From Candidatus Aceula meridiana (GTDB lineage: Bacteria > Omnitrophota > Gorgyraeia > Zapsychrales > Aceulaceae): DNA of 64,000 nucleotides. The translations under genes were made by a program, and so were the position numbers. This document shows, in pieces, positions 1 to 64,000 of this stretch. The stretch is from assembly GCA_030765185.1 (NCBI GenBank), contig JAVCDE010000026.1, positions 108,007-172,006 on the forward strand, given 5' to 3'. Positions within the stretch are counted from its first letter, which is position 1, and the number at the start of each line of letters is the position of its first letter. The notes beneath the pieces were generated by a model. The model worked only from the letters and a program-made list of their open reading frames with translations. It was not told the DNA's origin and did no database searches.

Positions 1-23
1 ATACCTTAATCTAAATAACAAGG

Positions 24-767
24 ATGAGCATGCCATTTAACGACAAGGTCGTCATTGTTACAGGCGGATCTAGAGGTATCGGCAAAGCAATCGTCGAAGC
101 ATTTGTCCAAAGCAAGGCAAAAGTCTATTTTACTTATAATAAAAACGATGAAGCCGCAAAAGCCCTTAAGGATTCTACCGGAGCTATTCCGGTCAAATGT
201 TCGCAGACCGATAATGAGGGCATTGAAAAAACAGTCGATGCCATATGCCAAGACAACAAAAAAATCGACATATTGGTAAACAATGCCGGCATCACTTCAG
301 ATCAATTTTTAATGATGATGCCTTTTGAGCAATGGGAAAAGGTTATTAATGTTAATCTTAACGGTGCTTACCGCTGGGCAAAAGCTGTCAGCAGGACGAT
401 GATGACCGCGCAACAAGGAGCCATCATAAATGTTTCCTCTATCGCCGGGCTTGTTGGTACGCCGGGTCAAACAAATTATGCTGCCTCAAAAGGGGGCTTA
501 TTAGCTTTTACGCGTTCTCTAGCAGCGGAATTAGGGGCAAAAGGGATTCGTGTTAATGCTGTTGTGCCGGGCTTTATTGACACGGACATGACCGCTGTTA
601 TGCCCCGGCAGATCAAGCGGCAGAATCTTGAAAGAATTCTTTTGAAGCGTTTCGGCACACCTCAAGAAGTTGCTCAAATTGTTTTATTTTTATCCTCGGG
701 AAAAGCCTCCTATATCGTTGGACAGGCGATCGTCGTTGACGGCGGCCTGTCTTCTACCGCAATATAA
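24..767 (+). CDS. fabG: 3-oxoacyl-[ACP] reductase (SDR family)
   Basis: Starts VVIVTGGSRGIGKAIV (Rossmann TGxxxGIG). Carries the SDR catalytic YxxxK region NYAASKGG and the NAG motif. 247 aa, directly upstream of fabD. Confidence 0.9.
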   Translation: MSMPFNDKVVIVTGGSRGIGKAIVEAFVQSKAKVYFTYNKNDEAAKALKDSTGAIPVKCSQTDNEGIEKTVDAICQDNKKIDILVNNAGITSDQFLMMMPFEQWEKVINVNLNGAYRWAKAVSRTMMTAQQGAIINVSSIAGLVGTPGQTNYAASKGGLLAFTRSLAAELGAKGIRVNAVVPGFIDTDMTAVMPRQIKRQNLERILLKRFGTPQEVAQIVLFLSSGKASYIVGQAIVVDGGLSSTAI

Positions 768-769
768 TT

Positions 770-1714
770 ATGGGAAAAACTGTATTTTTATTTCCTGGTC
801 AGGGATCTCAGGAAGTCGGCATGGGCCATGACTTATTCCGGCAGGATGACTATTTTATATCCCTCGTTAACAAAGCGAGCGAGCATGTCGGAGAAGACCT
901 TAAAAAAATATGTTTAAAGGGACCTGAAAAAAAAATGGCAAAGGCCTGTTTTCTTCAGCCTTTAATCGTAGCCGTTTCCCTCGGATATTTGCGATATATT
1001 AATGAGAAAAGAATTAATGTTGATTATGTCTTAGGGCATTCTCTCGGCGAGATAACCGTACTGGCTGCTGCCGGCGTCATTGATAACAGCTTAGCAATAG
1101 CCATTGCTGCCAAACGAGGGCAGTTGATGGATGAAGCCGCGGCAAATTGTGATGGCGGGATGATGGCCGTTTTGTCAGTAACTCCTCAAGAAGTTCAAAG
1201 ACTCATTAGTTCGTTAGGTCTTCAAGATACAGTTGTTGTCGCTAATTTTAATACGCCTAACCAGACTGTCGTATCCGGAAATCGATCCTCATTTGATCAA
1301 CTATCCTTAGAAATTGTTAAATCACAGGGAACATGTAAAAAGCTTAACGTTGCAGGGCCATGGCACAGTCCGTATCTTAAAGACGCCTATGAGCAATTTA
1401 AGATTTGGGCAGAATCAATTGTTTTTAAAACTCCAAACATTCCTTTAATTCTTAATAGCACAGGGCAACCGGAATCCGATCCGTTAAAAATAAAAGAATG
1501 CATTTCTGCAAGCTTAATTAATCCTGTTCGTTTTACAGAATGCATGAAATATTGTGAGGCGCACCAAGTTGATACTTTTCTTGAAATAGGGCCGGGGCGA
1601 GTTTTATCCGGCCTAGTAAGGGCGAATGGTTTTATGGAGACGACCAGGATTTATAAGGTTAACAATTTACGGGGTGTTGAATTAGCCGCCTCTGAGTTGC
1701 TTGCTAAAAAGTAG
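770..1714 (+). CDS. fabD: malonyl-CoA:ACP transacylase
   Basis: Has FLFPGQGSQ and the GHSLGE active-site serine motif. 314 aa. Starts 2 nt after the fabG stop. Confidence 0.9.
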   Translation: MGKTVFLFPGQGSQEVGMGHDLFRQDDYFISLVNKASEHVGEDLKKICLKGPEKKMAKACFLQPLIVAVSLGYLRYINEKRINVDYVLGHSLGEITVLAAAGVIDNSLAIAIAAKRGQLMDEAAANCDGGMMAVLSVTPQEVQRLISSLGLQDTVVVANFNTPNQTVVSGNRSSFDQLSLEIVKSQGTCKKLNVAGPWHSPYLKDAYEQFKIWAESIVFKTPNIPLILNSTGQPESDPLKIKECISASLINPVRFTECMKYCEAHQVDTFLEIGPGRVLSGLVRANGFMETTRIYKVNNLRGVELAASELLAKK

Positions 1715-2800
1715 TTAATCACAGGGCAGGGAAAAGTATTTATCAAGACGTGCGAACAGGGATTTATCCCCTTCAATAATAATTTTTTTCTCAGAGAGCG
1801 CATTGCGCGCGTTTATCTCGCGCAAGAAGATTTGCGCCCATACCTCACTGCTGGTTGTGATTTTCAAATCCCAGTTATCAATTTTTGATTCTTCCAAAGA
1901 GCATTTTCCTTTATTGATCTTAATTGCAAGCTGGACGTCTTTATCAGTAAAGTCAAATTGAATTGATGCTTTGAGCCGATTCGTAGCTTGAGGATCAACA
2001 TGACGGACCATCTCGCTGATAAGAATTTTAGGATTTCTTACGATTATGCTGTTGACATAATTCGGATCCATGGCTTTTGATCCCAGGTTTTGCGCTTCCT
2101 GCCAATAAATATTGGAATCTTCCGTAAAATGCTCAATGTTTTCTGATAAGGGTGCACTAGCCCTTTTCATAGTCACGCTTGAAACCTTTCTTTGTGTTGC
2201 AAGTTCAAAACCGGCTCTTTTAAAAGAAGCATTAACATTTTTGATAGTCTTCGGTTTTAAATATGTGAATGGCAAGAGATATGATTCCGGACGAATCAGA
2301 CTTCCGCTTAAAGGAAGCTGTAGGCCTTCTGAAAAAAGTTCTAAGGTTTTTCGAGCACCCTCAAAAGTATTTAAACCCCGAAAAGCACCGACTAGGATGT
2401 AGGCCATTTTTTGAGGCCATTGTTTCGGATTGCGTATTGCGTTTCGAATATTCTCTGAACCTACGGGAAGGTGCTCATTTTTCATATAGGGTAATAGGCG
2501 GTCTAAAAAAACTTTAAGGTAGCCGCTAACGCTGTAGATATACAGAGGGGTCGAAAACACAACGATATCGCTAGCGGTAAACACTTTCATGATAGAAGCC
2601 ATGTCATCATCATGAACGCATTTACCTGGGGTGACAAGCCAGCAGTTGTAGCAGCCGTGGCATTGATTGATTTTTTTTGATTTTAGATCTATTTCGGTGA
2701 CTTCGGCTTTGCCTTGTTTAAGGCCTTCAATGAAGAGGTCGGTTAATTTTTGGGTATGGCCGTTTTTTCTTGGATTTGCCCGAATTATCGCTACTTTCAT
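1715..2800 (-). CDS. iron-sulfur flavoprotein-like (flavodoxin-fold NAD(P)H-FMN reductase) fused to a C-terminal SCP2 lipid-binding domain
   Basis: N-terminus MKVAIIRANPRKNGHT is flavodoxin/FMN-reductase-like. A compact Cys cluster CHGCYNCWLVTPGKC (CX2CX2CX7C) resembles Isf-family 4Fe-4S sites. The C-terminal ~100 aa end IIIEGDKSLFARLDKYF, which is SCP2-like. The start overlaps the fabZ stop by 4 nt (ATGA). Confidence 0.55.
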   Translation of the reverse strand: MKVAIIRANPRKNGHTQKLTDLFIEGLKQGKAEVTEIDLKSKKINQCHGCYNCWLVTPGKCVHDDDMASIMKVFTASDIVVFSTPLYIYSVSGYLKVFLDRLLPYMKNEHLPVGSENIRNAIRNPKQWPQKMAYILVGAFRGLNTFEGARKTLELFSEGLQLPLSGSLIRPESYLLPFTYLKPKTIKNVNASFKRAGFELATQRKVSSVTMKRASAPLSENIEHFTEDSNIYWQEAQNLGSKAMDPNYVNSIIVRNPKILISEMVRHVDPQATNRLKASIQFDFTDKDVQLAIKINKGKCSLEESKIDNWDLKITTSSEVWAQIFLREINARNALSEKKIIIEGDKSLFARLDKYFSLPCD

Positions 2801-3264
2801 ATTTCCCCTTCAATCGCTGCGAGCGTGAGTATGCCTTTGGCAACAATTTTTCGTCCTACAGTTGCTTCGACATTGTAAGAATATAGATTTTCAAATTTTT
2901 CTCTGCTCTCGGAGATTAATTCAAGAGTTTCTCCTGGAAAAGCAGGGGAAGTGAATTTTACATTAGACGAGGCAAGATAAAATAACTTCGGGGGTTCGTT
3001 TTCCTTGTCCGAAGTTGTTTTTTTAGTGAATCCAAGCAGAAGCCCACTTGTTTGGGCCAAGGCATCGAGCACCAAAGCACCCGGCATAATGGCTTTTTGA
3101 GGGAAGTGTCCTTCAAACCAGGGTTCGTCTGACCGTATTGTTCTTTCGGCTATTATTATTTTATTAGGTTTAAATTTGATGACTCTATCGACAAAAAGAA
3201 AAGGCGGGCGATGGGGGATGATATCAAGAATTTCGTTTAGTCCAAAGATTGTTTTTTTATCCAT
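2797..3264 (-). CDS. fabZ: 3-hydroxyacyl-[ACP] dehydratase
   Basis: Carries IIPHRPPFLFVDRV ... EPWFEGHFPQKAIMPGALVLDALAQ, the canonical FabZ hot-dog motifs. 155 aa. Confidence 0.88.
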   Translation of the reverse strand: MDKKTIFGLNEILDIIPHRPPFLFVDRVIKFKPNKIIIAERTIRSDEPWFEGHFPQKAIMPGALVLDALAQTSGLLLGFTKKTTSDKENEPPKLFYLASSNVKFTSPAFPGETLELISESREKFENLYSYNVEATVGRKIVAKGILTLAAIEGEI

Positions 3265-3267
3265 AGG

Positions 3268-4065
3268 TCAGTACTCTTTTTCAACAGTTGTTATGATGTG
3301 GGTAGATCCTCGCCCGGATTCTAGTCCTTCATATTTTACCCAAACATGAGGGCTTTCTTTTGTATACCAGAGCAGGGTCGGCGGAACAAACCTATCCAGA
3401 ATTAAATTGAATGCTCCCATGTCTGGCCGGATAGTTATTTTTATAGTTTCAATTTCTTCTGATCCAATTAACAATTTGTCTTCTTTAACAAAACGCGCTT
3501 TCAATTTATAAAGCCCGGGTTCACTGCTTAGGAAATTAAAGGAGATTGTTTTTCTCGCAATAAGGTCATTAATAAATGGCCTCAAAAAATAAATAAGAGT
3601 CGCGTAATCAGTGGTGCGAGTTTTTAAAGGTAATGTTGATTTTTCTGTTATTTTATTGTTTGCATTTTTTTCTGTAATCCGAATGACTTTTTTATTATAG
3701 TCATATTCTTTTTTGCAGGCATTGATATTCTTTCCGTTCTTATCGCTTATGGTGAACGCGGTATAAACAGGAGAAAGGACGTTTTGATTGAGTTCTGTCT
3801 CAGATTCAATAGTCCAGGCCACATCTCGAAATTTGCCGTAGCTTCCTTTTCCGGATTTAATGAGCAGGTAACGATTGTCAGAAATTTTTTTAAAATTGAC
3901 AGATAATCGGGATAGGAAAATCCCTGTTTTTTTCTCAATTGTTGTTTGTTGGTAGATTTCATGTTCAGGGAATGTATATTGGCCGAAGCTTTTAACAGGA
4001 AATACAAGAAGCGCTAAAATGATAGAAATAATTGATGATATCTTTTTCATGCCGAATTGTAACAT
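3268..4065 (-). CDS. secreted DUF3108-like protein
   Basis: Has an N-terminal signal peptide (KKISSIISIILALLVFPVKSFGQ). 265 aa. Sits co-directionally upstream of fabZ. The family assignment is from recall only. Confidence 0.4.
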   Translation of the reverse strand: MLQFGMKKISSIISIILALLVFPVKSFGQYTFPEHEIYQQTTIEKKTGIFLSRLSVNFKKISDNRYLLIKSGKGSYGKFRDVAWTIESETELNQNVLSPVYTAFTISDKNGKNINACKKEYDYNKKVIRITEKNANNKITEKSTLPLKTRTTDYATLIYFLRPFINDLIARKTISFNFLSSEPGLYKLKARFVKEDKLLIGSEEIETIKITIRPDMGAFNLILDRFVPPTLLWYTKESPHVWVKYEGLESGRGSTHIITTVEKEY

Positions 4066-4085
4066 ATTAGATGAATTTTTTAAAC

Positions 4086-4113
4086 TTGTAATTTAACTCG
4101 TGGTCGTTATAAT
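4086..4113 (+). promoter_or_regulatory. candidate sigma70 promoter TTGTAA-N16-TATAAT in a divergent intergenic region
   Basis: TTGTAA at 4086-4091 and TATAAT at 4108-4113, about 75 nt upstream of the 4188 start codon. Confidence 0.3.
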
Positions 4114-4187
4114 AATTTGCCCATTGCGAGTCCTTTAAAAGAAGCCGCATGGAATATCGATAACCTGATACGCCAAAAGAAGTTGAT

Positions 4188-4751
4188 ATGAAATTATATA
4201 GATTTCTATTTATTGTTATATTTTTATTTTTATGCTCATCTGAAACAGTTTTAGCCCAGGAAAGGGCTAAGACGCTAGTCGTGTATTATTCACGCACAGG
4301 CAATACGCGCAAGGTCGCTAAACGCATAGCTGAAAAATTTGATGCTGATGTTGAAGAGCTGATCGACCAGAAAAAAAGAACAGGGTTTATAGGTTTTTCC
4401 GCTGCGGGAAAAGACGCATTAGCGCACAATCTGACCACAATAGATGCATTGAAACTTAATCCGCAGGATTATGATGTTATCTTAATCGGGACCCCATCGT
4501 GGTTTAGTAATATGACCCCGGCTGTCCGAACTTTTATAAGTCAATACGACCTATCGGATAAAAGAGTCGGGGTGTTTGCTACAGCAAACAAAACCGGGGT
4601 AAAAAGTACTGTAGACAAAATTACCAAAATAATATCTAAGGATGATTTTAAAAATATACCTAAGCTACCTCTGGTTAAGAAGGACTTGGAAAAAAGCCTC
4701 CTAGAAGAAAGAATTAAAGAATTTTATGCTCAAGTAATTAGCCTTGAGTAG
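4188..4751 (+). CDS. flavodoxin-like protein with N-terminal signal peptide
   Basis: Signal peptide (LFIVIFLFLCSSETVLAQE) followed by LVVYYSRTGNTRKVA, the flavodoxin FMN phosphate-binding loop. Confidence 0.6.
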   Translation: MKLYRFLFIVIFLFLCSSETVLAQERAKTLVVYYSRTGNTRKVAKRIAEKFDADVEELIDQKKRTGFIGFSAAGKDALAHNLTTIDALKLNPQDYDVILIGTPSWFSNMTPAVRTFISQYDLSDKRVGVFATANKTGVKSTVDKITKIISKDDFKNIPKLPLVKKDLEKSLLEERIKEFYAQVISLE

Positions 4752-4763
4752 GCTTTTTTAATA
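4739..4763 (+). terminator. rho-independent terminator (AGCCT-tgagt-AGGCT + T6)
   Basis: Hairpin overlaps the stop codon and is followed by TTTTTT. Confidence 0.45.
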
Positions 4764-4806
4764 TTGAACTTTTCGATTTTTTAAGCAATTATTTAAAGGA
4801 GGCGAG

Positions 4807-5358
4807 GTGAAAACAATTTCATTCATTTTAAGTATGCTCGTTTTTTTCGGTTTATGCTCACCATCTGTTCAAGCTCAAGAGCCAATCAATGTCTATGGCT
4901 TTGACGTTGAAGATATCGATGGGAATCCAGTCTCGCTATCGAATTACAAGGGCAAGGTTCTTTTAATTGTTAATACAGCTTCGCGATGCGGTTTTACGCG
5001 TCAATATAAGCCCCTGGAAGAACTTTATCAGAAATACAAAGATCAAGGGCTCGTCGTCTTAGGTTTTCCGGCTAATAATTTTATGAATCAGGAGCCAGGA
5101 ACAAACGAAGAAATTAAAAACTTTTGTTTTCTCAATTACAAAACGACATTCCCGTTATTTTCCAAGATTAGCGTAAAAGGAAAAGACATCCATCCGCTTT
5201 ACGGTTATTTAACAACTCAGGGAGAGTTTCCTGGAGCTATTACCTGGAATTTTAATAAATTTTTAATTGGCAAGGATGGCCAAGTTATCGGGCGTTTTGG
5301 AGCCCGTGTAGACCCACTTGATCCTAAAATTGTTTCTGCGATTAAAGACCAACTTTAA
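4807..5358 (+). CDS. glutathione peroxidase with signal peptide
   Basis: Has FDVEDIDGNPVSLSNYKGKVLLIVNTASRCGFT (GPx catalytic Cys motif) and LGFPANNF. An N-terminal signal peptide is present. Confidence 0.85.
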   Translation: MKTISFILSMLVFFGLCSPSVQAQEPINVYGFDVEDIDGNPVSLSNYKGKVLLIVNTASRCGFTRQYKPLEELYQKYKDQGLVVLGFPANNFMNQEPGTNEEIKNFCFLNYKTTFPLFSKISVKGKDIHPLYGYLTTQGEFPGAITWNFNKFLIGKDGQVIGRFGARVDPLDPKIVSAIKDQL

Positions 5359-5362
5359 AGAA

Positions 5363-5390
5363 CGCTATACTGAAATAGCGGTATTTTAGG
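5363..5390 (+). terminator. candidate terminator hairpin CGCTAT-actgaa-ATAGCG followed by a T-rich run
   Basis: Inverted repeat just 3' of the gpx stop. Confidence 0.35.
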
Positions 5391-5407
5391 TGAGGTCTTC
5401 ACAAGAC

Positions 5408-5472
5408 AGGTTCTAACTCGTTTGACCCAGCGACCCCAGCTTTTAAGCCTGCTCTCCCGACGAGGTTAGGAT
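5408..5472. repeat. copy A of a conserved intergenic motif (AGGTTCTAAC ... CCCAGCGACCCCAGC)
   Basis: Shares AGGTTCTAAC and CAGCGACCCCAG with the copies at 7976 and 6990. It is flanked by an imperfect inverted repeat GGTTCTAACTCG / CGAGGTTAGGA. Confidence 0.5.
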
Positions 5473-5649
5473 TTCTTATTAACAAATTAACAACTTCTTC
5501 CCTTTGCATTAAGCTTATTGTTTTGGGAACATTTTGATTCCTTATGATTAAAGCCAGCTAGAATTCATTGACAATTTAGAGAGGGGTGTTAGATTGTTTC
5601 TAAATAAATTTACTTTCGATGTGACAATATTTTAAATGGAGTTACCACA

Positions 5650-6933
5650 ATGAAATTTTTATTTGTCTCTATTGACGCCCTGATCAATGACATCGCGTGG
5701 CAGGTAGCGAAAGAAGGGCACGACGTACGTTACTACATCAAAAATAAAAACGTACGTGACATCGCAGATGGATTTGTCCCAAAAACAGAAGACTGGCGCC
5801 GCGATGTTGATTGGGCGGATGTTATTGTGTTTGATGATGTTTTAGGTCAAGGCAAGGACGCTGCGCGATTAAGGGCTAAGGGTAAAAAGGTTATCGGCGG
5901 CACCCCCTACACTGACAAGCTTGAGGATGACCGCTCTTTTGGACAGGAGGAGCTTAAGAAATATGGGGTTAATATTCTTCCCTATCAGGAATTCAATTCG
6001 TTCGATGAAGCCATTGATTTTGTTAAGGCCAATCCGTCGCGCTATGTGATTAAGCCGAGCGGCGAGGCGCAAAATATCAAGCGGCTACTTTTCATTGGGG
6101 AGTCGGACAACGGTGAGGATGTAATCCAGGTTCTGGAAAGCTATAAGCGCGCCTGGGCGAAGCATATCAAGGTCTTCCAATTGCAGAAGCGCGTGACCGG
6201 GGTGGAAATTGCTGTTGGCGCCTTTTTTAATGGAAATGAGTTTATGCTTCCCATCAATATTAACTTTGAACATAAAAAGCTTTTTCCCGGAAACATCGGG
6301 CCATCTACCGGCGAGATGGGGACATCGATGTATTGGAGCAGCGAAAATAAAATTTTTAATGCCACCTTAAAAAAACTTGAGCCCAAGCTGAAGAAAGAGG
6401 GGTATATCGGCTACATCGACATTAACTGCATTGTGAATGCCTCGGGCATCTACCCTCTTGAATTTACATCACGCTTCGGATATCCGACCATCAACATACA
6501 GCAGGAGGGGATATCAATGCCGATCAGCGAATTCTTTTACGGCATGGCATCAGGAACACTTAAGAATTTTAAGACTAAAAATGGATTTCAGGTTGGAGTG
6601 CGTATCGTGATGCCGCCCTACCCTTTTAAGGATGAAAAGACCTTCAGAGATTGCTCCAAAGACGCCGTTATATTCTTTAAGAAGCCAAACGTAGAGGGGG
6701 TTCATATAGTCGATACCAAATTGGTTAACGGTCAGTGGTTGGTGGCCGGTGATACGGGTGTCGTTCTGGTTGTCTGCGGAACCGGCTCAACGCTCAAACA
6801 GGCCAGGGCTCAGGCTTATGCACGCGTTAGTAACATTATGATTCCCAGTATGTATTACCGCACGGATATCGGTGAGCGCTGGTATGAAGATAGCGACAAA
6901 CTGCATTCCTGGGGCTATCTTAGAGAAATGTGA
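5650..6933 (+). CDS. purD: phosphoribosylamine--glycine ligase (divergent N-domain)
   Basis: ATP-grasp protein. GPSTGEMGT matches the PurD GPNTGGMG loop, and the C-terminus ARAQAYARVSNIMIPSMYYRTDIG matches the PurD C-domain. The N-domain lacks the usual GGREHA motif. Confidence 0.65.
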   Translation: MKFLFVSIDALINDIAWQVAKEGHDVRYYIKNKNVRDIADGFVPKTEDWRRDVDWADVIVFDDVLGQGKDAARLRAKGKKVIGGTPYTDKLEDDRSFGQEELKKYGVNILPYQEFNSFDEAIDFVKANPSRYVIKPSGEAQNIKRLLFIGESDNGEDVIQVLESYKRAWAKHIKVFQLQKRVTGVEIAVGAFFNGNEFMLPININFEHKKLFPGNIGPSTGEMGTSMYWSSENKIFNATLKKLEPKLKKEGYIGYIDINCIVNASGIYPLEFTSRFGYPTINIQQEGISMPISEFFYGMASGTLKNFKTKNGFQVGVRIVMPPYPFKDEKTFRDCSKDAVIFFKKPNVEGVHIVDTKLVNGQWLVAGDTGVVLVVCGTGSTLKQARAQAYARVSNIMIPSMYYRTDIGERWYEDSDKLHSWGYLREM

Positions 6934-6980
6934 TCTTGGCTTATTTGATTCGTTTCGACTCATAGGCTATTTCGAAATTC

Positions 6981-7000
6981 GCTGATGAAGCGACCCCAGC
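6981..7000. repeat. copy B of the motif (GCTGATGAAGCGACCCCAGC)
   Basis: Shares GCGACCCCAGC with copies A and C. Followed by the hairpin at 7006-7044. Confidence 0.4.
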
Positions 7001-7005
7001 TATAA

Positions 7006-7044
7006 AACCTCCTTGCAGCTTATTCAGCCGAAAGGAGGTTTTAC
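7006..7044 (+). terminator. hairpin AACCTCCTT-N16-AAGGAGGTT followed by TTTT
   Basis: 9-bp perfect stem. Confidence 0.45.
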
Positions 7045-7140
7045 TGTATCTTCTATGTAAGGGCGGAATCTTTTTTTTGTTTAAAAGAGTGTATGAGAGC
7101 ATCCTGATACAATAAATTATTAAAAAAAGGAGATTACGGT

Positions 7141-7935
7141 ATGAATTCATCTCAAATAAGAAAGATGCTGAACAAGGTTCCAGAAGTCACCATTTATTTC
7201 TGGATAATCAAAGTTTTGTGTACAACGGTAGGAGAGACTGCCGCAGACTATCTAAATGAGGCGCTGAATTTTGGATTGACTGGAACGTCGCTTGTTATGA
7301 GTGTTTTGCTAATTTTCATAATGTTTTTTCAATTTAAAACTAAAAAATATATTCCATCAATTTACTGGCTTGCTGTTGTTTTAATTAGTATCGTTGGTGC
7401 TTTGATAACTGATAATCTGTCGGATAACTTTAATATTCCGCTTGAAGCGACAATCATCGTATTTTCGATTCTTCTCATTCTAACTTTTAGTGTGTGGTAT
7501 AGGGCTGAGAAGACGTTGTCTATATGCGCAATTGATACTCCTCGATGAGAAGCCTTTTATTGGTTAGCTGTCCTATCTACTTTTGCCTTGGGGACGGCCG
7601 CTGGTGACCTTATAGCTGAGAAATTTGGCATTGGGTATTTAAATTCAATATTTATATTTGGAAGCATTGCCATTGTCGCAATCGTTTACTATGGAGCGAA
7701 AGGAACTGCGGAGCATAAGCTTGAATCCATGTACGCAATTTTAGCTTTTTGGGTTGCTTATATTTTTACACGACCATTTGGCGCATCGATAGGTGATTAT
7801 TTGTCCCAGGTTCATGCTGACGGCGGTCTCGGGTTTGGAGCAATGACAACAAGCGCACTTTTCCTTATTTCGATTTTAGGTCTTGTGATGTATCTAACTT
7901 TTACGAGAAAGGATGAGATTTCTGCAAAAGATTGA
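7141..7935 (+). pseudogene. two-repeat membrane protein (COG4705-like) interrupted by an in-frame TGA at 7546-7548
   Basis: ORFs 7141-7548 and 7588-7935 are in the same frame. Read-through gives ...TPR*EAFYWLAVLSTFALGTAAGDLIAEKF. The second half (GTAAGDLIAEKFGIGYLNSIFIF) is an internal repeat of the first (VGETAADYLNEALNFGLTGTSLVM). Confidence 0.5.
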
Positions 7936-7975
7936 AAATATTTTGCAGAAAGTTAGGGCGCGAACTGTATTAAAT

Positions 7976-8006
7976 AGGTTCTAACCTGGCCCAGCCAGCG
8001 ACCCCA
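7976..8006. repeat. copy C of the motif (AAATAGGTTCTAACC ... CAGCGACCCCAG)
   Basis: Direct sequence similarity to copies A and D. Confidence 0.5.
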
Positions 8007-8014
8007 GATAATAA

Positions 8015-8050
8015 CCCTCTGTGAGTCAATGACTTGCAGTGGGTTTTTTG
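8015..8050 (+). terminator. rho-independent terminator CCCTCTG-loop-CAGTGGG + T6
   Basis: Stem with one mismatch followed by TTTTTT. Confidence 0.5.
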
Positions 8051-8193
8051 TAACTCTTTGGCGCGAGGTAGAGCTTTTTAAGATGAGATATAATTAAATT
8101 TTTGCCTTTCACAAATCAATCTTTTTCTTTAATTATTTTTTATTATTTGTTATAATTCTTTCGAATGTGAAATGAAAAAGAAGGGATATCAGA

Positions 8194-9960
8194 ATGGATT
8201 TTGGAGAATTTGAGTTTTATAAAAGAAAAATAATCATTAGGATTAAAAATAGAATCTGCGAAAATTCTGATGAACTAATTTCTAGCAAATTGTTTTTATG
8301 TATTTTGAAAAAGTGTATACAGGACCTACAGGTACGTGATTCCGATCTACTTGCAATATTTAAAACAAAGAAAATAGATGACGCAGACATTAAGAAATTG
8401 GTTCAAACATTCTTGTATTTGACAAAAATGAAGAGGGACTTGGTCCCTAATGTTGTAAAAGGGGCAGAAACATTCTTAAAGGATAGAATGTTGTTTAATG
8501 ATTTTGTTGAATATCTATATAATTATTGGCGAAGTTTTGACCGCTTCATTATTTGTTCCTCAGAAGAAGCAGATGTTGAGCCACGTCCTTATCGTATTTT
8601 TAATGAAACAATCGAGCAATTAACCCATTTGGTGAGGGCGACTTATCGTGATATTGAAGAAAATATCACAGGAGCTCACCCTAACATTTATCGTCAGGTT
8701 CGCGCTGGAGCTGAAGTGGCTTCTATTGCAACTGCTCAAGAAATTAATTTCCCTTCAGAGGTTTATAATAAGTTAAACGTCATTCCAATGATTCGTCAAG
8801 TTCTTTTGTATCCACCGCTTATTTTAAATCCTTCGATGAATAAAAGAACGGGGGTTTTTGAAAGAGTTTACAAGAATCCTTTGGATGGGTTAAATATTAA
8901 GAAAAAAGAGTGGGTTTGTTATCCTGCCAAGGTTGGGGAACTTCTGATTTTAATTTATTTTCATAACATCTTTGTTGAGCTGGGATATTCTTTAGCAAAT
9001 CTTTTTCAATTGGCAGATGAGGCCGATTTGCAAAGAAAACCAGATGCTGTTTATTGTTTTGGTGTTCCTGAAAGCACTGTAAAAGGTTTAGGAAAATACC
9101 AAACAGTTTTCTTCGACGATGAAGAAAATGGGATGCTTTCTGCGGTTGTTCCTAGAGGCGAGGAGTTTGGTTATTTTGGGTATTTGAAAAAAATGGTATT
9201 AACTCTTCATAATATTGTGATGATGAAGAAAGGGCAAATGCCTTTTCACGGGGCATTGGTCGATGTTACATTAAAGACAAAGAGACGGGCAACAGTTTTA
9301 TTGATTGGAGATAGCGGGGCGGGAAAATCTGAAACATTGGAGGCATTTCGAGAAATTGGAGATGAGGTCATCAAAGATATTAATATTATCGCAGATGATA
9401 TGGGCTCTATTAGAATGAATAAGAAAAAAGAGGCTGTGGGGATAGGAACTGAAATTGGGGCTTTTTTAAGGTTAGATGATTTAAAACCTGGATATGCGTT
9501 TGGACAAATAGACAGGGCTATCATTATGAGTGCCAATAAGGTGAATGCACGGATTATTATGCCTATTACAGCATATGAACGTGTAATTAAAGAACATAAG
9601 ATCGATTTCATATTGTATGCGAATAATTATGAACAAACTGATAGTGACCATCCTTTAATTGAACGAATTACAGATGCTCAAAAGGCTTTAGATGTTTTTA
9701 AAGAAGGAACTGTTATGAGCAAGGGCACGACAACAGCAACGGGTTTGGTTCATTCCTATTTTGCTAATATCTTTGGTCCTCCTCAATATAGAGAATTACA
9801 TGATAAAATTGCGAGAAAATTTTTTAAGATATTCTTTGATAAAAGAATTTTTGTAGGGCAAATGCGGACGCGTCTTGGAATTCTAGGATATGAGCAGAAA
9901 GGTCCGGAAGATGCAGCCAGAGCATTATTGGAAATCATAAATTCAGGGACGGCGTGTTAG
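8194..9960 (+). CDS. 588-aa protein with C-terminal HPr-kinase/PEPCK-like P-loop domain
   Basis: VLLIGDSGAGKSETLEAF ... IADDMGSIR resembles the HprK C-domain Walker A (GDSGxGKSE) and the downstream ADD motif. The N-terminal ~330 aa are unrecognised. Confidence 0.55.
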   Translation: MDFGEFEFYKRKIIIRIKNRICENSDELISSKLFLCILKKCIQDLQVRDSDLLAIFKTKKIDDADIKKLVQTFLYLTKMKRDLVPNVVKGAETFLKDRMLFNDFVEYLYNYWRSFDRFIICSSEEADVEPRPYRIFNETIEQLTHLVRATYRDIEENITGAHPNIYRQVRAGAEVASIATAQEINFPSEVYNKLNVIPMIRQVLLYPPLILNPSMNKRTGVFERVYKNPLDGLNIKKKEWVCYPAKVGELLILIYFHNIFVELGYSLANLFQLADEADLQRKPDAVYCFGVPESTVKGLGKYQTVFFDDEENGMLSAVVPRGEEFGYFGYLKKMVLTLHNIVMMKKGQMPFHGALVDVTLKTKRRATVLLIGDSGAGKSETLEAFREIGDEVIKDINIIADDMGSIRMNKKKEAVGIGTEIGAFLRLDDLKPGYAFGQIDRAIIMSANKVNARIIMPITAYERVIKEHKIDFILYANNYEQTDSDHPLIERITDAQKALDVFKEGTVMSKGTTTATGLVHSYFANIFGPPQYRELHDKIARKFFKIFFDKRIFVGQMRTRLGILGYEQKGPEDAARALLEIINSGTAC

Positions 9961-10063
9961 GCAGTGTGAGTATTTACAAAGCTTTGTTTGGGAAAAGCAG
10001 ATTAGAAAGGTTTTAATCTGTTCCATTTAGTCACCTCAGTACTTTTTATAGGATTAATGAGAA

Positions 10064-10462
10064 ATGACATCTTTAGATAAAAATAATAATTTTGATACTC
10101 GAGCAACATGCTTAAATTGTATGGATGGGCGAGTTCAGCTACCAGTTTTATATTGGATTAGAGAGAAATATCATATTGATTTTGTAGATGTTATTACAGA
10201 AGCGGGCATAGACAAAATAATAGCCTTACAGGAAAACATTGATGAAATTATTCGCAGTATTGAAATTTCAGTTAATACTAATAAATCTTCTCGAATCTTT
10301 GTTGTAGGTCATTATGATTGTAAGGGAAATTCTGTTGATAAAAAGACTCACCATGAACATATTTTAAAGTCCGTCAAGAGATTAAAGACGCTTTGGTCAG
10401 AATTTGAAATTATTGGACTTTGGGTTAATAGTCATTGGCAAGTAGAGGTTTGTTGTAAATAG
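10064..10462 (+). CDS. small beta-carbonic-anhydrase-like zinc-site protein
   Basis: CMDGR (CxDxR) and HYDCKG (HxxCG) lie about 63 aa apart, matching beta-CA zinc ligands. At 132 aa it is shorter than canonical beta-CA. Confidence 0.35.
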   Translation: MTSLDKNNNFDTRATCLNCMDGRVQLPVLYWIREKYHIDFVDVITEAGIDKIIALQENIDEIIRSIEISVNTNKSSRIFVVGHYDCKGNSVDKKTHHEHILKSVKRLKTLWSEFEIIGLWVNSHWQVEVCCK

Positions 10463-10498
10463 GTTTTAATTTTGCTCCACCCATCGACCGACCTCAAC
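10460..10498. repeat. copy D of the motif (AAATAGGTTTTAAT ... CCCATCGACCGACC), overlapping the stop codon
   Basis: Shares AAATAGGTTyTAA and CCCAnCGACC with copy C. Confidence 0.4.
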
Positions 10499-10532
10499 TT
10501 TATTAGTTGCTAAAGCTAGTTAATAAATAATA

Positions 10533-10568
10533 AAATCCTTAAAGGTAATTGCTTTTAAGGATTTTTTG
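10533..10568 (+). terminator. rho-independent terminator AAATCCTTAAA-loop-TTTAAGGATTT + T-run
   Basis: 10-11 bp perfect stem followed by TTTTTT. Confidence 0.55.
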
Positions 10569-10639
10569 CGATTTTTGTATTTTCTTTTGTATTCTTTTTA
10601 ACATGTTATAATGCGTTCATCTATATATCGATAGTAAAG

Positions 10640-10673
10640 TAGAGAGTTTTTATGGAAGATAATAATTTAGAAT
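10640..10673 (+). repeat. 34-bp direct repeat, copy 1 (duplicate of the rsmB-like RBS and first 7 codons)
   Basis: TAGAGAGTTTTTATGGAAGATAATAATTTAGAAT matches 11543-11576 with 2 mismatches. It encodes MEDNNLE followed by a stop. Confidence 0.7.
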
Positions 10674-10675
10674 AA

Positions 10676-10945
10676 GGAATATTTATTGGATCTATCGCTG
10701 GCGCACTTTCTTCGAGAGGCCCTTACGTGAGCATGCCGATTGCCGCCGGGCTTATCCGTTCGGGTGCCAGCGTTGGGACAATGGTTGCTTTTTTAACCGG
10801 CTGGTCGCTTTGAGCATTAAGCCGGTTGCCTATTGAGCTAGGAATATTAGGCTGGCGCTTGATGTTGATTCGCCTTGTCAGTATTTCTATTTTTCCTTCC
10901 TTAGCAGGCTTCATTGCGTTGGGTGTGGCGAAGTTAATAAAATAA
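10676..10945 (+). pseudogene. C-terminal remnant of a polytopic permease gene with an internal TGA
   Basis: Single frame reading ...SMPIAAGLIRSGASVGTMVAFLTGWSL*ALSRLPIELGILGW... The remnant is locally GC-rich compared with its surroundings. Similarity to PF03773/DUF318 permeases is from recall. There is no N-terminal portion or start codon. Confidence 0.4.
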
Positions 10946-11029
10946 AGGTCCGCGTAAAGGACGTGCGGACAGGTAAAGTTGTTAAATGTTATTAAACAAA
11001 TGTATTTTGTACAGACAAAAGGAGAAGAC

Positions 11030-11497
11030 ATGGAACAAAATGAAAGTTTTTTTAAAAAAATTTTTTCATGGACAAACATTGGGCTTGCTTTTCTTACAGT
11101 CGTTGCGGTTTTTTCTATCTCTCAATTAGTTGAGTCTTGGAAGCCAGAGGAACCTTTGGCTCCTCTGGTAAGCAGTGAGGAAGAAGATTTCTTTGCAGAA
11201 GAGGCAGTTCCGGAGATTGTTCAGGAGCCGGAGGCAGAGACAGCGCTTTTGCAACCCTTGGTTGAAAAGAAGTTTGTTATCCAGGTTGCTGCGTTTCGAG
11301 GCCAAAAAGGAGCGGACGCTGTTGTGGAAGAATTAAAAAAGAAAGGCTATGAGCCTATCATTAAGACAGAAGATTCAGGAAGCGAAGGAGCTTTGCATCG
11401 TGTTTATGCAGGTGCCTTTGAGACCAAAGATCAGGCTCAGAGTATCCTGGATGAAGTAAAAAAAGATTATCCAGGGTCTTTTATTAAACAGTTGTAG
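11030..11497 (+). CDS. SPOR-domain protein with N-terminal TM anchor
   Basis: Strong SD (AAAGGAG) before the ATG at 11030. C-terminus FVIQVAAFRGQKGADAVVEELKKKGYEP ... HRVYAGAFETKDQAQSILDEV is SPOR-like. Confidence 0.55.
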   Translation: MEQNESFFKKIFSWTNIGLAFLTVVAVFSISQLVESWKPEEPLAPLVSSEEEDFFAEEAVPEIVQEPEAETALLQPLVEKKFVIQVAAFRGQKGADAVVEELKKKGYEPIIKTEDSGSEGALHRVYAGAFETKDQAQSILDEVKKDYPGSFIKQL

Positions 11498-11542
11498 CAC
11501 GAAAAAGTTAGCGTTTCGCCTTCATTTAGAGAATCAAAGAAA

Positions 11543-11576
11543 TAGAGAATTTTTATGGAAGATAATAACTTAGAAT
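11543..11576 (+). repeat. 34-bp direct repeat, copy 2 (native 5' end of the rsmB-like gene)
   Basis: See copy 1. Confidence 0.7.
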
Positions 11577-12856
11577 GTGGTTATGCCCAGGCATTAAGCT
11601 ATTCAAATGCGATTGCGGAGATTTTTTATACGGTTATGCGCGAAAAGCGCCCATTAGACCGGGAAATAAAGAATTATTTTAGAGGGCACCCTGCATGCGG
11701 ATCTAAAGATCGTTTTTTAATTACGGAATCACTTTTTAGCCTATTCCGCTGGTATGGGTGGGTGAAAGGGAAGTTGCCAAAAGGGTGCCCTGAAAATTCT
11801 TTAGAATCTAAAAAATTTTGTACAGGGCTATCCGCTGCTTTATGGCTCGAGAATCAGCCATTTGATCAATTTATGAAGGTTCTTTGCAAATCTGCGGGAG
11901 TTGACGTTACATGGCTTAAAAGTTCACCGGATTTAATTAAAGAGAAGATAAAGGGATTAAGCCATCTTTTTAAAATTAGAAAATGCGATATTTTTGATTT
12001 AGTGCCACAATGGTTTAGAAAAGAAGTCTTAGCCGACGAGATTGCAACAATTATTGAACCATTTCAAAGGCGCCCACCGGTGTGGATACGGACTCAGAAT
12101 GACGCACAAGAAACTGTTCTGGAAGAATTTGGAGAATTAGGGATTGATTTTTCCAGACATGAAATTGTTTCAAATGCCGTTAAGATATCGACTGGTAAAT
12201 TTAATGCACGGGATATCGAATCATACAAAAAAGGTTTATTTGAGATTCAGGATTTGGCAAGTCAATGTTTAGGGCTTGTTTGCGGGGCGAGTGAGAATCA
12301 AATTTGGTGGGATGTTTGCGCCGGTGCAGGAGGAAAAAGCCTTCTGATCGCAAATCAAATGAAGGGACAGGGCAACGTTGTTGCAACGGACAAGCGTGCA
12401 GATATTTTAAAAGAATTGCAAAAGCGAGCAGAGAGAGCTAACTTTAAGAATATTCAAATAGAAGATTTAGATAAAGTTGTTTTAAGTCAGGATAATTTTG
12501 ATGGTGTGTTTGTGGATGCGCCGTGTTCTTGCACAGGAGTTTGGCGTCGAAATCCTGATTTGCGTTGGACCGCGCGTGAAGATATTTGTGAAAAGTCAGC
12601 ATGCACTCAAAAAGAAATTTTGGAGCTTGCTTGTAAAAAAGTAAGGCCTAAAGGCGTTTTGGTTTATGCGACATGTAGCTTAAGCGTTCAGGAGAACGAG
12701 GACATTGTTAATCATTTTTTAAAATCGTTTCCTGAATTTGAGTTAGAAGATTTTGTTCATCCGCTTACAGGAGAAAAAACCGGAGGTACGATGAAGGTTA
12801 AATTTCATCCTGATGATTGTGACGCAACATTTGCGGCACGCTTTCGCAAGAAATAA
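11555..12856 (+). CDS. rRNA cytosine-C5 methyltransferase, NOL1/NOP2/Sun (RsmB/RsmF) family
   Basis: DVCAGAGGKS (SAM motif I) and VDAPCSCTGVWRRNPDLRW, the family catalytic Cys region. Confidence 0.8.
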   Translation: MEDNNLECGYAQALSYSNAIAEIFYTVMREKRPLDREIKNYFRGHPACGSKDRFLITESLFSLFRWYGWVKGKLPKGCPENSLESKKFCTGLSAALWLENQPFDQFMKVLCKSAGVDVTWLKSSPDLIKEKIKGLSHLFKIRKCDIFDLVPQWFRKEVLADEIATIIEPFQRRPPVWIRTQNDAQETVLEEFGELGIDFSRHEIVSNAVKISTGKFNARDIESYKKGLFEIQDLASQCLGLVCGASENQIWWDVCAGAGGKSLLIANQMKGQGNVVATDKRADILKELQKRAERANFKNIQIEDLDKVVLSQDNFDGVFVDAPCSCTGVWRRNPDLRWTAREDICEKSACTQKEILELACKKVRPKGVLVYATCSLSVQENEDIVNHFLKSFPEFELEDFVHPLTGEKTGGTMKVKFHPDDCDATFAARFRKK

Positions 12857-12871
12857 TAAGGGGGACAAAAA

Positions 12872-13642
12872 ATGAATCCGAAAGAAATTATAAGCCAGGG
12901 TAACACAAAGATTAAGTGGTTAAAGAAATTAGCCCAAAAGAAGCACAGGCGGCAAAGCAATCAGTTTATCGTCGAGAATTTAACGATTATTCATGATGCT
13001 CTAAAAAGTGGTTATGATTTGAAAGAGTTGTTTGTGACGCAAGGCTTTATTGATAGATACAAAGAGAAATTTGAATATTTGCAAAAAGAGTCAAAGGTAA
13101 ACGAGTATTCTTTGATTGACGAAGATTTAAATAGATATTATTCGCAACTGGACACCCCTTCAGGAATTACAGCTGTTTATGATGTTAGTCCGTCTTCTTT
13201 GGATCAGGATAAATCGATTGTTTATTTAAACGGCATTAAAGATCCCGGCAATATGGGAACTATTATGCGCAGCGCATTAGCTTTTGATGTCGTTAATATT
13301 GTATTGGATGCGACATGCGTTGATATTTATAATTTTAAGGTTATCAACGCGGCAAAAGATTCGATTTTTAAATTGAATATTATTGAAGATCCGGAAGGCA
13401 CATGGCTTAAAGAGAATAAGGGAAGTCTGCCTATTTATGTGGCCAATTCTAATGAGGGAGTTAGTTTATCTGAGGTAAAGGGCGACCAGAGATTTTGTTT
13501 AGTTTTAGGATCTGAAAGCCACGGTGTCAGCGATGAAATAATAAAGCTGGCAGATAAAAATATTCGCATCAAGATTTCAAATAAAATTGAATCTTTAAAT
13601 GTATCCGCGGCAGCTGCTATTTTACTTTATGGATTAAAATGA
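12872..13642 (+). CDS. TrmH/SpoU-family RNA 2'-O-methyltransferase
   Basis: LNGIKDPGNMGTIMRSALAF and LVLGSESHGVS are SpoU motifs. Confidence 0.75.
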   Translation: MNPKEIISQGNTKIKWLKKLAQKKHRRQSNQFIVENLTIIHDALKSGYDLKELFVTQGFIDRYKEKFEYLQKESKVNEYSLIDEDLNRYYSQLDTPSGITAVYDVSPSSLDQDKSIVYLNGIKDPGNMGTIMRSALAFDVVNIVLDATCVDIYNFKVINAAKDSIFKLNIIEDPEGTWLKENKGSLPIYVANSNEGVSLSEVKGDQRFCLVLGSESHGVSDEIIKLADKNIRIKISNKIESLNVSAAAAILLYGLK

Positions 13643-15276
13643 AAAAGAAGTCAGAAAATAATTTTATTAGAATTGATGAGATTCTGTTAACTCTTGACGA
13701 AAAGGAGAGTGTTTTATCGTCTAAGATCGCGAAGATCTTAGGGGTTTATGAAAAGGATATTCTTCGTTTTCATATTGCCAAACGCGCCATTGATTCGCGT
13801 AAAAAAGAGAACATTTTTTTTGTTTATTCTGTTAATGTTGAGCTAAAAAATCCGCAAAATTATTTGTCCCGCCAAAGACGATTATCATCAACATTGAAAA
13901 AGAAAGCTCTTCGCCATAAGGTTCGATGGCTAGCGCCGTATGTCTATGAAGGTAAAAAACCTAAATCAGATTGTTTGCATCGTCCGATTGTGGTGGGTGC
14001 TGGGCCTAGCGGATTATTTTGTGCCTTAGTTCTTGCCCGGGCAGGGTTAAAACCATTAGTTGTTGATCGTGGCCCGGATGTGGATATACGTGCTAAAGAT
14101 GTGAATGAATTCTTTTCTACGGCAAAGCTTAATGTGAATTCTAATGTGCAGTTTGGCGAAGGAGGCGCTGGTACTTTCTCAGATGGTAAATTGTATACAA
14201 ACATTAAGGACCCAAGGACAAAATATATTTTTGACGAGATGGTTATTGCTGGTGCTCCAAAAGAGATCATGACGGACGCTCATCCGCACATTGGAACCGA
14301 TAGGTTGCGCACAGTTGTAAAGAATTTGCGCAAAAGTATTGTTGCTCTCGGAGGCGACGTAAGATTTAATACATGCTTAACGGACATTGAGACAAGCGCA
14401 AAAAAGGTTGTTTCGGCTACTTTTAACGGAAGAGAGAAAGCTTTGGTAGATGATCTCGTTGTCGCGATTGGTCATTCCGCACGCGATACATATCAGATTC
14501 TTTACGAGAAGAAGTTAGAAATGAAACCTAAGATGTTTTCTGTTGGATTGAGGATCGAGCACCCTGCTGAATTAATTAATAAATCTCAATATGGAGAATA
14601 TTGTAACCACCCTAAGTTGCCAACGGCAAAATACAAGCTCGTAGCCCACCTTAAAGATAAACGTTCGGTGTATACTTTTTGTATGTGTCCTGGAGGTTTT
14701 GTTGTCGCGGCTTCTTCAGAAGAAGGGATGGTTGCCGTTAACGGGATGAGCATGTATGCGCAAAACGGCAAGAATTCTAATAGCGCGCTCATGGTTAACG
14801 TAACGCCGGATGATTTTGAGTCGGATCATCCCTTGGCAGGAGTTGAGTTTCAGCGTACCTGGGAGAGGATGGCATTTTTAGCCGGAGGAAAAGATTATCG
14901 CGCACCAGCCCAGCTTGTTGGAGATTTTTTAAAAGATTTGCCATCGAAAAAATTCGGGAGCGTCGAGCCTACTTATAAGCCTGGGGTCACGATGACGTCT
15001 TTGGCAGGATGCTTGCCGGATTACGTCATTGAAAGTATTAAATCAGCATTGCCAGTTTTAGATAGAAAAATTAAAGGGTTTGCTAAAGAAGATGCTCTGC
15101 TTATCGGCGTTGAAACGCGCAGTTCAGCTCCGGTAAAATTTGTGCGTGATGAAAATCTACAGTCTAATATTATAGGAATTTATCCAGTAGGAGAAGGCTC
15201 TGGATATGCCGGTGGCATTGTGTCTGCTGCCATTGATGGAATGAAGGCAGCTGAGAGCATTATTAGTAAGTTTTAA
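13639..15276 (+). CDS. FAD-dependent protein (COG2509-like)
   Basis: IVVGAGPSGLFCALVLARAG is a dinucleotide-binding motif. 545 aa. The start overlaps the previous stop (ATGA). Confidence 0.65.
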   Translation: MKKKSENNFIRIDEILLTLDEKESVLSSKIAKILGVYEKDILRFHIAKRAIDSRKKENIFFVYSVNVELKNPQNYLSRQRRLSSTLKKKALRHKVRWLAPYVYEGKKPKSDCLHRPIVVGAGPSGLFCALVLARAGLKPLVVDRGPDVDIRAKDVNEFFSTAKLNVNSNVQFGEGGAGTFSDGKLYTNIKDPRTKYIFDEMVIAGAPKEIMTDAHPHIGTDRLRTVVKNLRKSIVALGGDVRFNTCLTDIETSAKKVVSATFNGREKALVDDLVVAIGHSARDTYQILYEKKLEMKPKMFSVGLRIEHPAELINKSQYGEYCNHPKLPTAKYKLVAHLKDKRSVYTFCMCPGGFVVAASSEEGMVAVNGMSMYAQNGKNSNSALMVNVTPDDFESDHPLAGVEFQRTWERMAFLAGGKDYRAPAQLVGDFLKDLPSKKFGSVEPTYKPGVTMTSLAGCLPDYVIESIKSALPVLDRKIKGFAKEDALLIGVETRSSAPVKFVRDENLQSNIIGIYPVGEGSGYAGGIVSAAIDGMKAAESIISKF

Positions 15277-15420
15277 TTTTATGGATACTTATTTAAGGAA
15301 AAATTCGCAAATTCTTAAAATCTTGCTTTATCAAGTATTTATGGTAATTTAGATGAAGTCGCTGGGAAGATAGGTTGAGCGATTTTGATTTTAAGATTTA
15401 TTTTAAAGAAAAGAGGAAAG

Positions 15421-15840
15421 ATGGACGAACAGATTGAAAATAATGATGTTTTAGCGCCTAAACAAGTTGAGGGTGATATTCTTTTTTTGATCAAAAGAAT
15501 GAATGAGAAGTTAGATTTTTTAGAAAGAAAAATAGATATCTTAGTCAAGCAAGTTCAAGAAAAACCTTCCAGAGAAAGATATTCTCCGAGGCCTCCACGA
15601 TCTTTTGACCGCCCAGCACGCCCAGGCTATTCTCGGGATAAGAGAGGTTCAAGAGAAGATTCTAGAGAAAAAGGTTCTTATTCAGGATATAATTCTGAAC
15701 GGGGCTCAAGAGATGAAAGAAAAGGCTTTGGTGGCCCTAAGAAGAGCTATGGCGATAGTCGAGAGGGACAGAAATATGGTGGTCCAAAAAAAGCGGTTAG
15801 TCCTAAAAAGAAACTTTTTACTAAGACGAAGAAAAGATAG
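15421..15840 (+). CDS. hypothetical protein with coiled-coil N-terminus and Arg/Ser/Lys-rich disordered C-terminus
   Basis: SD AGAGGAAAG precedes the ATG at 15421. C-terminus: SRERYSPRPPRSFDRPARPGYSRDKRGSREDSREKGSY...KKKLFTKTKKR. Confidence 0.35.
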   Translation: MDEQIENNDVLAPKQVEGDILFLIKRMNEKLDFLERKIDILVKQVQEKPSRERYSPRPPRSFDRPARPGYSRDKRGSREDSREKGSYSGYNSERGSRDERKGFGGPKKSYGDSREGQKYGGPKKAVSPKKKLFTKTKKR

Positions 15841-15935
15841 TAAGCGCTAAAAGCGCTGTTAATTAAGACAAAGGTAAATTATTGTAAAATATGTTAATCG
15901 TAGTTAAAAAAAATTTAGGAGTTTTATTTTAAGAA

Positions 15936-15966
15936 AAGGCAACCTTTGAAGGGTTGCCTTTTCTTG
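15936..15966 (+). terminator. rho-independent terminator AAGGCAACC-tttgaag-GGTTGCCTT + TTCTT
   Basis: 9-bp perfect stem followed by a T-rich tract. Confidence 0.55.
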
Positions 15967-16017
15967 TATTTCAATATGCTTAATAATTAGGCAAGTGAAA
16001 CTGAAAGGGAAGGTATA

Positions 16018-17538
16018 ATGGCTAAAAAACAAGGATTTGACAACGAAAAATACCTGCAGCAGCAAACCGAGGCAATTTTAGAGAGGGTCGGAAAGTTTGA
16101 TAAGAAACTTTATCTAGAATTCGGCGGAAAGCTTCTTTTTGATTATCATGCCGCTCGTGTTTTACCGGGGTTTGATCCTAATGTTAAAATGAGGCTTTTG
16201 CAAAAGCTAAAAGATCAGGCAGACATTGTTTTGTGTATTTATGCCGGAGATATTGAGCGAAGAAAAATGCGCGCGGATTTTGGCATTACTTATGACGTTG
16301 ATGCATTAAAATTTATCGATGACTTAGAAGATTGGGGACTCAAAGTCAAAGCTGTTGTTATTACGCGTTTTGATGACCAGCCTTCAGCAAAGATTTTCAA
16401 GAATAAGCTCGAGCGTCAGAAAATCAAAGTTTATACGCATCAGTTTACAAAGGGATACCCTACTGATATCGACTTAATCGTTAGCAAAGAAGGCTACGGA
16501 GCTAATCCGCACATTAAAACAGATAAAAAACTTGTTATCGTTACTGGTCCTGGTCCTGGCAGTGGAAAGTTGGCTACGTGTCTTTCGCAACTTTACCATG
16601 ATTATACTAAGGGCATGAAATCTGGCTATGCCAAGTTTGAAACATTTCCTATTTGGAATATTCCCTTAAAACATCCTGTTAATGTGGCTTATGAGTCCGC
16701 TACAGCGGATATTCGTGACTTTAATATGATTGATTCATTTCACCTAGAAGCTTACGGCGAGACCACGGTTAATTATAATAGGGATGTTGAAGTTTTTCCT
16801 GTTTTAAAAAGAATATTAGAAAAAATTACTGGCAAAGAAGCAATGTATAAATCGCCGACAGACATGGGTGTTAATTGTGCGGGATTTGGCATTATTGATG
16901 ATGATATTGTTAAAGAGGCTTCTCGTCAAGAGTCTATTCGCAGATATTTCCGCTATGATTGTGAGTATACGATGGGGCTAACAGACAAAGAAACTGTTGA
17001 GCGCGCAGAGCTTATTATGGAAGAGCTTGGCGTTAAAATTGAAGATAGAAAAGTGGTAATGCCTGCCCGTGAAGCCGCGGAGGAAGGAAAGACTAAGGGG
17101 AAGGGGCATAAAGGATTTTTTTGTGGGGCTGCGATGGAATTACCTGATGGAACTATTATTGCAGGAAAAAATTCTGAGCTTATGCATGCGGTTTCAAGCC
17201 TAGTTTTAAACGCAGCAAAATATTTAGCTGGAATTCCTGACAAGTTGCATTTGTTATCGCCTAATATTATTGAATCGGTAACAAAGCTTAAGAAGAATAT
17301 TCTTAATGCAAAATCTGCCAATCTTGATTTGGATGAGGCATTGATTGCCTTGACGATTAGTGCCACAACTAATTCTACCGCTCAAATGGCTTTGGAAAGA
17401 CTTAGCGAATTAAAAGAATGTGAAGTTCACACAACGCATATTCCGACGCCTGGTGACGAGGCGGGTTTAAAGCGCTTAGGAATTAATTTAACAGCAGATC
17501 CAAATTTTTCTTCCAGGGGTTTTTACGACCAAAAATAA
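16018..17538 (+). CDS. UPF0371/DUF1846-like protein
   Basis: N-terminus [32 protein letters not shown] resembles UPF0371 proteins (recall). 506 aa. Confidence 0.5.
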
Positions 17539-17563
17539 TAATACAAAAAAATAAGGAGACTTT

Positions 17564-20500
17564 ATGCCAAGGCGCACAGACATCAGAAAAGTTCTTATCA
17601 TCGGTTCCGGTCCAATCATTATTGGTCAAGCTTGTGAATTTGATTATTCAGGGACGCAGGCCTGTAAGGCTCTTAAAGAGGAAGGATTTGAAGTTGTTTT
17701 AGTCAATTCAAATCCGGCGACGATTATGACAGACCCGGGCATGGCAGATAAAACATATATTGAACCTTTAACCGTCGAAAGCATTACAGCAATTATCGAA
17801 AAGGAGCGTCCTGATGCTTTGCTTCCAAACCTTGGCGGCCAAACAGGACTCAATCTTTCTTCAGCGCTGCATAAGGCTGGCATTTTAAAGAAACATGGCG
17901 TTCAAATTATTGGTGTCAAAATTGATGCGATTGAACGGGGTGAAGACCGTATTGCTTTTAAAAATACAATGAATAAGCTCGGCGTTGAAATGCCGAAATC
18001 AGAGCCGTGTCATTCTGTTGAAGAAGCCGAGGTCATTGCTGAAAATTTAGGATATCCTGTGGTTCTAAGGCCTGCTTATACAATGGGAGGCACAGGTGGA
18101 GGAATTGCTTATAACGTCGAAGAGCTTCGCACCATTGTTGCCCGAGGACTCGCCGTAAGCATTGTTCATCAGGTTTTGGTTGAAGAATCTGTTTTTGGCT
18201 GGGAAGAGCTAGAGTTGGAAGTTGTTCGTGACGAAAAGAATCAAAAAATTACAGTTTGTTTTATTGAAAATATTGATGCCATGGGCGTTCATACCGGAGA
18301 TAGTTTTTGTACAGCGCCGATGTATACAGTCCCTAAAGAGCTTCAAGAAAGGCTCCAGAAGATCTCTTATGATATTGTCGAGGCCATCGGAGTTGTGGGC
18401 GGAACAAATGTTCAGTTTGCTCATAATTTAAAGGATGACAGACTTGTTGTTATTGAAATTAATCCTCGAACATCACGCTCATCAGCACTGGCTTCTAAAG
18501 CAACCGGATTTCCAATTGCCCTTATTTCAACAAAGCTAGCTGCCGGGCTCACCATGGATGAAATTCCTTACTGGAGAGACGGAACGCTTGAAAAATATAC
18601 GCCGTGGGGAGATTATGTTGTTATTAAGTTTGCCCGTTGGGCTTTTGAGAAATTTCCACAAGCCAAAGATGTTTTAGGAACTCAGATGAAGGCCGTCGGT
18701 GAGGCTATGAGCATCGCAAAAACATTTAAAGAGGCTTTTCAGAAATCAATTCGTTCTTTAGAAATTAAACGCTTTGGTTTAGGTGGCGCTAAGAATTTTA
18801 AAGACCTTCCATTAGAAGATTTAAAACAACGCTTAAGCTCTCCATCAAGTGAACGCGTATTTTTGATGTACGAAGCTTTGCGCAAGGGAATGAGCGTCGA
18901 AGATTTATATCAGCTGACGTTTATCGGAAGAAAATTTATCGAAGAGACGAAAGAGCTCGTTGACTTTGAAGAAGAGATTATTAAATTACCGTTTGATAAA
19001 CTTCCCGATGAGAAGCTAGCAGAGGCTAAAGAGATGGGCTTTGCAGATCGTTATTTAGCAGATCTTTTTAAAATTCCAGAGAAAAAAGTTCGGGAAAAAA
19101 GAATTGCCAAGGGAATTACTGCACGCTACGAAGCAGTTCCGGTTAGCGGAGTCGAAAACGCGGCTTATTATTATTCAACATATAAAGACATTAAGGACCA
19201 GGTGCCGGTTTCCCCTAATAGAAAAATTATGATTTTAGGCGGCGGGCCTAACCGTATTGGGCAGGGGATTGAATTTGATTATACTTGTGTCCATGCAGCA
19301 TTTGCTCTTCGAGACGAAGGACTCGAATCAGTTATGGTTAATTGTAATCCAGAGACTGTGTCGACGGATTATGATACATCGAACAAACTTTATTTTGAAC
19401 CCCTCACCGTTGAAGATGTTTTAAACATTTATCATAAAGAAAAACCTGAGGGCGTGATTGTGCAATTTGGCGGGCAGACACCGCTTAATATCGCTCAAGA
19501 GTTAAAAGACAATGGCGTTCCTATTTTAGGAACAAGTCCTGAAAGTATTCATTTCGCCGAAGACCGAGAACGTTTTCGTCAGAAAATGATTGATCTTAAA
19601 ATTCCTCAGCCTGAAAGCGGAACAGCAAAATCTTTAGACCAAGCGCTCAAGATTGCGCAGCGGATTGGGTATCCTCTGATGGTTCGGCCTTCTTATGTTT
19701 TAGGAGGTAGGGGCATGGAAATTATTTATGATGAGGAATCTTTAAGAAGATATGCTATCGAGGCTATTAAGGTGAGCCCGGAACATCCTATGTTGATTGA
19801 CCGGTTCCTCGAGAAAGCTATTGAAACAGAGGTCGACGCTGTATCTGATGGGGAAGAAGTTTTCGTGGCTTCTGTTATGGAACACATTGAACTCGCTGGT
19901 GTTCACTCTGGTGATTCAGCTTGTTCGATTCCAAGCCGGACAATAAAAAAAGAACACATGCAAACGATTGAAGAATACACTAAAGCCATTGCCAAGGAGC
20001 TTAAGGTTATTGGCTTGATGAATATTCAGTTTGCGATTTGCGATGACAAAGTTTATATCTTAGAAGCAAATCCTCGAGCCTCAAGAACGGTTCCGATTGT
20101 TTCTAAGGTCGCAGGAATTTCTTTAGCACGTATTGCCACACAGATTATGCTGGGCAAAAAGGTAAAGGACTTCCCAGAACTAAAGGCAAAGAAGATTCCT
20201 TATGTTGGCGTCAAAGAGGCTGTATTTCCTTTTAATATGTTCCCAGAAGTTGACCCTATTCTAGGCCCAGAGATGAGAGCCACCGGTGAGGTTATGGGAC
20301 TTGCGGATACTTTTGGATTAGCTTTTTATAAAGCACAAGAATCTGCCGGATACAAGTTGCCGCTTGAAGGCAACGTCTTGTTGACCGTCGCTCAAAAAGA
20401 CAGAGAAAATCTTCTTCCTATTGCAAAGAATATTAAGTCATTAGGATTTAATATTATTGCGACAGAGGGGACAAGTAAATTTTTAAATGAAAATAATATC

Positions 20501-20803
20501 AACAATACTTTAATTAAGAAATTGTACGAGGGGAGGCCAAACATCGCTGATGCAATTAAAAACAGCGAGCTAGATCTTATTATTAATACGCCGATTGGCA
20601 AAGACAGCAAATATGATGACAGTTATATTCGTATGATGGCGATTCAGAGAAAAGTTCCTTATGTTACATCTGTGGCTGCTGCTCAGGTAACTATCGATGG
20701 GATCGACGCGATGGTCAAAAGTAAAGTTATCCCAAAATCATTACAAGAGTATCACGAGATTCTTCATAAGCAACAATCTGTTCTTGATGAAGCTGTTAAG
20801 TGA
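17564..20803 (+). CDS. carB: carbamoyl-phosphate synthase large subunit
   Basis: 1079 aa with duplicated ATP-grasp halves (VLIIGSGPIIIGQACEFDYSGTQA and IMILGGGPNRIGQGIEFDY) and a C-terminal MGS-like domain. Confidence 0.95.
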   Translation: MPRRTDIRKVLIIGSGPIIIGQACEFDYSGTQACKALKEEGFEVVLVNSNPATIMTDPGMADKTYIEPLTVESITAIIEKERPDALLPNLGGQTGLNLSSALHKAGILKKHGVQIIGVKIDAIERGEDRIAFKNTMNKLGVEMPKSEPCHSVEEAEVIAENLGYPVVLRPAYTMGGTGGGIAYNVEELRTIVARGLAVSIVHQVLVEESVFGWEELELEVVRDEKNQKITVCFIENIDAMGVHTGDSFCTAPMYTVPKELQERLQKISYDIVEAIGVVGGTNVQFAHNLKDDRLVVIEINPRTSRSSALASKATGFPIALISTKLAAGLTMDEIPYWRDGTLEKYTPWGDYVVIKFARWAFEKFPQAKDVLGTQMKAVGEAMSIAKTFKEAFQKSIRSLEIKRFGLGGAKNFKDLPLEDLKQRLSSPSSERVFLMYEALRKGMSVEDLYQLTFIGRKFIEETKELVDFEEEIIKLPFDKLPDEKLAEAKEMGFADRYLADLFKIPEKKVREKRIAKGITARYEAVPVSGVENAAYYYSTYKDIKDQVPVSPNRKIMILGGGPNRIGQGIEFDYTCVHAAFALRDEGLESVMVNCNPETVSTDYDTSNKLYFEPLTVEDVLNIYHKEKPEGVIVQFGGQTPLNIAQELKDNGVPILGTSPESIHFAEDRERFRQKMIDLKIPQPESGTAKSLDQALKIAQRIGYPLMVRPSYVLGGRGMEIIYDEESLRRYAIEAIKVSPEHPMLIDRFLEKAIETEVDAVSDGEEVFVASVMEHIELAGVHSGDSACSIPSRTIKKEHMQTIEEYTKAIAKELKVIGLMNIQFAICDDKVYILEANPRASRTVPIVSKVAGISLARIATQIMLGKKVKDFPELKAKKIPYVGVKEAVFPFNMFPEVDPILGPEMRATGEVMGLADTFGLAFYKAQESAGYKLPLEGNVLLTVAQKDRENLLPIAKNIKSLGFNIIATEGTSKFLNENNINNTLIKKLYEGRPNIADAIKNSELDLIINTPIGKDSKYDDSYIRMMAIQRKVPYVTSVAAAQVTIDGIDAMVKSKVIPKSLQEYHEILHKQQSVLDEAVK

Positions 20804-20928
20804 AGCTCTTCGGCCTAAAGGCCGAGGCTTCCTCCCGATAAGAAAATAAGATTTATTTATTTTTTAGGCCAAAGCCCGGGATTTTTGCAAGGGATTAAAG
20901 TTATTATAAGCAGAAAGAGGAGAGTAAC

Positions 20929-22410
20929 ATGAGTGGAATTTGTGGAGCAGTTTCTAGGCAAAATTGCGCGAAAACATTATTTTATGGCATTGATTATCAT
21001 TCGCATTTAGGAACAGAATACGGTGGTATGGCTATCTGGGGGAAAGAGCTTTTTCGTCGGATTCATCATATTAGCCAAACTCAATTTAAATCTAAGTTCT
21101 TTGATGACTATCGGGATATGAATGGCAATTTAGGCATTGGCGTGATCAGCGACTTGGATGAACAGCCGATCTATTTAAATTCAAAGTTTGGGCCATTTTG
21201 CATCGTGACCGCTGGCCTTGTTGAAAACAAAGAAGATCTTGAAAAATTTCTTTTTGAAAAAGGAATTTCGTTTTCTGAAGTTAGCCCGGCTGGTCTTAAT
21301 ACCACCGAACTTATTGCTAAGTTGATTAGCCTTGGGGACAATTTGATCGATGGCATTGAGAAAATGTTTGATAAAATTGAAGGATCCTGTTCGCTCTTGC
21401 TTTTAACCAAGGATGGAGTTTATGCAGCGCGTGACAGACTCGGATATACTCCACTTGTGATTGGAAAAAAGGAAGGGGAATGGATTGTTGCCTCAGAAAG
21501 CAATGCATTGCCAAATCTCGGCTTTAAGATTGAAAAGTTTTTAGAGCCTGGCGAAATTGCACTTTTAAATAAAGACGGCCTAACCGTTGCTAAACCGGGA
21601 TTAGATAAAAGTCAGATATGTTCATTTTTATGGATATACACTGGATTTCCGGCCTCGATATACGATGGCATTAACGTCGAGACTGTCCGCGAGCGTTGCG
21701 GAAGAGCCATGGCGAAAAAAGATAAGGATATCAACGCAGATGTTGTCTCTGGAGTTCCTGACTCAGGGATAGCTCATGCGATTGGCTATGCCATGGAATC
21801 TGGCGTGCCTTATCGTCGCCCTCTTGTAAAATATACCCCTGGCTATGGCCGAAGCTATACGCCTCCGAGTCAAGAAACAAGAGACCTTGTCGCGACCATG
21901 AAACTTATTCCTGTTAAAGATATTATTAATGGAAACAGCATTGTTGTTTGCGAAGATTCTATTGTCCGCGGAACGCAGCTTAAGAATTTTACGGTTAATA
22001 AACTTTGGGACGCTGGGGCAAAAGAAATTCATGTCAGACCTGCCTGCCCTCCTCTAATGTTTCCTTGCAAATTTTGCCTTTCAACAAAAAGCATCAATGA
22101 GTTGGCAGCTCGTAAAGCTATCAAAGGCTTAGAGGGTAAAGACATCGAAAATATTTCTGAATATCTAGATACAAGCACTGAAAAGTATAAAAAAATGGTT
22201 GAGTGGATTCGAAAAGATTTGGAAGTAACCACTCTTCGTTATCAGGATCTTGAGGATATGGTTGAGGCTATTGGTTTGCCGCGTGAAAAATTGTGTCTTT
22301 ATTGTTGGAATGGTGAGTGCCCTCCAAAAGATCAGGACAAAACTAAAAAAATAAAAAGAGCAACAGGCTTGCTTAGCAAAATAGTAAGTTTATTTAAAAA
22401 AGAGGCTTAA
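20929..22410 (+). CDS. purF: amidophosphoribosyltransferase with short propeptide and C-terminal Cys cluster
   Basis: MSGIC|G exposes an N-terminal Cys (Ntn amidotransferase). The PRTase region SGVPDSGIAHAIGYAMESGVPYR ... CEDSIVRGTQ is present, and LCLYCWNGEC is a 4Fe-4S-type tail. Confidence 0.8.
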   Translation: MSGICGAVSRQNCAKTLFYGIDYHSHLGTEYGGMAIWGKELFRRIHHISQTQFKSKFFDDYRDMNGNLGIGVISDLDEQPIYLNSKFGPFCIVTAGLVENKEDLEKFLFEKGISFSEVSPAGLNTTELIAKLISLGDNLIDGIEKMFDKIEGSCSLLLLTKDGVYAARDRLGYTPLVIGKKEGEWIVASESNALPNLGFKIEKFLEPGEIALLNKDGLTVAKPGLDKSQICSFLWIYTGFPASIYDGINVETVRERCGRAMAKKDKDINADVVSGVPDSGIAHAIGYAMESGVPYRRPLVKYTPGYGRSYTPPSQETRDLVATMKLIPVKDIINGNSIVVCEDSIVRGTQLKNFTVNKLWDAGAKEIHVRPACPPLMFPCKFCLSTKSINELAARKAIKGLEGKDIENISEYLDTSTEKYKKMVEWIRKDLEVTTLRYQDLEDMVEAIGLPREKLCLYCWNGECPPKDQDKTKKIKRATGLLSKIVSLFKKEA

Positions 22411-22610
22411 ACAGATAAGCCTGCAAGTTGTGTTTCTATGGGTGAGAAGTGCGGCGGTTTTTGATATTAATCTTTTTCTCCTATCAGCATAGCTATTTAG
22501 CAAATTCTGAGATCCTTTTCTATTTTGCTTGATTATATTTATGTTTATTTATATAATGTATTCAAGTTATCATAACTCCTTTTACAGCAGAGACTTTACA
22601 TCGTAATTAA

Positions 22611-23018
22611 ATGAAATTTTCCAAAGAGCTTCCTACGAAATTAGAAATTATTCCGCAAGTGATAGATGAGCTTCTTGGTCAGATTGACGAGTCTTTTTTT
22701 GGAAAAAATGATGCTTTTCATATTAAGCTATGTCTAGAGGAAGCTTTAGTTAACGCCATGAAGCATGGCAACAAGCTTAACCCCGACTTTACCGTTAATT
22801 TAGCTGCTGAAGCAGATTCTGAGGCCCTTTTAATAACAATCGTTAATCAGGGAGATGGATTTGAGCACGAGAGCATCGACGATCCTACCAAAGAGCATAA
22901 CCTTAGAAAGCCTTCCGGCCGAGGAGTCTTTATTATTAAAACTGAGATGGACGAAGTTGAGTTTTTTGACCAAGGCCGAGGACTTAAAATGACAAAATTT
23001 TTTAACAAGGAGAAATAA
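22611..23018 (+). CDS. anti-sigma-factor-like serine kinase (RsbW/SpoIIAB family, HATPase_c)
   Basis: 135 aa. EEALVNAMKHGN (N-box) and GRGVFIIKTEMDEVEF (G-box). Confidence 0.7.
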   Translation: MKFSKELPTKLEIIPQVIDELLGQIDESFFGKNDAFHIKLCLEEALVNAMKHGNKLNPDFTVNLAAEADSEALLITIVNQGDGFEHESIDDPTKEHNLRKPSGRGVFIIKTEMDEVEFFDQGRGLKMTKFFNKEK

Positions 23019-23023
23019 GCGAA

Positions 23024-23356
23024 GTGAATATCAAACAAGAGCAAATTAATGATGTCGTTGTTTGTGTTATGGATGGGGAAATCAATATCAGCAATTCACC
23101 TGAGTTGCGTAAATTCTTTGATGATGTGCTAAAGACGAATACAAAAAAGGTTATTTTTGATTTCTCCTTTGTTCCTTATATTGACAGCTCTGGCTTAGCA
23201 ACTTTAATCGAGATGTTCCAGCGTCTAAAGAAGGTGGGGGGTGCTTTGCGTCTCTGCAGTATGAGCGAAAAGATCAAGAATATTTTTGAGCTTACTAAGC
23301 TTACTAAGCTTTTTGATATATCAGAAACTCGCGAAAATGCTTTAAAGGATTTCTAA
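23024..23356 (+). CDS. STAS-domain protein (anti-sigma-factor antagonist / MlaB-like)
   Basis: 110 aa. DFSFVPYIDSSGLATL carries the conserved phosphorylatable Ser in the DSSG context. Confidence 0.75.
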   Translation: MNIKQEQINDVVVCVMDGEINISNSPELRKFFDDVLKTNTKKVIFDFSFVPYIDSSGLATLIEMFQRLKKVGGALRLCSMSEKIKNIFELTKLTKLFDISETRENALKDF

Positions 23357-24139
23357 ATGATTACGTATATTGGAAAATTTATTATTGAATATGCCGGATG
23401 GGCCAAGGGTCTCTTAAAATTATTTGGTGAAATTCTTTATTGGATTTTTATTGGACCTTTTAAAGGAAAAACAGCGCAAAGGCTCAATGTTTTTCAGCAG
23501 ATGATGTTTGTTGGTTTGGCCTCGGTTGTTATTGTGGTTTTTGTAGATTTCTTTACGGGCGTTGTCTTGGCTATGCAAAGTGCGTATGTTTTAGAGAAGA
23601 TGGGTGCAGAGCTTTATGTGGCCTCTTTGGTTTCTGTCTCGCTTTGTAGGGAGCTTGGTCCTGTTTTAACAGGACTTGTCATTGCCGGCCGTGTTGGATC
23701 AGCGATTGCCGCTGAGCTTGGGACTATGAAGGTAACCGAGCAAATTGAAGCGCTTGAAACTATGGCGATTAATCCGGTACGTTTTTTGGCGACACCGCGG
23801 TTTTTAGCACTTTTGGTAATGTTGCCTGCACTGACCATTTTAGGAGATTTGGCTGGTATTTTCGGAGGCTTCTTAATAGGAACAAAAAGTCTTGGCATTA
23901 ATCCTGATCTTTATATTCAAATTTCTTTTAAATATTTGGAACTTAAAGATATCTTTACTGGTCTTTTAAAGGCTGGTGTATTTGGAATTATTATTGCCTT
24001 AGTAGCGTGTTATGAAGGTCTAAATACTCGAGGTGGTGCTGAGGGTGTTGGACGCGCGACAACACGAAGTGTCGTTTTAAGCTTTATTTTAATTATTGCA
24101 GCTGATTGTGTTGTTACAGCGTTCTTTTTCTTTTTTTAG
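23357..24139 (+). CDS. mlaE: MlaE-family ABC permease
   Basis: 260-aa polytopic protein with LGPVLTGLVIAGRVGSAIAAELGTMKVTEQIEALE, the MlaE signature region. Confidence 0.8.
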   Translation: MITYIGKFIIEYAGWAKGLLKLFGEILYWIFIGPFKGKTAQRLNVFQQMMFVGLASVVIVVFVDFFTGVVLAMQSAYVLEKMGAELYVASLVSVSLCRELGPVLTGLVIAGRVGSAIAAELGTMKVTEQIEALETMAINPVRFLATPRFLALLVMLPALTILGDLAGIFGGFLIGTKSLGINPDLYIQISFKYLELKDIFTGLLKAGVFGIIIALVACYEGLNTRGGAEGVGRATTRSVVLSFILIIAADCVVTAFFFFF

Positions 24140-24203
24140 TGAGCTAAAGACGAGCTTACCCTGCGCCTAAATGACGCAGGATTAAATTTTTGCAAGGAGT
24201 TTT

Positions 24204-24992
24204 ATGAGCGTTAAAGAATGTAACGGTGAAGTGATAATATCACTAAGAAATGTTACAAAAAGTTTTCAAGGACGCAGGGTTATTAATGATGCATCTTTAG
24301 ATGTTAAATGCGGAGAAACTTTTATCATTATGGGTTGCTCGGGTTCTGGGAAAAGTACGCTTTTACGTCATATGACAGGTGCTATCCGCCCGGAAAAGGG
24401 GAGCATTTTTATTAAGGGCAAGGACATCGCCAACATTCCACTTAAAGATTTAGATGAAGTTAAAAAAACTTTTGGTATGTCTTTTCAATATTCTGCACTT
24501 TTAGATTCTCTGACCGTTGAAGAAAATGTTGCTCTTCCTCTTCGTGAGCACACTAAGCTTGCCGATGAAATTATTGATATCATTATTAAGATGAAGCTAT
24601 CTTTGGTGGGTTTACGTGGCTTCGAAGAGTATTATCCATCACAGATTTCCGGCGGGATGCGAAAACGTGTTGGCCTAGCCCGCGCGATTGCATTAGACCC
24701 GGATATTGTTTTTTATGACGAGCCCACATCAGGGCTAGATCCGGTTGTCGGTGGTATTACGGATAAACTTATTAAAGATTTAAGTTCAAAATTGATGATC
24801 ACTTCGGTTGTTGTCTCGCATGATATGCATAGTGTTTTTAAGATTGCTGACAGGATTGCCATGATTCACAAAGGGGCTATTGTTGAAATTGGTACGCCGG
24901 ATGAGATTAAGAATTCACAAAATCTTTTAGTTCAACAGTTTATTAATGGGAACCCCGAAGGACCAATAGATCTTTTTAAAGAACCGGAATAA
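24204..24992 (+). CDS. mlaF: MlaF-family ABC ATPase
   Basis: Walker A GCSGSGKST, signature ISGGMRKRV, Walker B IVFYDEPTSGLD. Confidence 0.85.
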   Translation: MSVKECNGEVIISLRNVTKSFQGRRVINDASLDVKCGETFIIMGCSGSGKSTLLRHMTGAIRPEKGSIFIKGKDIANIPLKDLDEVKKTFGMSFQYSALLDSLTVEENVALPLREHTKLADEIIDIIIKMKLSLVGLRGFEEYYPSQISGGMRKRVGLARAIALDPDIVFYDEPTSGLDPVVGGITDKLIKDLSSKLMITSVVVSHDMHSVFKIADRIAMIHKGAIVEIGTPDEIKNSQNLLVQQFINGNPEGPIDLFKEPE

Positions 24993-25032
24993 AAATTTTA
25001 CAAGAAGATAAAAAATAAGAGAGGATGTTTCT

Positions 25033-25695
25033 ATGAAGAGAAAGAATATAGCCAATGAATTTAAGGTGGGCTTGTTTGTCGTAATATGCCTTTTAGCGTT
25101 ATTTTATATGGCCTATCGTACAGGCAAGCTGGACTTGCGTGCAAAAGGCTATTACGTTTATGTCATTTTTGATGAGGCGGCTGGCCTTGGAAACAAGGCA
25201 CCGGTTATGCTTAATGGACTTGAAATTGGGAAGGTTGTCGAGATCAAGCCGACATATGAAGGGGGCCTAACTAAAATAAAACTTAAAGTTTGGCTTGAAG
25301 ATGAGGCTAGAATTCGCGAAGGCTCTACCCTTTCTATTAAAATGATGGGTATGATGGGAGAAAAATATATCCAGATTTCTTCTTCAGATAATAAAAATTT
25401 TGTTGTTCCCGAGACTGTGGTCAAGGGAGATACTTATGTTGATTTAGACGTCCTTTTGCGTAATATCAATTCTTTAGTTGAAGAAAATAAGAATAGTGTT
25501 TTTGAAGCCCTTAATAGCTTAAATATGCTTTTGGGTAATTTGAATGAAACAGTCGGCGAGAACAGGGAAAGTTTAACGCGCATTATTCAGAATTTCGAGA
25601 CGACATCACAAAATTTCGAAGAATATAGCGATGACCTAAAACGAAATCCTTGGAAACTTTTATTTAAAACAAAAGAAAACCCCTGTGTAAAATAA
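25033..25695 (+). CDS. mlaD: MCE-domain protein (MlaD-like)
   Basis: N-terminal TM followed by an MCE-like beta-rich domain. Operon context with mlaEF. Confidence 0.65.
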   Translation: MKRKNIANEFKVGLFVVICLLALFYMAYRTGKLDLRAKGYYVYVIFDEAAGLGNKAPVMLNGLEIGKVVEIKPTYEGGLTKIKLKVWLEDEARIREGSTLSIKMMGMMGEKYIQISSSDNKNFVVPETVVKGDTYVDLDVLLRNINSLVEENKNSVFEALNSLNMLLGNLNETVGENRESLTRIIQNFETTSQNFEEYSDDLKRNPWKLLFKTKENPCVK

Positions 25696-25708
25696 AAAGG
25701 AGAGCCAG

Positions 25709-26467
25709 ATGAAAAAAATTATTTTCTTCTTAAGTTTGTGTTGTTTTGTTTTGTGCGCATCTTTGAGCTTCGCGCAAACAGCAAAGATTATTGATATTTC
25801 GGGAAGAGTTTTTGTTAAAGAGAGCTTAGATGGCGAATGGACAGAAGCTAGTATCGGTGTTTTTTTAAGCAAAGATGCAGCTCTTAAAACCAAGAGAAGC
25901 TCGAGCTGTACATTGGCTTTTGACAAGGAAATGAAAAACATTTTTACGATTGGGGAAAATTCTCAAATCGTTATCGAAGATGTTAATGGTGGTGTTTTTC
26001 TAAAACGCGGACGTGTTTTTTCTTTAGTTGATAACGCTTCTGCTGGACAAAAGTTCGAAGTTCGCACTCCCGTTGCCATTGCCGGTGCCAGAGGAACAGG
26101 ATGGGTTACTTATCATAAGGGCATGAAGACTAAGGTTCTTGTTTTTGAAAGGACAGTTTCTGTTGAAGGTGAAGATGGTAAAAAGAAAGATATCAAGATG
26201 GGTTTCGGAATTATTATTAATCCAGACGGGTCTTTAGGAGAAGAATTTCCTCTAGATGAAAAAGACTGGGCTGATTGGAAAGAATTTAAAAGCGGAGAAC
26301 AAGATCCCCGCAGCGGTTTTGGGCCTTGGGATGGCAGCAGCGGTGGATTTGAAGGCGACAGCAAAGAAGACTTCCGTGATTTTATTCGTCAGAAGGAAAG
26401 GGAAAGTCAAGAGAGTAGCACTCCAGACAGCCCTCCAGACCCAAATATTTACGAAAGCTTAGAGTAA
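25709..26467 (+). CDS. exported FecR-domain-like protein
   Basis: Signal peptide. The beta-rich region resembles the FecR domain. Assigned from recall. Confidence 0.4.
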   Translation: MKKIIFFLSLCCFVLCASLSFAQTAKIIDISGRVFVKESLDGEWTEASIGVFLSKDAALKTKRSSSCTLAFDKEMKNIFTIGENSQIVIEDVNGGVFLKRGRVFSLVDNASAGQKFEVRTPVAIAGARGTGWVTYHKGMKTKVLVFERTVSVEGEDGKKKDIKMGFGIIINPDGSLGEEFPLDEKDWADWKEFKSGEQDPRSGFGPWDGSSGGFEGDSKEDFRDFIRQKERESQESSTPDSPPDPNIYESLE

Positions 26468-26506
26468 TAGAAATTTATTAATAAAATTTTAAAAAAGGAT
26501 AAAACG

Positions 26507-27523
26507 ATGAAAAAGAATCTTTTAGCGATCGTCACCATTTCCTTTCTTATTGTAGGGTTGATGATTACAGGTGTTTTAGCTCAGATAAGCGATGATAAAC
26601 AAGATGAGGTTTCCCAGATTGAAGGGTTAATGGAAGAAGACTTTTGGGCAGATCCTTCTTACGACATTAAGCACTCTGCAGCTTTTTCTGTCGGATATGA
26701 TGATAATGTTAATTTGACGAAGAAAAAGAAATCCGATGTTTTTGAGAATTTCATTTATTCGCTGGATTATACTTTTGCAATAAACGATAAGCTAGATTTT
26801 ACACTTGATTATGATTTGGATTATATGAATTATGGGCAGTTTACGGATAATAATAATTTGATGAATCATATAAATATTGGCCTTGTAAAAGAAATTTCTC
26901 GCGTTGACTTAGGAGCTTCTTACGATTTTAGTTATTATCATTATCCCCATAACAAAGATGGGGATTTTTATTTTCACAAGGGGAAATTTTATATTCGGGA
27001 TTATTTTGCCGAGGGCCTCTATCATCAGCTTTCGATTATCCCGGGCTTAAAACGTCACGTTAACCGAAAGGCCTTAGCCAACAGTATTACAACTTTTCAA
27101 GATACCGAGAGAAGCGATGATCGTCAAACTTACGAGTACACGATTGGGGCGGTTGTTAATCCAAAGATTTTCTTAAAATTTACCGGAAGCCTTATCGTAA
27201 ACGAATCGAATGCTGAGTATGAAAATTTTTATGATTATAAGGCCTATCAATTGGCGCCAAGCATTTACTATAAGCTTTCCAAAAGACTTCAGCTTTTCTT
27301 TAATTATATGTATCGTTACAAGATGTTTAGAAATCGTACTGTAACCTATGATAATTACAAGCAAAGAGATAGGCTTTATGCGGCGAGTTTTGGGCTTAAT
27401 TTTCATTTAACGAAAAATAGCTCTTTATCCGCTTCTTATGCTTTTCGCAATAATTCCTCCAATGATGATGAAGAGTCTTACAATGGAAATGTTATCAACG
27501 TTGGATACCGGGTTCGGTTTTAG
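26507..27523 (+). CDS. outer-membrane beta-barrel protein (unknown family)
   Basis: Signal peptide, alternating aromatic/polar strands, and a C-terminal ...VGYRVRF aromatic terminus typical of OMPs. Confidence 0.4.
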   Translation: MKKNLLAIVTISFLIVGLMITGVLAQISDDKQDEVSQIEGLMEEDFWADPSYDIKHSAAFSVGYDDNVNLTKKKKSDVFENFIYSLDYTFAINDKLDFTLDYDLDYMNYGQFTDNNNLMNHINIGLVKEISRVDLGASYDFSYYHYPHNKDGDFYFHKGKFYIRDYFAEGLYHQLSIIPGLKRHVNRKALANSITTFQDTERSDDRQTYEYTIGAVVNPKIFLKFTGSLIVNESNAEYENFYDYKAYQLAPSIYYKLSKRLQLFFNYMYRYKMFRNRTVTYDNYKQRDRLYAASFGLNFHLTKNSSLSASYAFRNNSSNDDEESYNGNVINVGYRVRF

Positions 27524-27527
27524 TTAA

Positions 27528-29459
27528 TTGATATTAATGAAATTTTTAAAGAATATCCCCATGCGCTTCTGGGTTCTTTGTTTTGCCTGTTGCGCTATTC
27601 TTGCTATTCTCTTCCTAGGTTTATTAAAAAGCTATGAACATATCTTTTATGATTTGCGTTTTAGCCTACGCCCACCTTTAGCAGTTAGCGAACAGGCTGT
27701 TATCATTGAAATTTCTGACGACACTCTAAAGAATCTAAACAGTTGGCCGATTCCTCGAGATTTTCATGCAAGCTTAGTTGATGTCCTTAAAGAGAAGGGC
27801 GTAAAAAAGGTTGTCTTTGATATTATTTTTGAAGAGTCAACTTTTGAAGATGATATTTTTGCGCAGGCAATCGCTGACGCGGGGAATGTGTACCTGCCAT
27901 TAGTTTTTACCTTAGATGAAAAGAGCATAAAAGGCGTGTTAACATCAAGCCCGTCGATTTTGGCCAGCATAAATAGGAAATTCTCAGAAGTTGTTCAGGG
28001 TGCAGGACACATCAACGCTTTTGTTGATGAAGACGGAAAAGTAAGACGAGCACCTCTTTTTATTAAATATCAGAATAATTTTTATCCTCAAATCAGCCTC
28101 TTAGCTGCCTGCGATACCTTAGGCCTCGACATTAGAAATGTTCAATTTTTACCAGGCAAAGTTATTATTGATAATAAGCTTGTTTTGCCAGCATGCTGTA
28201 GTGGAGGCTTGGCAATTAATTACCCAGGTAAGTGGGGAGAAGCTTTTAAGCATTTTTCATATTTTGAAATTTTAAAGTCATATGCTCAGGAGCAAAGAGG
28301 CGAGAAACCTTTGCTTGATTTATCGGCTCTTCAAGATAAAGTTTGTTTCGTTGGGCTTACTGCTGCCGGGACATCCGATTTTAGTCCGACGCCAGTTAGC
28401 AAGATTTATCCGATGTTAGGGTCGCAGGCTAGTATTTTTAGCAGTATTATAACCAACCAGATGATTGTTGATGTTGGGCTTGTAGGTAATGCGTTAATAG
28501 GACTAATGGTTTTCTTTTTAAGTCTTTGGATATCTTTAAGGCTTTCAGCTCTACGCGCCCTTTTAGGAATTTTAGGATTAGCGGCAGCAGTTTTTTTAAT
28601 CTCAACAGCGCTTTTTATCTTTTTTGGAATTTGGACAGGATTGTTTTTGCCACTTTTGATTATCGTTGTGACATATGTCGCGTGTGTTTCTTATCGGTTT
28701 TTTAGCGAGATTCGCAAGCGTGAACTTTTAGAAAAAGAACTTGAGATTGCCCGCACTATTCAGCAAAACTTTTTGCCTGACGAGATGCCCACGCTTGACA
28801 ATTGGGAGGTGGCCGCGTTTATGCAAGCGGCAAAGTTTGTTGCAGGCGATCTTTATGATGTTCTCCCTTTAGATGAAAAACATTTAGGCGTTTTAATCGG
28901 CGATGTTTCAGGCAAGGGGGCTCCAGCCGCTTTGATTATGGCAAAGACTATATCGCTGTTTCGTTTGTTCGCCAGGGAGGGGGCAAGCTGCGCGCAAGTG
29001 CTAGAGAAGCTTACGGCAGAGCTTTGCGGAAAATTTTCAGGGCGGTTTGTCACAAGCATTTATTTAAGAATTAATAAAGAGGGAAACGATGTCATTGCTG
29101 CCTCAGCCGGACACGAACCCCTTTTAGTTTATCGTCTGCAAAATGAAGGGAAGAAGATCGAAGAGATTGATTTACGCTCCGGCCTTCCTTTAGGTGTTCT
29201 CGAAGAGGGTAATTATGAAGAAGTCTCAGCTACGCTTAATAAAGGTGATAAGCTAATTTTTTTCTCAGATGGCTTATCAGAGGCGCGGAATAAAAAGGGT
29301 CAAGATATTGATTTTAAAGAAATCGAGAATGCTATTTTAGAAACATCCGAGCAAAGTGCCAAGCAAACCCTTGAAGCCTTAAAGAAAGCTGTTTTTCGAT
29401 TTTCTAAGGGTGCTGTTCAGCACGACGACATTACAATTATTGTTATTGCCAAAAAATAG
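27528..29459 (+). CDS. CHASE2 sensor - PP2C (SpoIIE/RsbU-type) serine phosphatase
   Basis: TM, ~270-aa extracytoplasmic domain, then 3 TM helices (CHASE2 architecture). The C-terminus FVAGDLYDV ... LIGDVSGKGAPAALIMA ... FSDGLSE is PP2C/SpoIIE-like. Confidence 0.75.
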   Translation: MILMKFLKNIPMRFWVLCFACCAILAILFLGLLKSYEHIFYDLRFSLRPPLAVSEQAVIIEISDDTLKNLNSWPIPRDFHASLVDVLKEKGVKKVVFDIIFEESTFEDDIFAQAIADAGNVYLPLVFTLDEKSIKGVLTSSPSILASINRKFSEVVQGAGHINAFVDEDGKVRRAPLFIKYQNNFYPQISLLAACDTLGLDIRNVQFLPGKVIIDNKLVLPACCSGGLAINYPGKWGEAFKHFSYFEILKSYAQEQRGEKPLLDLSALQDKVCFVGLTAAGTSDFSPTPVSKIYPMLGSQASIFSSIITNQMIVDVGLVGNALIGLMVFFLSLWISLRLSALRALLGILGLAAAVFLISTALFIFFGIWTGLFLPLLIIVVTYVACVSYRFFSEIRKRELLEKELEIARTIQQNFLPDEMPTLDNWEVAAFMQAAKFVAGDLYDVLPLDEKHLGVLIGDVSGKGAPAALIMAKTISLFRLFAREGASCAQVLEKLTAELCGKFSGRFVTSIYLRINKEGNDVIAASAGHEPLLVYRLQNEGKKIEEIDLRSGLPLGVLEEGNYEEVSATLNKGDKLIFFSDGLSEARNKKGQDIDFKEIENAILETSEQSAKQTLEALKKAVFRFSKGAVQHDDITIIVIAKK

Positions 29460-29472
29460 GGAGTAATTTCTT

Positions 29473-30246
29473 ATGGAAGAGATCAAAACACTCGAACAAC
29501 AAGCTTATGAATTTCTTGCCCAAAAAGATTATGATAATAGCTATAAGGCTTTTCGTCAGGCAGCAGAAGGATATGAACAGGAAAAGCAATTAAGTCAGGC
29601 AGCTTTGTGTTTTGCATCGGCAGCCAGCAGCTGGACGTTGAAGTTCGGCGAAGAGAATTTTCATCGTGCGGCTGTTTGTTATGAGAAGGCAGCTTTTGCG
29701 GCAAGAAAATCCGGCGATTTTAAATACGCTGCGCTTCTTTATAAGCATGCAGCGGTTGTGTATGAGAGGGATTTAGAGTTCTTAGATTTTTCTGAGTGTT
29801 TTTTTAAATCTAAAGAATGTTATCGGAAATTCTTAATTTTTAGTTTTTTAAAGCCAGAGCGGGCTTACAGCTTGACTTCCGGAGAAGGAAACAAGGGCGC
29901 GAGCGGGTTTTTCAAAAGACTTGTATCCTTGGTGGGCTTAAGTTTTTCTTCTCTTGTTTGGGGCCATGGCGAGAGGCCGGCACGGACATTTTTTTCAGGA
30001 TTCTTTTTCGTTGTTTTAGCTGCTATCTTTTATACCCAAGGGGAACTTATTAAAGCCGGGCTTGTTTTCAAGCCAGATTTCTTTGAGGCTTTTTATTTTA
30101 GTGTGATTACTTTTACAACTGTAGGTTATGGTGATATTACACCTATCGGGATCAACAAACTTATTGTGCTTATCGAAGCCTTCTCAGGGCTTTTTATCGT
30201 TCCTCTTTTTATTGTAGGCTTGTCGAGGAAGTATCTGCGCTTTTAA
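29473..30246 (+). CDS. K+-channel-like 2TM pore protein with N-terminal soluble helical domain
   Basis: TVGYGDITP selectivity-filter signature between two TM helices. Confidence 0.55.
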   Translation: MEEIKTLEQQAYEFLAQKDYDNSYKAFRQAAEGYEQEKQLSQAALCFASAASSWTLKFGEENFHRAAVCYEKAAFAARKSGDFKYAALLYKHAAVVYERDLEFLDFSECFFKSKECYRKFLIFSFLKPERAYSLTSGEGNKGASGFFKRLVSLVGLSFSSLVWGHGERPARTFFSGFFFVVLAAIFYTQGELIKAGLVFKPDFFEAFYFSVITFTTVGYGDITPIGINKLIVLIEAFSGLFIVPLFIVGLSRKYLRF

Positions 30247-30548
30247 ATGAGGACATGCTTTACGGAATAAATGACGTAAAGCATAAATCCGAATTTACCC
30301 TCTCTGATTTGGCCAAGGGTGAGCTTGCTTTAATACATATTCTGCTATAAATACTCTTCTTATTTATTCTTACTAATCTAAGTATAAAAGGTAACGCTTT
30401 CTTTTTAGCCCTTTAAACTCCTTATATTTCTTATTATATATATTATACTTATACGGTCAGGGTGAATTTTTAGCCTTTAGGTTAAGAAAATTTCTCACAA
30501 GCAGAAGCTTAAAAGTTTCTATTTGGGGTAGATAAATGGTAGGGAATT

Positions 30549-33500
30549 ATGATGAACAAATTTATAAACCAAAAAAATTTCCTTTATAAGGTAATCTGCA
30601 CGGGTATGATTTTTGTCTTCTTCATGGCGAGTTTGCCCGGGGAAGCTTTGGCCCAAGCGTCAAGTATTTTAGGCTTGCCTCAAGTCGGAAGTATAGTCCC
30701 CTTAAGCCCGGGATTCACTCCTCCCATTATTCGCGGAATGCGAGTCTATCCTAACAATCCACTCAAATTCGACTTCATCGTTTATTCGGGTGATTCTGGG
30801 CTTCAAGGGGATTTATTAAAACAGGAGTCTGAAAAACTTATTCGCTACTTTTTGGCCTCTTTAACCATCCCTGAGGATGACCTTTGGGTCAATCTCTCTC
30901 CTTATGAAAAAGACCGCATTGTACCTGATGCTTTGGGCCAGACCGAAATGGGCCGTGATATGTTGGCTCAGGACTATCTCTTAAAACAAGTTACAGCTTC
31001 GCTAATTTATCCAGAAGACGACTTAGGAAAACAATTCTGGCAGAAAATTTATAAGACAGCTTATGAAAAATATGGAACAACTAACATTCCTGTAGATACT
31101 TTTAACAAGGTTTGGATTGTGCCGCAAAAGGCTGTGGTTTATGCGCGTGGAGATAGAGCGTTTATTACAGAAAGTAAATTGAAGGTAATGTTGGAAGAGG
31201 ACTATTTAGCACTAGCGAATAACGGACAGGTTGCAGCGGATAGTAATCGTAAGAATATTGCTTCTCAAATTATTCGTGAGATTGTTATCCCTGAACTTGA
31301 AAAAGAAATAAATGAGGGTCAAAATTTTGCGCAGCTACGACAGATTTATCATTCTCTAATTTTAGCCTATTGGTTTAAGAATAATTTAAAAGATGCCATT
31401 TTAAACAAACTGTATTCAAGTCAAGAAAAAATAAAAGGTGTTGATGTTAAAGACAAAGACATTTCAAAGAAAATTTATAATCAGTATATTGCGTCTTTTA
31501 AAAAAGGCGTTTGTAACATGATAAAAATTGAGTATGACGCTTATGCCAGAAAGAATATTCCTCGTAAATATTTTTCTGGGGGCCTTGGACTTTTTGGCAA
31601 GAACTTGAAGGAAGCAATTAGCTTCGAAAGCTCTCCATCGGCAGAATTGGCAGAATTTGTTGAAGAGCAAAGCGTCGGGGCAGGATCTAATATCATTGCT
31701 GAGACAATGATATCTAATTTTAAAGAATCTTCAAAGCCAACCTTAGCAGAAGGAACTATCTCCTCAAGCGCAAGCCCCACAAGCTCGAACGCTGCCTTTC
31801 CAGAAACACGCACCTCACCTTTAAAAATGAAGGCGAAAGAGGGCATGCCTATTCTCCTTGACCATATTAAGAAGTTACAAGCTAAGAAGAATCAAGATTT
31901 TAAGGGCCGAAAAGAGGTTTTTAAATCAGAACAAGAAAAGACAGATGAAGGCTCTTCTTCTGCTATTCTCGTCGACGGATGGGTTTCGATTAAAGGGGAG
32001 AATTATTTTGTAGAGAAAGTAATTAGCCGAGAAAAACAGGAAGCCTTGGCCGGAGAATGGGATGAGCTTCAGCGTGATAAGATTAATTTAATTTTTAAAG
32101 GAAATAATTGGGTTAAAGCCTTTGAAGATTATCCGAATGGCGACCTGATCATCATTCGTTCTCAAGAAGGAAAACTTTTGGGGATGGTTTATTCTCATGA
32201 TGAGGATGTTAAAATTTTTAAGAAATTAAACCTAAAAAGAAGCACGATGGAGGGGCGAATTACTCTTATTGATTTGATTGAGGTTTCTGAAGGCTATCGT
32301 GCTCAGGCAAAGATGGAAGAGTTGGAAGTTAAAGGGGGCGGCTTGGGGCGTGCGCTGCTTGCAAGAGTGATTGAAGAAAGTTATCAGAATAAATCGATAG
32401 ACGAGAGTCTAAAGGGCCTTATTGCGCTTGTCCCTAACTATGGTGATACTTCAACAGGATTTTATAAAAAAATTATAGGGTTTGGGGATGCTTTTATTAA
32501 AACCAAGGCAGGAGTTAATGCGTGTTTCCTTCTTGGTAAACAAAAAGCTCAAGAAGTGCTTTTAAAAGCCAAAGAACAAATTGGAAAAATAGATTCACCG
32601 TTTGATTCTTTTCAGACAAAAAAAGACATTGTAACTGAAAGACAATATTTTCCTAAAGAAGGGTTAGCCATAGCTGAGCGTGAAGTGCAGTATGATTCCG
32701 GCACGCAATGGGTTATTGTTTATTTAAACAATCGCCCGGAGGGCATCCAACCTAATCGAGAGCTGCGCATCGGCCCGAATCATTTTTTAAAATATGTAAA
32801 GACTAATGAAGAAGCTTATTTAGAAGTATTCGAAGGCCCGATTGGCTCTGAAAAAAGCACAGCAAAGTATTATATTCAAGGAGAAGGCGATGAGCTAGAA
32901 GACGTCATCAGTTCTTCAGGGATTTTAAACGACATTAAGAAGTCTTTAAGCAACTTAAAAACTCCTTTAAGCACAATTATTCCTCGCCTTGCTAAAGAAG
33001 GATATGTTACTTTTGATGAATTATTCGAGAATGAAAATTTTAAGAAGGATTTTAATTATTTAAAAATAGCATTAGAAAATCAGCCCCGTATAGTTTTAAA
33101 AGATGTTTATGCTCAGCAGGTTTTTGCCGATGATTGGAACTCTGTTAGAGGCGATATTATGGCGATATTATTTGAGTCCATTATCGAAAAATCCTGGAAA
33201 GACGGTAAAGATGAAATTTGCCCTCTGCCTGCAGGTGAATTTCTCGAAGCATTGAAGCAGGTTGAAAAAGAAACGCAAAAAGTCTTTACGCGAAAAGATT
33301 CTACGGTTTTTGTCATTAGAAATGATGAGAAGATTGTTGGATTTATTCGAGGGCAACCGCTGACTTTAAGCCAGCGGTTTAAAATATTTTTCTTAAAAAT
33401 TTTACAACAAAAAAGCTTAAAAGATATCAGCTTTCAATGGAACAAATATTTTTATCTTGGGGAGAGTTTTATCCTCGATAATTATCAAAGAGGGTTAGGT

Positions 33501-33998
33501 ATAAAGCTCTTTCAAGAGATCAGAAAAGTAGCGCGACGCCAAGGCTACAAATATTTTATTACAAACACAGCTAATCCAAAGCTAGTAGATCTTTATCAAA
33601 AAATTGGCACTGAAATTTTAAAAGACCAGGAGCAAGGAGAGCATTATTTTGCTATTGCCATAGGCGATGAGCTTCTTTCAAAGGCTGCCCTTGGCGATGC
33701 ACGCAAAGGAAAATCTTCCTCGGCGGCTAGCTCCTTCCCCGGCAGTGTTGATCTTAAAGATAATTCCGTCATTTCCAGTCCTGGTGGTATCGATCTTAAA
33801 GGTGCGGATAGTTTTATTGAAACCCGTGGTGAGGGGATTGAATTTGATGTACCTCAAGAACTCTTAAATATGGACCCAGCCCAAATTACAGGTTTTATGC
33901 CGGTTATTATTAATATTATTCCGGTTACAAATTTCTCAGCCTTGCTGGGCCTTTCAGAAGCAGAAGAATTTCAGCTAAGTCAGCTAAGAGAGACCTGA
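30549..33998 (+). CDS. 1149-aa secreted protein containing two GNAT-like acyltransferase domains
   Basis: Cleavable signal peptide (ASLPGEALAQA). Two GNAT motif-A-like segments, KGGGLGRALLARVIEE and QRGLGIKLFQEIRKVARRQGY. The N-terminal ~450 aa are unrecognised. Confidence 0.5.
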   Translation: MMNKFINQKNFLYKVICTGMIFVFFMASLPGEALAQASSILGLPQVGSIVPLSPGFTPPIIRGMRVYPNNPLKFDFIVYSGDSGLQGDLLKQESEKLIRYFLASLTIPEDDLWVNLSPYEKDRIVPDALGQTEMGRDMLAQDYLLKQVTASLIYPEDDLGKQFWQKIYKTAYEKYGTTNIPVDTFNKVWIVPQKAVVYARGDRAFITESKLKVMLEEDYLALANNGQVAADSNRKNIASQIIREIVIPELEKEINEGQNFAQLRQIYHSLILAYWFKNNLKDAILNKLYSSQEKIKGVDVKDKDISKKIYNQYIASFKKGVCNMIKIEYDAYARKNIPRKYFSGGLGLFGKNLKEAISFESSPSAELAEFVEEQSVGAGSNIIAETMISNFKESSKPTLAEGTISSSASPTSSNAAFPETRTSPLKMKAKEGMPILLDHIKKLQAKKNQDFKGRKEVFKSEQEKTDEGSSSAILVDGWVSIKGENYFVEKVISREKQEALAGEWDELQRDKINLIFKGNNWVKAFEDYPNGDLIIIRSQEGKLLGMVYSHDEDVKIFKKLNLKRSTMEGRITLIDLIEVSEGYRAQAKMEELEVKGGGLGRALLARVIEESYQNKSIDESLKGLIALVPNYGDTSTGFYKKIIGFGDAFIKTKAGVNACFLLGKQKAQEVLLKAKEQIGKIDSPFDSFQTKKDIVTERQYFPKEGLAIAEREVQYDSGTQWVIVYLNNRPEGIQPNRELRIGPNHFLKYVKTNEEAYLEVFEGPIGSEKSTAKYYIQGEGDELEDVISSSGILNDIKKSLSNLKTPLSTIIPRLAKEGYVTFDELFENENFKKDFNYLKIALENQPRIVLKDVYAQQVFADDWNSVRGDIMAILFESIIEKSWKDGKDEICPLPAGEFLEALKQVEKETQKVFTRKDSTVFVIRNDEKIVGFIRGQPLTLSQRFKIFFLKILQQKSLKDISFQWNKYFYLGESFILDNYQRGLGIKLFQEIRKVARRQGYKYFITNTANPKLVDLYQKIGTEILKDQEQGEHYFAIAIGDELLSKAALGDARKGKSSSAASSFPGSVDLKDNSVISSPGGIDLKGADSFIETRGEGIEFDVPQELLNMDPAQITGFMPVIINIIPVTNFSALLGLSEAEEFQLSQLRET

Positions 33999-34113
33999 GC
34001 CTTCCAGATGATTCAAGTTTTAGCACAATAATATTAATATAAATATATATATTTAATAAGAAAATAATGCTGATATAATATTTTTATCATATAAAAAATT
34101 TTAATAATTCCTG

Positions 34114-36069
34114 ATGAAAAAATCTTCGTTTTATAAAAGCTTCTTCCCACTTTGGGCCTGTGTTTTATTTTTTTGTTTTTGGTCTAGTGTCCTATCATAC
34201 AAATATCATTGCCTGGGATATACAGACTGGGACCTCGCCTTGCATTCTCAGACAATGTGGCAACTGACTCAAGGGAGTTGCTTTAATTCTCTTCTGGGGT
34301 GTAATTTCTTAGCCAACCATCTTAATTTTATCGCTTTTCTTTTTGTGCCCATTTACAAAGTTTTTCCAAGCCCATTGACACTACTTTTTCTCAAAGTTTT
34401 ATCGTATACCATAGGAGCAGCTGTTCTTTATAAAATTTCTGAGAAACACAACGGTCCTAATGTTGCAAAGTTTTTAATGTTGCTGTATGCGATTTTTCCT
34501 ATAACAATTTTTTCATTGAGCTTTGAGTTTCATTTTGAAAGTTTAGCTGTAGGATTTTTATTTTTAATGTTTTATTTCTTTGAGGAAGAGAACATCGCTG
34601 CTTTTTTTATTATGGCCTTTTTAACAGCTTCCTTAAAAGAAAATATGCCTTTGATATTAATAACTTTTGGTATCTATGGGTTTTTTGCGAAAAAAAGAAA
34701 AATGGTTTGGGGTTTGGCTTTGATTCTCTTAGGAATTTCTTTCTTTTATCTTGGAGTATTTGTTGTTGCTCCTTTTGCGCGTAAAGAGCTCCTTGTTCCA
34801 TATGTGTATTCTGCTCAATATCAACAAATCGGAGTTTCATCAGGTGGAAATTTTAATTTTTTAAATTTTGATATTTTTAAAATAGCGAAAATTTTGTTTA
34901 CAAAAAGTAATCTTAGTTTTTTTCTTAAAATGTTTGGCCCGTTGTTTATTGCTTTGTTTAGGCTGGACATTCTTTTTCTGGGAAGTCCGATTATATTGCA
35001 AAATATGTTGTCTTCTTCTTTTCAGCAGCAGACTATCTATTATCATTACACAGCGACCGTGCTTCCGTTTATTTTTATTGCAACAATTTTTGCGCTGAAG
35101 AAGTTTTCAAAAGTTTTAAAACGAAGGACATATGTGATTCTTTTTTTGTGTATTTTGCTGCTGAGTGCTGGGCGATTTTTGTTGTATGGCGTGAGCGTTT
35201 GGTTTCCGCGTATAAAGTATTGGAAAAACACCGATCAGCTTTTGAAGATAGTGATCTCGAATCCTCCTATTCAGTCTAATTTTCAATTTAATTATTTGGA
35301 CTATAAGAAGAAATTGATGAAAAGAGTTCCCAAAAAGGTTCCTGTTTTAGCAACGTTTGAATTTTTACCAGAATTCTCAAAGAGGCCATTTGTATATTCT
35401 TTTCATAACGTATTTGAAGGAAGAAATTATCTCACGGGTGATAGCTCATTTCAATTGTCAAACAATGTTCGGTATGCATTGATAAACTTCTATGATAGGT
35501 GGATGTCGATTATCGTAGATCGTCGGGGATATGAAAGAGCTTATCGATTTCTTGAAGACAACGACTGGTTTGTTTCGGAGGCTTTTGGGGACATTGTTCT
35601 GTTCCAAAAGGATGACCCCGAAAAGGTAAGACTAATCGAGAGGTCTCTTAAGAGCTTTCTTCCTAAAGAAGAGAATTCTGGTTTTTTTATCAGTGAAGAC
35701 TTTGAGTTGCTTAAATGCAAAACCATCCAGGTTCCGGATAACAATAAATTAGCGCTGACATTTTTTTGGAAGTCGAGAAGTCCAGTAAAAGACATATATT
35801 CGATGATATTTTTTATTGAAGGTAGCGATCCGACTATCGTTTATCCGCCGAGAGATATTGGTTATTCGGTGCATCCGACTTTAATGTGGGAAGAAGGGGA
35901 ATATATTAAAGAAAAGTATTGGTTGCCGCTTCCTGATTTAAAGCCAGGAAGTTATCGCCTTAAAGCGATTATTTTTAATATTAAAAATAGTATAATTTCA
36001 GATATCAAGAATTTAAAAACAAATAATGTTTCAAAAGAAATTATCGTAGCATCTTTTGAGATAGAATAG
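34114..36069 (+). CDS. polytopic membrane protein with C-terminal soluble domain, GT-C-like (DUF2079-like)
   Basis: More than 10 TM helices. A DWD acidic pair (YTDWDLALH) sits in the first extracytoplasmic loop. The C-terminal ~250 aa are soluble. Located in a glycan locus. Confidence 0.4.
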   Translation: MKKSSFYKSFFPLWACVLFFCFWSSVLSYKYHCLGYTDWDLALHSQTMWQLTQGSCFNSLLGCNFLANHLNFIAFLFVPIYKVFPSPLTLLFLKVLSYTIGAAVLYKISEKHNGPNVAKFLMLLYAIFPITIFSLSFEFHFESLAVGFLFLMFYFFEEENIAAFFIMAFLTASLKENMPLILITFGIYGFFAKKRKMVWGLALILLGISFFYLGVFVVAPFARKELLVPYVYSAQYQQIGVSSGGNFNFLNFDIFKIAKILFTKSNLSFFLKMFGPLFIALFRLDILFLGSPIILQNMLSSSFQQQTIYYHYTATVLPFIFIATIFALKKFSKVLKRRTYVILFLCILLLSAGRFLLYGVSVWFPRIKYWKNTDQLLKIVISNPPIQSNFQFNYLDYKKKLMKRVPKKVPVLATFEFLPEFSKRPFVYSFHNVFEGRNYLTGDSSFQLSNNVRYALINFYDRWMSIIVDRRGYERAYRFLEDNDWFVSEAFGDIVLFQKDDPEKVRLIERSLKSFLPKEENSGFFISEDFELLKCKTIQVPDNNKLALTFFWKSRSPVKDIYSMIFFIEGSDPTIVYPPRDIGYSVHPTLMWEEGEYIKEKYWLPLPDLKPGSYRLKAIIFNIKNSIISDIKNLKTNNVSKEIIVASFEIE

Positions 36070-36088
36070 AAAAGTAGAGGACGCCTGC

Positions 36089-36946
36089 ATGATAAGGTCT
36101 TTGCGTATTTATCAATGGATAAAGAATTTATTTATTTTTTCTCCTCTTATCTTTGGCCAAAACTTTTTTAATTTTGAAAAATTTCAAGCAACTTCATGGG
36201 TTTTTCTTGGGTTTTGTGCGCTTTCCAGCTGTATTTATATTATCAATGATTTTATTGATAAGGAGCGGGACGCTCAATCGCCTTATAAAAATAATATTTT
36301 TGTCCAACGCGGCGTTGTCAAAGCACGACCAGTGCTTTTTTTAAGCGGTTTTTTATTTTTGTTAGGATGTATATTGTGTGCGAAAGTGAATCAATCGGCA
36401 TTTTGGATAGGGATTGGTTATATAATTCTTAATGTTATTTATTCGCTATATGCAAAACAGTTTATTATTATCGATGTTTTTTTCATTTCTTTGGGTTTTC
36501 AAGCGAGGTTGTGGGCTGGAGGAGTTGCCTCTGGGATTTTTCCGTCTTTTTGGCTTCAGGCATGCATCTTTTGCCTCTCGTTATTTCTTGGGTTTGCAAA
36601 AAGGCGTAGAGAAATATATTTGCTAAAAGGGTTAGCTATTCACTATCGGGAAAACCTTTTAAATTATTCTGTTCGATTGTTAGATATTCTTCTTTTTGGC
36701 TGCGCAGGGCTGACCGCTTTATTTTATACAGCGTATGTCTTTTTATCTTTCTCCGCGAGGAAGATCAGCCCTTTTTGCATAAGGCTTTCTGTTGTTCTTG
36801 TGGTTGTTGGAATCATAAGGTATCTTTGTCTTGTTTATTCCGACAAGAAAAGAAGCGATCCAAGCGAATTGATTTTATCTGATATTTTTGTATTAAGTGT
36901 AATTATTATATGGGTGGCTTATATTTTTATTTTATTGTACAGATAA
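36089..36946 (+). CDS. UbiA-family polyprenyl-phosphate phosphoribosyltransferase-like (DPPR-synthase type)
   Basis: LRIYQWIKNLFIFSPLIFG ... YIINDFIDKERDAQSPYKNN matches the RxxQWxKN / NDxxDxExD signature of decaprenyl-phosphate phosphoribosyltransferases. Confidence 0.65.
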   Translation: MIRSLRIYQWIKNLFIFSPLIFGQNFFNFEKFQATSWVFLGFCALSSCIYIINDFIDKERDAQSPYKNNIFVQRGVVKARPVLFLSGFLFLLGCILCAKVNQSAFWIGIGYIILNVIYSLYAKQFIIIDVFFISLGFQARLWAGGVASGIFPSFWLQACIFCLSLFLGFAKRRREIYLLKGLAIHYRENLLNYSVRLLDILLFGCAGLTALFYTAYVFLSFSARKISPFCIRLSVVLVVVGIIRYLCLVYSDKKRSDPSELILSDIFVLSVIIIWVAYIFILLYR

Positions 36947-36966
36947 AGACTGTTAAATCATAAAGC

Positions 36967-37680
36967 GTGGTAGCCGTGAGAAGAAAATTTTTATATGCGT
37001 TAATTTTATTTTTTTTAGCAGTTTTTTTATTTTATTCCTGGATGGATGATCACAGTCGAGGATTAGATATTTATTTTGTGCGCCATGCTGAAACAGTTGC
37101 CAATGCTACAGGTGATTATAATGCAGAAAACCAAAAAGAATTTACAAAAAAAGGATATAGGCAAATACAGAATTTGACAAGAATTTTAGACAAGATGTCT
37201 TTTGACCATGTTTTGGTTAGCCCTAAATATCGGACGAAAAATACAATTCTGCCGTATTTAAAGAAAAATAATTTAGTTGGACAAATTTGGCCTGAAGTGG
37301 CGGAATGTTGTTGGCAAGGGGATGAACATATGCCTGCCTCAGTGGGTATCCCTTTTGGGAAAATTATTAACATAAAGAAAGAAAACTTTCGTTTTTTTAA
37401 ACTTAGAAGTTCATCCGCGGATAGATTTTATAATCCTCAAACATATAGCGATGGAATAGAGCAAATAAAGAGGGCTTGTGAATTAATTGAAAGAAAGTAT
37501 TCGGGGACCGGGAAATCTTTACTAATTGTTAGCCATTGGCTCGCAACAAGCCGCATGCTAGAAATGTTCTTAGGGATAGAAATAAAAGGCCGTTTTAATA
37601 TTAAAAATGCAAAACTAATCCATTTGCGGAAAGAAGCAGGTGGAAAATATCGGCTAATGACAACAGTAGATGCTTTTTAG
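36967..37680 (+). CDS. histidine phosphatase (PGM-like) family protein
   Basis: IYFVRHAETVANATGDY is the RHG-type catalytic motif. N-terminal TM anchor. Confidence 0.7.
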   Translation: MVAVRRKFLYALILFFLAVFLFYSWMDDHSRGLDIYFVRHAETVANATGDYNAENQKEFTKKGYRQIQNLTRILDKMSFDHVLVSPKYRTKNTILPYLKKNNLVGQIWPEVAECCWQGDEHMPASVGIPFGKIINIKKENFRFFKLRSSSADRFYNPQTYSDGIEQIKRACELIERKYSGTGKSLLIVSHWLATSRMLEMFLGIEIKGRFNIKNAKLIHLRKEAGGKYRLMTTVDAF

Positions 37681-37690
37681 ATGATAAAAA

Positions 37691-38827
37691 ATGAATCAAC
37701 CTAAAATAGGCATTAAGACAATTGTTTTTTCACAGGCATCAGGAAGAGTCAAAGTTCTTAAGTTAATTGACTATTTTTTGGGAACGTTTGTAGCAACTAT
37801 TCTTCCGTCACAAGCAGTCTTTTTTAAGAAGCAATTTAAAGCATCAAGAATTTTGATTATTAGACCAGGAGGAATAGGGGACGCAATCTTTTTGATTCCC
37901 GCTATCAAAGAGATCAAGAAGCAACTATCAGGAATAGAGATTGATGTTCTTTGCGAAAAACGAAACAGACAAGTATTTTATCTTGAGAAAGATTTGGTAA
38001 GAAATATCTATTGCCGAGAAAAAATAAGGGATATGTGCGTCGTTTTTAATAACACATATGACGTTATTTTTGATTCTGAACAATGGCATTATCTTAGCGC
38101 GGTCTTCGCCTCTTTTTTAAAATCAAAAATAAGGGTTGGGTTTGCGACGCGCCCTTTAAGAAAAAAGTTGTTTAACTGTCGAATAGATTATGATGTTAAC
38201 GCCTATGAGTTGGATAATTTTAAGAATTTATTTGGATGCATTCTTAAAAAAAACGCAGGTCAGAAAGATATAAATAATTGCATCTCAATTGCTCAGCAAG
38301 AAGTCGTGCCAGCATCATGCCAAATATCAAGTGATTATGCAGTATTTGCCATTGGCGCAAGTATACCTGCGAGAAAGTTGAGAAGTGAGCAGATAAAGAA
38401 AGTAGTTAATATACTCATAGAGAGAAATCTAAATGTTGTTTTGCTTGGAGGGAAAGAGGCTGTCTCTTTAGGGCAATGCATAGATGAGTCTTTAAATGAT
38501 GAAAGGGTACATAACTATACGGGAAAGACTAGTTTAGCAAAAAGCGCTGATTTGATAAGAAATAGTAAGCTATTTATTGGCTCTGATTCAGGGATAATGC
38601 ATTTAGCGTGTGCTGTCGGGACTCCAGTCCAAGCAATTTTTGGTCCAGGCAATAAAAATAAATGGGGTCCACAAGGAGAAAAACATTTAATAGTCTCAAA
38701 GGGTCTAGAGTGCTCTCCTTGCACGGTATTCGGATATACAAACCCAACATGTAAGAGAAAATATTTATGTATGCAGGATATTGATATGAAGCAATTCTTT
38801 GATTCTATCAAAAGAATATTATGTTGA
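37691..38827 (+). CDS. glycosyltransferase family 9 (heptosyltransferase-like)
   Basis: ILIIRPGGIGDAIFLIPAIKEIKKQ N-terminal motif and a C-terminal GSDSGIMHLACAVGTP region. Confidence 0.75.
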   Translation: MNQPKIGIKTIVFSQASGRVKVLKLIDYFLGTFVATILPSQAVFFKKQFKASRILIIRPGGIGDAIFLIPAIKEIKKQLSGIEIDVLCEKRNRQVFYLEKDLVRNIYCREKIRDMCVVFNNTYDVIFDSEQWHYLSAVFASFLKSKIRVGFATRPLRKKLFNCRIDYDVNAYELDNFKNLFGCILKKNAGQKDINNCISIAQQEVVPASCQISSDYAVFAIGASIPARKLRSEQIKKVVNILIERNLNVVLLGGKEAVSLGQCIDESLNDERVHNYTGKTSLAKSADLIRNSKLFIGSDSGIMHLACAVGTPVQAIFGPGNKNKWGPQGEKHLIVSKGLECSPCTVFGYTNPTCKRKYLCMQDIDMKQFFDSIKRILC

Positions 38828-39735
38828 AATCTATAAGGACATATCGTCTGGCGAAGGATGTTTGTTGTGCTATTTGCAGGAGTCAAGAAGCAAAAGAGAT
38901 ATATGAATATTCTTATGAAAATAAAGAATATTTAATAGTGCAATGTTTGTCCTGTGGCCATTTATTTATCGCTTCTAATCTTTTAGTAAGTTTATCATCG
39001 CGCAGCATGGAAACAATTGAAGATGCTGAAATGCATGGTAGTCGCGCAATGAAGAATTTACATAAGCAATTTATTATAAAAAAAGAAATCAAGAAGACAA
39101 GACAGATTATAAGCAAGCCGCATCCCCGACTTTTAGACATTGGATGCGGAACGGGCTGGATCACAAATATATGGAAAGAAAGTGGTTTTGATGTTGTTGG
39201 GCTGGAGCCTTCACAGCAAAGGGCAAGAATCGCTGAAAGCAAATACAGCTTTCCTGTTTGCAAATCATATATTGAGGATTATTTTCCAGAAGAGAAGTTT
39301 GATGTGATTATCCTGCGTCATGTTTTAGAGCATATTGAAAATCCGACGGAGATATTAAATAAAATAAGAAGTTGGCTGGGCGCAGGAGGGATGTTAATTA
39401 TTACAGTACCCAATATAAATTCGATTGGAAGATATTTGTTTAGGAAGAATTGGGAATGGGTTTTGCCGTGGCATCTACATTTTTTTAAGCCAGACACCCT
39501 AATGGCCCTTACTCAAAAAACAGGTTTCCAAAAAGTGCATTTTTACCAAACACCGTCTCCTTTGTGGTATCCAGCAAGTTTTGGGAGAATCTTTAGAAAA
39601 GGGAGTAAGCTGAGGCAATATTTTTGTCAGGCACCTAGCGTGATTAAGCTGTTACCTTTTTTTCCTTTGATCTTAATTGGGTACATCTTTAATTTAAATG
39701 ATAATATGACACTATTTTTGAAGAAAGATGCATAA
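38821..39735 (+). CDS. class I SAM-dependent methyltransferase with N-terminal Cys4 ribbon
   Basis: LLDIGCGTGWIT (motif I). CAICRS ... CLSCGH. The start overlaps the GT9 stop. Confidence 0.75.
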   Translation: MLKSIRTYRLAKDVCCAICRSQEAKEIYEYSYENKEYLIVQCLSCGHLFIASNLLVSLSSRSMETIEDAEMHGSRAMKNLHKQFIIKKEIKKTRQIISKPHPRLLDIGCGTGWITNIWKESGFDVVGLEPSQQRARIAESKYSFPVCKSYIEDYFPEEKFDVIILRHVLEHIENPTEILNKIRSWLGAGGMLIITVPNINSIGRYLFRKNWEWVLPWHLHFFKPDTLMALTQKTGFQKVHFYQTPSPLWYPASFGRIFRKGSKLRQYFCQAPSVIKLLPFFPLILIGYIFNLNDNMTLFLKKDA

Positions 39736-39858
39736 GAGTGATTTTATTGGATGACTATCAGGAAAGATCAGCTAAGCCATTTTTTTAATTTTTTTAGAAA
39801 TCAAAAGTTTGTGGAGATATTTTTATCAAAGTCATTCAACAGCGAATGAGCCGATGAT

Positions 39859-42177
39859 ATGGACAAGAAGAAACTAAAAATTGTTTTTTATCGACATAGC
39901 CTATTGAGCCGAGGTGGTGACAAGATGATTATTTCCTATGCTAATTTTTTGTCAAAGCAAGGGCATGATGTTTGTTTGTATGCGAATATTTTTAAGACAA
40001 AATTTTTTGTTGATGAAAAAGTATCCGTTAAGCGAATTCCCTTAAGAACAAAATTTGGAACGATTTTGTGGGCCCTCCTAAAGGACATTGATGCTGACGT
40101 TGTTATCGCAGATATTATTGCAATGTCAGTATTTTTGTTTGCCCGAAATACAAAGCGTGTTTTGTATTTTGCACAAGATTATGATATTTTTTATTACAAA
40201 AGTATTGTGCTGCGCGTTTTAGTCTGGTTTTTTTATGTTGTTGGTTTAAAAGTTTTCAGGATTCCCTGCCTTGCAGTATCTGAAGGACTAAAAAAAGAAC
40301 TGAGTAGATTTAATAATGATATTAGTGTTGTCCAAAACGGGATTGATCTTAAGATTTTTTCACAGCAAGGAGACAGAATTCCAGGAGAGCATAAAAAATC
40401 AATTTTAATTTTTGCGCGGAAAGACTCAAGAAAAGGTTTGGATGTTTCAATAAAAGCATTAAAGGATTTTAATCTTCCTGATGCAGAAATTTGGGTAATA
40501 GGAGAGGAGCTTAGGGGCGAAGATTTTTCTATGCTTGTTCGGAATTTTGGCTATGTTTCCCCTGAAAGGGTTGCGATGATTTTACGAAGCGCAGCTGTTC
40601 TTTTGTATCCGAGCTACCATGAAGGCTTTGGGCTATTGGTTCTAGAGTCTATGGCCTGCGGCTGCCCCGTGGTAGCGACAGATACGGTTGGATTTATTAG
40701 GCATCAAGAAACAGGCTGGTTATCCTCTCTCGGTGATCCAGGCAGTTTTAAGGCGGGAATTGTTGCCCTGTTTGAGGACTACTCTTTTAGAGAAAAAATT
40801 GTTCAAAATGGTCTCCATCTGACAAAGCAATATGATATAAAAAAAAGCTGTTGGGATTTTGAAAAAGAGATATCGCAAAAGGTTGGTCAGATTAAAGAAA
40901 GAAAAAATGCAAAGGAACATAATTTGAAAGAAAGTTATAAAGACTATAAGTTCTATAATTTTCCTAAAAAATTATCTGTTGAGGATTATTACCAAGCAGA
41001 AAAAGAATTACTTTTATTTCTTTCAACAATCCCATGGATTAAGTCTGTCTATTATTATGGGTCTTATCCCGAATCTTTTATTCCGGGTTTATCCGACATT
41101 GACTTTATTTGCGTTATAGATCCTGCAATGAAGCACGATTTTTACCAAGTTTACCGATGGCTTAAGAAACATAAGTTTTTTCAAAATTTTGTTTATGATC
41201 AGGCTCCTTATTTTGTATCTGAGGATGTTTTTAGAAAGAGCCCTTATTATTTAACGAATTCCAGCTGGAGTTATAAATACAAATCCGGTGAGAGAATTAT
41301 TTTTCAAGATATTGATAAGACTCAAAAGTATTTTGTTTTATTGGTTCAGAATATAAGTTACGTCATTTTTGCTTTATCCCAACTAAATTTTTATTTAAGA
41401 ATAAGAGGTGTAAATGTTAGGAGATCACTCAATTTGTTAAAAGGGATAAGATCCAGAATTGAAGAGCTAAGAGGTTTGGATTTCTTAAATCCGAGGTGTG
41501 AAGAATTTCTAGAAGAGCTTCAAAATATTCGTAAAAATTGGTTCTTACTATCAACTCAAAAACAAAAATTAGAGATTTTACAAATGCTTGTAACAGGGAA
41601 ATGCCTTCTTGAGGAAATCGTCATATTTTTAAATAAGCATGCAGATGGCTTTCTTTTTACAAGAGCAAAAAATAAGAGAGAGGACCCTATTTTATTAAAA
41701 ACAGAAAGAAATATTTTGGCTATTTTTTCAGATAAGAGGTGGGAGCAAAGAGGATCTTCTTTTAGTCATAAAAGAATTTTCTTGGGTAACAAAATGCCAG
41801 TTTTCTTTTATCGATTAATGGATTTTTCTTGTTGGAATATTGTTGTCTTGCCGGAGAGTTTAGCTAATTACTTCTTTGCTATTTTAAGTTGTAAAAATAG
41901 TTTTAGCGGAAAAATAAAATCTTCTCTTATGTCGTCTCGTAATTTCTTTTTAACAAAATTAAATTGCCCCTTTTTAAATATTATACAAACGCAGGCCGAG
42001 TTTTATGATCGCTATTGGCAATTTTTGAACGCAACTCGATACGGGGCAAGCTTTTGTCCGTTTGTGCAACTTTTTATCAACGAAAGCATCGAGCTGTTTA
42101 GCCGTAATAATATTTTGCGTAAAATGATAAGATATTTATCGCGTTATAATTTTTGTTCCATTTTGAAAAAAATGTAG
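39859..42177 (+). CDS. GT4 glycosyltransferase fused to a C-terminal nucleotidyltransferase-fold domain (paralog 1)
   Basis: The N-terminal ~370 aa carry the GT4 motif EGFGLLVLESMACGCPVVATD. The C-terminal ~400 aa start YNFPKKLSVEDY ... YYYGSYPESFIPGLSDIDFICVID, fitting the Pol-beta NTase motif [GS]x9-13DxD. Confidence 0.6.
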   Translation: MDKKKLKIVFYRHSLLSRGGDKMIISYANFLSKQGHDVCLYANIFKTKFFVDEKVSVKRIPLRTKFGTILWALLKDIDADVVIADIIAMSVFLFARNTKRVLYFAQDYDIFYYKSIVLRVLVWFFYVVGLKVFRIPCLAVSEGLKKELSRFNNDISVVQNGIDLKIFSQQGDRIPGEHKKSILIFARKDSRKGLDVSIKALKDFNLPDAEIWVIGEELRGEDFSMLVRNFGYVSPERVAMILRSAAVLLYPSYHEGFGLLVLESMACGCPVVATDTVGFIRHQETGWLSSLGDPGSFKAGIVALFEDYSFREKIVQNGLHLTKQYDIKKSCWDFEKEISQKVGQIKERKNAKEHNLKESYKDYKFYNFPKKLSVEDYYQAEKELLLFLSTIPWIKSVYYYGSYPESFIPGLSDIDFICVIDPAMKHDFYQVYRWLKKHKFFQNFVYDQAPYFVSEDVFRKSPYYLTNSSWSYKYKSGERIIFQDIDKTQKYFVLLVQNISYVIFALSQLNFYLRIRGVNVRRSLNLLKGIRSRIEELRGLDFLNPRCEEFLEELQNIRKNWFLLSTQKQKLEILQMLVTGKCLLEEIVIFLNKHADGFLFTRAKNKREDPILLKTERNILAIFSDKRWEQRGSSFSHKRIFLGNKMPVFFYRLMDFSCWNIVVLPESLANYFFAILSCKNSFSGKIKSSLMSSRNFFLTKLNCPFLNIIQTQAEFYDRYWQFLNATRYGASFCPFVQLFINESIELFSRNNILRKMIRYLSRYNFCSILKKM

Positions 42178-42187
42178 GAGTGCCAGA

Positions 42188-43471
42188 GTGACTGGAGAAC
42201 AGGTTATAAGTAAAAATATTAAAGATTATAATTTTTTTAATTTTCCTAAGAAATTAAGCTTGGCGGATTATAAGGAAACTAAATCAAAAGTTATTTCCTA
42301 TCTTTCCAAGCAAAAAGGCGTTGTCTCTGTGTATACATTTGGAACATCTCGTGACATTTCCTGCCCTGGGATTTCTGATTTGGATATCGCCTTCATTCTT
42401 GATGAGGGAGCCAGGATTGACGGGGGGTGTTTTCATCAACTTCCTAGAGCTGGTAATAAAGATAAATATATTCTTCAGCATGGTTTGGGTTTTGGAGTTG
42501 ATAAATTCATTTTTAAGAATATTAAAAAAGTTTTATTCTTTCCAAATTCTGATTTGTTTCTAGAGTGGGGCCAGGGCATTCAGCTCGATTCGCCGTCTTT
42601 TAATGAGAAAAAGTTTTGTTATTTATCGAAGATTTATAAGACTGCGCTTAATTTGTCGACGGTATTTAATTTATTAGAGCTTAGGTCAATCAACATCCTA
42701 CATGCATTGAAATGTTTGAACGGAAATTGTCATGATATTAGGTCTGCGCAAGAGATAGGAATTAATCGAGATAATTGGGATGATTATGTCGATGAGGTTC
42801 TTTTGTTAAGAAGAGAATGGTTTATGTTTAAACAAAAAGAAGCTGTGGCACTTCTTTTTAGTCTATTGCACAAGTCGCTTGAGATTTTTAGAAGTCTTAT
42901 CGAAGCGTTTGAATCCTTTTCCGTATCTGAGGGAATTCCATCGCTAGAAACAAATGAGGTTAAGATTTTTGATACAAATTTTAACTGGATTATTCTTTTT
43001 TCGGATATGCATTGGAGGGATCTAGGATTTTCGGAGGCAGACTTTTGTCGTTCAAAGGCTTTAAATTATTTTCCATTGTTTCTAAAAGAAATTAAAAGAA
43101 AGACAAAGACCAAGATTTCCATTTTACCAGAGAGGGCGTTTATTCTGATTTATTTTTATGCACTTTTTGGAAGTTCTCTTAACCAGAATTTTAAGAGTAA
43201 GCTTCTTTTTAAAGAAATGCCTGATTTTACGTTAGGTAAGCTGCCTTATTATGGTGAATTCTATAATCGCGCTAACCTTTTTAGTCATTATTGGAGTTTT
43301 TTAAAAGAAAACAAATTGACTCGGATTTGGTTTCCCTGTGTTTCTTTTGTTGCCCAACCGGATTATTTATCACAAAATATAAAGTTTCAAGCTTGGAGGG
43401 TATTTTCCAATTATGATAAAAGAAGGACTTTGAGCAAAATATTAAACAGTAAAGAATTTTTGAATGGATAA
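42188..43471 (+). CDS. nucleotidyltransferase-fold protein, paralog 2
   Basis: FNFPKKLSLADY ... VYTFGTSRDISCPGISDLDIAFILD aligns with the C-terminal half of the previous gene and with the gene at 46031. Confidence 0.5.
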   Translation: MTGEQVISKNIKDYNFFNFPKKLSLADYKETKSKVISYLSKQKGVVSVYTFGTSRDISCPGISDLDIAFILDEGARIDGGCFHQLPRAGNKDKYILQHGLGFGVDKFIFKNIKKVLFFPNSDLFLEWGQGIQLDSPSFNEKKFCYLSKIYKTALNLSTVFNLLELRSINILHALKCLNGNCHDIRSAQEIGINRDNWDDYVDEVLLLRREWFMFKQKEAVALLFSLLHKSLEIFRSLIEAFESFSVSEGIPSLETNEVKIFDTNFNWIILFSDMHWRDLGFSEADFCRSKALNYFPLFLKEIKRKTKTKISILPERAFILIYFYALFGSSLNQNFKSKLLFKEMPDFTLGKLPYYGEFYNRANLFSHYWSFLKENKLTRIWFPCVSFVAQPDYLSQNIKFQAWRVFSNYDKRRTLSKILNSKEFLNG

Positions 43472-43480
43472 AAAAGAGTC

Positions 43481-44977
43481 ATGGCAAAGAAACAGCTAAT
43501 ATTTCTTACAATTATTTTACTTATTGCGATGTATTTTCAAATACATGATCTTGATCAGGAGAGTTTTCGATCTGACGAGGGATTCTCGGTCATGACAAGT
43601 CACCTTAGCTTATCCAAGATTATCCAAAAAACTTCTCTTGATGTTCATCCACCTCTTTATTATTTTATTTTACATTATTGGATGGAGTGGCTTGGAGATT
43701 CAGAATATTCAACGCGCCTGCTTTCTGTTGTTTTTGGTTTTTTGTTAATTTTCATGGTTTATCGATTAGGGTGTCTTATTTTCGATAAAGATGTAGGGCT
43801 TTTAGGGGCTTTTTTTGTTGCGCTTTCTAAGTTTCATATCAAGTATTCGCAAGACGCAAGAGGCTATAGTCTTTTAGCTTTTTTGGCGGTAGCATCGATG
43901 CACAGCTTTATAAAACTTTTTAAAAAAGAAAATAGGAATATTGACTATCTTGGATATATTTTCTTCAGCACTCTTTTAATATACACGCATATCTACGGTT
44001 TATTTATTATTATAGCGCAAAATATTTATTTTATAGTGTTGTGCTATTTTTCAAAATGGAAACGTAATTTTTGTTTTAAGAAATGGATTTTTTTGCAGAC
44101 GACACTTTTTATTTTGTTTCTTCCATGGGTTAGGGTTTTTATCGGGCAGGTATTTAGAATACAGGGGCACTATTGGATACGTGATCCTAGCATCCTGACG
44201 ACTTTTAGATTTTTAATTATTATTCTTGGTTCTAGGTCGTTGCTTTTTTTATTTTCAGTGTTGATACTCTTCGCCCTGGTAAGGCTTAGAAATAAGGATG
44301 AACTCTTTTTCAAAAAAAGCTTTTCAGAATCTTCTAATCCTTGTCACTCTAATAACAAATTGACGTTTTTTGAAAAGAATTTTTTTCTTCTTATGTGGAT
44401 TTTGACTCCCATGGTCCTGCCGTTTATCATTTCTAAGATTTCCACCCCCATTTACCATCACCGATATCTCATGGCGGCTTCGCCGGCTTTTTTCTTATTA
44501 GCGGCCAGAGGAATGGTGAATATAAGGAAATATAGCAAATATGTTGGTCTTTCTCTGCTCTTTATTATCATTTCTTTTTCTTTATTAGAAATCAATGAGT
44601 ATTATGACAAGGTGAAAAAGCATCAGTGGCGAGAAGCAGCTTATTATATTGAATCAAAAGCAAAAACTCAGGATTTATTATTGTTTAACGCAGGATTCTG
44701 TAGGGAAACTGCTTTTGCCTATTATTCTCGGAGAGCGGACATCACCAGGAGATCTTTTCCTCCAAAAGCTATTTTTGCTAATGAAGGCAACATAAGGAAT
44801 CTTGATCCGATCATTGAGCCCTATGATCGGGTTTGGTTTATATTGGCGCATAATCACGACCCTAAAAAGCTGATACTTAAAAAACTCAGCAAAGAGTATT
44901 GCTTGGTTGACTATAAAGAATACTTCTTAATAAAAATATTTTTATTTGAGAAAATCAACCCTAAGGCTCGGGAGTGA
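43481..44977 (+). CDS. PMT/ArnT-family GT-C glycosyltransferase (COG1807-like)
   Basis: Polytopic protein with DVHPPLYYFILHYWMEW in the first periplasmic loop, the conserved D-x-HPPL motif of ArnT/PMT-type GT-C enzymes. Confidence 0.65.
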   Translation: MAKKQLIFLTIILLIAMYFQIHDLDQESFRSDEGFSVMTSHLSLSKIIQKTSLDVHPPLYYFILHYWMEWLGDSEYSTRLLSVVFGFLLIFMVYRLGCLIFDKDVGLLGAFFVALSKFHIKYSQDARGYSLLAFLAVASMHSFIKLFKKENRNIDYLGYIFFSTLLIYTHIYGLFIIIAQNIYFIVLCYFSKWKRNFCFKKWIFLQTTLFILFLPWVRVFIGQVFRIQGHYWIRDPSILTTFRFLIIILGSRSLLFLFSVLILFALVRLRNKDELFFKKSFSESSNPCHSNNKLTFFEKNFFLLMWILTPMVLPFIISKISTPIYHHRYLMAASPAFFLLAARGMVNIRKYSKYVGLSLLFIIISFSLLEINEYYDKVKKHQWREAAYYIESKAKTQDLLLFNAGFCRETAFAYYSRRADITRRSFPPKAIFANEGNIRNLDPIIEPYDRVWFILAHNHDPKKLILKKLSKEYCLVDYKEYFLIKIFLFEKINPKARE

Positions 44978-45047
44978 ATTAATAGTTATAAAAATTTTTA
45001 GGATTTAAGAATTAATTTATAAAGTCTGTTTTTTCAGTGTTTACTTA

Positions 45048-46034
45048 TTGGATAATTTTGAAAGGATGGCTCTTGTGAGGATAGGAAAAGAATGGAAAGT
45101 TTTAAGAATTTCTAGAAAAAAGGTATTTTTGATAATGCTGCTACTTGTAGTTACTTTTTTCTTCTCGAGGAAGCCAGCTGATGTCCCTGAGCCAGTAGAT
45201 ATCCTTAATAATGCTCCGTTTGGGCATCCTTTTATAATTTATGAAAATAATGATTTTTATGCTATCTATAAGCCCCCTGGCTACATTGTTAGCGTTTCGT
45301 CAACTAATAAGCATGGAAATTTAGAGAATTTAGATCCAAATGGGCTTTTTCTTCAGAAGTGGTTGTCAGATAATTTTACGTACCCTATATCTAAGAATCC
45401 AAAGTATCGATACGGCCTGTTGCATCGATTAGATAAAAATACTTCTGGGGTTGTCCTTGCGGCTAAGAATGCTGCTTTTTGGGATTATGGATGGAGAGAA
45501 TTTTTTTATAAAAGAAAAATAAAAAAGAAGTATTTTGCCTTGGTTCATGGGAGGGTAGATCAATGCGGAGGAGATATTGCTAGAAGCATTGCGTGTTCAC
45601 ACACAAGAAACTTTAGATCTTTTACATGCAGGACCGTTCATCCAAAAAAAGGAAAATGTGCATTCTCTCGATATAAAGTTCTAGATTATTTTCAGAATAA
45701 AACAACAAAAGAATATTATTCTTTATTAGAGGTTCAAATCATAACAGGGAGAACTCATCAGATTAGAGTACACGTGTCTTCTATAGGGCATCCAATAGTT
45801 AGTGATGATAGATATATAGATGATAAAAATATGTTAGATGCGGACAGGGATTTCTGTCCAAGGATTTTTTTGCATGCAAAAGAAGTTTTTTTTCCTTATC
45901 ACGGTAAGATGATAAGAATTATTTCAGAGTTGCCAGAGGATTTAAAAAAAGCTTTGAGCCGGATAGATTTTTACGGGAAATGCTATAAGGAAGAAGAAAC
46001 TTATGGCAAAGCAGAGAGCAAAGGAGAACAATGA
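45048..46034 (+). CDS. RluA-family pseudouridine synthase with N-terminal TM helix
   Basis: HRLDKNTSGVVL is the catalytic Asp motif, and GRTHQIRVH is present. An N-terminal hydrophobic segment (VFLIMLLLVVTFFF) is present. No S4 domain. Confidence 0.7.
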   Translation: MDNFERMALVRIGKEWKVLRISRKKVFLIMLLLVVTFFFSRKPADVPEPVDILNNAPFGHPFIIYENNDFYAIYKPPGYIVSVSSTNKHGNLENLDPNGLFLQKWLSDNFTYPISKNPKYRYGLLHRLDKNTSGVVLAAKNAAFWDYGWREFFYKRKIKKKYFALVHGRVDQCGGDIARSIACSHTRNFRSFTCRTVHPKKGKCAFSRYKVLDYFQNKTTKEYYSLLEVQIITGRTHQIRVHVSSIGHPIVSDDRYIDDKNMLDADRDFCPRIFLHAKEVFFPYHGKMIRIISELPEDLKKALSRIDFYGKCYKEEETYGKAESKGEQ

Positions 46035-47305
46035 AAAGCACACCTTTTTTTTGTAATTTTCCGAAGAAATTAACTTTAAGAGATTATCAGGACGCAAAAA
46101 AAGATATTATTTGCAGCTTAGAAAAAGATTCTAGAGTTTCTTCTATTTATTCTTTTGGAAGCCGCGTAGAGGAAGGGTTAGATCCTGGTATTTCTGATAT
46201 GGATTTTCTTGTTTTAATAAAGAAAAAAGTGCGTGCGGAACTGGAAAATAAAAATCGATTTGAAGATAAGGCCTACGGAAGCGAGATCATTCGGTATATT
46301 TTAATGAACCAGCCAGCATGTTATCCGATAAGCGAGGGTTATTTAAGGCATTTTTCGTATTTTTTATGTAACGCTACAACACGTTTACAATGCGAGAAAG
46401 GGTATCAAGTTGACTACGGAGAGTTTTGTGAGACAAAAGGTGTAGAAGATAAAGTGGTTGTTTTGGGTGTCATTGCCCAAATTATAGAAATGTCGATAGC
46501 TAAAATTTGTATTTTACATGGAAGCCTCAACTCTGGAAGAATGGATGCGCGATTAATTTTAAAAATTTTACGCGGGATAAAAAACAATATTAAAAGGATG
46601 AAGGTTCTAGGATTTACCGATACTCGGTGGGATAATTTTATTGATTACATATCGGTTTTTAGGAAGGATTGGCATTCTTTTGAAAAGAAGGATCAAGAAA
46701 CTTTTTTAAAAGAGCAAAGGCTTCTTGGGTTAGAAATTTGTATCGAAATTTTATCAGAGCTTGATCAATTTCTTAGAAATAATATCTTCACTTCTTTGCA
46801 TGGAAGCAAGACTGCTCGAAATCTTTTGATGAAAGTTCATGATAATCGATTTATTTTATTTTCGGATTTTTTATGGAATAAAAAGCAGAATCTTTTCTTA
46901 GCTTTAAATAAAATAAGAAAAATAAATTTAAAACCTTGGGATATCGTTGTTCTGCCAGAATCGGTCTTTTTTTATTTTAGTTGTCATGCACAAATAGACA
47001 GCTTGTTAGGGCGATCCATAAGATCGATGATGGCATTCCCTGGGGTGGACATATCGGTGGAGAAGGTCGATGATTCTTACAGAGACGCTTTTTTTAAGCA
47101 AGCAGAGATCTATAGTCAATATTGGAATTTTTTATTAGAAAATGGTTTTAGTTATGGAATCGGGGGGCTAACCAGATTATTTTATAGGGAGCATCCCTTA
47201 AGAAATTTAAAGTCTAGAATAAAGAGGGTCATTTCTTTTTTTTATAAGCGAAATGCCTTGAGAAAGATTCAAAAGTTGTTTGGATGTGATACGCACGGAT
47301 TATAA
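46031..47305 (+). CDS. nucleotidyltransferase-fold protein, paralog 3
   Basis: CNFPKKLTLRDY ... IYSFGSRVEEGLDPGISDMDFLVLI. Overlaps the RluA stop by 4 nt. Confidence 0.5.
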   Translation: MKSTPFFCNFPKKLTLRDYQDAKKDIICSLEKDSRVSSIYSFGSRVEEGLDPGISDMDFLVLIKKKVRAELENKNRFEDKAYGSEIIRYILMNQPACYPISEGYLRHFSYFLCNATTRLQCEKGYQVDYGEFCETKGVEDKVVVLGVIAQIIEMSIAKICILHGSLNSGRMDARLILKILRGIKNNIKRMKVLGFTDTRWDNFIDYISVFRKDWHSFEKKDQETFLKEQRLLGLEICIEILSELDQFLRNNIFTSLHGSKTARNLLMKVHDNRFILFSDFLWNKKQNLFLALNKIRKINLKPWDIVVLPESVFFYFSCHAQIDSLLGRSIRSMMAFPGVDISVEKVDDSYRDAFFKQAEIYSQYWNFLLENGFSYGIGGLTRLFYREHPLRNLKSRIKRVISFFYKRNALRKIQKLFGCDTHGL

Positions 47306-47415
47306 GAATAAACTTTAAGACGTAAGGTTCTTAGAGTTCAGATGGTACCAAAGTTAATTTTTTTGTGTATAAAGTTTTTTTTGAGGTGAGTGTGCTTTGA
47401 ACAGCAGCCTATGCG

Positions 47416-48144
47416 TCAAAGAATTTCTTCCTGATGGGATATTTCTGATTTGTTTAGAAATATGATTCGATCTGCCAGTTGCTGCATGAGAGAGAGATCG
47501 TGAGTTACCAGCAGAAGAGTTTTTCCTTTAGTTTTTAGTTCATTCATTTTGGCAAGGCATTTTCTTTTAAAATCTTCATCGCCCACTGCAATAATCTCAT
47601 CGATTAAATAAATATCTGCCTGGCTATGAATCGCGATAGAAAATGCCAGTCGTAAATACATACCCGAAGAATATTTTTTTACGGGCATATCAATAAATTC
47701 TTGGATTTCAGAGAAATCAATAATAAGGTCTAACAGATTCTTTATCTCAGGAATTTTCATCCCCAAGATTGCACCGTTAATAAAAATGTTTTCCCTTCCT
47801 GTCAAGTCTTTATGAAATCCTGCGCCAATTTCAAGAAGAGGCGCTATTCTTCCTTCTGCCTTGATTGTTCCTTTTGTCGGATAAGTTACTCCTGCGATTA
47901 GTTTTAGGATAGTACTTTTCCCAGCACCATTTGGTCCATAAAAGCCTAAAGTTTCTCCTTGAGCTATTGTCAGGTTGATTTTTTTTAGTGCCCAGAATTC
48001 GTCAGAACTGAGGTCTTTATTTTTTTTAAATTGAAATATATTAGCAATATCTTCACGCAATGATTTATGAAAGATTCTACTGCGTGAATATTTTTTCCAG
48101 ATATTTTTAAATTCGATTATTGGAGCATTAGATGACATCGGCAA
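47416..48144 (-). CDS. ABC transporter ATPase, Wzt/TagH-like (polysaccharide export)
   Basis: Walker A GPNGAGKST, signature YSSGMYLRL, Walker B IYLIDEIIAVGD. 242 aa, no C-terminal carbohydrate-binding domain. Confidence 0.8.
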   Translation of the reverse strand: MPMSSNAPIIEFKNIWKKYSRSRIFHKSLREDIANIFQFKKNKDLSSDEFWALKKINLTIAQGETLGFYGPNGAGKSTILKLIAGVTYPTKGTIKAEGRIAPLLEIGAGFHKDLTGRENIFINGAILGMKIPEIKNLLDLIIDFSEIQEFIDMPVKKYSSGMYLRLAFSIAIHSQADIYLIDEIIAVGDEDFKRKCLAKMNELKTKGKTLLLVTHDLSLMQQLADRIIFLNKSEISHQEEIL

Positions 48145-48913
48145 ATTTTCTTTCAGCTATTTTGAAGAAAGCAAAAGACATAATTAAAAAGATTGTTCCA
48201 GCAATAAGCATAGAAAGATATTCAGTGACGTTTATTGGTTTTCCTAAGAATAGACAGATTCTAAGATTCTTGATGATATATGCTAGAGGATTTAGAAAAG
48301 TAATTATTTTAAATCTTTCAGGAAGATTGTCGAGAGAATAAAGGATGGGGGTCGCAAAAAACCATAATCTTAATAAGGTAGCAATGGCTAAGCCGACGTC
48401 TCTATAATAAACATTAATGGAGCAAAGCAGCAGAGAGAAGGAAACGGTGAATAAGATTAAAAGTATGGTTAACGGGACACAGAATAGGGCTGTTAAGGGT
48501 ATTGGAATTTTATAAAAGAATAAGATACCCGCAAATATAATTCCAGCAATTAAGAAATCAACGAAGGCGACAGCAATGCCCGACAGGGGAAGAAAAATTC
48601 TTGGAAATTTTATTTTTTTAATTAAATTATGGTGGTTTGTTAAGCTTGGAACTGAATAATTTAAAGAAGAAAGAAAGAAAGTCCACGGTAGAAGGCCTGA
48701 GTAAAAGAAGACCGGTCTTGGTAAGTTAGAAACATGAGTAGGGATGACATAAGTAAAAATAAATGTAAAAACCAACATAAAACTAAGAGGCTGAATGATC
48801 GCCCAGGCTATGCCGAAAACCGCCTGGTTATACCGAACCGAAAACTCTTTCCAGATAAAGATTAACAGTAAATCTTTACACCGTATAATGTCTTTTAGTT
48901 CGGCTAGAAGCAT
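48128..48913 (-). CDS. ABC-2 type permease, Wzm/TagG-like
   Basis: 261 aa, 6 predicted TM helices. Overlaps the ATPase gene start. Confidence 0.7.
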   Translation of the reverse strand: MLLAELKDIIRCKDLLLIFIWKEFSVRYNQAVFGIAWAIIQPLSFMLVFTFIFTYVIPTHVSNLPRPVFFYSGLLPWTFFLSSLNYSVPSLTNHHNLIKKIKFPRIFLPLSGIAVAFVDFLIAGIIFAGILFFYKIPIPLTALFCVPLTILLILFTVSFSLLLCSINVYYRDVGLAIATLLRLWFFATPILYSLDNLPERFKIITFLNPLAYIIKNLRICLFLGKPINVTEYLSMLIAGTIFLIMSFAFFKIAERKFADVI

Positions 48914-49102
48914 AATATAAAGGATGGGATCGGCATATTTTTAAGCACAAATATTTTTAATGTTAGTTTTTTAAGCCCAAATATTATTATATAATGAATA
49001 ATACCATAAAAGATTTTTTTAATAAAAATTAATTTCAGCTTCTTAGTTCTATGGTCTGTATTGCCTGAGCCCTAGAGAACAACCTTCGAGAAATAAATAA
49101 CA

Positions 49103-50572
49103 ATGAGAAATAAGCTTATTTTGCTAACAGCTATTTTACTCCTTGGCCTTTGTCTTCGGCTTCATGATTTAGGCCAAGAAAGCTTATGGAATGACGAAGG
49201 ATATTCGGTTAGGGTAAGTCACCTTAGCTTGTCTAAAATTGTCCAGAAAACTTCCCTTGATGTTCACCCGCCTTTATATTACTTTATTCTGCATTACTGG
49301 ATGGAATGGCTTGGAGACTCAGAATGCTCGATGCGCTTGCTTTCCGTTATTTTTGGATTTTTATCTATATTTATGATTTATCAGATAGGGAGTTTCCTTT
49401 TTGATAGAGACGTAGGGCTTTTAGGGGCTTTGTTCGTTGCGCTTTCTAAATTTCATATCAACTATTCGCAAGAGACAAGAAGTTACAGCCTGTTAAGTTT
49501 TTTAACCTTAGCGTCAATGTATAGCTTTATAAAGCTTTTTAAGAAAGAAAGCAGGGGCATCACTTCTCTTGCTTATATTTTTTTCAGCACTTTTTTAATA
49601 TACACGCATGTGTATGGACTATTTATCATTATTGCGCAGAATATTTATTTTATGATTCTGTATTCATTTCTTAAAGAAAGAGATAGTTTAAATTTTAAGA
49701 AATGGTTTTTTCTGCAGCTAACACTTTTTTTCTTTTTTATTCCATGGGTTAAGGTTTTTATCGGACAAGCGCTTAAGATACAGGAGCATTATTGGATACC
49801 TGAACCTACCATTGCGAAGGTTTTTGAGTTTCTAGCTGTTATCCCCGGTTCGAATCTCTTGCTTCTTTTATTCTCGGTATTGATATTTTTTGCCATAGTA
49901 AAATTTAAGAATCAGGGGAGCTGCTTTAACTTTGGGAATTTCTTACGGTCTGCCAGAATTCCCGGCTGGAAGGTGGACCCGGAAACTTTTAAAAAGAATT
50001 TTTTTCTTCTTATATGGCTTCTAATGCCGATAATTCTGCCGTTTATTATTTCGAAGGTTTCAACTCCTATTTTTTATCATCGGTATTTTATTGTGTGTTC
50101 ATCAGTTTTTTTCTTATTAGCAGCCAAAGGAGCAATCAATATAAAGCAATATAGCAAATATGTTAGTTTTGTATTTATTATTGTTGTTGCATTTCTTTCT
50201 TTGTTAGAAGTTAACAGATATTACGATGGGGTTACAAAAAGTCAATGGAGAGAAGCAGCGCATTATATTGGATCAAAAGCAAAAACTCAGGATTTATTAT
50301 TATTTAACTCAAGGTGGCAATTTGCTTTTTTTTATTATTCGCAAAGAGGCGATGTTGGTGGGAAATTTTTCCCTGGGAAGACTCATAATGTTAATGCAAA
50401 TAACACAAAGAATTTTGAGTCCATGATCAAGATTTATGATAGAATTTGGTTTTTGCATAGGGAACATCATCATCCTAAAGAGTTGATTTTTAGAGAACTC
50501 GACAAGGATCACCGCTTAATTAATTATAAGGAATATAATGGCGTAAAGATATTTCTATTTCAAAAGAATTAA
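49103..50572 (+). CDS. PMT/ArnT-family GT-C glycosyltransferase, paralog of 43481-44977
   Basis: The N-terminal 150 aa are nearly colinear with the 43481 gene (LSLSKIVQKTSLDVHPPLYYFILHYWMEWLGDSE is near-identical). Confidence 0.65.
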   Translation: MRNKLILLTAILLLGLCLRLHDLGQESLWNDEGYSVRVSHLSLSKIVQKTSLDVHPPLYYFILHYWMEWLGDSECSMRLLSVIFGFLSIFMIYQIGSFLFDRDVGLLGALFVALSKFHINYSQETRSYSLLSFLTLASMYSFIKLFKKESRGITSLAYIFFSTFLIYTHVYGLFIIIAQNIYFMILYSFLKERDSLNFKKWFFLQLTLFFFFIPWVKVFIGQALKIQEHYWIPEPTIAKVFEFLAVIPGSNLLLLLFSVLIFFAIVKFKNQGSCFNFGNFLRSARIPGWKVDPETFKKNFFLLIWLLMPIILPFIISKVSTPIFYHRYFIVCSSVFFLLAAKGAINIKQYSKYVSFVFIIVVAFLSLLEVNRYYDGVTKSQWREAAHYIGSKAKTQDLLLFNSRWQFAFFYYSQRGDVGGKFFPGKTHNVNANNTKNFESMIKIYDRIWFLHREHHHPKELIFRELDKDHRLINYKEYNGVKIFLFQKN

Positions 50573-51113
50573 TTTTTTAAGCTACCGGATTAGCTTTCGA
50601 AAGATAATTTTAAAATAGTATTGATACCTTCAAATTAAATTTTCAGAAATTAAAATTAACCGTAGGAGTTGTTTGGGCTTTTTAATGTTTTTTGATTTTG
50701 GTTTTGCATTTTTAGCCCTTTTCAGGGGGAAATTTATTAGATGATTTTTTGAATGAAAATCAGTCTGTTTGTTCGGTTGTTCAGTCCTGTGTTTGTCAGG
50801 CTACGGTTACTAATGGTGATTGGAAGTTTATTTTTGATATTGGAGATTGGGAATATTTTTTTTATAATTTAAAAAATGATTCCGGGGGAGAGGATAAGTT
50901 AAAGAAATTCTCAGCCTCGAATATTTAAGGACTTGTCATTTTAGTTAAAATTTTGGAGATTAGAACAGGTTGACTATTACAGAAATTCGCAGAGATACCT
51001 AAATTTTTATCTCCTATTCTTTTGAAATTAACATACCTGAATATAAATATTGCAAAAAGACTTTGAAAGAGTACGATAGGGGTTTAAAATATTCATATTA
51101 AGGAGTTTGTGTT

Positions 51114-52499
51114 TTGCGTAAGAAATTTTTCTGGCTTATTATTCTTTCTCTCGCCGCCGGTGCGTTAGGCATCCCGATTGGCCTTTCGATGCAGCAGTCT
51201 TTCATTGTGGCTGTTTTTGCTATGAGTATTATTGGGACACTTTTCTTTTGGGATTTTCGTCTTAGCTTTGTGTTTATCGGAAGCGGTGTGCTGCTTTTGA
51301 TGAATGCGGTTAGTCTCGAAGATTTTATTAGCTTTGCCTCTCTTGACGTTATCTTGTTTTTGATTTCCATGATGATTATAGTCGGCATGATGAAAGAAGC
51401 TGGATTCTTTATGTGGCTTGTGACGCTGGTTTTGCGCATCAAGAATTTAAATGGCGCTAAGCTTTATATTATCACCATGCTTACTTCGGCCCTTTTATCA
51501 GGTTTGATGGGGGAGGTGGCTTCCATAATTGTTATGGCAACTGTCATTTTGGATATTTGCGACTTTTTAGAGGTTGATCCTGTTCCTTTAGTTATTTCCT
51601 CTATTATTGCGACTAATATTGGTTCGGCGGCAACAGTTTTAGGAAATCCTGTTGGTGTTTTGATTGCGGCTCGGGGTGGGTTGTCTTTTGAAGATTTTCT
51701 CGCGCATGCTATGCCGATTTCAGGGGTGGTTCTTGTTGTTGCGATTAGTTTGATTTTGCTTCTTTATAAGAAGAACATTAATGATGTTTGCGGTAAGCTT
51801 AAAGATTATCAAGAAGATAAAAGCTTTTTGTATCTAATTTCTATTCCTCCGAACAGAAGAACAAAAATTAGCATTGGGATTTTTTTAACAACAATTATAT
51901 TCATTGCCCTTCATAAGCGCTTGGAGATACTTTTCGGGCTTGTGGATAATACACTTCTTATTGTCACTCCTGTTATTTCTGCGGGTATTGTTATGGTTTA
52001 TCGTCACGATAAGGCTCGCCACTATATCGAGCATGAAGTTGAGTGGCCGTCGATTTTGTTTTTTTTGTTTTTATTCGCTGAAGCTGGCGTTATTCAATCT
52101 ACGGGCATTGCTTCTTTGGTTGCTCAAAGAATGGTTGATACTATTGGCCCGTATCCACAAGTGTTGTCGGGCTTAATTTTAATGACAAGTGGTTTTCTTT
52201 CTTCGGGTGTAGATAATGTTGTGGCTGTTGCTTCTTATGTTCCGATTGTCCAGAGCCTAAGTGTTCTTCATGTTAATACAAAGGCGATTTGGTGGGCGCT
52301 TTTATTTGGCGCTTGCTATGGTGGGAACATTACTCTTATTGGATCGACCGCAAATATTGTGGCTTTGGGGCTTTTAGAGAAAGAAAGAAGCCTCAAAGTT
52401 AGTTTTTGGCAATGGTTTAAAATTGGTTTTGTCGTTGGAGTGATAACCATGTTTGTTGCCATGCTTGCTGTTGTGTTCATGCCTTATTTTTCTATTTAA
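51114..52499 (+). CDS. ArsB/NhaD-superfamily permease
   Basis: TTG start following AAGGAG. 461 aa with two internally repeated hydrophobic halves. Confidence 0.55.
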   Translation: MRKKFFWLIILSLAAGALGIPIGLSMQQSFIVAVFAMSIIGTLFFWDFRLSFVFIGSGVLLLMNAVSLEDFISFASLDVILFLISMMIIVGMMKEAGFFMWLVTLVLRIKNLNGAKLYIITMLTSALLSGLMGEVASIIVMATVILDICDFLEVDPVPLVISSIIATNIGSAATVLGNPVGVLIAARGGLSFEDFLAHAMPISGVVLVVAISLILLLYKKNINDVCGKLKDYQEDKSFLYLISIPPNRRTKISIGIFLTTIIFIALHKRLEILFGLVDNTLLIVTPVISAGIVMVYRHDKARHYIEHEVEWPSILFFLFLFAEAGVIQSTGIASLVAQRMVDTIGPYPQVLSGLILMTSGFLSSGVDNVVAVASYVPIVQSLSVLHVNTKAIWWALLFGACYGGNITLIGSTANIVALGLLEKERSLKVSFWQWFKIGFVVGVITMFVAMLAVVFMPYFSI

Positions 52500-52547
52500 T
52501 GGTTCGACTAGGCTCACCACTATCTTAATTTACAAAGATTTGTTTTT

Positions 52548-53050
52548 ATGGAAAAGTTTTTAGCCCTTCAGGCTGATATTACCCAATTAGATGTTGATGC
52601 GATTGTTAATGCGGCTAACTGTTCGCTTCTAGGAGGCGGAGGGGTCGACGGAGCGATTCATAAGGCCGCAGGTCCGAAGCTTTTAGACGAATGCAAAACA
52701 TTAGACGGCTGTAACACCGGTGATGCCAAAATAACTAAAGGGTATAGGCTGCCGGCTAAATATGTGATTCATGCGGTTGGGCCGGTTTGGGCTGGAGGGA
52801 AAAGGCAAGAGAAAGAACTTTTAGCCGCATGCTATACAGCAGGGCTCTAGAAATTGCAGCCGAAAAGGGTTTAAAATCTATTGCTTTTCCGTGCATTAGT
52901 GCAGGTGTTTATCAATTTCCGAAACAGCAGGCCGCTGAAATTGCTGTTTCAACCGTAAAAAAAAGCCTTGAACGATTCATAAAAATTGAGAAGGTTGTTT
53001 TTACATGCTTTTCCCAAAATGACCTTGAAATTTATCAATTTTTTCTATAG
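52548..53050 (+). pseudogene. macro-domain (YmdB-like O-acetyl-ADP-ribose deacetylase) gene with a frameshift near 52833-52838
   Basis: ORF1 ...[10 protein letters not shown]...[14 protein letters not shown]...LLAACY breaks, and it continues in another frame as [28 protein letters not shown]. Removing the dinucleotide 52833-52834 restores ...[11 protein letters not shown]... Confidence 0.6.
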
Positions 53051-53150
53051 GGGGCAGGGCCTATCTTTTAAATAATTCTTATTGCTTTTTTAAGCTTCTT
53101 AAATTATTATAAGTCATCTTCAAGATTAGTCTTTTTAAAGGAGGAATAGA

Positions 53151-53426
53151 ATGAAAATTACACAGGTTAGAGAGCTTTTAAAAGATAAACGCGTTATCGA
53201 AGAAATCCATAAGCATCTTTGGATTGAGAGCCAAAAAGCTGGTGACAGCATTGGCCTTGAGCGCGCAACAGATGAGTGGCTTAAGCTTTATTCTGAGGGT
53301 TGGTTGAAATATCATATGCCGGATAAATATGCGAAAGTTAAAGGCAAGGCAGCTGATAAATCTAAAAAGCCTAAAGATAAAGTTGTATCTAAAAGAAAAC
53401 GTACAGCCAAAGTCGCAAAAAAATAA
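53151..53426 (+). CDS. small protein with Lys-rich C-terminal tail
   Basis: SD GGAGGAATAG precedes the ATG. 91 aa, ending KVKGKAADKSKKPKDKVVSKRKRTAKVAKK. Confidence 0.4.
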   Translation: MKITQVRELLKDKRVIEEIHKHLWIESQKAGDSIGLERATDEWLKLYSEGWLKYHMPDKYAKVKGKAADKSKKPKDKVVSKRKRTAKVAKK

Positions 53427-53540
53427 ATTTGGCGGTTTAAAGTAAGAAAAAACAGTCCTTATGTTTTTAAACATAAAGACTGTTTTTTTATTTCAAGCTT
53501 TAAAGGAAGAAGAGTTCGGCAGACATGTGATTGTCATGCA

Positions 53541-53575
53541 AAAACCCCCAAGGGTTTCCTTGGGGGTTTTTGTTA
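53541..53575. terminator. bidirectional rho-independent terminator AAAACCCCCAAGG-gttt-CCTTGGGGGTTTT
   Basis: 13-bp perfect stem flanked by A and T runs, between convergent genes. Confidence 0.6.
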
Positions 53576-53586
53576 AATCTTGTTCT

Positions 53587-53700
53587 CAGCTTTAATTACT
53601 TTTTTTTCTTTTTTGCAACTTTTTTCTTTGCAACTTTTTTCTTTGCAACTTTTTTTGCAACTTTCTTTTTCTTTACAACCTTCTTTTTTGCTTTTTTCTT
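53587..53700 (-). CDS. 37-aa poly-Lys/Ala/Val mini-protein (MAVKKKAKKKVVKKKKVAKKVAKKKVAKKKVAKKKKK)
   Basis: Strong SD (AAAGGAGGA) sits 5 nt upstream of the minus-strand ATG at 53700. A terminator lies immediately 3'. Coding comes from 15-bp tandem repeats. Confidence 0.4.
53606..53670. repeat. tandem ~15-bp repeat (GCAACTTTTTTCTTT)n inside the mini-protein gene
   Basis: About four consecutive units visible. Confidence 0.7.
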
Positions 53701-53913
53701 TACTGCCATGGAAATCCTCCTTTCCGATTTTCTATATTTTTATATTATCATTTTTTTAACGATACAAAAATATTTTTTTACTTTTTTTTTAAAAAAAATA
53801 TTTTTTTAAAAAAGACTTCTATTGAGTTTTTTAAAATGCTCAAGTACAATAGAAATAAGAAGTTAAAATAAGAGTCAAGATTTCCGTCGAGAAGAGAGAG
53901 AAATAGAAGAATA

Positions 53914-55041
53914 ATGGAAAAAATAAAAACAAAAAGTAGTCTTGGCCTTTATGTCCACATTCCGTTTTGTTTGCGTAAATGTTTTTTTTGTTCGTTTGTT
54001 GTTTATATTGGGAAAAACAATCACAAAAAGAAATATTTAACGTGTTTGGAACAAGAATTAAAAGAATATTCTCAAAAAAGAATTAAAACAATTTATTTTG
54101 GCGGAGGAACGCCAACTTTTTTAAACGGTGACGAGCTGACACGACTTATCAAATCGGTTAAAGCAAATTTTTTAATTGAAGAAAATTGTGAATTTACTAT
54201 TGAGGCTAATCCAGACACGATTGATTTTCCTAAAGCGAGACTTTTAAAAGAATTAGGCGTAAACCGTGTTAGCATCGGTGCCCAAACTTTTTCTAATCGC
54301 TATTTAAAATTTTTAGGGCGAACACATCAAGCCAAGGATGTTGAAAAATGCTTTGCGGCTTTACGAAAGGCAGGGTTTGACAACATTACCTTAGATTTAA
54401 TGTATGGGTTTCCAGGCCAGACATTAGGTGAGCTTAAAGACGACATTAAAAAGATTATAAAGTTCAACAGTGAGCATCTATCTCTTTATACTTTAACTGT
54501 TGAGCCACGGAGTAAATTTAATATTCAAAATCTTAAGATGCCAAGCACCCAAAGGCTAGGAGCATTTTACACGCATATTACCCGAGCACTTGAAAAAAAA
54601 GGTTTTGCTCAATATGAAATTAGCAACTTTGCTAAACCTGGTAAACAGTCAGAGCATAATTGTATTTATTGGAAGTGCCAAGATTATATTGGGCTAGGAG
54701 CCGGAGCGCATTCTCATTTTGAGGGTACGCGTTTTTGGAACACTTCAAGCGTGCCTACTTATTTGCGACTGGCAGAGAAAGGGAAGCCAACTGTCGACGG
54801 AAAGGAAAAATTAAATAAAGATCGAAGGCTTTTAGAGGCACTATTATTTGGCCTTCGTATGAATGAGGGAGTTAGTCTTTGTATTCTCGAGAAGCAATTT
54901 AACGCAAAGTTTTCGAAACAGACAAAAGAGAAAATTTCACAGTTTTGTAAGGATGAATTTCTTATTCTTAAGAACTCTCACCTTAAAACCACACTTCAAG
55001 GAAGGCTTGTTTTAGACGAGCTTTCTGTCCGCTTGATATAA
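53914..55041 (+). CDS. hemW: radical-SAM HemW/HemN-like (oxygen-independent coproporphyrinogen-III oxidase-like) protein
   Basis: LYVHIPFCLRKCFFCSF is the CxxxCxxC radical-SAM motif of the HemN/HemW family. 375 aa. Confidence 0.8.
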   Translation: MEKIKTKSSLGLYVHIPFCLRKCFFCSFVVYIGKNNHKKKYLTCLEQELKEYSQKRIKTIYFGGGTPTFLNGDELTRLIKSVKANFLIEENCEFTIEANPDTIDFPKARLLKELGVNRVSIGAQTFSNRYLKFLGRTHQAKDVEKCFAALRKAGFDNITLDLMYGFPGQTLGELKDDIKKIIKFNSEHLSLYTLTVEPRSKFNIQNLKMPSTQRLGAFYTHITRALEKKGFAQYEISNFAKPGKQSEHNCIYWKCQDYIGLGAGAHSHFEGTRFWNTSSVPTYLRLAEKGKPTVDGKEKLNKDRRLLEALLFGLRMNEGVSLCILEKQFNAKFSKQTKEKISQFCKDEFLILKNSHLKTTLQGRLVLDELSVRLI

Positions 55042-55044
55042 ATA

Positions 55045-55566
55045 TTATTTTTTGGGAGGAGTTTTTTCTTTTGCTTTCTTCTCTTCGGGTTCTAGTGTAA
55101 AGACTGCTTCGCAATCATAGCAATAACGTTTTTTGATCCAGACATTTTTGCTTTTACGGTATTTTGCATAATTTTTGCGCATTTGGTCGATAATGAGAAG
55201 GAAAGTAGAATAAAACGGGTAAGCAATGGCAGCGATGATAATCAACGTGATGATAAAATAATTGCGGCCGCCAATTTTACTTAAGAACATGGCTCCGACA
55301 ACAAGCCATGACAAAAAGAAAGCCATTAAAGCAACAGTCAACGATGGAATAGAGAGCTTAGATTCTACCGGAGGTTTAAAAGCCTTTAAAAACTTTTCTT
55401 TTTTTTCGGGGGAGAATTCTCGCTTTTTTTGAAGGGCCGTTTCCGCCTCACCTACAAAAAGCCTATGACCTGCGTTTTCAGACTCTATACAGCGATAGAC
55501 ATAGGAAATTAATTCTGTATGGCTGCTATCACATTTGGGGCAATAGATCTTTTTATCAGGCTTCAT
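55045..55566 (-). CDS. membrane protein with N- and C-terminal zinc-ribbon-like Cys pairs
   Basis: CPKCDS ... two TM helices ... CYDCEA. Confidence 0.35.
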   Translation of the reverse strand: MKPDKKIYCPKCDSSHTELISYVYRCIESENAGHRLFVGEAETALQKKREFSPEKKEKFLKAFKPPVESKLSIPSLTVALMAFFLSWLVVGAMFLSKIGGRNYFIITLIIIAAIAYPFYSTFLLIIDQMRKNYAKYRKSKNVWIKKRYCYDCEAVFTLEPEEKKAKEKTPPKK

Positions 55567-56728
55567 TATAGTTTTTAAAGAAAATATGGTAAGAGTCAGC
55601 GATTTGCTTGCTCTGTTTGAACAAAATAGAAAGTGCTGACCAAATTTGTTTCTTAAATGCAGGCTTTAGGCTTAAGCCGTTTAAGATATTTTGTGATTCT
55701 TTAAGAATTTTTTGTATTTTGATAAGACTGTAGGCAAGGGAGCCGCTTTTTATAAATATTTTTTGTACATTAATGAGATCGGTATGTGTTTTCTTTGATT
55801 TTTTAAGAATTTTGACAAATGCCTGCTTTTTGCTTTTTGTTAATATTTTGTAAGCATGGCAAACAAGAATTGTTTTTTTGTCTTCGTCTAAGTCGCTAAG
55901 AATTGATTTTCCGATTTTCTTTTCTTTAGAGAATATTCCAATGATATCATCTTGAATTTGAAAGGCTTGACCCATGAGGGCACCTAGGCGTGAAAGTTTT
56001 TTGATATCCTTTTGAGGTGCATTGGCTAAAATGGCGCCAATGGTAAGAGGGCATTCAAAGGTGTAGCGTGCAGTTTTTAAGGCATAATTCAAAAAAACAT
56101 CTTTTTCCTTAATTTTGCGGATATCTTCAAAACCGTGGATAATATCGATAAATTCTCCCATAGCGGTAAAGCCGGCTGTCTGAATAAGATAGCGTAAGGC
56201 CTTTTCTTTACGATTGGGGTCTTCATCAATGGCAAGAAAAGCGTCAATGGATAAGGCATAGACGATGTCTCCGGCTACAATGGCAAGGTCCGTTCCGAGT
56301 TTTTCGTGTTGTTTTGTTTTGACAGTTTTAGCTAAGATTTTATGCAAAGTGGGCTTGCCACGGCGTAGATCAGAATTATCAATAATATCATCATGAATAA
56401 GCATAAAATTATGCAAAAGTTCCAGGCAGCCGCAAGAGGTATATAGTTTCGTATTTGATATTTTTTTACGTTTTGTATAGCCTTTGTAACTTAGAGCCAT
56501 CAAAAGCGGACGGATACGCTTTCCTTTGCGGGAGCAAAAATCCTTGATGCTTTTAAAAAGAATCGGATGGACCGAACGAAAGGGGTAAGTTTTTTTTCGT
56601 TTCTCTAAGAAAAGAATAAGGTGGCGATCAATTTGATTTTTGATTTGGTCAGTCATAAAGTTTAGGTTTCGTATTTTGTTTTTCAGGTTTTGAGAATATA
56701 TGGTATCATACACCTGAAATTGCTTCAA
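55556..56728 (-). CDS. polyprenyl diphosphate synthase (trans-IPPS) with N-terminal extension
   Basis: LIHDDIIDNSDLRRGKPT (first DDxxD) and a second Asp-rich motif further on (QIQDDIIG). Confidence 0.8.
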   Translation of the reverse strand: MKQFQVYDTIYSQNLKNKIRNLNFMTDQIKNQIDRHLILFLEKRKKTYPFRSVHPILFKSIKDFCSRKGKRIRPLLMALSYKGYTKRKKISNTKLYTSCGCLELLHNFMLIHDDIIDNSDLRRGKPTLHKILAKTVKTKQHEKLGTDLAIVAGDIVYALSIDAFLAIDEDPNRKEKALRYLIQTAGFTAMGEFIDIIHGFEDIRKIKEKDVFLNYALKTARYTFECPLTIGAILANAPQKDIKKLSRLGALMGQAFQIQDDIIGIFSKEKKIGKSILSDLDEDKKTILVCHAYKILTKSKKQAFVKILKKSKKTHTDLINVQKIFIKSGSLAYSLIKIQKILKESQNILNGLSLKPAFKKQIWSALSILFKQSKQIADSYHIFFKNYNEA

Positions 56729-56807
56729 CGTTAGATTTTGTTAGTGCGGAATTTAAAGATGAAAAGAAATTCTTTTAAAAGAAGATAAATAAATTGAGGA
56801 GGTTTTC

Positions 56808-57452
56808 ATGAGGACATTCTTTATATTTTTACTTTTATTAAACGTCCTTAATTCTTTGGCGTTTGCGGAAAAAATTCTTTTAAATAATGGACAAGTTGTC
56901 GATGGAAAAATTCTCGAGGAAAATGATAGGCAAATTAAAGTTGATGTCGACGGGATTCCGCTAACGTATTATCTTGATGAGGTTCAGGTTATCCGCGACA
57001 AGTCTGATATGCCAAGCAGCCTGTTGTCAGAAAATCAAGATGCTTCTGTTTTTTCTGACAGAGTTCAGGATAGGTCAGCTGAAGTGACAGGCGAAGACTT
57101 TTTATCAAAAGCACAAAAAAACCTAAGCCTTGCGGCTATGGATAAGCATCAGCTTTTGTTGCGTTATATGGAAGTTACAGGTGTAAGCGGAAGCATGCGC
57201 AAGGCCTTTGCAGAGGTTGTTCAGAACGCGCCGCAGGAAAAGAAGAAGAATCTGAGGAAAGTCCTTAAGGTTGAAGATGTTCTTAATGAATTGGTTCCGG
57301 TCTATGGGCAATATTTTAATGAGAAAGATTTAAAAGAGTTGATTATTTTTTATGAGAGCCCTTTAGGGCAAAAAATTCTTAAAACTTCTCCGCTTATTCT
57401 TAAGGAAACCACAGAAAAAAGCATGGAATATTTTAAGGGTAAAATTGATTAA
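56808..57452 (+). CDS. secreted DUF2059-like protein
   Basis: Signal peptide. The C-terminal FYESPLGQKILK motif is recalled for DUF2059. Confidence 0.45.
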   Translation: MRTFFIFLLLLNVLNSLAFAEKILLNNGQVVDGKILEENDRQIKVDVDGIPLTYYLDEVQVIRDKSDMPSSLLSENQDASVFSDRVQDRSAEVTGEDFLSKAQKNLSLAAMDKHQLLLRYMEVTGVSGSMRKAFAEVVQNAPQEKKKNLRKVLKVEDVLNELVPVYGQYFNEKDLKELIIFYESPLGQKILKTSPLILKETTEKSMEYFKGKID

Positions 57453-57801
57453 GAAAACTAATAAAACGCAAGAATTTCTTCAGAGCCTAAACCCTTTTTC
57501 TAATAATAAGTTGTGGAGATTCAAAGAATAAGGATAGTGTTTGTGATATCAAGTATTTTCGATTTCCTCCGAGAGACATTAAGCCTGAGTGACATCCCGC
57601 CCAGTTTGCTATATTTTTGGGCGGACTGTTAACGGGATAAAACTTTTCTTTCTAAAACAATACGGAAAACTACTTATTTCTGTTGAAAAAACTTCTTTTT
57701 AAGTCATCGAGATAATCATTAGAAAGTGTTATATCTTATTGTAAAATATATACTTATGAATATTAATCTATAAAAATGAAGATATTTATTATTCTTTTTA
57801 T

Positions 57802-57830
57802 TTGACCTTAGATATCTTTTTTGATATATT
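57802..57830 (+). promoter_or_regulatory. candidate sigma70 promoter TTGACC-N17-TATATT upstream of purB
   Basis: Consensus-like -35 and -10 elements about 65 nt upstream of the 57896 ATG. Confidence 0.35.
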
Positions 57831-57895
57831 GGGTGGGTTCAATTTCCCCTTACTCAAGTTGGGGGCGGGTCATCTCAAGAAGGAGAAAAAGCTCT

Positions 57896-59188
57896 ATGAT
57901 AGAACGTTATACCTTATCCAAAATGGGCAATGTCTGGTCAGAAAAACGAAAATTAGACATCATGCTTAAAATCGAAATTTTAGCTTGTGAGGCGATGTGC
58001 AAGCTAAAACTTATTCCAAAAAAATCCCTTGAAAATATTAAGAAAAAAGCTAAATACGACTTGGACGAAGTCAAGCGTATCGAAGAAAAAACCAAGCATG
58101 ATGTGGTGGCTTTTATTGTTAATGTTGGACAGGCGATCGGCCCTGATGCACGGTATTTGCACATGGGACTAACGTCTTCTGACCTTCTAGACACTTCGCT
58201 TTCTGTTCAGTGCGTTGAAGCTTGCGACCTTCTTTTAGCGGATGTTGAGAGATTTCTAAAAGTGTTAAAAAAGCAAGCAAAGAAGTATAAGGATACAGTC
58301 TGCGTTGCTCGTTCTCACGGTGTCCATGCCGAGCCAACTACTTTTGGATTAAAGCTAGCTGTTTGGTATGACGAGATGAGGCGCCATCAGGAGAGATTGG
58401 CCCAGGCACGCGAAATGATGCGTGTTGGAAAGCTTTCTGGAGCAGTTGGAACATATGCCAATGTCGACCCGTCTGTCGAAGAGCACGTTTGCGAAAAGCT
58501 AGGGCTAAAGCCAGCTAACGTTGCGACACAGATTATCCAAAGAGATATCCACTCGCAATTTATTAATTGCCTAGCTTCGATAGGTTCTTCTTTAGATAAA
58601 TTTGCGACAGAAATTCGTCATTTACAAAAAACTGAAATTCTAGAAGTTGAAGAACCTTTTTTTAAGGGCCAAATCGGATCATCCGCTATGCCACATAAGC
58701 GTAACCCGGTTACCTGCGAACGTGTTTCAGGCTTAGCGCGCCTTATCCGAGGCAATGCTTTTGCAGCTTTTGAGAATATTAACCTTTGGCACGAACGTGA
58801 TATTAGCCATTCATCAGTTGAACGTGTCATTTTGCCGGATAGTACTCTTGCGCTTCATTACATGTTTCATAAGTTTATTCCGGTTGTCGAGGGACTTTTA
58901 GTTTATCCAAAGAATATGATTCTTAATCTGACCAAAACCCGCGGCCTTATTTATTCACAGCGCATTTTACTTGAGCTGATGAAAAAAGGTCTGACACGCG
59001 ACGACGCTTATTCAATTATTCAGCGTTGTGCGATGCAGGTTTGGCAAGAGACGACAGATTTTAAAGATGTCTTAAAGCGTGACCGAAAGCTGCGCAAGCA
59101 TATGGGCCCAAGCGCAATTGATGCATGCTTTGATATTAAGTATTATATCCGCCATCGCGATAAGATTTTTAAGCGCGTCGGACTTTAA
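57896..59188 (+). CDS. purB: adenylosuccinate lyase
   Basis: MIERYTLSKMGNVWS is the typical PurB N-terminus. SSAMPHKRNP signature. SD AAGGAG upstream. Confidence 0.9.
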   Translation: MIERYTLSKMGNVWSEKRKLDIMLKIEILACEAMCKLKLIPKKSLENIKKKAKYDLDEVKRIEEKTKHDVVAFIVNVGQAIGPDARYLHMGLTSSDLLDTSLSVQCVEACDLLLADVERFLKVLKKQAKKYKDTVCVARSHGVHAEPTTFGLKLAVWYDEMRRHQERLAQAREMMRVGKLSGAVGTYANVDPSVEEHVCEKLGLKPANVATQIIQRDIHSQFINCLASIGSSLDKFATEIRHLQKTEILEVEEPFFKGQIGSSAMPHKRNPVTCERVSGLARLIRGNAFAAFENINLWHERDISHSSVERVILPDSTLALHYMFHKFIPVVEGLLVYPKNMILNLTKTRGLIYSQRILLELMKKGLTRDDAYSIIQRCAMQVWQETTDFKDVLKRDRKLRKHMGPSAIDACFDIKYYIRHRDKIFKRVGL

Positions 59189-59217
59189 TTAATAAAATTA
59201 TTTAGGAGGCGCATTTC

Positions 59218-59922
59218 ATGGAAAAAGGTAAACAGATTTATGAAGGCAAAGCTAAGATACTTTATGAAACTGACTCTCCGGATTATTTAATCCAATATTT
59301 CAAAGATGATGCAACAGCATTTAATGCTAAAAAACGAGGGACTATTCAAGATAAAGGTATTTTTAATAATAAAATCTCAACAAAGATTTTTGAATATCTC
59401 GAAGCAGAAGGTATTCCAACACATTATGAGAAGACTTTAAATGATCGAGAAATGCTAGTTAAAAGAGTTGAGATTGTCCCCATCGAGGTTATTATCCGAA
59501 ATGTTGCTGCTGGTTCTTTGTGCAGACTTTTAAAGCTTGAAGAGGGATTAAAGCTCAGTGAGCCGATTTTAGATTTTTGCTATAAGAAAGACGAGCTTGA
59601 TGATCCTTTAGTTAGCGAGTATCATGTCCGTGCTTTAGGCTGGGCCACAGATGAAGAAATTCAAGAGATTAAAAAATATACGTTTAAAGTTAACGAATTG
59701 ATGACAAAATTCTTTTTGGCGGTCAATCTTGATTTGATTGATTTTAAACTTGAGTTTGGCCGTTTTAAAGGAAAAATCATTTTGGCTGATGAAATGTCTC
59801 CTGATACTTGCCGCCTTTGGGAAGTGGGAACAGGCAAAAAAATGGACAAGGATCGTTTCCGTCGTGATATGGGGAACGTTGAAGAAGCCTACCAGGAAGT
59901 TTTAAGCCGCGTAAGCAAATAA
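59218..59922 (+). CDS. purC: SAICAR synthetase
   Basis: IYEGKAKILY ... the typical PurC N-terminus. 234 aa. Confidence 0.9.
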   Translation: MEKGKQIYEGKAKILYETDSPDYLIQYFKDDATAFNAKKRGTIQDKGIFNNKISTKIFEYLEAEGIPTHYEKTLNDREMLVKRVEIVPIEVIIRNVAAGSLCRLLKLEEGLKLSEPILDFCYKKDELDDPLVSEYHVRALGWATDEEIQEIKKYTFKVNELMTKFFLAVNLDLIDFKLEFGRFKGKIILADEMSPDTCRLWEVGTGKKMDKDRFRRDMGNVEEAYQEVLSRVSK

Positions 59923-59971
59923 GTTTTTTGAGTCTTAGAAGCACTTTTTACAACAAAAAACACCACATACT

Positions 59972-62872
59972 ATGATCTGGCGTGTTGAGATAAAAGATAA
60001 AGAAAGTGTTTTTGACGCTGCCGGGGAGTCTATCTTAAAAGATATTGAAGATTTAGGCATCCGGTCAGTGGAGAATGTTAATGTCGAGCAGATTTTTCTT
60101 ATCAACAGCCAGGCTAGCGCAGCACAAATTCAAAAAATTTGCAAACAGCTTTTAGTCGATCCGATTGTTCAGGATTATACTTGTTCTCAAAAAGCTGCTC
60201 CTACTCGCGTAAAATCCAAAAACATTAAAGTCATTGAAATCGCTTACAATCCGGGCGTCATGGACCCTGTTGAAGAATCAACGCTAAAGGGCATCCGTGA
60301 TTTAGGGATAGCTAATGTCACCTCTGTGCGCACTGCCAAGAAATATCTTTTACATGGCAAGCCAACGCCTAAAGAACTTAATATCATTGTTAGCCGTGTT
60401 CTCTCCAACAAACTTATACAGCATGTTGTTCAACCAGATGCTAAGAAAGCAAAAAAAGTTTCTTCATCTAAGAAAAAGGAAAAAGTACAAGTGCATCTTG
60501 TCGAGCTCTTAAGCGCAAGCGATAGAGAGTTGATTCGGTTAAGCGGAGAAGGACAGCTTTTTTTAAACTTTAACGAGATGAAGGCTATCCAAAAGCATTT
60601 TACGAAACTTGGACGAAATCCTACGGATTGCGAACTTGAAACTATTGCTCAGACTTGGAGCGAGCATTGCAACCATAAAACTTTTCGCGGTAATATTGAA
60701 TATGTGACAGAGGAAAAAGGGAAGACAAAAACTCAACATATTAAGAACCTTTTAAAAACAACGATTGTGAAAGCAACCGAAGAGATTAATGCCCCGTGGT
60801 GCGTTTCGGTTTTTCATGATAATTCAGGTGTTATCAAATTTGATAACGAAGATAATATTTGTTTTAAAGTTGAAACTCATAATCATCCGTCGGCATTAGA
60901 ACCGTTTGGTGGTGCTAATACCGGTATCGGCGGTGTTATTCGTGATGCTTTAGGAACAGGCCTAGGGGCTAAGCCTATTGCCAACACAGATGTTTTTTGT
61001 TTTGCTCCTCCGCATTTATCATTTAAAGATTTACCGGAAGGGACACTGCACCCTAAGCGTGTCATGAAAGGTGTTGTCAACGGCGTGCGGGATTATGGGA
61101 ACAAGATGGGAATCCCAACTGTTAATGGAGCCATTATCTTTGATAAAGGTTTTGTGGGCAACCCACTTGTTTATTGCGGAACCGTAGGCATCATGCCAAA
61201 AGACAAGGTAAAGAAAAAAGCGAATAAAGGCGACTTGATTGTAGCTTTAGGCGGACGTACAGGTAGAGACGGAATTCATGGCGCAACATTTTCTTCGGGA
61301 GAACTTACTGAAGAATCTGAAACGGTTTCTTCGGGAGCGGTACAGATTGGGAATCCTATTCAGGAGAAAAAAGTTTTGGATGTTATCTTGCAGGCGCGTG
61401 ATGCAGGTCTTTATACTTCGATTACTGATTGCGGTGCAGGTGGATTTTCATCGGCGGCAGGCGAGATGGGTGCTGAAATTGGATGCCGTGTTTATTTAGA
61501 AAAAACTCCTGTTAAGTACGATGGCCTAAGCTACGAAGAAATTTGGATTTCTGAATCACAAGAACGCATGGTCGTCTCGGTGCCGAAGAAGAATCTTAAA
61601 AAGCTTTTAGCGATTTTTGAAAATGAGAATGTTGAGGCCACTGTTATCGGCGAGTTTACTTCGACCAAGCGGTTAGAATTGTTTTATAAGGATGTTCAAG
61701 TTTGTGATTTAGAAATGGCATTCTTACACGACGGTGTTCCTAAGATTACGAAAAAAGCGCATTGGAGTGTTGCAAAAGAAAAACCATTAACGCTCGCATG
61801 TCCAAAGAGTCTTACAGATAGATTGAAGAGCACGCTATCTCACTATAATGTTTGCTCTAAAGAAAATGTTATCCGTCGCTATGATCATGAAGTGCAGGGA
61901 TCAAGCGTTGTGAAGCCTTTAGTTGGTCCAAGCTGTGATGGGCCGTCTGATGCAAGCGTTATTAAGCCGAAATTTAATTCAAAAAAGGGCGTGGCAATTT
62001 CTAATGGCATTAATATTCGCTTTGGAATGATTGATCCTTATTGGATGGCGGCTTCTTGCATTGACGAGGCTATTCGCCAGATTATTTCTGTTGGCGGGAA
62101 ATTAAATCATATCGCAATTTTAGATAATTTTTGTTGGGGCAATCCGGATAAGCCAGACCGCTTAGGAAGCCTGGTAAGATGTGCTCAAGGCTGCTATGAC
62201 ACGGCCGTTGGTTTTAAGACTCCGTTTATTTCAGGAAAAGATAGTTTTTATAATGAATATGCAGAGAAGGGACGAACACATTCTATTCCCGGAACGATAT
62301 TGATTTCAGCGTTTGGTGTAGTCGATGATATTAAAAAATGTGTCACTATGGATTTTAAGCAGGAAGGTAATTTGATTTATGTTATTGGTGAAACTTTTGA
62401 TGAGCTGGGTGGTTCGGTTTATCTTGATGTTCTAGGAAAGCTTGGAAGCCAAGTTCCTAAAGTTGATATTAAAAAAGCTATGAAGAAATTTTCTGCCCTC
62501 GAGGGTGCAATTGCGAAAAAAATTGTAAAATCTTCCCATGATTGCTCTGAGGGCGGGTTGGCTGTGGCTGTTGCCGAGATGGCTTTTGGCGGAGGCCTAG
62601 GTGCAGCTGTCTCTCTTAAGAAGGTTCCATTCATTGGAAAAAAGCGAAATGATAAGATTCTTTTTTCAGAATCGAATTCACGTTTTATCGTCGAAGTTGA
62701 ACCAGCCAACCAGAAAAAGTTTGAGCAGGCTTTAAAGGGAGTTTGCTTTAGTGTTATTGGCCGCGTAAAACCAGAAAAGGAATTAACGGTTTATGGCCTT
62801 GATGAGAAGCTATGCATTAAAGAGAGTATTCAATCTTTAAAAGAAAGCTGGAAACAAACATTAAGGTGGTAA
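59972..62872 (+). CDS. purL: FGAM synthase subunit PurL with two N-terminal PurS-like domains (PurS-PurS-PurL fusion)
   Basis: Two ~80-aa PurS-like repeats at aa 1-160, then PurL AIRS-type domains (GGANTGIGGVIRD, duplicated ATP-binding halves). 966 aa. Confidence 0.85.
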   Translation: MIWRVEIKDKESVFDAAGESILKDIEDLGIRSVENVNVEQIFLINSQASAAQIQKICKQLLVDPIVQDYTCSQKAAPTRVKSKNIKVIEIAYNPGVMDPVEESTLKGIRDLGIANVTSVRTAKKYLLHGKPTPKELNIIVSRVLSNKLIQHVVQPDAKKAKKVSSSKKKEKVQVHLVELLSASDRELIRLSGEGQLFLNFNEMKAIQKHFTKLGRNPTDCELETIAQTWSEHCNHKTFRGNIEYVTEEKGKTKTQHIKNLLKTTIVKATEEINAPWCVSVFHDNSGVIKFDNEDNICFKVETHNHPSALEPFGGANTGIGGVIRDALGTGLGAKPIANTDVFCFAPPHLSFKDLPEGTLHPKRVMKGVVNGVRDYGNKMGIPTVNGAIIFDKGFVGNPLVYCGTVGIMPKDKVKKKANKGDLIVALGGRTGRDGIHGATFSSGELTEESETVSSGAVQIGNPIQEKKVLDVILQARDAGLYTSITDCGAGGFSSAAGEMGAEIGCRVYLEKTPVKYDGLSYEEIWISESQERMVVSVPKKNLKKLLAIFENENVEATVIGEFTSTKRLELFYKDVQVCDLEMAFLHDGVPKITKKAHWSVAKEKPLTLACPKSLTDRLKSTLSHYNVCSKENVIRRYDHEVQGSSVVKPLVGPSCDGPSDASVIKPKFNSKKGVAISNGINIRFGMIDPYWMAASCIDEAIRQIISVGGKLNHIAILDNFCWGNPDKPDRLGSLVRCAQGCYDTAVGFKTPFISGKDSFYNEYAEKGRTHSIPGTILISAFGVVDDIKKCVTMDFKQEGNLIYVIGETFDELGGSVYLDVLGKLGSQVPKVDIKKAMKKFSALEGAIAKKIVKSSHDCSEGGLAVAVAEMAFGGGLGAAVSLKKVPFIGKKRNDKILFSESNSRFIVEVEPANQKKFEQALKGVCFSVIGRVKPEKELTVYGLDEKLCIKESIQSLKESWKQTLRW

Positions 62873-62875
62873 GAA

Positions 62876-63559
62876 ATGAAAAATAGAAGAAGCGTAAAAA
62901 CAGATTTAACTACTATGGAAGACCCGTGGCGCGTATTTCGTATCATGTCGGAATTTGTTGATGGGTTCGACATGCTTTCTCGCGTCGGGGATGCGGTAAC
63001 TATTTTCGGGTCAGCTCGCTTACCTAAGACAAGTAAGGCATATAAGCTGGCTGAAAAAACTGCACGTCTTTTAGGTAAAGAAGGCTACACCGTTATTACA
63101 GGTGGCGGTCCGGGAATTATGGAAGCTGCTAACAAAGGGGCAAAAGAGTCCGGCACAGAATCTGTTGGCCTTAATATTGAGCTTCCGTTTGAGCAAGTTC
63201 CTAATCGCTTCATTACACTTTTAATTGATTTTCATTATTTTTTCTGCCGCAAGTTTATGTTTTTAAAATATGCTAAGGCCTTTGTTATTTTTCCAGGAGG
63301 GTTTGGAACTCTGGATGAATTTTTTGAAAGTGTTACTCTTATCCAAACGAAACGTATGCCTGGATTTCCAGTTATTTTAGTTGGGAGCGAGTTTTGGTCC
63401 GGCATGATGGATTGGCTCAAAAAAACAATGCTTAAGCAAAAATGTATTAGCCAAAGTGACTTTGATATTTTTTGCATTGTTGATAAGCCTGAAGATGTTT
63501 TAAAAGCAATCCAAAAGTTTTACGGAAAAAAGAAGAAAGAAAATGGCAAAAAACGTTAA
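62876..63559 (+). CDS. LOG-family (PpnN-like) nucleotide 5'-monophosphate nucleosidase
   Basis: TIFGSARL ... ITGGGPGIMEAANKGA ... VIFPGGFGTLDE are LOG/TIGR00730 motifs. Confidence 0.75.
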   Translation: MKNRRSVKTDLTTMEDPWRVFRIMSEFVDGFDMLSRVGDAVTIFGSARLPKTSKAYKLAEKTARLLGKEGYTVITGGGPGIMEAANKGAKESGTESVGLNIELPFEQVPNRFITLLIDFHYFFCRKFMFLKYAKAFVIFPGGFGTLDEFFESVTLIQTKRMPGFPVILVGSEFWSGMMDWLKKTMLKQKCISQSDFDIFCIVDKPEDVLKAIQKFYGKKKKENGKKR

Positions 63560-64000
63560 GGCAATTGTCTTAAGAACAGCAGGAACTAACTGCGACCAGG
63601 AAACAGCCTTTGCCCTTAAAGATTCTGGGGCGCAAGTTGACGTGGTTCACATAGGCCAAGTTTTCTCGAGAGAGAAAAAGTTAAAAGATTACCATATTTT
63701 GGCGATTCCAGGCGGGTTTTCCTACGGTGATGATATTGCCGCAGGGCGCATCTTGGCTAATGAGCTTCGTTTGAAACTTGGAAAAGATCTTAAAAAGTTT
63801 ATTGATGATGGAAAATTAATTATCGGTATTTGCAATGGGTTTCAAATTTTGGTTAAAGCTGGGCTTTTGCCTGGTGTTAACGGGAAAACAAAGAGTTCTT
63901 CTGTTCAGCAAGCAACGCTGATGACTAATGATTCTGCTAAATTTGAAGATAGGTGGACTCATTTAAAAGTAAGCGGAGATTGTATTTGGACTAAAGATAT
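63543..64000 (+). CDS. purQ: FGAM synthase glutaminase subunit (partial, runs off window end)
   Basis: MAKNVKAIVLRTAGTNCDQE ... IPGGFSYGDDI ... ICNGFQIL form the class-I glutaminase catalytic Cys context. Overlaps the LOG gene by 17 nt. Confidence 0.8.
   Translation, partial: MAKNVKAIVLRTAGTNCDQETAFALKDSGAQVDVVHIGQVFSREKKLKDYHILAIPGGFSYGDDIAAGRILANELRLKLGKDLKKFIDDGKLIIGICNGFQILVKAGLLPGVNGKTKSSSVQQATLMTNDSAKFEDRWTHLKVSGDCIWTKD

Follow-up and report, generated by a model that had tools for sequence, protein, structure and literature searches.

A conserved motif at gene 3' ends in Candidatus Aceula meridiana and other uncultured bacteria, a probable boundary of single-gene cassettes

In integrons and CALINs a recombination-type site, attC, lies 3' of a mostly single-gene unit and often includes the stop codon. 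The units form co-oriented, head-to-tail arrays with a heterogeneous accessory or toxin-antitoxin cargo, the same cassette is found in different arrays, and CALIN arrays, clusters of attC sites, have no adjacent integrase. In the pdif (Xer) modules of Acinetobacter plasmids, a few genes are enclosed by short sites of 28 bp that are conserved in sequence and have two inverted binding arms; the sites flank modules in alternating orientation, the modules are shared between replicons and the recombinase is encoded elsewhere in the genome. REP/BIME sequences and terminator-carrying MITEs, for example Correia elements, are palindromic, numerous and dispersed in both orientations; they are short repeats found after genes, are co-transcribed, sometimes carry terminators and can be recombination hot spots. 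In tandem accretion at tRNA genes, as in the tycheposon islands of Prochlorococcus, arrays of cargo DNA are split by direct repeats of the attachment sequence, with islands nearby that carry primases and recombinases.

The window analysed here is the whole stretch of 64,000 nt from Candidatus Aceula meridiana (Omnitrophota), contig JAVCDE010000026.1. Its motif, and the gene arrays with the same motif in other contigs, share the features listed above for integrons and CALINs, the short conserved site that bounds small modules in the pdif system, the position and behaviour of REP and Correia repeats, and the direct repeats and nearby islands of tRNA-gene accretion. Unlike pdif sites, the motif lacks dyad symmetry, and its copies are without exception direct repeats. 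The motif is probably a conserved recombination boundary at the 3' edge of mobile, mostly single-gene cassettes, and the array in the window a decaying one.

Table 1. Features of the motif array in the window, with positions counted from its first nucleotide.
Feature	Position	Strand	Description
Glutathione peroxidase gene	4807..5358	+	Pfam GSHPx, E=8e-41; upstream of first site
Site A	5401..5443	+	Left block AGGTTCTAAC 5408-5417, N11, core AGCGACCCCAG 5429-5439; exact pattern
Right arm of A, degenerate	5461..5473	+	GACGAGGTTAGGA; inverted repeat of left block; read from sequence
Promoter-like site of purD-like gene	5568..5595	+	TTGACA-16-TAGATT, TG upstream of second hexamer; consensus match only
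purD-like ATP-grasp gene (putative cassette 1)	5650..6933	+	Pfam GARS_A and GARS_C; between A and B
Site B	6989..6999	+	Exact core AGCGACCCCAG alone; left block lost
Terminator hairpin after B	7003..7043	+	18-nt arms, 89% complementary; RNA fold z=-2.8
DUF347 (COG4705) membrane protein gene (putative cassette 2)	7141..7935	+	Pfam DUF347 on both halves
Site C	7969..8009	+	TTAAAT-AGGTTCTAAC-CTGGCCCAGCC-AGCGACCCCAG; exact pattern; best-preserved copy
Terminator hairpin after C	8013..8050	+	T-run; terminator scan, 9-bp stem plus TGGGTTTTTT
Right arm of C, degenerate	8062..8075	+	GCGCGAGGTAGAGC; aligns with right arm of complete elements
Gene for 588-aa protein (putative cassette 3)	8194..9960	+	Weak HprK_C / PEPCK / P-loop; between C and E
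Site E	10008..10039	+	AGGTTTTAATCTGTTCCATTTAGTCACCTCAG; decayed copy, first recognised in follow-up
Small carbonic-anhydrase-like gene (putative cassette 4)	10064..10462	+	Pfam Pro_CA_2, E=1e-42
Site D	10461..10498	+	Decayed copy AGGTTTTAAT...CCATCGACCGACCTCA; read from sequence
Terminator hairpin after D	10532..10567	+	T-run; RNA fold 15-bp stem, then UUUUUU

The preliminary description of this DNA counted four copies. The motif is real, and copies A and C are intact, with AGGTTCTAAC-N11-AGCGACCCCAG starting at 5408 and 7976; A (5408-5439) reads AGGTTCTAACTCGTTTGACCCAGCGACCCCAG and C (7976-8007) reads AGGTTCTAACCTGGCCCAGCCAGCGACCCCAG, and a motif profile (nhmmer) gave them 31 bits (E=7e-8) and 45 bits (E=4e-12). 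Copy B was reduced to its core, the sequence 5' of which is unrelated to the motif, and is a marginal profile match (E=3.7). Copy D is decayed (AGGTTtTAAt...CCAtCGACCgaCCtCA) and a fifth copy, E, had been missed; neither is detected by the profile. D is accepted as a copy because of its position, since in L048 and L049 an intact site follows the carbonic-anhydrase gene at the corresponding place. The TAG stop of the carbonic-anhydrase gene in the window lies inside the AAATAGG junction with site D, and the homologues in L046, L048, L049 and L053 end in the same AA(G/A)TAG-GTTCTAAC junction. Site E is identical to C at 21 of 32 bases, the mismatches being mostly C/G to T. In the window, L046 and L048 the start codon of the carbonic-anhydrase gene is preceded at 21-24 nt by a site or decayed site, the distance being 24 nt for E and 21 nt for the intact copy in L048.

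All five copies are on the + strand within 5 kb, and no further copy was found in the remaining 59 kb of the window with pattern and profile searches. The sequence GCGACCCCAG occurs exactly three times in the window, all on the + strand and within 2.6 kb, while shuffled sequence gave a mean of 0.9 matches even with one mismatch permitted. The left half alone (AGGTTYTAAC, one mismatch) was not above chance in the window.

The earlier gene assignments agree with the Pfam matches; those of the HprK-like protein are weak (E=7e-4 to 8e-3), below the curated cut-offs. The glutathione peroxidase gene may either anchor the array or be the first of its cassettes, and no motif copy was found upstream of it by pattern and profile search of the window. 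The purD-like gene has a homologue in L005/L006 that is 82% identical and flanked by a different repeat. The DUF347 gene contains an in-frame TGA at 7546-7548, where the homologue in L027 has Arg. Boxes resembling the promoter-like site of the purD-like gene (TGTTATAAT) are found at 8148-8156 and 10604-10612, as consensus matches only, and a TGT.A.A.T box can be aligned in four of the four intergenic regions of the array. The GC content across the array varies from 0.33 to 0.46 per kb. The window is best read as an old, decaying array in the order glutathione peroxidase, A, purD-like, B, DUF347 (with the nonsense mutation), C, HprK-like, E, carbonic anhydrase, D.

The motif is shared beyond Candidatus Aceula meridiana by Omnitrophota and other uncultured bacteria. 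One metagenome scan with the pattern AGGTTCTAAC-N{5,13}-AGCGACCCCAG gave 32 contigs, with a gap of 11 in all but one; a few chance matches are expected by estimate. The consensus of the site is about 44 nt, (A)TCAAAC/TTAAAT-AGGTTCTAAC-N4-TyCmnCC-AGCGACCCC-AG-(T-rich), and its limits are sharp: over 46 distinct copies the information content reaches background 8 nt 5' of the left block and about 4 nt 3' of the core. Of 47 instances, nearly all are preceded by an ORF on the same strand whose end falls between -115 and +9 relative to the left block, often with its stop codon within the site. At least two copies were present in 14 of 32 non-redundant loci, none of them with mixed strands; neighbouring copies are 445-3568 bp apart (median about 1.2 kb) and usually enclose a single ORF, and L048, an Omnitrophota MAG from NCBI, has 5 copies in 4 kb. 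The site is conserved at about 100%, compared with 70-83% nucleotide identity of the preceding genes. The motif is found in many other contigs and always in the same context, rather than at random or without conservation, which favours a real element; that it is local and not dispersed is judged from the 64-kb window and the fetched loci.

The terminator hairpins previously reported after three of the four copies were confirmed for B, C and D. They are true terminators with compensatory changes, and the hairpin after C is homologous to the helix in which these changes occur. Copy A has no terminator hairpin on its 3' side and a small hairpin on its 5' side, at 5363-5380. A real terminator directly after many copies, the position at gene 3' ends, the terminal inverted repeats of a complete 114-nt form and lone copies after ordinary operons (L027) are all compatible with a REP/BIME- or MITE-like element, selfish or domesticated, that stabilises or terminates transcripts and causes rearrangements only as a by-product of homologous recombination; a related genome, L005, has a different short palindrome at its stop codons. 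We consider this origin unlikely, and the 3' stabiliser proposed at first holds only as a loose analogy. Unlike REP/BIME and Correia repeats, the conserved 32 nt are not palindromic, the copies are clustered and not dispersed in the 64 kb, they are co-oriented with the upstream gene and never on both strands of a locus, and they are common to distant genomes. There are no evident target-site duplications at A or C, and some arrays have neither terminator nor right arm. REPs are normally species-specific, and the retention of the site across contigs of 37-59% GC would be unusual for them.

Co-transcription with the upstream gene, just 5' of the terminator, and a C-rich stretch without predicted structure could also suggest a cis-acting RNA element, such as a riboswitch, an attenuator or a 3'-UTR site for a protein or sRNA, that co-regulates the flanking genes. 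This is very improbable. The preliminary description could match the motif to no known riboswitch consensus, and Rfam gave no family at gathering or lax thresholds; no conserved pairing was found beyond the terminator, several arrays have no terminator to modulate, and the downstream genes are unrelated with promoter-like sites of their own. The element also stays with the upstream gene when the neighbours change, and the proposed riboswitch or attenuator of a regulon is not upheld. A role of the motif as a 5' regulator is largely refuted.

The imperfect inverted repeat described around A is real (AGGTTCTAACTCGT / ACGAGGTTAGGA), and its right arm is homologous to GACGGGACGTTAGAAC of the complete 114-nt elements, which are found in one sublineage. 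The left and right arms of A fold as DNA no better than shuffles (z=-0.3); the right arm of C pairs with the left block in an RNA fold with z=-4.3, including the terminator. The ends of the complete elements, GTTCTAAC...GTTAGAAC, each agree with RYYYAAC / GTTRRRY in 6 of 7 positions and form a bulged helix, and the size of the elements is inside the attC range. Together with the co-oriented arrays, one site per gene, the stop codon often inside the site and the accessory or toxin-antitoxin content, this would fit divergent attC sites in CALINs, recombined as folded bottom strands by an IntI encoded elsewhere. That explanation is nevertheless quite unlikely. Compensatory changes between the left and right arms were found in 0 of 10 pairs, and the right arm is optional, being missing from entire arrays (L048) and from copy B. 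For CCAGCGACCCC, the most conserved block, neither strand offers a complementary partner. Unlike attC, the site is conserved in sequence and not in structure, and its conserved 32-44 nt cannot self-fold. The junction is placed right after the conserved core and not at the G|TT of the R' box in the right arm, promoter-like sites and terminators of their own are present in many units, and no intI was found in any locus examined. The arrays thus resemble those of integrons closely but lack both defining features of integrons, the hairpin sites and the integrase.

Direct repeats flanking inserted DNA are also left by successive integrase-mediated island insertions at one tRNA gene, and the copies could then be duplicated leftovers of the tRNA 3' end. 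CCAGCGACCCC is the antisense of a segment of the variable loop and T-stem in the tRNA-Pro gene of L049, and some loci contain integrases and a primase-bearing island. The match is, however, antisense, and an att duplication would involve another part of the tRNA; the Rfam tRNA model gave no partial match to the motif even at E<=5. ARAGORN found no tRNA in the window or next to any site in 32 motif-bearing metagenome loci (L014-L045), where the tRNAs that it did find are separated from the closest site by at least about 0.8 kb. Unlike tycheposon-type accretion, there is neither a tRNA gene or tRNA-like fold nor a consistent recombinase, and the repeats flank single genes without an integrase. 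An origin from tRNA genes is extremely doubtful.

The preferred reading, a cassette boundary, develops the earlier suggestion of cassette-boundary remnants, which is supported by arrays on one strand, one site per gene unit, recurrent genes and similarity that ends at the motif. What lies between the copies is a mixture of unrelated accessory genes: cupin, isochorismatase, NagB-like, Fic, SLT, BrnT, GST, carbonic anhydrase, MORN/T2SSG, zinc ribbon, YhcG nuclease and RHH-type antitoxins, the last judged solely by reading N-terminal sequences. The unit of carbonic-anhydrase gene and 3' site is found in the window, L046, L048, L049 and L053 with differing neighbours, while L023 has a carbonic-anhydrase homologue on a motif-bearing contig with no adjacent site. 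The DUF347 gene, the cupin gene and the BrnT/BrnA pair are also recurrent. L022 and L036 are 94% identical through a GST gene and its site and unrelated directly after ...CCCCAG, and L020 and L045 share 94-97% identity as far as the site; in both pairs the similarity stops inside the motif or at its end.

A cassette would begin directly 3' of one site and include the whole of the following site. It would start with a short leader or a promoter of its own, carry a single gene or, rarely, two, and close with the site, at or within which the stop codon lies. Such units accumulate head to tail in a single orientation, which makes each array a series of direct repeats. The site is followed in many lineages by an intrinsic terminator, which would insulate the next unit, and in one sublineage also by a partial inverted copy of the left block. 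Recombination at the 3' end of the site, or close beside it, may mobilise the units, probably in the form of circles with one site each, like integron cassettes, and a putative recombinase would act in trans and not be encoded beside the arrays. None of the arrays was found to have a recombinase next to it, and the genes adjoining the arrays of the window, L048 and L046 are ordinary ones. Three motif copies have large serine recombinases nearby, but the identity among these enzymes is only 20-34%. Neither circular nor excised forms were seen, and near-identical genomes showed no presence/absence polymorphism; the ENA contigs from this population are 100% identical to the window. Ordinary homologous recombination at a perfect repeat of about 32-44 nt could explain the breakpoints without a dedicated enzyme.

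It also counts against the cassette reading that some single copies follow ordinary operons outside the arrays, for example in L027, after a putative ABC-transporter permease gene (annotated by eye only), and in L041.

The repetition of a motif after successive genes, which the preliminary description had noted at four places, holds, and the table includes one further copy. The gene assignments made there agree with the domains found, namely GARS_A/GARS_C in the purD-like protein, DUF347 (COG4705), weak HprK_C/P-loop matches in a 588-aa protein and Pro_CA_2 in the carbonic anhydrase. The T-run hairpins reported after three copies are present after B, C and D. They agree with a Rho-independent terminator, a G+C-containing stem-loop before a T-run whose stem is maintained by compensatory changes, the last being seen in the aligned elements described below. 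The inverted repeat bracketing A was also recovered, and C has a degenerate equivalent of it at 8062-8075. Pattern and profile searches restricted the copies to a single 5-kb stretch of the 64 kb; the array has five sites in 5.1 kb. The purD-like and carbonic-anhydrase proteins are 100% identical to those of a MAG of Candidatus Aceula meridiana, encoded on a contig of 196,579 bp, and NCBI taxonomy assigns this genus to Candidatus Omnitrophota. There are exactly three occurrences of the 10-mer GCGACCCCAG in the 64 kb, always on the + strand and within 2.6 kb, and shuffled sequence gave a mean of 0.9 matches to it even with one mismatch permitted. The left half of the motif by itself showed no excess over chance in the window.

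Copies of the site in the window, in order of position
Copy	State	Position	Strand	Basis
A	intact	5408-5439	+	AGGTTCTAAC-N11-AGCGACCCCAG in sequence
B	core alone	6989-6999	+	read from sequence
C	intact	7976-8007	+	AGGTTCTAAC-N11-AGCGACCCCAG in sequence
E	decayed; fifth copy, added here	10008-10039	+	just upstream of the carbonic-anhydrase gene
D	decayed	10461-10498	+	read from sequence

Metagenome contigs were scanned once with the pattern AGGTTCTAAC-N{5,13}-AGCGACCCCAG, which gave 32 contigs (L014-L045), where a few matches were expected by chance according to our own estimate, and the gap was exactly 11 nt in all but one. A profile built from these copies recovered additional, slightly diverged copies in the same contigs and also matched NCBI Omnitrophota MAGs reached through carbonic-anhydrase homologues (five copies in L048, which is from assembly GCA_043817155.1, and one in L049). 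The consensus of 46 distinct copies, at.AaacAGGTTCTAAC.t..Tcc.gccAGCGACCCCag.ttt, is near-invariant in sequence, and information content is at background about 8 nt 5' of the left block and about 4 nt 3' of the core. Because the drop is sharp on both sides, the site is discrete and about 44 nt long. Copies outside the exact-pattern selection retain both blocks, with one to three changes. GC content in the site-bearing contigs runs from 37% to 59%, and the named relatives are all Omnitrophota. A protein of the GC-rich contig L028 has its nearest named relatives in Aureabacteria and others, at only 37-46% identity, which is too distant to assign a taxon.

Structure was examined in ten aligned 'complete' elements of 114 nt, consisting of left block, core, terminator and right arm (GACGGGACGTTAGAAC), the last being a partial inverted copy of the left block. 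Pairing in the terminator stem reaches 90%, and both sides change in 5 of 13 pairs; these compensatory changes show that the terminators are genuine and kept by selection. Of the 10 pairs in the long-range helix that joins the left block to the right arm, none had a compensatory change, and the helix adjacent to it had such changes through one sequence only. Folded as DNA, copy A was no better than shuffled sequence (z=-0.3). All five sites in L048 lack both terminator and right arm, and copy B of the window lacks the right arm, which is present in one sublineage and has a degenerate form at copies A and C. The inverted repeat is an optional trait of one lineage, and the universal entity is a non-palindromic site of 32-44 nt. 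Further 3' of the right arm, a block GTAATCTAACC...TGTTATACCTCGGTACAATTGATTCATT is conserved in one sublineage (L036 1202-1260 and 1833-1900; also L020, L025, L031 and L042) and has the appearance of a common promoter or leader serving the unit that comes next.

A riboswitch or attenuator, the first of the readings proposed in the preliminary description, is a conserved, covarying structure placed in the leader 5' of the gene that it regulates, and usually has a known Rfam model. Rfam had no match at the gathering score to the window or to 20 loci, and at E<=5 no relevant one to the array or to the metagenome contig L036. The terminator is the sole covarying helix and the motif remains with the upstream gene, so that this reading fails on all three counts. 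REP/BIME elements, also proposed there, are short imperfect palindromes with a conserved GTAG-type head, dispersed in both orientations, and MITEs are dispersed copies with terminal inverted repeats and a target-site duplication. The 32-nt motif has no internal dyad and the reverse complement of its core occurs nowhere nearby; the window copies lie only in the 5-kb array of the 64 kb, and no mixed-strand locus was seen. The REP/BIME and MITE readings thus fail on palindromy, orientation and, in the limited sequence tested, dispersal, and no target-site duplications were evident at A or C.

Several further readings were rejected. A coding function is contradicted by the frames ...QVLTxxxQRPQ and GSNxxxPATP, which are open in many copies and closed in others, and none of the three is open on the upstream side of the site in the metagenome contig L031. 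An RNA hairpin within N11 had no register consistent between variants. tRNA genes are common attachment sites, and an att repeat of this origin equals the 3' portion of an intact tRNA gene next to it. ARAGORN found no tRNA or tmRNA, either in the window or next to a site in the loci scanned, and the Rfam tRNA model had no partial match to the motif, so that a tRNA-derived repeat fails on both. The core CCAGCGACCCC agrees over 11 identical nt with the antisense strand of a tRNA-Pro(UGG) gene in L049 (2433-2448, -), in its variable-loop/T-stem segment, probably by coincidence. The reverse complement of the motif begins GGGGTCG, as considered for a Tn3-type inverted repeat; there is no inverted partner, and length and inner end do not fit those of Tn3-family repeats. 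In the right-arm region, CGTTTGAAC...TATACC looked similar to an IS91/ISCR-type end, but this reading was dropped, with no matching sequence in the paper examined and no HUH transposase near.

The site is placed regularly with respect to genes. An ORF on the same strand directly precedes it in nearly all of 47 distinct instances, with the stop codon at -115 to +9 of the left block and often formed by a TAA or TAG within the site. Multiple copies were found in 14 of 32 non-redundant loci, none with mixed strands. The copies are spaced 445-3568 bp apart (median about 1.2 kb), usually bracketing one ORF, and L048 has five sites in 3.9 kb. The genes so enclosed are accessory ones without functional relation to each other: cupin, isochorismatase, NagB-like, Fic, lysozyme-like, BrnT toxin, GST, carbonic anhydrase, MORN/pseudopilin-like, zinc-ribbon proteins and YhcG nuclease, together with RHH-type antitoxins judged by eye from N-terminal sequences only. 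From unit to unit of the window array, GC shifts between 0.33 and 0.46 per kb.

Two genes of the window array have features of their own. The unit between C and E (8194-9960) encodes the 588-aa protein, whose matches to the HPr kinase C-terminal domain, PEPCK and an ABC P-loop are weak and sub-threshold. The purD-like ATP-grasp protein (5650-6933) has thousands of homologues at >70% identity, labelled Omnitrophota, Chitinophagales, Bacteroidia and even Nanoarchaeota. Conservation across such distant taxa is unusually high for a protein without a known role. In several comparison contigs (L001-L004, L007) the purD-like gene is followed at once by a gene for an MgtE Mg2+ transporter, or has that gene one gene away.

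The same units recur in different surroundings. In the window and in the comparison loci L046, L048, L049 and L053, AA(G/A)TAG-GTTCTAAC forms the end of the carbonic-anhydrase gene, and the DNA 3' of its site is different in each of the five. In the window, L048 and L046 a second copy, intact or decayed, lies 21-24 nt 5' of the carbonic-anhydrase start and is followed by a similar short leader. Measured from core end to next core end, this unit is about 445-453 bp, with its boundaries at the core. Other genes recurring in site-bearing contigs are DUF347 (window and L027, 70% nucleotide identity), cupin (L014 and L023, 83%) and the BrnT/BrnA pair (L017 and L031, 74%). Between the metagenome contigs L022 and L036, identity is 94% across a GST gene and its site, and similarity is lost right after ...AGCGACCCCAG, before the terminator and right arm. 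Between L020 and L045 identity is 94-97% as far as the site, with unrelated sequence beyond. Thus the site is better conserved than the genes preceding it and coincides with recombination junctions.

A discrete conserved site, polarity, arrays, recurring units and junctions at the site are therefore established, and the polar arrays, the recurring units and the ending of similarity at the site support the third reading of the preliminary description, that of cassette boundaries. Units would move through recombination at or beside the 3' end of the site, in the simplest form as single-site circles that are inserted next to a copy already in place, with catalysis in trans by a putative enzyme encoded elsewhere. 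Possibly the same junctions arise without such an enzyme, through homologous recombination between the identical 32-44-nt repeats. In a check for polymorphism, ENA contigs with the same carbonic-anhydrase protein were 100% identical to the window. Our tentative reading, slightly on the doubtful side of even, is a distinct integron-analogue capture system, in which single genes with one sequence-conserved, non-hairpin site of about 44 bp would be inserted beside a resident copy by its own recombinase acting in trans, forming polar arrays in Omnitrophota and other uncultured lineages (contigs of 37-59% GC). The recombinase of this capture system could be of serine, tyrosine or Xer type. Large serine recombinases near copies in L041, L045 and L049 are not supported as the cassette enzyme, with mutual identity of only 20-34% and inconsistent distances and orientations. 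No tyrosine recombinase was found among the Pfam-scanned neighbours of the window, L046 and L048 arrays (in the window to about 29 kb), and single-sequence phmmer gave no match of window ORFs to the L027 tyrosine integrase or to the L045 and L041 serine recombinases. The sole tyrosine integrase seen, in L027, is adjacent to a tRNA gene and 7.5 kb from a lone site.

Integrons are the textbook platform for stockpiling single genes as cassettes. The present arrays share with integron arrays and with CALINs (clusters of attC sites lacking an integrase) one site per unit at the 3' end, polar order, recurring cassettes and a cargo of accessory and toxin-antitoxin genes. Integron arrays and CALINs have at least two co-oriented sites within about 4 kb, one per cassette, and the present arrays agree with this. 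A complete integron requires intI beside the array, while a CALIN does not, and no intI was found among the neighbours scanned. The attC site is an imperfect inverted repeat (R''-L''...L'-R') folding to a hairpin; it carries R and L boxes, and its central spacer is unpaired; its structure is conserved and its sequence variable, and it is recognised by shape rather than by sequence (PMC9024848). The present site, in contrast, is fixed in sequence, and most copies have no fold. The junction in attC is at G|TT of R', the whole attC staying with the upstream ORF, whereas here it lies directly after the core. In fold, variability and junction the site therefore lacks the defining properties of attC, a family that is absent from Rfam. 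At its two ends attC has R'' (RYYYAAC) and R' (GTTRRRY); TTCTAAC of the left block and GTTAGAA of the right arm agree with these at 6 of 7 positions each, the right arm being restricted to one sublineage (degenerate in window copies A and C). The likeness of GTTCTAAC...GTTAGAAC to RYYYAAC...GTTRRRY in that sublineage may be regarded as a remaining lead towards attC.

The window array looks old: B is without its left block, D and E show erosion towards A+T, and the DUF347 gene has a nonsense change. The latter is an in-frame TGA at 7546-7548, where the L027 homologue has Arg (CGA), so that the gene would be a pseudogene or would require read-through. The comparison locus L046, from assembly GCA_028693815.1, whose gene order is partly common with the window (SPOR gene, carbonic anhydrase, Mla operon), has strongly eroded copies after successive genes at about 694, 7823, 9941, 10394 and 11319, more eroded than those of the window and set around the carbonic-anhydrase gene that both have. 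These copies suggest that arrays may decay in place and that their genes become fixed. In the window, 15 nt upstream of rsmB and its first 22 nt are duplicated (10637-10673 and 11540-11576; 903 bp apart, 92% identity), and the upstream partial copy meets a stop after seven codons. Between the two lie an apparent broken membrane-permease fragment (about 10680-10945, by eye) and a SPOR-domain gene (10979-11497). The duplication suggests that the cassette array may have undergone an insertion or a rearrangement at its downstream edge.

The element appears to be undescribed, because nothing like it was found in Rfam, in plasmid and phage collections or in the literature searched. A scan of a genome collection without the window's own genome, using core and downstream pattern, gave only five unrelated single matches; two patterns gave no match in viral contigs, and blastn gave no match to a complete element in plasmid and phage records. 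In the literature searched there was nothing relevant on the motif strings, nor on integrons or cassettes in Omnitrophota, an uncultured group with very small cells. If the capture system is real, it would be a second kind of cassette array, read by a fixed 44-nt sequence, and such genome organisation would have arisen more than once. It would also account for the odd, unrelated and partly decaying genes at the window locus, and would give a simple sequence tag with which to mine or amplify the mobile gene pool of Omnitrophota. The recombinase reading the site is then a concrete search problem.

Other repeated elements were seen in another Omnitrophota genome. A 21-nt palindrome, AATAGGGGTCAGCGCCCTATT, lies exactly at stop codons in L005 (9877-9897, 11285-11305 and 14223-14243 on the + strand, 21143-21161 on the - strand), in the same way in L006, and on both sides of an 82%-identical purD-like gene. 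It has AATAGG and CAGCG.CCC in common with the window motif, and may be a short relative of that motif or a boundary element independent of it. L005 has in addition a second type of repeated module between genes, a terminator hairpin with a promoter-like TATAATG box, present four times (3116-3165, 3772-3821, 6205-6254 and 14468-14517) between small genes (BrnT/BrnA, glyoxalase and others) in an island-like region.

Follow-up and report, generated by a model that had tools for sequence, protein, structure and literature searches.

In Candidatus Aceula meridiana (Omnitrophota), genes for an RsbW-like kinase, a STAS protein and a membrane-bound sensor phosphatase bracket those of an Mla-type lipid transporter, and the arrangement kinase-STAS-MlaEFD-(FecR-OMP)-PP2C is a conserved unit found in many Omnitrophota genomes and in varying contexts. 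The reading that we favour, and to which we give somewhat better than even chances from comparisons of sequences, is that the STAS protein would be an MlaB-type subunit whose phosphorylation gates its docking to the ATPase MlaF, the transporter being thereby switched reversibly.

Organization of the operon

The eight co-directional genes occupy positions 22611-29459 on the + strand of the window (the whole 64 kb stretch of DNA analysed) in the order RsbW-like kinase, STAS, MlaE, MlaF, MlaD, FecR-like protein, outer-membrane protein (OMP) barrel and CHASE2-PP2C phosphatase. These ORF calls match the coordinates given in an earlier note on this DNA, and Pfam and NCBIfam confirm the domains that it named. 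Spacers are, in gene order, 5, 0, 64, 40, 13, 39 and 4 nt, and the range of 0-40 nt announced in that note is exceeded between MlaE and MlaF (64 nt). A purF-like gene does precede the operon, as had been observed; just 3' of it, a terminator-like hairpin (22427..22455, + strand), a pattern match of a consensus scan, would separate it from the operon. The same scan returned, again as a pattern match, a sigma-70-like promoter sequence (TTGATT-17-TATAAT, 10/12; 22529..22557, + strand) located in the 200-nt gap 5' of the kinase gene, with a score tied for the top of the scanned region and highest for the + strand. At the other end, a gene whose product combines helical repeats at the N-terminus with a K+-channel pore of two TM segments (Ion_trans_2; 29473..30246, + strand) starts 13 nt past the phosphatase gene and may be co-transcribed with the operon; its linkage in relatives is only loose (e.g. 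loci L003 and L095).

Judging by homology, the central genes would encode an Mla/MCE-type lipid ABC transporter of composition MlaE2F2D6. The MlaE permease (23357..24139, + strand; PF02405, 272.7 bits) contains four or more hydrophobic segments, and its ATG abuts the TAA of the STAS gene (TAAATG), with a 0 nt spacer and in the same frame. The MlaF-like ABC ATPase (24204..24992, + strand) is closest, among proteins of solved structure, to MlaF from A. baumannii, P. aeruginosa and E. coli. MlaD (25033..25695, + strand; 220 aa) is of the short type, with an MCE domain and an N-terminal membrane anchor. Downstream are encoded an exported FecR-domain protein with a signal peptide (25709..26467, + strand), probably acting in the periplasm as an accessory to the CHASE2 sensor, and an outer-membrane beta-barrel (26507..27523, + strand) recognized by weak Pfam matches, its signal peptide and the Phe at its C-terminus. 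The last gene (27528..29459, + strand) encodes the CHASE2-PP2C sensor phosphatase (CHASE2, 156.7 bits; SpoIIE/PP2C, 145.6 bits), in which TM1 (15-33) is followed by a periplasmic CHASE2 domain, a TM cluster (~313-395) and a cytoplasmic PP2C domain (~400-643) with every family-conserved PP2C motif intact.

The STAS protein and its kinase

The STAS protein (23024..23356, + strand; 110 aa; PF01740, 78.6 bits; TIGR00377, 82.4 bits for a cut-off of 53.45) carries the motif D54-S55-S56-G57, the codon of Ser55 being at 23186-23188. Ser55 aligns with Ser58 of SpoIIAA and with Thr52 of E. coli MlaB, the latter in an hhalign comparison of the STAS family with MlaB (94.6% probability); the conservation of Ser/Thr at this site in the metagenome set is partly imposed by the pattern used to collect it, D[ST][SA]G. 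Thr52 is located at the centre of the MlaF-MlaB interface (PMC7367683); the phosphomimetic T52E substitution weakens MlaF binding and T52A abolishes ATPase activity (PMC7367683, PMC5016091). Regarding overall sequence, the protein is closer to anti-sigma antagonists (TM1442, 5e-14; SpoIIAA, 2e-12) than to MlaB: a PDB search with it returned no MlaB chain at an E of 0.01 or better, it scores 28.8 bits against the MlaB model NF033618 (cut-off 90), and its STAS domain is full length, unlike the minimal MlaB type. We propose that it is both an MlaB-type subunit and the substrate of the kinase, the former because it is encoded head-to-tail with mlaE, because STAS-mlaEFD operons exist without a kinase and because features of MlaF track its presence, as described below.

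The RsbW/SpoIIAB-like serine kinase (22611..23018, + strand; 135 aa; HATPase_c_2, PF13581, 71.9 bits) has RsbW and SpoIIAB as its best named relatives and scores below both equivalog cut-offs. Its N-box (E44, N48) and G2 box (G103-R-G105), invariant in the family (55 sequences), are intact. The G1 box reads N79-Q-G-D-G, and 50 of the 55 relatives have Asp at the position of Asn79. This residue, which occupies the position of the adenine-contacting G1 Asp, thus deviates from the family and counts against the model.

Conservation of the gene block

Metagenomes were scanned with the STAS family as seed, and the 80 best relatives (70 to 37% identity) were retained. Among the loci of these 80 with at least 200 nt available, MlaE lies directly 3' of STAS in 65 of 69, only one of the four others being a clear exception; the gap between the two genes is 0 nt in nine loci and mostly below 25 nt. 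A HATPase_c_2 kinase is encoded directly 5' of STAS in 49 of 64 loci, and a CHASE2-PP2C phosphatase follows MlaD, whether or not FecR and OMP genes intervene, in 13 of the 15 loci that bear a kinase and extend 5.2 kb or more downstream. The FecR-like gene is optional in relatives, as is the OMP gene, which when present always accompanies it. Independent gene calls with precomputed Pfam annotation reproduced the eight-gene order, and the neighbours of the block vary by genome (msrAB, TP_methylase or purF). Because dozens of independent contigs show this order between differing flanks, the arrangement is far beyond chance, and the association of RsbW, STAS, mlaEFD and PP2C described in the earlier note is a recurrent one. 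We found no publication describing it.

Variants of the block have also been encountered. At the kinase position, a GAF-PP2C-HATPase_c_2 fusion is encoded directly 5' of STAS-mlaEFD in L144, PP2C plus HATPase_c_2 protein in L157 and divergent kinases in L142 and L154. Five operons (L034, L140, L150, L153 and L159) consist of STAS-mlaEFD without a kinase, two loci (L001 and L002) have kinase and STAS genes with no phosphatase gene within 5-10 kb, and some loci contain a second STAS gene.

No sigma-70-family gene was found within ~10 kb in the 160 related loci: three Pfam-validated sigma probes gave 0 matches among 9,223 ORFs, comprising those of the window and of the 160 loci, and Pfam detected no sigma domain in 27 window ORFs. 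The absence of a sigma factor in the operon or immediately upstream, where the purF-like gene lies, had been claimed before and holds. Queries for partner-switch genes returned no further STAS, RsbW-like or PP2C gene in the 64 kb window.

MlaF features correlated with the STAS protein

We compared 42 STAS-linked MlaFs with 27 STAS-less MlaFs from Omnitrophota, two sets of equal overall diversity (mean identity 0.60 vs 0.62). Residues 111-140 (nt 24534-24623, + strand), a family-specific conserved patch of the helical subdomain, have an entropy of 0.91 bits in STAS-linked proteins vs 1.61 bits in STAS-less ones; this is the most discrepant 30-residue window, and the observed value was reached in 0 of 500 label permutations, a result which, like the Fisher values, overstates independence because the STAS-linked MlaFs form one clade. 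It is on the helical subdomain, in the region of 111-140, that E. coli MlaB docks (PMC7367683). In addition, a C-terminal tail motif (Tyr with a hydrophobic residue four positions later) is present in 28 of 40 STAS-linked MlaFs vs none of 57 STAS-less ones, and an ungapped alignment places this motif on Tyr261 and Leu265 of MlaF from P. aeruginosa and E. coli, the "handshake" pair inserted between MlaF and its partner MlaB. In L004, nested in the STAS-linked clade, the kinase gene, the STAS gene and the tail have all been lost. Given this single clade, about one gain and one loss underlie the MlaF correlations. Within the helical subdomain, the PLREHT motif is found in mycobacterial MceG too, for which no STAS partner is known. 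The MlaF of the window itself deviates from the family, its C-terminal extension being truncated (GPIDLFKEPE, then stop) ahead of the Tyr/Leu handshake.

A putative switch acting on MlaF

According to our preferred model, the operon would be transcribed from its own promoter 5' of the kinase gene, with kinase, STAS and MlaE translationally coupled. Unphosphorylated STAS would dock by its helical face, with Ser55 at the start of helix 2, on the helical subdomain of MlaF and stabilize or activate the ATPase, as in E. coli MlaFEDB. The RsbW-like kinase would bind the same face and phosphorylate Ser55, and phospho-STAS being unable to engage MlaF, transport would be off by default. By means of its CHASE2 domain, the CHASE2-PP2C protein would sense a cue from the envelope or periplasm, probably assisted in most relatives by the exported FecR-like protein and the OMP barrel, and its cytoplasmic PP2C domain would dephosphorylate STAS and re-arm the transporter. 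An ABC transporter, rather than a sigma factor, would therefore be the output of this partner switch. The module had been called complete: kinase, substrate and phosphatase are all encoded, and the output partner would be MlaF in the proposed reading. The interpretation advanced in the earlier note is thus supported, by inference, each of its testable elements having held up in the comparative analysis.

Other explanations have to be weighed. Following the logic canonical for RsbW/RsbV and SpoIIAB/SpoIIAA, the kinase might itself be the effector, binding and inhibiting MlaF (or MlaE) until sequestered by unphosphorylated STAS. The linkage of the kinase to the operon, as tight as that of STAS in Omnitrophota (49/64 loci), and an Asn at the G1 Asp position, which would suit mainly a binding and not a catalytic role, speak for this scheme; we nevertheless judge it improbable, as STAS-mlaEFD operons occur without a kinase, the MlaF binder of E. 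coli is the STAS protein (PMC7367683), and the MlaF features follow STAS rather than the kinase: MlaFs of STAS-linked operons that lack a kinase keep a conserved subdomain (entropy 0.98 vs 1.14 elsewhere in the protein) as well as the Tyr/Leu tail.

It is similarly doubtful that the switch acts on a distal target, either a SigB/SigF-type sigma factor or another enzyme, with transporter, FecR, OMP and CHASE2 genes as co-regulated cargo or sensing input. Such a target would fit sequences typical of anti-sigma-antagonist and anti-sigma families, and the part of the genome inspected spans 64 kb; switches with distal or unknown targets include Chlamydia Rsb, Bordetella Btr and Vibrio SypE/SypA (PMC11619594, PMC8256260). 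Against it stand the 0 of 160 loci with a sigma-70-family gene within ~10 kb, the mlaE start codon abutting the STAS stop codon and a block shifting between genomic contexts as one unit, and the STAS-correlated surface and tail of MlaF would be left unexplained. The co-conservation of kinase, STAS and PP2C from 70 to ~40% STAS identity, the clear purifying selection on catalytic motifs and the recurrence of differing kinase/phosphatase architectures at one position make it very improbable that STAS is a constitutive, structural MlaB-like subunit flanked by unrelated neighbours or relics devoid of regulatory meaning, even though two loci (L001 and L002) lack a nearby phosphatase and the G1 box of the window kinase is non-canonical. 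The same view can draw on E. coli MlaB, which retains Thr52 and works, yet for which no kinase is known.

Comparison with known systems

As in the SpoIIAB/SpoIIAA/SpoIIE and RsbW/RsbV/RsbU systems of Bacillus, a HATPase_c_2 serine kinase and a STAS substrate with a DSSG serine, encoded by adjoining, probably translationally coupled genes, are associated here with a PP2C phosphatase of the SpoIIE family that has a sensory N-terminus. Unlike these systems, the operon has no sigma factor inside or nearby, an ABC transporter is enclosed by the module, and the input domain of the phosphatase is a CHASE2 domain embedded in the membrane; the kinase is also short, at 135 aa, and does not reach the RsbW and SpoIIAB equivalog cut-offs.

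With MlaFEDB of E. coli, A. baumannii and P. aeruginosa, in which MlaB is the obligate STAS partner of the MlaF ATPase, the operon shares MlaE, MlaF and MlaD homologues encoded together with a single-domain STAS protein, the phosphosite-equivalent residue (Ser55 for Thr52), a conserved MlaF helical subdomain and, in the family, a handshake in register (F+4, D+10, Y+11 and L+15 after the GP motif). It differs by the truncated MlaF tail of the window, by the gene order (STAS-E-F-D instead of F-E-D-C-B), by the lack of MlaC and MlaA, by a full-length, SpoIIAA-like STAS protein below the MlaB model cut-off and by a dedicated kinase and phosphatase, none being known for MlaB. Phosphoregulation of MlaB has been explicitly raised as an open question (PMC5016091, PMC7367683).

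The Burkholderia BiofilmReg operon also encodes an exported FecR-domain protein beside a CHASE2 membrane sensor, but with a histidine kinase output (PMC5192318) where a PP2C phosphatase is found here; in addition, an OMP barrel gene lies here between the FecR-like and CHASE2 genes, and relatives may lack both this gene and the FecR-like one.

Finally, kinase and phosphatase are fused in one protein in SypE and HsbR, a layout to which the fusion variant L144 is similar. STAS proteins act as effectors in Vibrio fischeri SypE/SypA, Pseudomonas HsbR/HsbA and Anabaena HenR/All4160 (bioRxiv 10.64898/2026.04.08.717354), and the switch proposed here would resemble them in that STAS phosphorylation controls a non-sigma output and that the unphosphorylated form is active. 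Unlike in these three systems, for which no such target has been described, the STAS protein would here act on an ATPase that belongs to a lipid ABC transporter and whose gene shares its operon.

Organization of the Operon

The eight co-directional genes that an earlier note had placed at 22611-29459 (plus strand) proved to be real open reading frames at these coordinates, and Pfam and NCBIfam domains could be assigned to them, giving the order HATPase_c_2 kinase, STAS protein, MlaE, MlaF, MlaD, FecR-like protein, outer-membrane protein (OMP) and CHASE2-PP2C phosphatase. The spacers had been described as 0-40 nt, which is accurate for six of the seven and exceeded by one (5, 0, 64, 40, 13, 39 and 4 nt). 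As had been reported, mlaE starts right after the STAS stop, its ATG directly abutting the STAS TAA: across TAAATG (23354-23359), the two genes are in one reading frame with a single TAA codon between them. The same 0-nt gap is found in nine related loci, and natural STAS-MlaE fusion proteins have been mentioned (PMC5016091). A promoter-like site (22529-22557) and, 3' of the purF-like gene, a terminator-like hairpin (22427-22455), both of them pattern matches only, are consistent with an independent transcription unit; no RNA leader or riboswitch was matched by Rfam at E <= 0.1 in 20000-31000.

Regarding the transporter, MlaE scores 272.7 bits with PF02405 and 267.4 bits with TIGR00056 (cut-off 212.2), and MlaD, which has one hydrophobic segment at its N-terminus as membrane anchor, scores 58.9 bits with the MCE domain model PF02470. 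An MlaE-family permease, an MlaF-type ATPase and an anchored MCE protein are thus all present, i.e., the MlaFED core of an Mla/MCE ABC lipid transporter.

The Sensor Phosphatase and the Envelope Proteins

The PP2C domain of the phosphatase scores 145.6 bits with PF07228 (SpoIIE/PP2C) and its motifs GDLYD, GDVSGKG, GH.P, SDGL.EA.N and QHDDIT all agree with the family consensus. That all the family-conserved motifs have been kept is an argument for the continued presence of a phosphorylated substrate. The CHASE2 domain (PF05226, 156.7 bits) covers residues 21-324, with hydrophobic segments at 15-33 and ~313-395 followed by the PP2C domain, and the hydrophobicity scan places CHASE2 outside the membrane and PP2C inside. 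In the same scan, MlaD, the FecR-like protein and the OMP each showed a signal or anchor segment at the N-terminus. The FecR-domain protein is exported (signal peptide), and the OMP was called from weak Pfam matches together with its signal peptide and the Phe at its C-terminus. These two proteins, exported FecR-like protein and outer-membrane barrel, are probably sensor accessories; alternatively, they possibly take part in the lipid path itself. In Burkholderia, a FecR-domain protein is paired with a CHASE2 sensor in the BiofilmReg operon (PMC5192318).

Two further genes follow in the window. The first, at 29473-30246 and 13 nt 3' of the phosphatase gene, encodes a helical-repeat (SNAP/TPR-like) N-terminal half and a two-TM K+-channel pore (Ion_trans_2); in the related locus L095 a homologue likewise comes after the phosphatase gene, while L003 has one upstream in the other orientation. 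The second (30549-33998) encodes a large exported protein of 1149 aa with a C-terminal GNAT acetyltransferase and no other recognised domain. Its 1605-aa counterpart in L001 (12645-17462) is directly 3' of mlaD, in the slot held in the window by the FecR-like, OMP, PP2C and channel genes.

Conservation of the Gene Block

Related loci (160 in total) were collected in two ways. An MlaE scan in which each GTDB species was represented by a single genome gave 80 loci, in which ORFs were called and searched with the window proteins. The order kinase-STAS-MlaEFD is found in the four closest STAS-bearing loci (L001, L002, L003 and L005; MlaE identity 59-78%). In L005, CHASE2-PP2C is immediately 3' of MlaD, in L003 the FecR-like and OMP genes are followed by the contig end, and L001 and L002 have no phosphatase gene nearby. 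Most of the remaining mlaEFD operons from Omnitrophota (L007-L028 and others) are devoid of STAS and kinase genes. In two loci (L004:4387-5745 and L006:2381-2770; MlaE 60-65% identical to the window protein), kinase and STAS are replaced, directly 5' of mlaE, by one to three genes for stand-alone CheY-like receiver domains, through which the same transporter may be regulated in another way.

The reciprocal metagenome scan, seeded with the STAS alignment, supplied its best 80 loci (70 to 37% identity), in which the co-occurrence that the earlier note proposed to check was largely borne out. MlaE is immediately 3' of STAS in 65 of the 69 loci where 200 nt or more are available; two of the four others are too short, one has unrelated sequence next and only L152 is a true exception. 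The kinase is immediately 5' of STAS in 49 of 64 loci, those devoid of it having only the most distant STAS proteins (<=41% identity). Of the 15 Omnitrophota-type loci that have the kinase and extend 5.2 kb or more downstream, 13 show CHASE2-PP2C after MlaD, with FecR-like and OMP genes in between in some relatives and not in others.

Variations of the upstream slot were also found. On a high-GC metagenome contig, a 576-aa GAF-PP2C(SpoIIE)-HATPase_c_2 (RsbW-like) fusion is encoded directly 5' of STAS-mlaEFD (L144:3671-5401) and is a cytoplasmic-sensor form of the same kinase/phosphatase pairing. By Pfam, this slot contains a PP2C plus a HATPase_c_2 protein in L157, and in L142 and L154 it is occupied by stand-alone HATPase_c_2 proteins of divergent sequence. 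An apparent kinase-STAS-Mla association in Thermoanaerobaculia (L050, L053, L055 and L073) was rejected: the pair lies 1-7 kb 5' of mlaEFD, is encoded on the other strand and is separated from it by further genes, and was judged to be clade-specific local synteny of these Acidobacteriota with no functional link.

Several loci carry additional genes. A second, divergent STAS gene, of which the window has none, occurs just 3' of CHASE2-PP2C, just 5' of the kinase or nearby on the other strand (L161:16276-16665, L162:6670-7059, L084:2-256, L089:2-361 and L109:12353-12718). Just 5' of the kinase, an accA-like gene (acetyl-CoA carboxylase carboxyltransferase alpha), recognised from N-terminal sequence only, is present in L005:3513-4478, L100:2-670 and L141:8519-9577; should this identity be true, a fatty-acid synthesis gene would adjoin the operon. 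Finally, L163 has an intein in its GyrA/topoisomerase IV subunit A gene (1766-4765; Pfam Intein_splicing within DNA_topoisoIV) and a group II intron reverse transcriptase gene ~0.9 kb 3' of the operon.

The Kinase and the STAS Protein

The kinase (135 aa, HATPase_c_2) scores 71.9 bits with PF13581, and among named proteins it is closest to RsbW and SpoIIAB, with scores below both equivalog cut-offs (NCBIfam). Its ATP site is conserved at E44, N48, G81, G83 and G103-R-G105. Position 79 of the G1 box, an ATP-site motif (codon 22845-22847), is Asn in the window, while Asp is found in 50 of 55 relatives and Asn in 5 of 55; this Asn is common to the kinases of the window, L001, L085, L088 and L106.

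The STAS protein (110 aa) scores 82.4 bits with the anti-sigma-antagonist superfamily model TIGR00377 (cut-off 53.45) and carries, as had been claimed, a DSSG motif with its serine (D54-S55-S56-G57); the L001 protein has DTAG versus DSSG in the window. An identical deposited protein of Candidatus Aceula meridiana (Omnitrophota MAG) is labelled "STAS domain-containing protein", and database labels of its relatives are only STAS or "anti-sigma B factor antagonist". Its best solved relatives, TM1442, SpoIIAA and RsbV, are closer by sequence than MlaB: the STAS protein obtains 28.8 bits with the MlaB equivalog model NF033618, below the cut-off of 90, and no MlaB chain in the PDB matched it at E <= 0.01. 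It is a single STAS domain encoded beside mlaE with an S/T residue at the position of MlaB Thr52: in an hhalign comparison of the family profile to E. coli MlaB (sequence checked as identical to PDB 6xbd_K), the probability was 94.6% and Ser55, the proposed phosphosite, was placed on Thr52.

To our knowledge, neither a kinase nor a phosphatase has been identified for MlaB. In E. coli, the T52E mutation weakens MlaF binding and T52A abolishes ATPase activity (PMC7367683, PMC5016091), and phosphoregulation of MlaB at Thr52 was explicitly hypothesised, without evidence, in two eLife papers (PMC5016091, PMC7367683). As for conservation of the phosphosite, the universal DSSG of the metagenome set was discounted as evidence because the search pattern itself demanded D[ST][SA]G; in the only set free of this bias, i.e., the loci found via MlaE, S or T occupies the position in 6 out of 6.

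The MlaF Helical Subdomain and C-Terminal Tail

The closest solved relatives of the window MlaF are the MlaF proteins of A. baumannii, P. aeruginosa and E. coli and mycobacterial MceG (1e-64 to 1e-53). With 228 bits for the E. coli MlaF equivalog NF008809 (cut-off 441), the assignment is at family level and not as an equivalog. MlaFs from operons with an adjoining STAS gene (42) were compared with STAS-less Omnitrophota MlaFs (27), two sets of similar overall diversity (mean pairwise identity 0.60 versus 0.62; mean entropy 1.14 versus 1.17 bits). Residues 111-140 form the most different 30-residue stretch, with an entropy of 0.91 bits in STAS-linked versus 1.61 bits in STAS-less MlaFs, and the ratio of their entropy to that of the rest of MlaF is 0.79 in the former versus 1.45 and 1.18 in the STAS-less groups. 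In 500 label permutations, the contrast was reached 0 times, a figure that overstates independence since the STAS-linked MlaFs form a single clade in a neighbour-joining tree computed with the tested regions left out; the MlaF correlations, here and in the tail, were hence rejected as independent events and amount to about one gain and one loss. In the MlaFB crystal structure, this helical subdomain is the MlaB-binding site (PMC7367683). Its specific conservation in STAS-linked MlaFs thus provides indirect support, at the level of sequence, for STAS docking. The PLREHT motif of the subdomain is also present in mycobacterial MceG, for which we know of no STAS partner.

The C-terminal tail follows a similar pattern. 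After the GP motif, STAS-linked MlaFs have a median of 16 residues (consensus GPI.FFQQKDDYLE.L.K) versus 6 and 4.5 in the STAS-less groups, and a Tyr with a hydrophobic residue four positions later is found in 28 of 40 STAS-linked versus 0 of 57 STAS-less MlaFs. In ungapped alignments to the P. aeruginosa and E. coli proteins (the latter sequence verified against PDB 6xbd), the tail Tyr is matched with Tyr261 and the tail Leu with Leu265, the "handshake" residues which insert between MlaB and the neighbouring MlaF (PMC7367683). In L004, a locus nested in the STAS-linked clade, the kinase and STAS genes are gone and so is the MlaF tail. Unlike E. coli MlaF, the window MlaF lacks the handshake extension (Tyr261, Leu265 and Leu266): its tail (24963-24992) stops at GPIDLFKEPE, short of the motif and with no hidden continuation. 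A tail cut before the handshake motif is also observed in L001 and L091, and the combination of an Asn79 kinase with a shortened MlaF tail, in the window and L001, suggests a derived sub-lineage. Relatives of the L095, L114 or L161 type have both the canonical G1 Asp and an MlaF tail of full length. E. coli and A. baumannii MlaF branch at the base of, or inside, the STAS-linked clade, their position shifting with the columns used, which is only suggestive of a common descent of MlaB-type Mla systems.

A Proposed Partner Switch for a Lipid Transporter

On balance, we lean toward the view that this operon encodes the first natural MlaB-type STAS protein with a dedicated serine kinase and sensor phosphatase, an envelope-wired partner switch (CHASE2, FecR-like protein and OMP) toggling a lipid ABC transporter post-translationally. 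Unphosphorylated, the STAS protein would serve as an MlaB-like activating subunit of MlaF; phosphorylation by the kinase of Ser55, on the same helical face, would release it from MlaF, and the CHASE2-PP2C phosphatase would reverse this modification on an envelope cue.

Other explanations have to be weighed against this one. That the kinase and phosphatase genes adjoin the transporter without any meaning is very unlikely. In two loci with independent gene calls and precomputed Pfam domains (P0060 and P0093), the order is HATPase_c_2, STAS, MlaE, ABC_tran, MlaD, FecR, BBP2_2/OMP_b-brl and CHASE2+SpoIIE. The upstream neighbour varies: one of them has msrAB there and the other TP_methylase, compared with the purF-like gene of the window. 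A block order kept with different neighbours shows that these genes are conserved as a functional unit and did not come together by local chance. It is also conceivable, if improbable, that the kinase itself is the MlaF-binding effector. The 49 of 64 loci with the kinase directly 5' of STAS speak for this, and the lineages that have STAS-mlaEFD without any kinase (L034, L140, L150, L153 and L159) speak against it.

The partner switch could alternatively act on a distal sigma factor or another target, as the relationship of the kinase and STAS protein to RsbW, SpoIIAB, SpoIIAA and RsbV might lead one to expect, and we hold this to be unlikely as well. The earlier note had stated that the operon contains no sigma factor and had named a sigma-B-like gene immediately upstream as what would refute its reading; none was detected in the 64-kb window (27 of the larger ORFs by Pfam; sigma probes), and the upstream position is held by the purF-like gene, with no sigma match. 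The partner-switch queries likewise matched no other STAS, RsbW-like or PP2C gene in these 64 kb. Extending the search to 9,223 ORFs from the window and the 160 loci (~10 kb), jackhmmer and phmmer gave 0 sigma-70 family matches with three probes, SigF, SigB and RpoE sequences confirmed by Pfam as sigma-70, which diverse ECF sigma factors could escape. A STAS protein acting as effector itself has precedents in SypA and HsbA. In Anabaena, with All4160/HenR, partner switching reaches the direct control of an enzyme (2026 preprint, bioRxiv 10.64898/2026.04.08.717354).

Significance and Comparison with Known Systems

A full-text literature search returned no paper tying MlaB or Mla to RsbW, SpoIIAB, RsbU, PP2C or partner switching. 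A review of STAS-only proteins mentions neither Mla nor lipids nor ABC transporters, and a phylogenomic survey of Mla says of MlaB only that its distribution is sparse. This operon family is of interest because it offers a direct way to test whether MlaB is phosphoregulated, a question still open: the kinase, the STAS protein and the phosphatase are all encoded beside the transporter and, as small soluble proteins or separable domains, are suited to in vitro work. If the proposed switch is true, it would answer with a natural system the question raised in 2016 and 2020 on Thr52 of E. coli MlaB and provide a rapid, post-translational control mechanism for inter-membrane lipid traffic. It would also carry partner switching beyond transcription to the direct control of an ABC ATPase, adding ABC transporters to its outputs, and assign a defined output in the cytoplasm to CHASE2, FecR-like proteins and an outer-membrane barrel. 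The operon may moreover bear on the question of envelope lipid management in the ultra-small Omnitrophota, some members of which are thought to be host-dependent.

Compared with known systems, the operon departs from both of its models. The proteobacterial MlaFEDCB-MlaA pathway has the MlaC shuttle and the MlaA lipoprotein, whereas neither family was matched by Pfam or NCBIfam among the ten genes at 20929-30246. The RsbW/RsbV/RsbU partner switch is encoded with its sigma factor or some other known output, while no sigma-70 family gene was found here in the window or within ~10 kb in the 160 related loci. Partner-switching modules and MlaB-dependent Mla transporters are both kinds already known, and this operon family would be a variant of each.

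Follow-up and report, generated by a model that had tools for sequence, protein, structure and literature searches.

A predicted UbiA-family phosphoribosyltransferase and a DUF2079 GT-C-fold protein in a putative pentofuranose module of a probable surface-glycan locus of Candidatus Aceula meridiana

Three-component pentofuranose systems, combining a polyprenyl-phosphate 5-phosphoribosyltransferase (PPPRS), a flippase and a GT-C glycosyltransferase, are widespread (Kelly et al., PNAS 2024). In Citrobacter, PPPRS and GT-C systems were shown experimentally to put α-Ribf on the O antigen. The preliminary description of the locus reported here regarded its occurrence outside the usual mycobacterial context as an oddity, a view that no longer stands given the Citrobacter experiments, the wide distribution reported in 2024 and at least 575 homologous PPPRS loci across many phyla. 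The pathway type is thus already known and it is the partner enzymes of the Aceula copy that are unusual. In contrast to the described systems, its GT-C belongs to the uncharacterised DUF2079 family, the phosphatase next to UbiA is a signal-anchored histidine enzyme predicted to face the periplasm rather than a PAP2 or HAD enzyme, no flippase ORF (MATE, SMR, GtrA or EamA) is found within 34-51 kb, and the locus also lacks an epimerase gene.

The window, i.e. the whole 64,000-nucleotide stretch of DNA analysed, originates from a MAG of the uncultured Candidatus Aceula meridiana (Omnitrophota). Every ORF of the preliminary description was recovered in place and the domain assignments hold, the features being as follows:

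34114..36069, + strand, DUF2079 membrane protein, predicted GT-C glycosyltransferase (Pfam PF09852, 1.5e-44)
36089..36946, + strand, UbiA-superfamily polyprenyl-phosphate 5-phosphoribosyltransferase, PPPRS/DPPRS-like (NCBIfam NF008977, 189.5 bits)
36967..37680, + strand, signal-anchored histidine phosphatase (branch 1), His_Phos_1 (PF00300, 2.2e-18)
37691..38827, + strand, GT9-family (heptosyltransferase-like) glycosyltransferase (PF01075, 1.4e-29)
38821..39735, + strand, SAM-dependent methyltransferase with a Cys-rich N-terminal segment (Methyltransf_23, 8e-28)
39859..42177, + strand, GT4 (residues ~1-340) fused to an ANT-like nucleotidyltransferase-fold domain (~350-772) (Glycos_transf_1, 1.9e-22)
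42188..43471, + strand, stand-alone ANT-like nucleotidyltransferase-fold protein of an uncharacterised family (G-S-D-x-D NTase motif, AF2 fold)
43481..44977, + strand, PMT_2-type GT-C membrane glycosyltransferase, paralog a (PF13231, 2.4e-10)
45048..46034, + strand, RluA-type pseudouridine synthase (PseudoU_synth_2, 2.4e-25; HRLD motif)
46031..47305, + strand, second stand-alone ANT-like nucleotidyltransferase-fold protein (NTP_transf_2, 5.3e-6)
47416..48144, - strand, Wzt-like ABC transporter ATPase of 242 aa, without carbohydrate-binding domain (ABC_tran, 5.4e-19)
48128..48913, - strand, Wzm-like ABC-2 permease (ABC2_membrane, 3.9e-16)
49103..50572, + strand, PMT_2-type GT-C membrane glycosyltransferase, paralog b (PF13231, 3.6e-12)
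55556..56728, - strand, trans-type polyprenyl synthase, short-chain-like (GGPP/FPP; model matches)

As described earlier, the UbiA gene sits beside GT-C-fold transferases inside an ABC-transporter-type glycan locus. The locus probably encodes a surface-glycan pathway of this type, O-antigen-like or LPS-core-like, with an extracytoplasmic pentofuranose module, and the most likely role of the cluster is to produce a lipid-linked ribose donor for the extracytoplasmic decoration of a surface polysaccharide.

Judging from its sequence, the 36089-36946 protein is a member of the PPPRS/DPPRS clade and neither a quinone nor a heme prenyltransferase, and its initial assignment to the DPPRS type is borne out by NCBIfam models, PDB match, family profile, a rough tree and contact residues. 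Its best NCBIfam match is the decaprenyl-phosphate phosphoribosyltransferase model NF008977, where its 189.5 bits stay below the equivalog cut-off of 234; the three DPPRS models give 189.5, 121 and 79 bits and the HAD-UbiA fusion model PRK08238 gives 116 bits, against at most 28 bits for the UbiA, MenA, MqnP, EboC and DGGGPS models (quinone, heme and archaeal-lipid enzymes). The sole PDB sequence match is Rv3806c (8j8j, 3e-16), the UbiA, MenA, UBIAD1 and DGGGPS chains of the PDB being unmatched at E <= 0.01. On the family profile, Rv3806c reaches 218 bits vs. 44 for E. coli UbiA, 24 for CyoE and 15 for MenA, and in a rough neighbour-joining tree, which carries no support values, the protein falls within a 66-sequence clade that has Rv3806c branching basally and excludes the three E. 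coli enzymes.

Of ten substrate-contact residues of Rv3806c taken as strict criteria, nine are kept, namely R6, K12, Y50, N53, D57, K67, Y118, K123 and K171 for R22, K28, Y70, N73, D77, K87, Y138, K143 and K191, respectively. K28, Y70 and K191 are the residues through which Rv3806c holds the ribose 5'-phosphate and the acceptor phosphate (PMC10994848); the equivalents of these three and of the pyrophosphate-binding K87 are all present in the Aceula protein, and the E. coli enzymes keep not one of the four. The NDxxDxxxD motif, essential in C. youngae ORF15, is also found. The only exception is Ile70 in place of the pyrophosphate-binding Arg90, a position occupied by Ile in the closest relative (locus L001) as well, by Gly in L003, and by Arg in 63 of the 66 family members and the three E. 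coli outgroups; the R90A substitution costs Rv3806c 77% of its activity (PMC10994848). The missing Arg90, together with the NF008977 score under the cut-off, counts against the reading favoured here, as does the lack of a flippase ORF in 34-51 kb. An ordinary prenyltransferase of the quinone, heme, chlorophyll or archaeal-lipid type, in a locus unrelated to phosphoribose, would agree with the Pfam match, which is to the generic UbiA family only, and with the absence of the first-motif Arg that is common throughout the superfamily; but this explanation, already disfavoured, is highly improbable in view of the model scores and PDB comparisons above, the retained phosphoribose-specific residues and the glycan-synthesis context.

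Comparison across genomes, as advised in the preliminary description, shows that the gene arrangement is more than chance, since it is seen again in relatives. The gene order DUF2079-UbiA-GT9 is shared by five independent loci (the window, L001/L002, L003/L004, L009 and L093); in each of them DUF2079 lies immediately upstream of UbiA, and GT9 orthologues come after UbiA in L001, L003, L009 and L093. UbiA identity ranges from 37 to 73% among the window, L001/L002 and L003/L004, and the DUF2079 protein of L093 is 35% identical. More distant PPPRS homologues, often in polysaccharide loci, adjoin HAD phosphatases (9 of 126 immediate neighbours), NAD-dependent epimerases (5 of 126), PMT_2 GT-Cs and small EamA pairs, PMT_2/PMT GT-Cs being encountered next to or near PPPRS genes; counting against the interpretation, many of the 126 are unrelated to glycans, e.g. 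methylmalonyl-CoA mutase (9) and DUF362 (9). The invariable linkage of GT9 to UbiA and DUF2079, down to an isolated three-gene block in L009, could also mean that UbiA primes synthesis, with polyprenyl-P-ribose(-5-P) serving as lipid acceptor for a GT9/GT4 glycan that is exported by Wzm/Wzt and transferred en bloc by a GT-C. No WecA/WbaP-type initiating phosphoglycosyltransferase occurs in the locus and GT9 enzymes, as known for heptosyltransferases, use lipid-anchored acceptors at the membrane. Such priming is nonetheless very unlikely, as initiating transferases commonly lie outside ABC-type O-antigen loci, polymer synthesis on a polyprenyl-monophosphate-pentose is not known from any pathway, and the linkage is equally explained by GT9 making the acceptor sugar for GT-C decoration.

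A confident model of the DUF2079 protein (AF2 pLDDT 85.9, pTM 0.87) has the GT-C glycosyltransferase fold, with a beta-sandwich domain at the C terminus. In Foldseek searches against the PDB, the model retrieves ArnT (5f15, 1.3e-5), then STT3, ALG9/12, AftA, EmbC and PglB, and its C-terminal domain (~residues 485-651) matches the Wzt carbohydrate-binding domain (6o14/8dky), an association paralleling the combination of GT-C and CBM in ORF12/GT136. No similarity to solved GT-Cs, PMT_2 or the Firmicutes PPPRS-adjacent GT-C was found at the sequence level, a result that counts against the favoured reading. D40 (DWD motif, loop after TM1), H69, K175 and E176 are invariant, and a role as periplasmic pentofuranosyltransferase is proposed for the protein.

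The histidine phosphatase carries the RHAET motif and H190, as well as a hydrophobic N-terminal segment (residues 4-22, preceded by RRK) kept in the L001 orthologue. Because an N-terminal signal peptide or anchor occurs in all 12 aligned subfamily members, where ECCWQ is invariant, a periplasmic location is predicted for its catalytic domain. It is a candidate ribose-5-phosphate phosphatase, its best, weak NCBIfam match being the alpha-ribazole-5'-phosphate phosphatase CobC, below cut-off. The comparison with Rv3806c/Rv3807c made earlier holds in that a phosphatase adjoins UbiA but not in terms of homology, Rv3807c being a PAP2 enzyme. Several observations count against the favoured reading: a periplasmic phosphatase would not act at the site of synthesis of the lipid-linked product, the nearest non-Aceula homologue is found among genes of an unrelated context, and the adjacency with UbiA is seen only in L001, none adjoining UbiA in L003, L009 and L093. 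A HAD gene is present two genes upstream in L093.

In an alternative scheme, phosphoribose itself crosses the membrane, i.e. after flipping of polyprenyl-P-Ribf-5-P the GT-C puts Ribf-5-P on the glycan and the periplasmic phosphatase trims the 5-phosphate later; where a locus has no phosphatase, its glycan would then stay phosphoribosylated. The uniformly signal-bearing, hence exported, subfamily, the module without adjacent phosphatase in three loci and the weak match to CobC, a ribosyl-5'-phosphate phosphatase, argue in this direction, as do cytoplasmic PRPP-dependent ribofuranosyltransferases, which move Ribf-5-P first, dephosphorylation coming after. Still, this order of events appears unlikely: a GT-C with a 5-phosphorylated donor is without precedent, the phosphatase could equally work on the lipid-linked donor after flipping, and phosphatase genes serving L003, L009 and L093 may lie elsewhere, L093 having the HAD gene mentioned above.

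As to the sugar, ribofuranose is inferred because no epimerase is visible in the locus, in agreement with the earlier proposal and as the default prediction under published criteria (PMC11127046). No DprE1/DprE2-like gene occurs among the directly Pfam-scanned window ORFs, 22611-30246 being covered via the syntenic L001 counterpart only and four ORFs at 59218-63559 left out, and no epimerase is found in L001, L003 and L093. Conversion of polyprenyl-P-Ribf to Araf or Xylf ahead of the transfer step, by DprE1/E2-like or ORF13-like SDR epimerases encoded elsewhere in the genome, can be envisaged from the search having covered 64 kb of the MAG only, from the epimerase share of PPPRS neighbours given above, and from three Omnitrophota loci (L062, L067 and L069) where UbiA has one or two NAD-dependent epimerase genes as direct neighbours. 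However, published systems encode the epimerase inside the module and none is present in the scanned part of the window or in the loci L001, L003 and L093 of the closest relatives, so that a sugar other than ribofuranose is rather unlikely.

Regarding the other genes, the GT9 protein reaches ~87 bits on the heptosyltransferase I/II models, below cut-off, and its stop overlaps the methyltransferase start by 7 nt; a methyltransferase-GT9 fusion protein exists in L069. Three ANT-like nucleotidyltransferase paralogs, overlooked in the preliminary description, are a conserved element of this locus. The C-terminal half of the 39859-42177 protein is 25% identical to 42188-43471 (E 3e-23), the domain being fused to GT2 instead in L003. 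The 42188-43471 protein matched no Pfam family and its best folds (AF2 pLDDT 88) are the aminoglycoside O-nucleotidyltransferases ANT(4'), AAD(9) and LinB; 46031-47305 is 27% identical to it and has an L003 orthologue (1.9e-107). The two PMT_2 paralogs share 61% identity, paralog a showing a DEG motif in the first loop and ~8 predicted TM segments; neither matches an ArnT equivalog model and no arn genes were detected among the scanned window ORFs, so the lipid A-type alternative raised earlier finds no counterpart. The Wzt-like ATPase has an orthologue in L003 and the same Wzt/Wzm pairing recurs in L093. The RluA-type gene, absent from related loci, is probably a passenger within the operon. 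Glycan carrier lipids are products of cis-prenyltransferases (UppS type). The earlier suggestion that the trans-type, short-chain-like synthase at 55556-56728 could supply the carrier lipid is not supported; its gene is on the opposite strand at a distance of 5 kb, with unrelated genes in between.

In the pathway proposed for the favoured reading, the UbiA-family enzyme would transfer 5-phosphoribose from PRPP to polyprenyl phosphate, presumably undecaprenyl-P, at the cytoplasmic face. The lipid-linked sugar would move to the inner membrane's outer face, the membrane-tethered phosphatase would take off the 5-phosphate and the DUF2079 GT-C would transfer ribofuranose to a glycan, an acceptor perhaps held by its beta-sandwich domain; the two PMT_2 GT-Cs may act at this step too. 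In the cytoplasm, GT9 and GT4 would make the acceptor backbone, with methylation by the methyltransferase and export by Wzm/Wzt. Beyond this locus, a Patescibacteria locus has a distant DUF2079 member placed after a small GT2 gene; if this GT2 is a polyprenyl-P-sugar synthase, it would fit a general use of lipid-linked donors by DUF2079 proteins.

All the open reading frames listed in the preliminary description are present at the positions shown below, and their domain assignments are correct. The glycan locus and the polyprenyl synthase gene lying beyond it are arranged as follows.

Genes of the glycan locus and the polyprenyl synthase (positions in the window)
34114-36069, plus strand: DUF2079 protein
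36089-36946, plus strand: UbiA-family protein
36967-37680, plus strand: histidine phosphatase (His_Phos_1)
37691-38827, plus strand: GT9 glycosyltransferase
38821-39735, plus strand: methyltransferase
39859-42177, plus strand: GT4 glycosyltransferase, with an aminoglycoside-nucleotidyltransferase-like (ANT-like) domain fused at 40906-42177
42188-43471, plus strand: stand-alone ANT-like domain protein
43481-44977, plus strand: PMT_2a, paralog with 61% identity to PMT_2b
45048-46034, plus strand: RluA-type pseudouridine synthase
46031-47305, plus strand: stand-alone ANT-like domain protein
47416-48913, minus strand: Wzt/Wzm pair (PF00005 and PF01061, overlapping genes)
49103-50572, plus strand: PMT_2b, paralog of PMT_2a
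55556-56728, minus strand: trans-type polyprenyl synthase

From 34114 to 47305, the plus-strand genes overlap or are separated by 9-20 nt, with two exceptions (70 and 123 nt), an arrangement consistent with a single operon; the stop of the DUF2079 gene and the start of the UbiA gene are 19 nt apart. The locus includes an ABC-2 permease and ATPase pair of the Wzm/Wzt kind (47416-48913), where Wzt is 242 aa long and lacks a carbohydrate-binding domain.

The GC content is 33-34% over the glycan locus (34000-52000) vs. 37-42% in the upstream housekeeping genes. The RluA-type pseudouridine synthase gene (45048-46034), with an intact HRLD motif, lies inside the putative glycan operon, its stop overlapping the start of the next gene, and has no counterpart in L001 and L003, two related loci of other genomes. 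Compared with the otherwise syntenic L001 (73% relative), the window has an inserted gene (30549-33998) between those for Ion_trans_2 and DUF2079; its 1149-aa product has hydrophobic segments at both termini and one GNAT acetyltransferase domain, at residues 909-1020. On the other side, a macro-domain gene (52548-53050) is apparently split by a frameshift into two ORFs (52548-52850 and 52787-53050), as a pseudogene or an assembly error of the MAG, and is followed by some 0.9 kb without any ORF above 100 aa, with an A/T-rich, Lys-rich repeat stretch at about 53596-53709. Scanning the window for Rfam families and tRNA genes gave no match.

Regarding the UbiA-family protein, it matches three decaprenyl-phosphate phosphoribosyltransferase (DPPRS) models of NCBIfam at 189.5 (NF008977), 121 and 79 bits and reaches 116 bits with PRK08238, a HAD-UbiA fusion model, vs. 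at most 28 bits for each of the EboC, UbiA, MqnP and archaeal-lipid models. The NF008977 score is below the equivalog cut-off of 234 bits, and those of the other DPPRS models are likewise below theirs. Rv3806c from M. tuberculosis is the sole solved structure matched by its sequence (8j8j, E 3e-16), the two proteins sharing 23% identity over 278 residues (E 3e-16 with phmmer and 1.7e-14 with BLASTP). With a family profile built from 33 homologues together with the window protein, Rv3806c reaches 218 bits vs. 44, 24 and 15 bits for UbiA, CyoE and MenA from E. coli, respectively. A rough neighbour-joining tree, drawn without support values, places the window protein within a 66-sequence clade; Rv3806c branches at the base of this clade, and the E. 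coli enzymes lie outside it. Model scores, profile and tree thus agree with the DPPR-synthase placement of the preliminary description. Given these scores, an ordinary prenyltransferase is a barely credible reading of the protein. Ubi-297 (PMC9235831), considered as a counter-example of a mis-annotated DPPRS, belongs to another UbiA group and was dismissed.

The functional residues of Rv3806c have been delineated (Gao et al., 2024; PMC10994848), and nine of its ten strict substrate-contact residues are retained in the window protein. Rv3806c R22, K28, Y70, N73, D77, K87, Y138, K143 and K191 correspond to R6, K12, Y50, N53, D57, K67, Y118, K123 and K171, all kept, while Q135 and Y157 are replaced by N and F, as is typical of the family. 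In Rv3806c, K28, Y70 and K191 bind the ribose 5'-phosphate and the acceptor phosphate, and K87 binds pyrophosphate (PMC10994848); the equivalents of these four residues occur in every scorable family member, and UbiA, MenA and CyoE from E. coli differ at each of the four. The Mg/ribose motif N-D-x-x-D-x-x-x-D (N53, D54, D57 and D61), the counterpart of N73/D77 in Rv3806c (PMC10994848) and of N247, D248, D251 and D255 in ORF15 of Citrobacter youngae (PMC11127046), is invariant in 66/66 family members. In the pyrophosphate K/R cluster (R22, K87, R90, K143 and Y138 in Rv3806c), R6, K67, K123 and Y118 are present and R90 is replaced by Ile70. Throughout the UbiA superfamily, this position is otherwise a conserved Arg; it is Ile in the window and L001 and Gly in L003, the only exceptions among the sequences compared, and Arg in 63 of the 66 family members as well as in all three E. 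coli enzymes; in Rv3806c, Arg90 binds the beta-phosphate of pyrophosphate and the R90A substitution lowers activity by 77%, leaving 23% (PMC10994848). By its sequence, the protein is classed in the PPPRS/DPPRS clade (EC 2.4.2.45, Rv3806c type; PPPRS being polyprenyl-phosphate phosphoribosyltransferase), of which it is a divergent member, scoring below the equivalog cut-off and bearing one unexplained active-site change; the activity proposed for it is the PRPP-dependent formation of polyprenyl-P-ribose-5-P.

The N-terminus of the adjacent histidine phosphatase (36967-37680) bears a hydrophobic segment preceded by RRK, and its orthologue in L001 (72% identity) keeps this segment without having the alternative internal Met. 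All 12 aligned members of the subfamily start with a signal peptide or anchor, which in several of them has an AxA-type end, so that the catalytic domain is predicted to be periplasmic; an ECCWQ motif is invariant in the same 12/12 members. If it removes the ribose 5-phosphate, the enzyme would accordingly act after membrane crossing, on the lipid or on the glycan. In the latter case, Ribf-5-P (Ribf, ribofuranose) would be transferred first and the phosphate trimmed afterwards on the glycan, an order of events that the predicted location would accommodate as well and that is considered unlikely, removal from the lipid being preferred. Of note, this ECCWQ subfamily (the window protein and homologues P0209-P0226), of about 230 aa and secreted or anchored, is found in Mariprofundus and various metagenomes, and lies within a PPPRS locus in the Aceula lineage only.

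No recurring link between this phosphatase and PPPRS emerged at the locus of the nearest homologue outside the Aceula lineage, which adjoins polA and unrelated genes. No phosphatase gene is adjacent in L003, L009 and L093, the last having a HAD gene two genes upstream. PPPRS neighbourhoods were judged by a Pfam scan of 126 immediate neighbours, BLAST clustering having been too fragmented; the HAD phosphatase is the recurrent partner (9 cases) and His_Phos_1 occurs only in L001. Kinship with Rv3807c or with the HAD-type phosphoribose phosphatase (PRP) domain is ruled out, the window enzyme being His_Phos_1 vs. PAP2 for Rv3807c. Of the Rv3806c/Rv3807c-like step pair formerly put forward, the adjacency holds and a shared step stays plausible, more weakly than first stated.

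The DUF2079 protein is confidently predicted, from its AF2 model (pLDDT 85.9, pTM 0.87), to have the fold of the GT-C membrane glycosyltransferases, which use polyprenyl-P-sugar donors. Its membrane domain compares best with ArnT (5f15, E 1.3e-5), then with STT3, ALG9/ALG12, AftA, EmbC and PglB, and its C-terminal beta-sandwich weakly resembles the Wzt carbohydrate-binding domain (E about 1e-2). Catalytic acids of GT-Cs usually sit in the region after TM1, and the Asp of a DWD motif following TM1 is invariant among 23 DUF2079 homologues. The earlier GT-C call for the gene at 34114 is thereby upheld by the modelled fold, in a gene adjoining the PPPRS gene. Neither PMT_2a nor the DUF2079 protein or its profile matched any PDB chain by sequence at E ≤ 1, and hhalign detected no similarity of the DUF2079 profile to PMT_2a or to the PPPRS-adjacent PF14264-type GT-C of Niameybacter; consequently, DUF2079 cannot be merged by sequence with the PMT_2 or the Niameybacter GT-C family, and it is placed among GT-Cs through fold comparison only. 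The literature searched contained no functional study of DUF2079/PF09852 and nothing relevant on glycosylation in Omnitrophota.

The two PMT_2 proteins give only weak matches in NCBIfam, to mannosyltransferase, Agl23 and STT3 models. They match no ArnT equivalog model and no arn genes occur in the scanned window ORFs, which speaks against the lipid A-type ArnT identity that had been envisaged as the opposing case. PMT_2/PMT-type GT-C genes lie one gene upstream of the UbiA gene in L067 and L069 and several genes upstream in L062 (all three in Omnitrophota), and the UbiA gene overlaps at its end with a PMT_2 gene in loci from Acidobacteriota and Heliomicrobium. Since such GT-Cs adjoin or lie near UbiA genes in these loci, PMT_2a and PMT_2b are plausible additional users of the same donor.

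When one genome per species was scanned, at least 575 relatives of the UbiA-family protein were confirmed among the 600 pattern matches listed, and the phyla of these relatives include Planctomycetota, Firmicutes, Aminicenantes, Acidobacteriota, Bacteroidota, Chloroflexota, Chlamydiota, Gemmatimonadota, Patescibacteria and Omnitrophota. Many of these relatives already carry the NCBI name decaprenyl-phosphate phosphoribosyltransferase. The gene order DUF2079-UbiA-GT9 is shared by the window, L001/L002, L003/L004 (73% and 41% UbiA identity to the window, respectively), L009 from a Planctomycetia MAG (37%) and L093 from an Omnitrophica MAG. The L009 copy stands by itself on the plus strand, flanked by minus-strand genes and with unrelated upstream neighbours; convergent to this three-gene block, genes at 8707-10826 encode a CDP-alcohol phosphatidyltransferase as well as a TarI/TarJ-like IspD-SDR fusion (cf. 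CDP-ribitol synthesis). The GT9 and methyltransferase genes (37691-39735), which overlap in the window, are fused in the Omnitrophota PPPRS locus L069, where a 704-aa protein (14779-16893) joins a Trm112-like zinc ribbon to a SAM methyltransferase and GT9. In Patescibacteria, a distant DUF2079 member is encoded directly downstream of a small GT2 gene; if this GT2 is a polyprenyl-P-sugar synthase, it would fit with DUF2079 proteins pairing with whichever lipid-donor synthase is present.

The three paralogous ANT-like domains of about 400 aa (GT4-fused at 40906-42177, then 42188-43471 and 46031-47305) share a Pol-beta-type G-S-D-x-D motif, with NFPKKLS..DY at the N-terminus, and lack a dedicated Pfam family. 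A search of 1.84 billion proteins yields 697 representatives of the family at E ≤ 1e-3, and the structural model is confident (pLDDT 88), with aminoglycoside O-nucleotidyltransferases as its best, weak structural matches. The 41% relative L003 keeps the set (7102-9303, 9263-10609 and 10689-11984, one fused to GT2), and further members are found in unrelated polysaccharide loci.

No flippase of the MATE, SMR, GtrA or EamA type was found by Pfam in the locus or in the scanned window ORFs, and the tightly packed 34-51 kb region holds no unassigned small membrane ORF; by contrast, the PPPRS loci of Firmicutes encode small EamA proteins in pairs. None of these systems has a validated flippase, and for TfpW a role in translocating its own donor has been proposed. 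The preliminary description had noted the lack of DprE1/E2, and indeed neither DprE1/DprE2 nor an SDR epimerase occurs in the locus or in the directly scanned window ORFs, a scan lying outside 59218-63559 and covering 22611-30246 for epimerases only via synteny with L001; the only SDR among the scanned ORFs is FabG, beside FabD (24-1714). Ribf is therefore the default prediction for the transferred sugar. Epimerases encoded elsewhere in the genome could convert it, since added epimerases yield Xylf (xylofuranose) or Araf (arabinofuranose) in such systems (PMC11127046), and in L062, L067 and L069 the UbiA gene directly adjoins one or two genes for NAD-dependent epimerases; with none in the scanned window ORFs, such a conversion is rather improbable, and Ribf is retained.

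As for the carrier lipid, its supply by the polyprenyl synthase at 55556-56728 was rejected. Glycan carrier lipids come from cis-prenyltransferases, and the link is unsupported because this enzyme is trans-type, most similar to GGPP/FPP synthases; its gene is also separated from the locus, on the opposite strand and beyond a citrate-type transporter, the frameshifted macro-domain gene and a HemN-like gene.

The closest known system is found in Citrobacter youngae, where a PPPRS-HAD fusion, a MATE flippase and a GT-C were shown experimentally to carry out the periplasmic addition of alpha-ribofuranose to the O antigen (Kelly et al., PNAS 2024; PMC11127046). In its O1/O2 strains, these parts are ORF15 (PPPRS-PRP), ORF14 (MATE flippase) and ORF12 (GT-C), the latter carrying a C-terminal CBM and founding GT136 (PMC11127046). 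Both loci have a UbiA-family PPPRS with NDxxDxxxD and K-R-x-x-E motifs, an adjoining GT-C with a C-terminal, CBM-like beta-sandwich, and an ABC-transporter-type glycan locus without epimerase, predicting Ribf. A role of the UbiA-family protein as priming enzyme, with the glycan built on polyprenyl-P-ribose, appears highly improbable, and donor synthesis for a GT-C is preferred. Unlike in Citrobacter, the phosphatase is separate and of an exported histidine type instead of a fused cytoplasmic HAD (PRP) domain, no HAD domain being present in the window locus, and there is no MATE/SMR flippase gene. The window GT-C is a DUF2079 protein without detectable sequence similarity to the other GT-Cs compared (GT136 not among them), the Arg90 equivalent is lost, GT9 is tightly linked, and the phylum is Omnitrophota.

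The mycobacterial DPA pathway (Rv3806c UbiA, Rv3807c, DprE1/DprE2, Rv3789 and the Emb/Aft GT-Cs) likewise has a homologous first enzyme, an adjacent phosphatase gene and GT-C consumers. It differs in that the window phosphatase is His_Phos_1 whereas Rv3807c is PAP2, the carrier is presumably undecaprenyl rather than decaprenyl, the GT-Cs are outside the Emb/Aft families with fold-level resemblance only, and the host is diderm with a Wzm/Wzt-type locus. In addition, the DprE1/E2 pair was not found in the scanned window ORFs, so that no arabinose is expected. The D-arabinofuranosylation of pilin in P. aeruginosa Pa5196/PA7 (PsPA7_6245-6251 and TfpW) also combines a Gram-negative PPPRS homologue and a GT-C, with no validated flippase; it has DprE1/E2, a PAP2-type Rv3807c homologue, a GtrA-like protein and a pilin acceptor, none of which is evident in the window. 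ArnT, which the DUF2079 model matches best in structure, and Gtr systems (Und-P-Ara4N and Und-P-Glc) similarly rely on a polyprenyl-monophosphate sugar donor that a GT-C uses on the outer side of the inner membrane, but their donor synthase is a GT2 (ArnC/GtrB) and not a UbiA-type phosphoribosyltransferase.

This kind of system is thus already known, and the window copy differs in its partner enzymes. The framing as a pathway outside its usual mycobacterial context is outdated, since the Citrobacter (PMC11127046) and P. aeruginosa systems were already known, with at least 575 relatives in many phyla. In the preliminary description as a whole, the observation is sound and the interpretation stands in part, namely for PPPRS identity and the GT-C setting; it is weakened for the step pair and falls for the mycobacterial framing and the carrier synthase.

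A reasonably probable mechanism would start at the cytoplasmic face, where the UbiA-family protein would convert PRPP and polyprenyl-P into polyprenyl-P-Ribf-5-P, which would then be translocated across the membrane. The histidine phosphatase would strip the 5-phosphate in the periplasm, and DUF2079, perhaps with the PMT_2 enzymes, would transfer Ribf to a glycan built by GT9 and GT4, methylated by the methyltransferase and exported by Wzm/Wzt. A bolder reading, doubtful when its three parts are taken jointly, is that the DUF2079-UbiA-GT9 set of Omnitrophota and Planctomycetota would be a distinct, self-contained pentofuranosylation module, with DUF2079 an unrecognised family of GT-C ribofuranosyltransferases; that donor chemistry or step order would be altered in the Aceula sub-clade, with the otherwise universal pyrophosphate-binding Arg lost and a recruited secreted histidine phosphatase removing the 5-phosphate in the periplasm, which would imply a phosphoribosyl lipid or phosphoribosylated glycan outside the cytoplasm; and that the three ANT-like proteins would modify the glycan by O-nucleotidylylation or related phosphodiester chemistry.

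The overall picture of bacterial glycan synthesis is unchanged, and the main points of note are the candidate function of DUF2079, the exported phosphatase and the lost Arg. A periplasmic phosphatase bears on a question unsettled in mycobacteria and Pseudomonas, that is the membrane side of the late steps of donor maturation, and the histidine phosphatase would be the third non-homologous candidate family of PPPRS-partner phosphatases, after PAP2 and HAD. If the mechanism is true, the DUF2079 family would gain a concrete function as lipid-linked pentofuranose transferase, and the route from PRPP through polyprenyl-P-ribose to a GT-C would extend to Omnitrophota, an uncultured phylum of small-celled bacteria.
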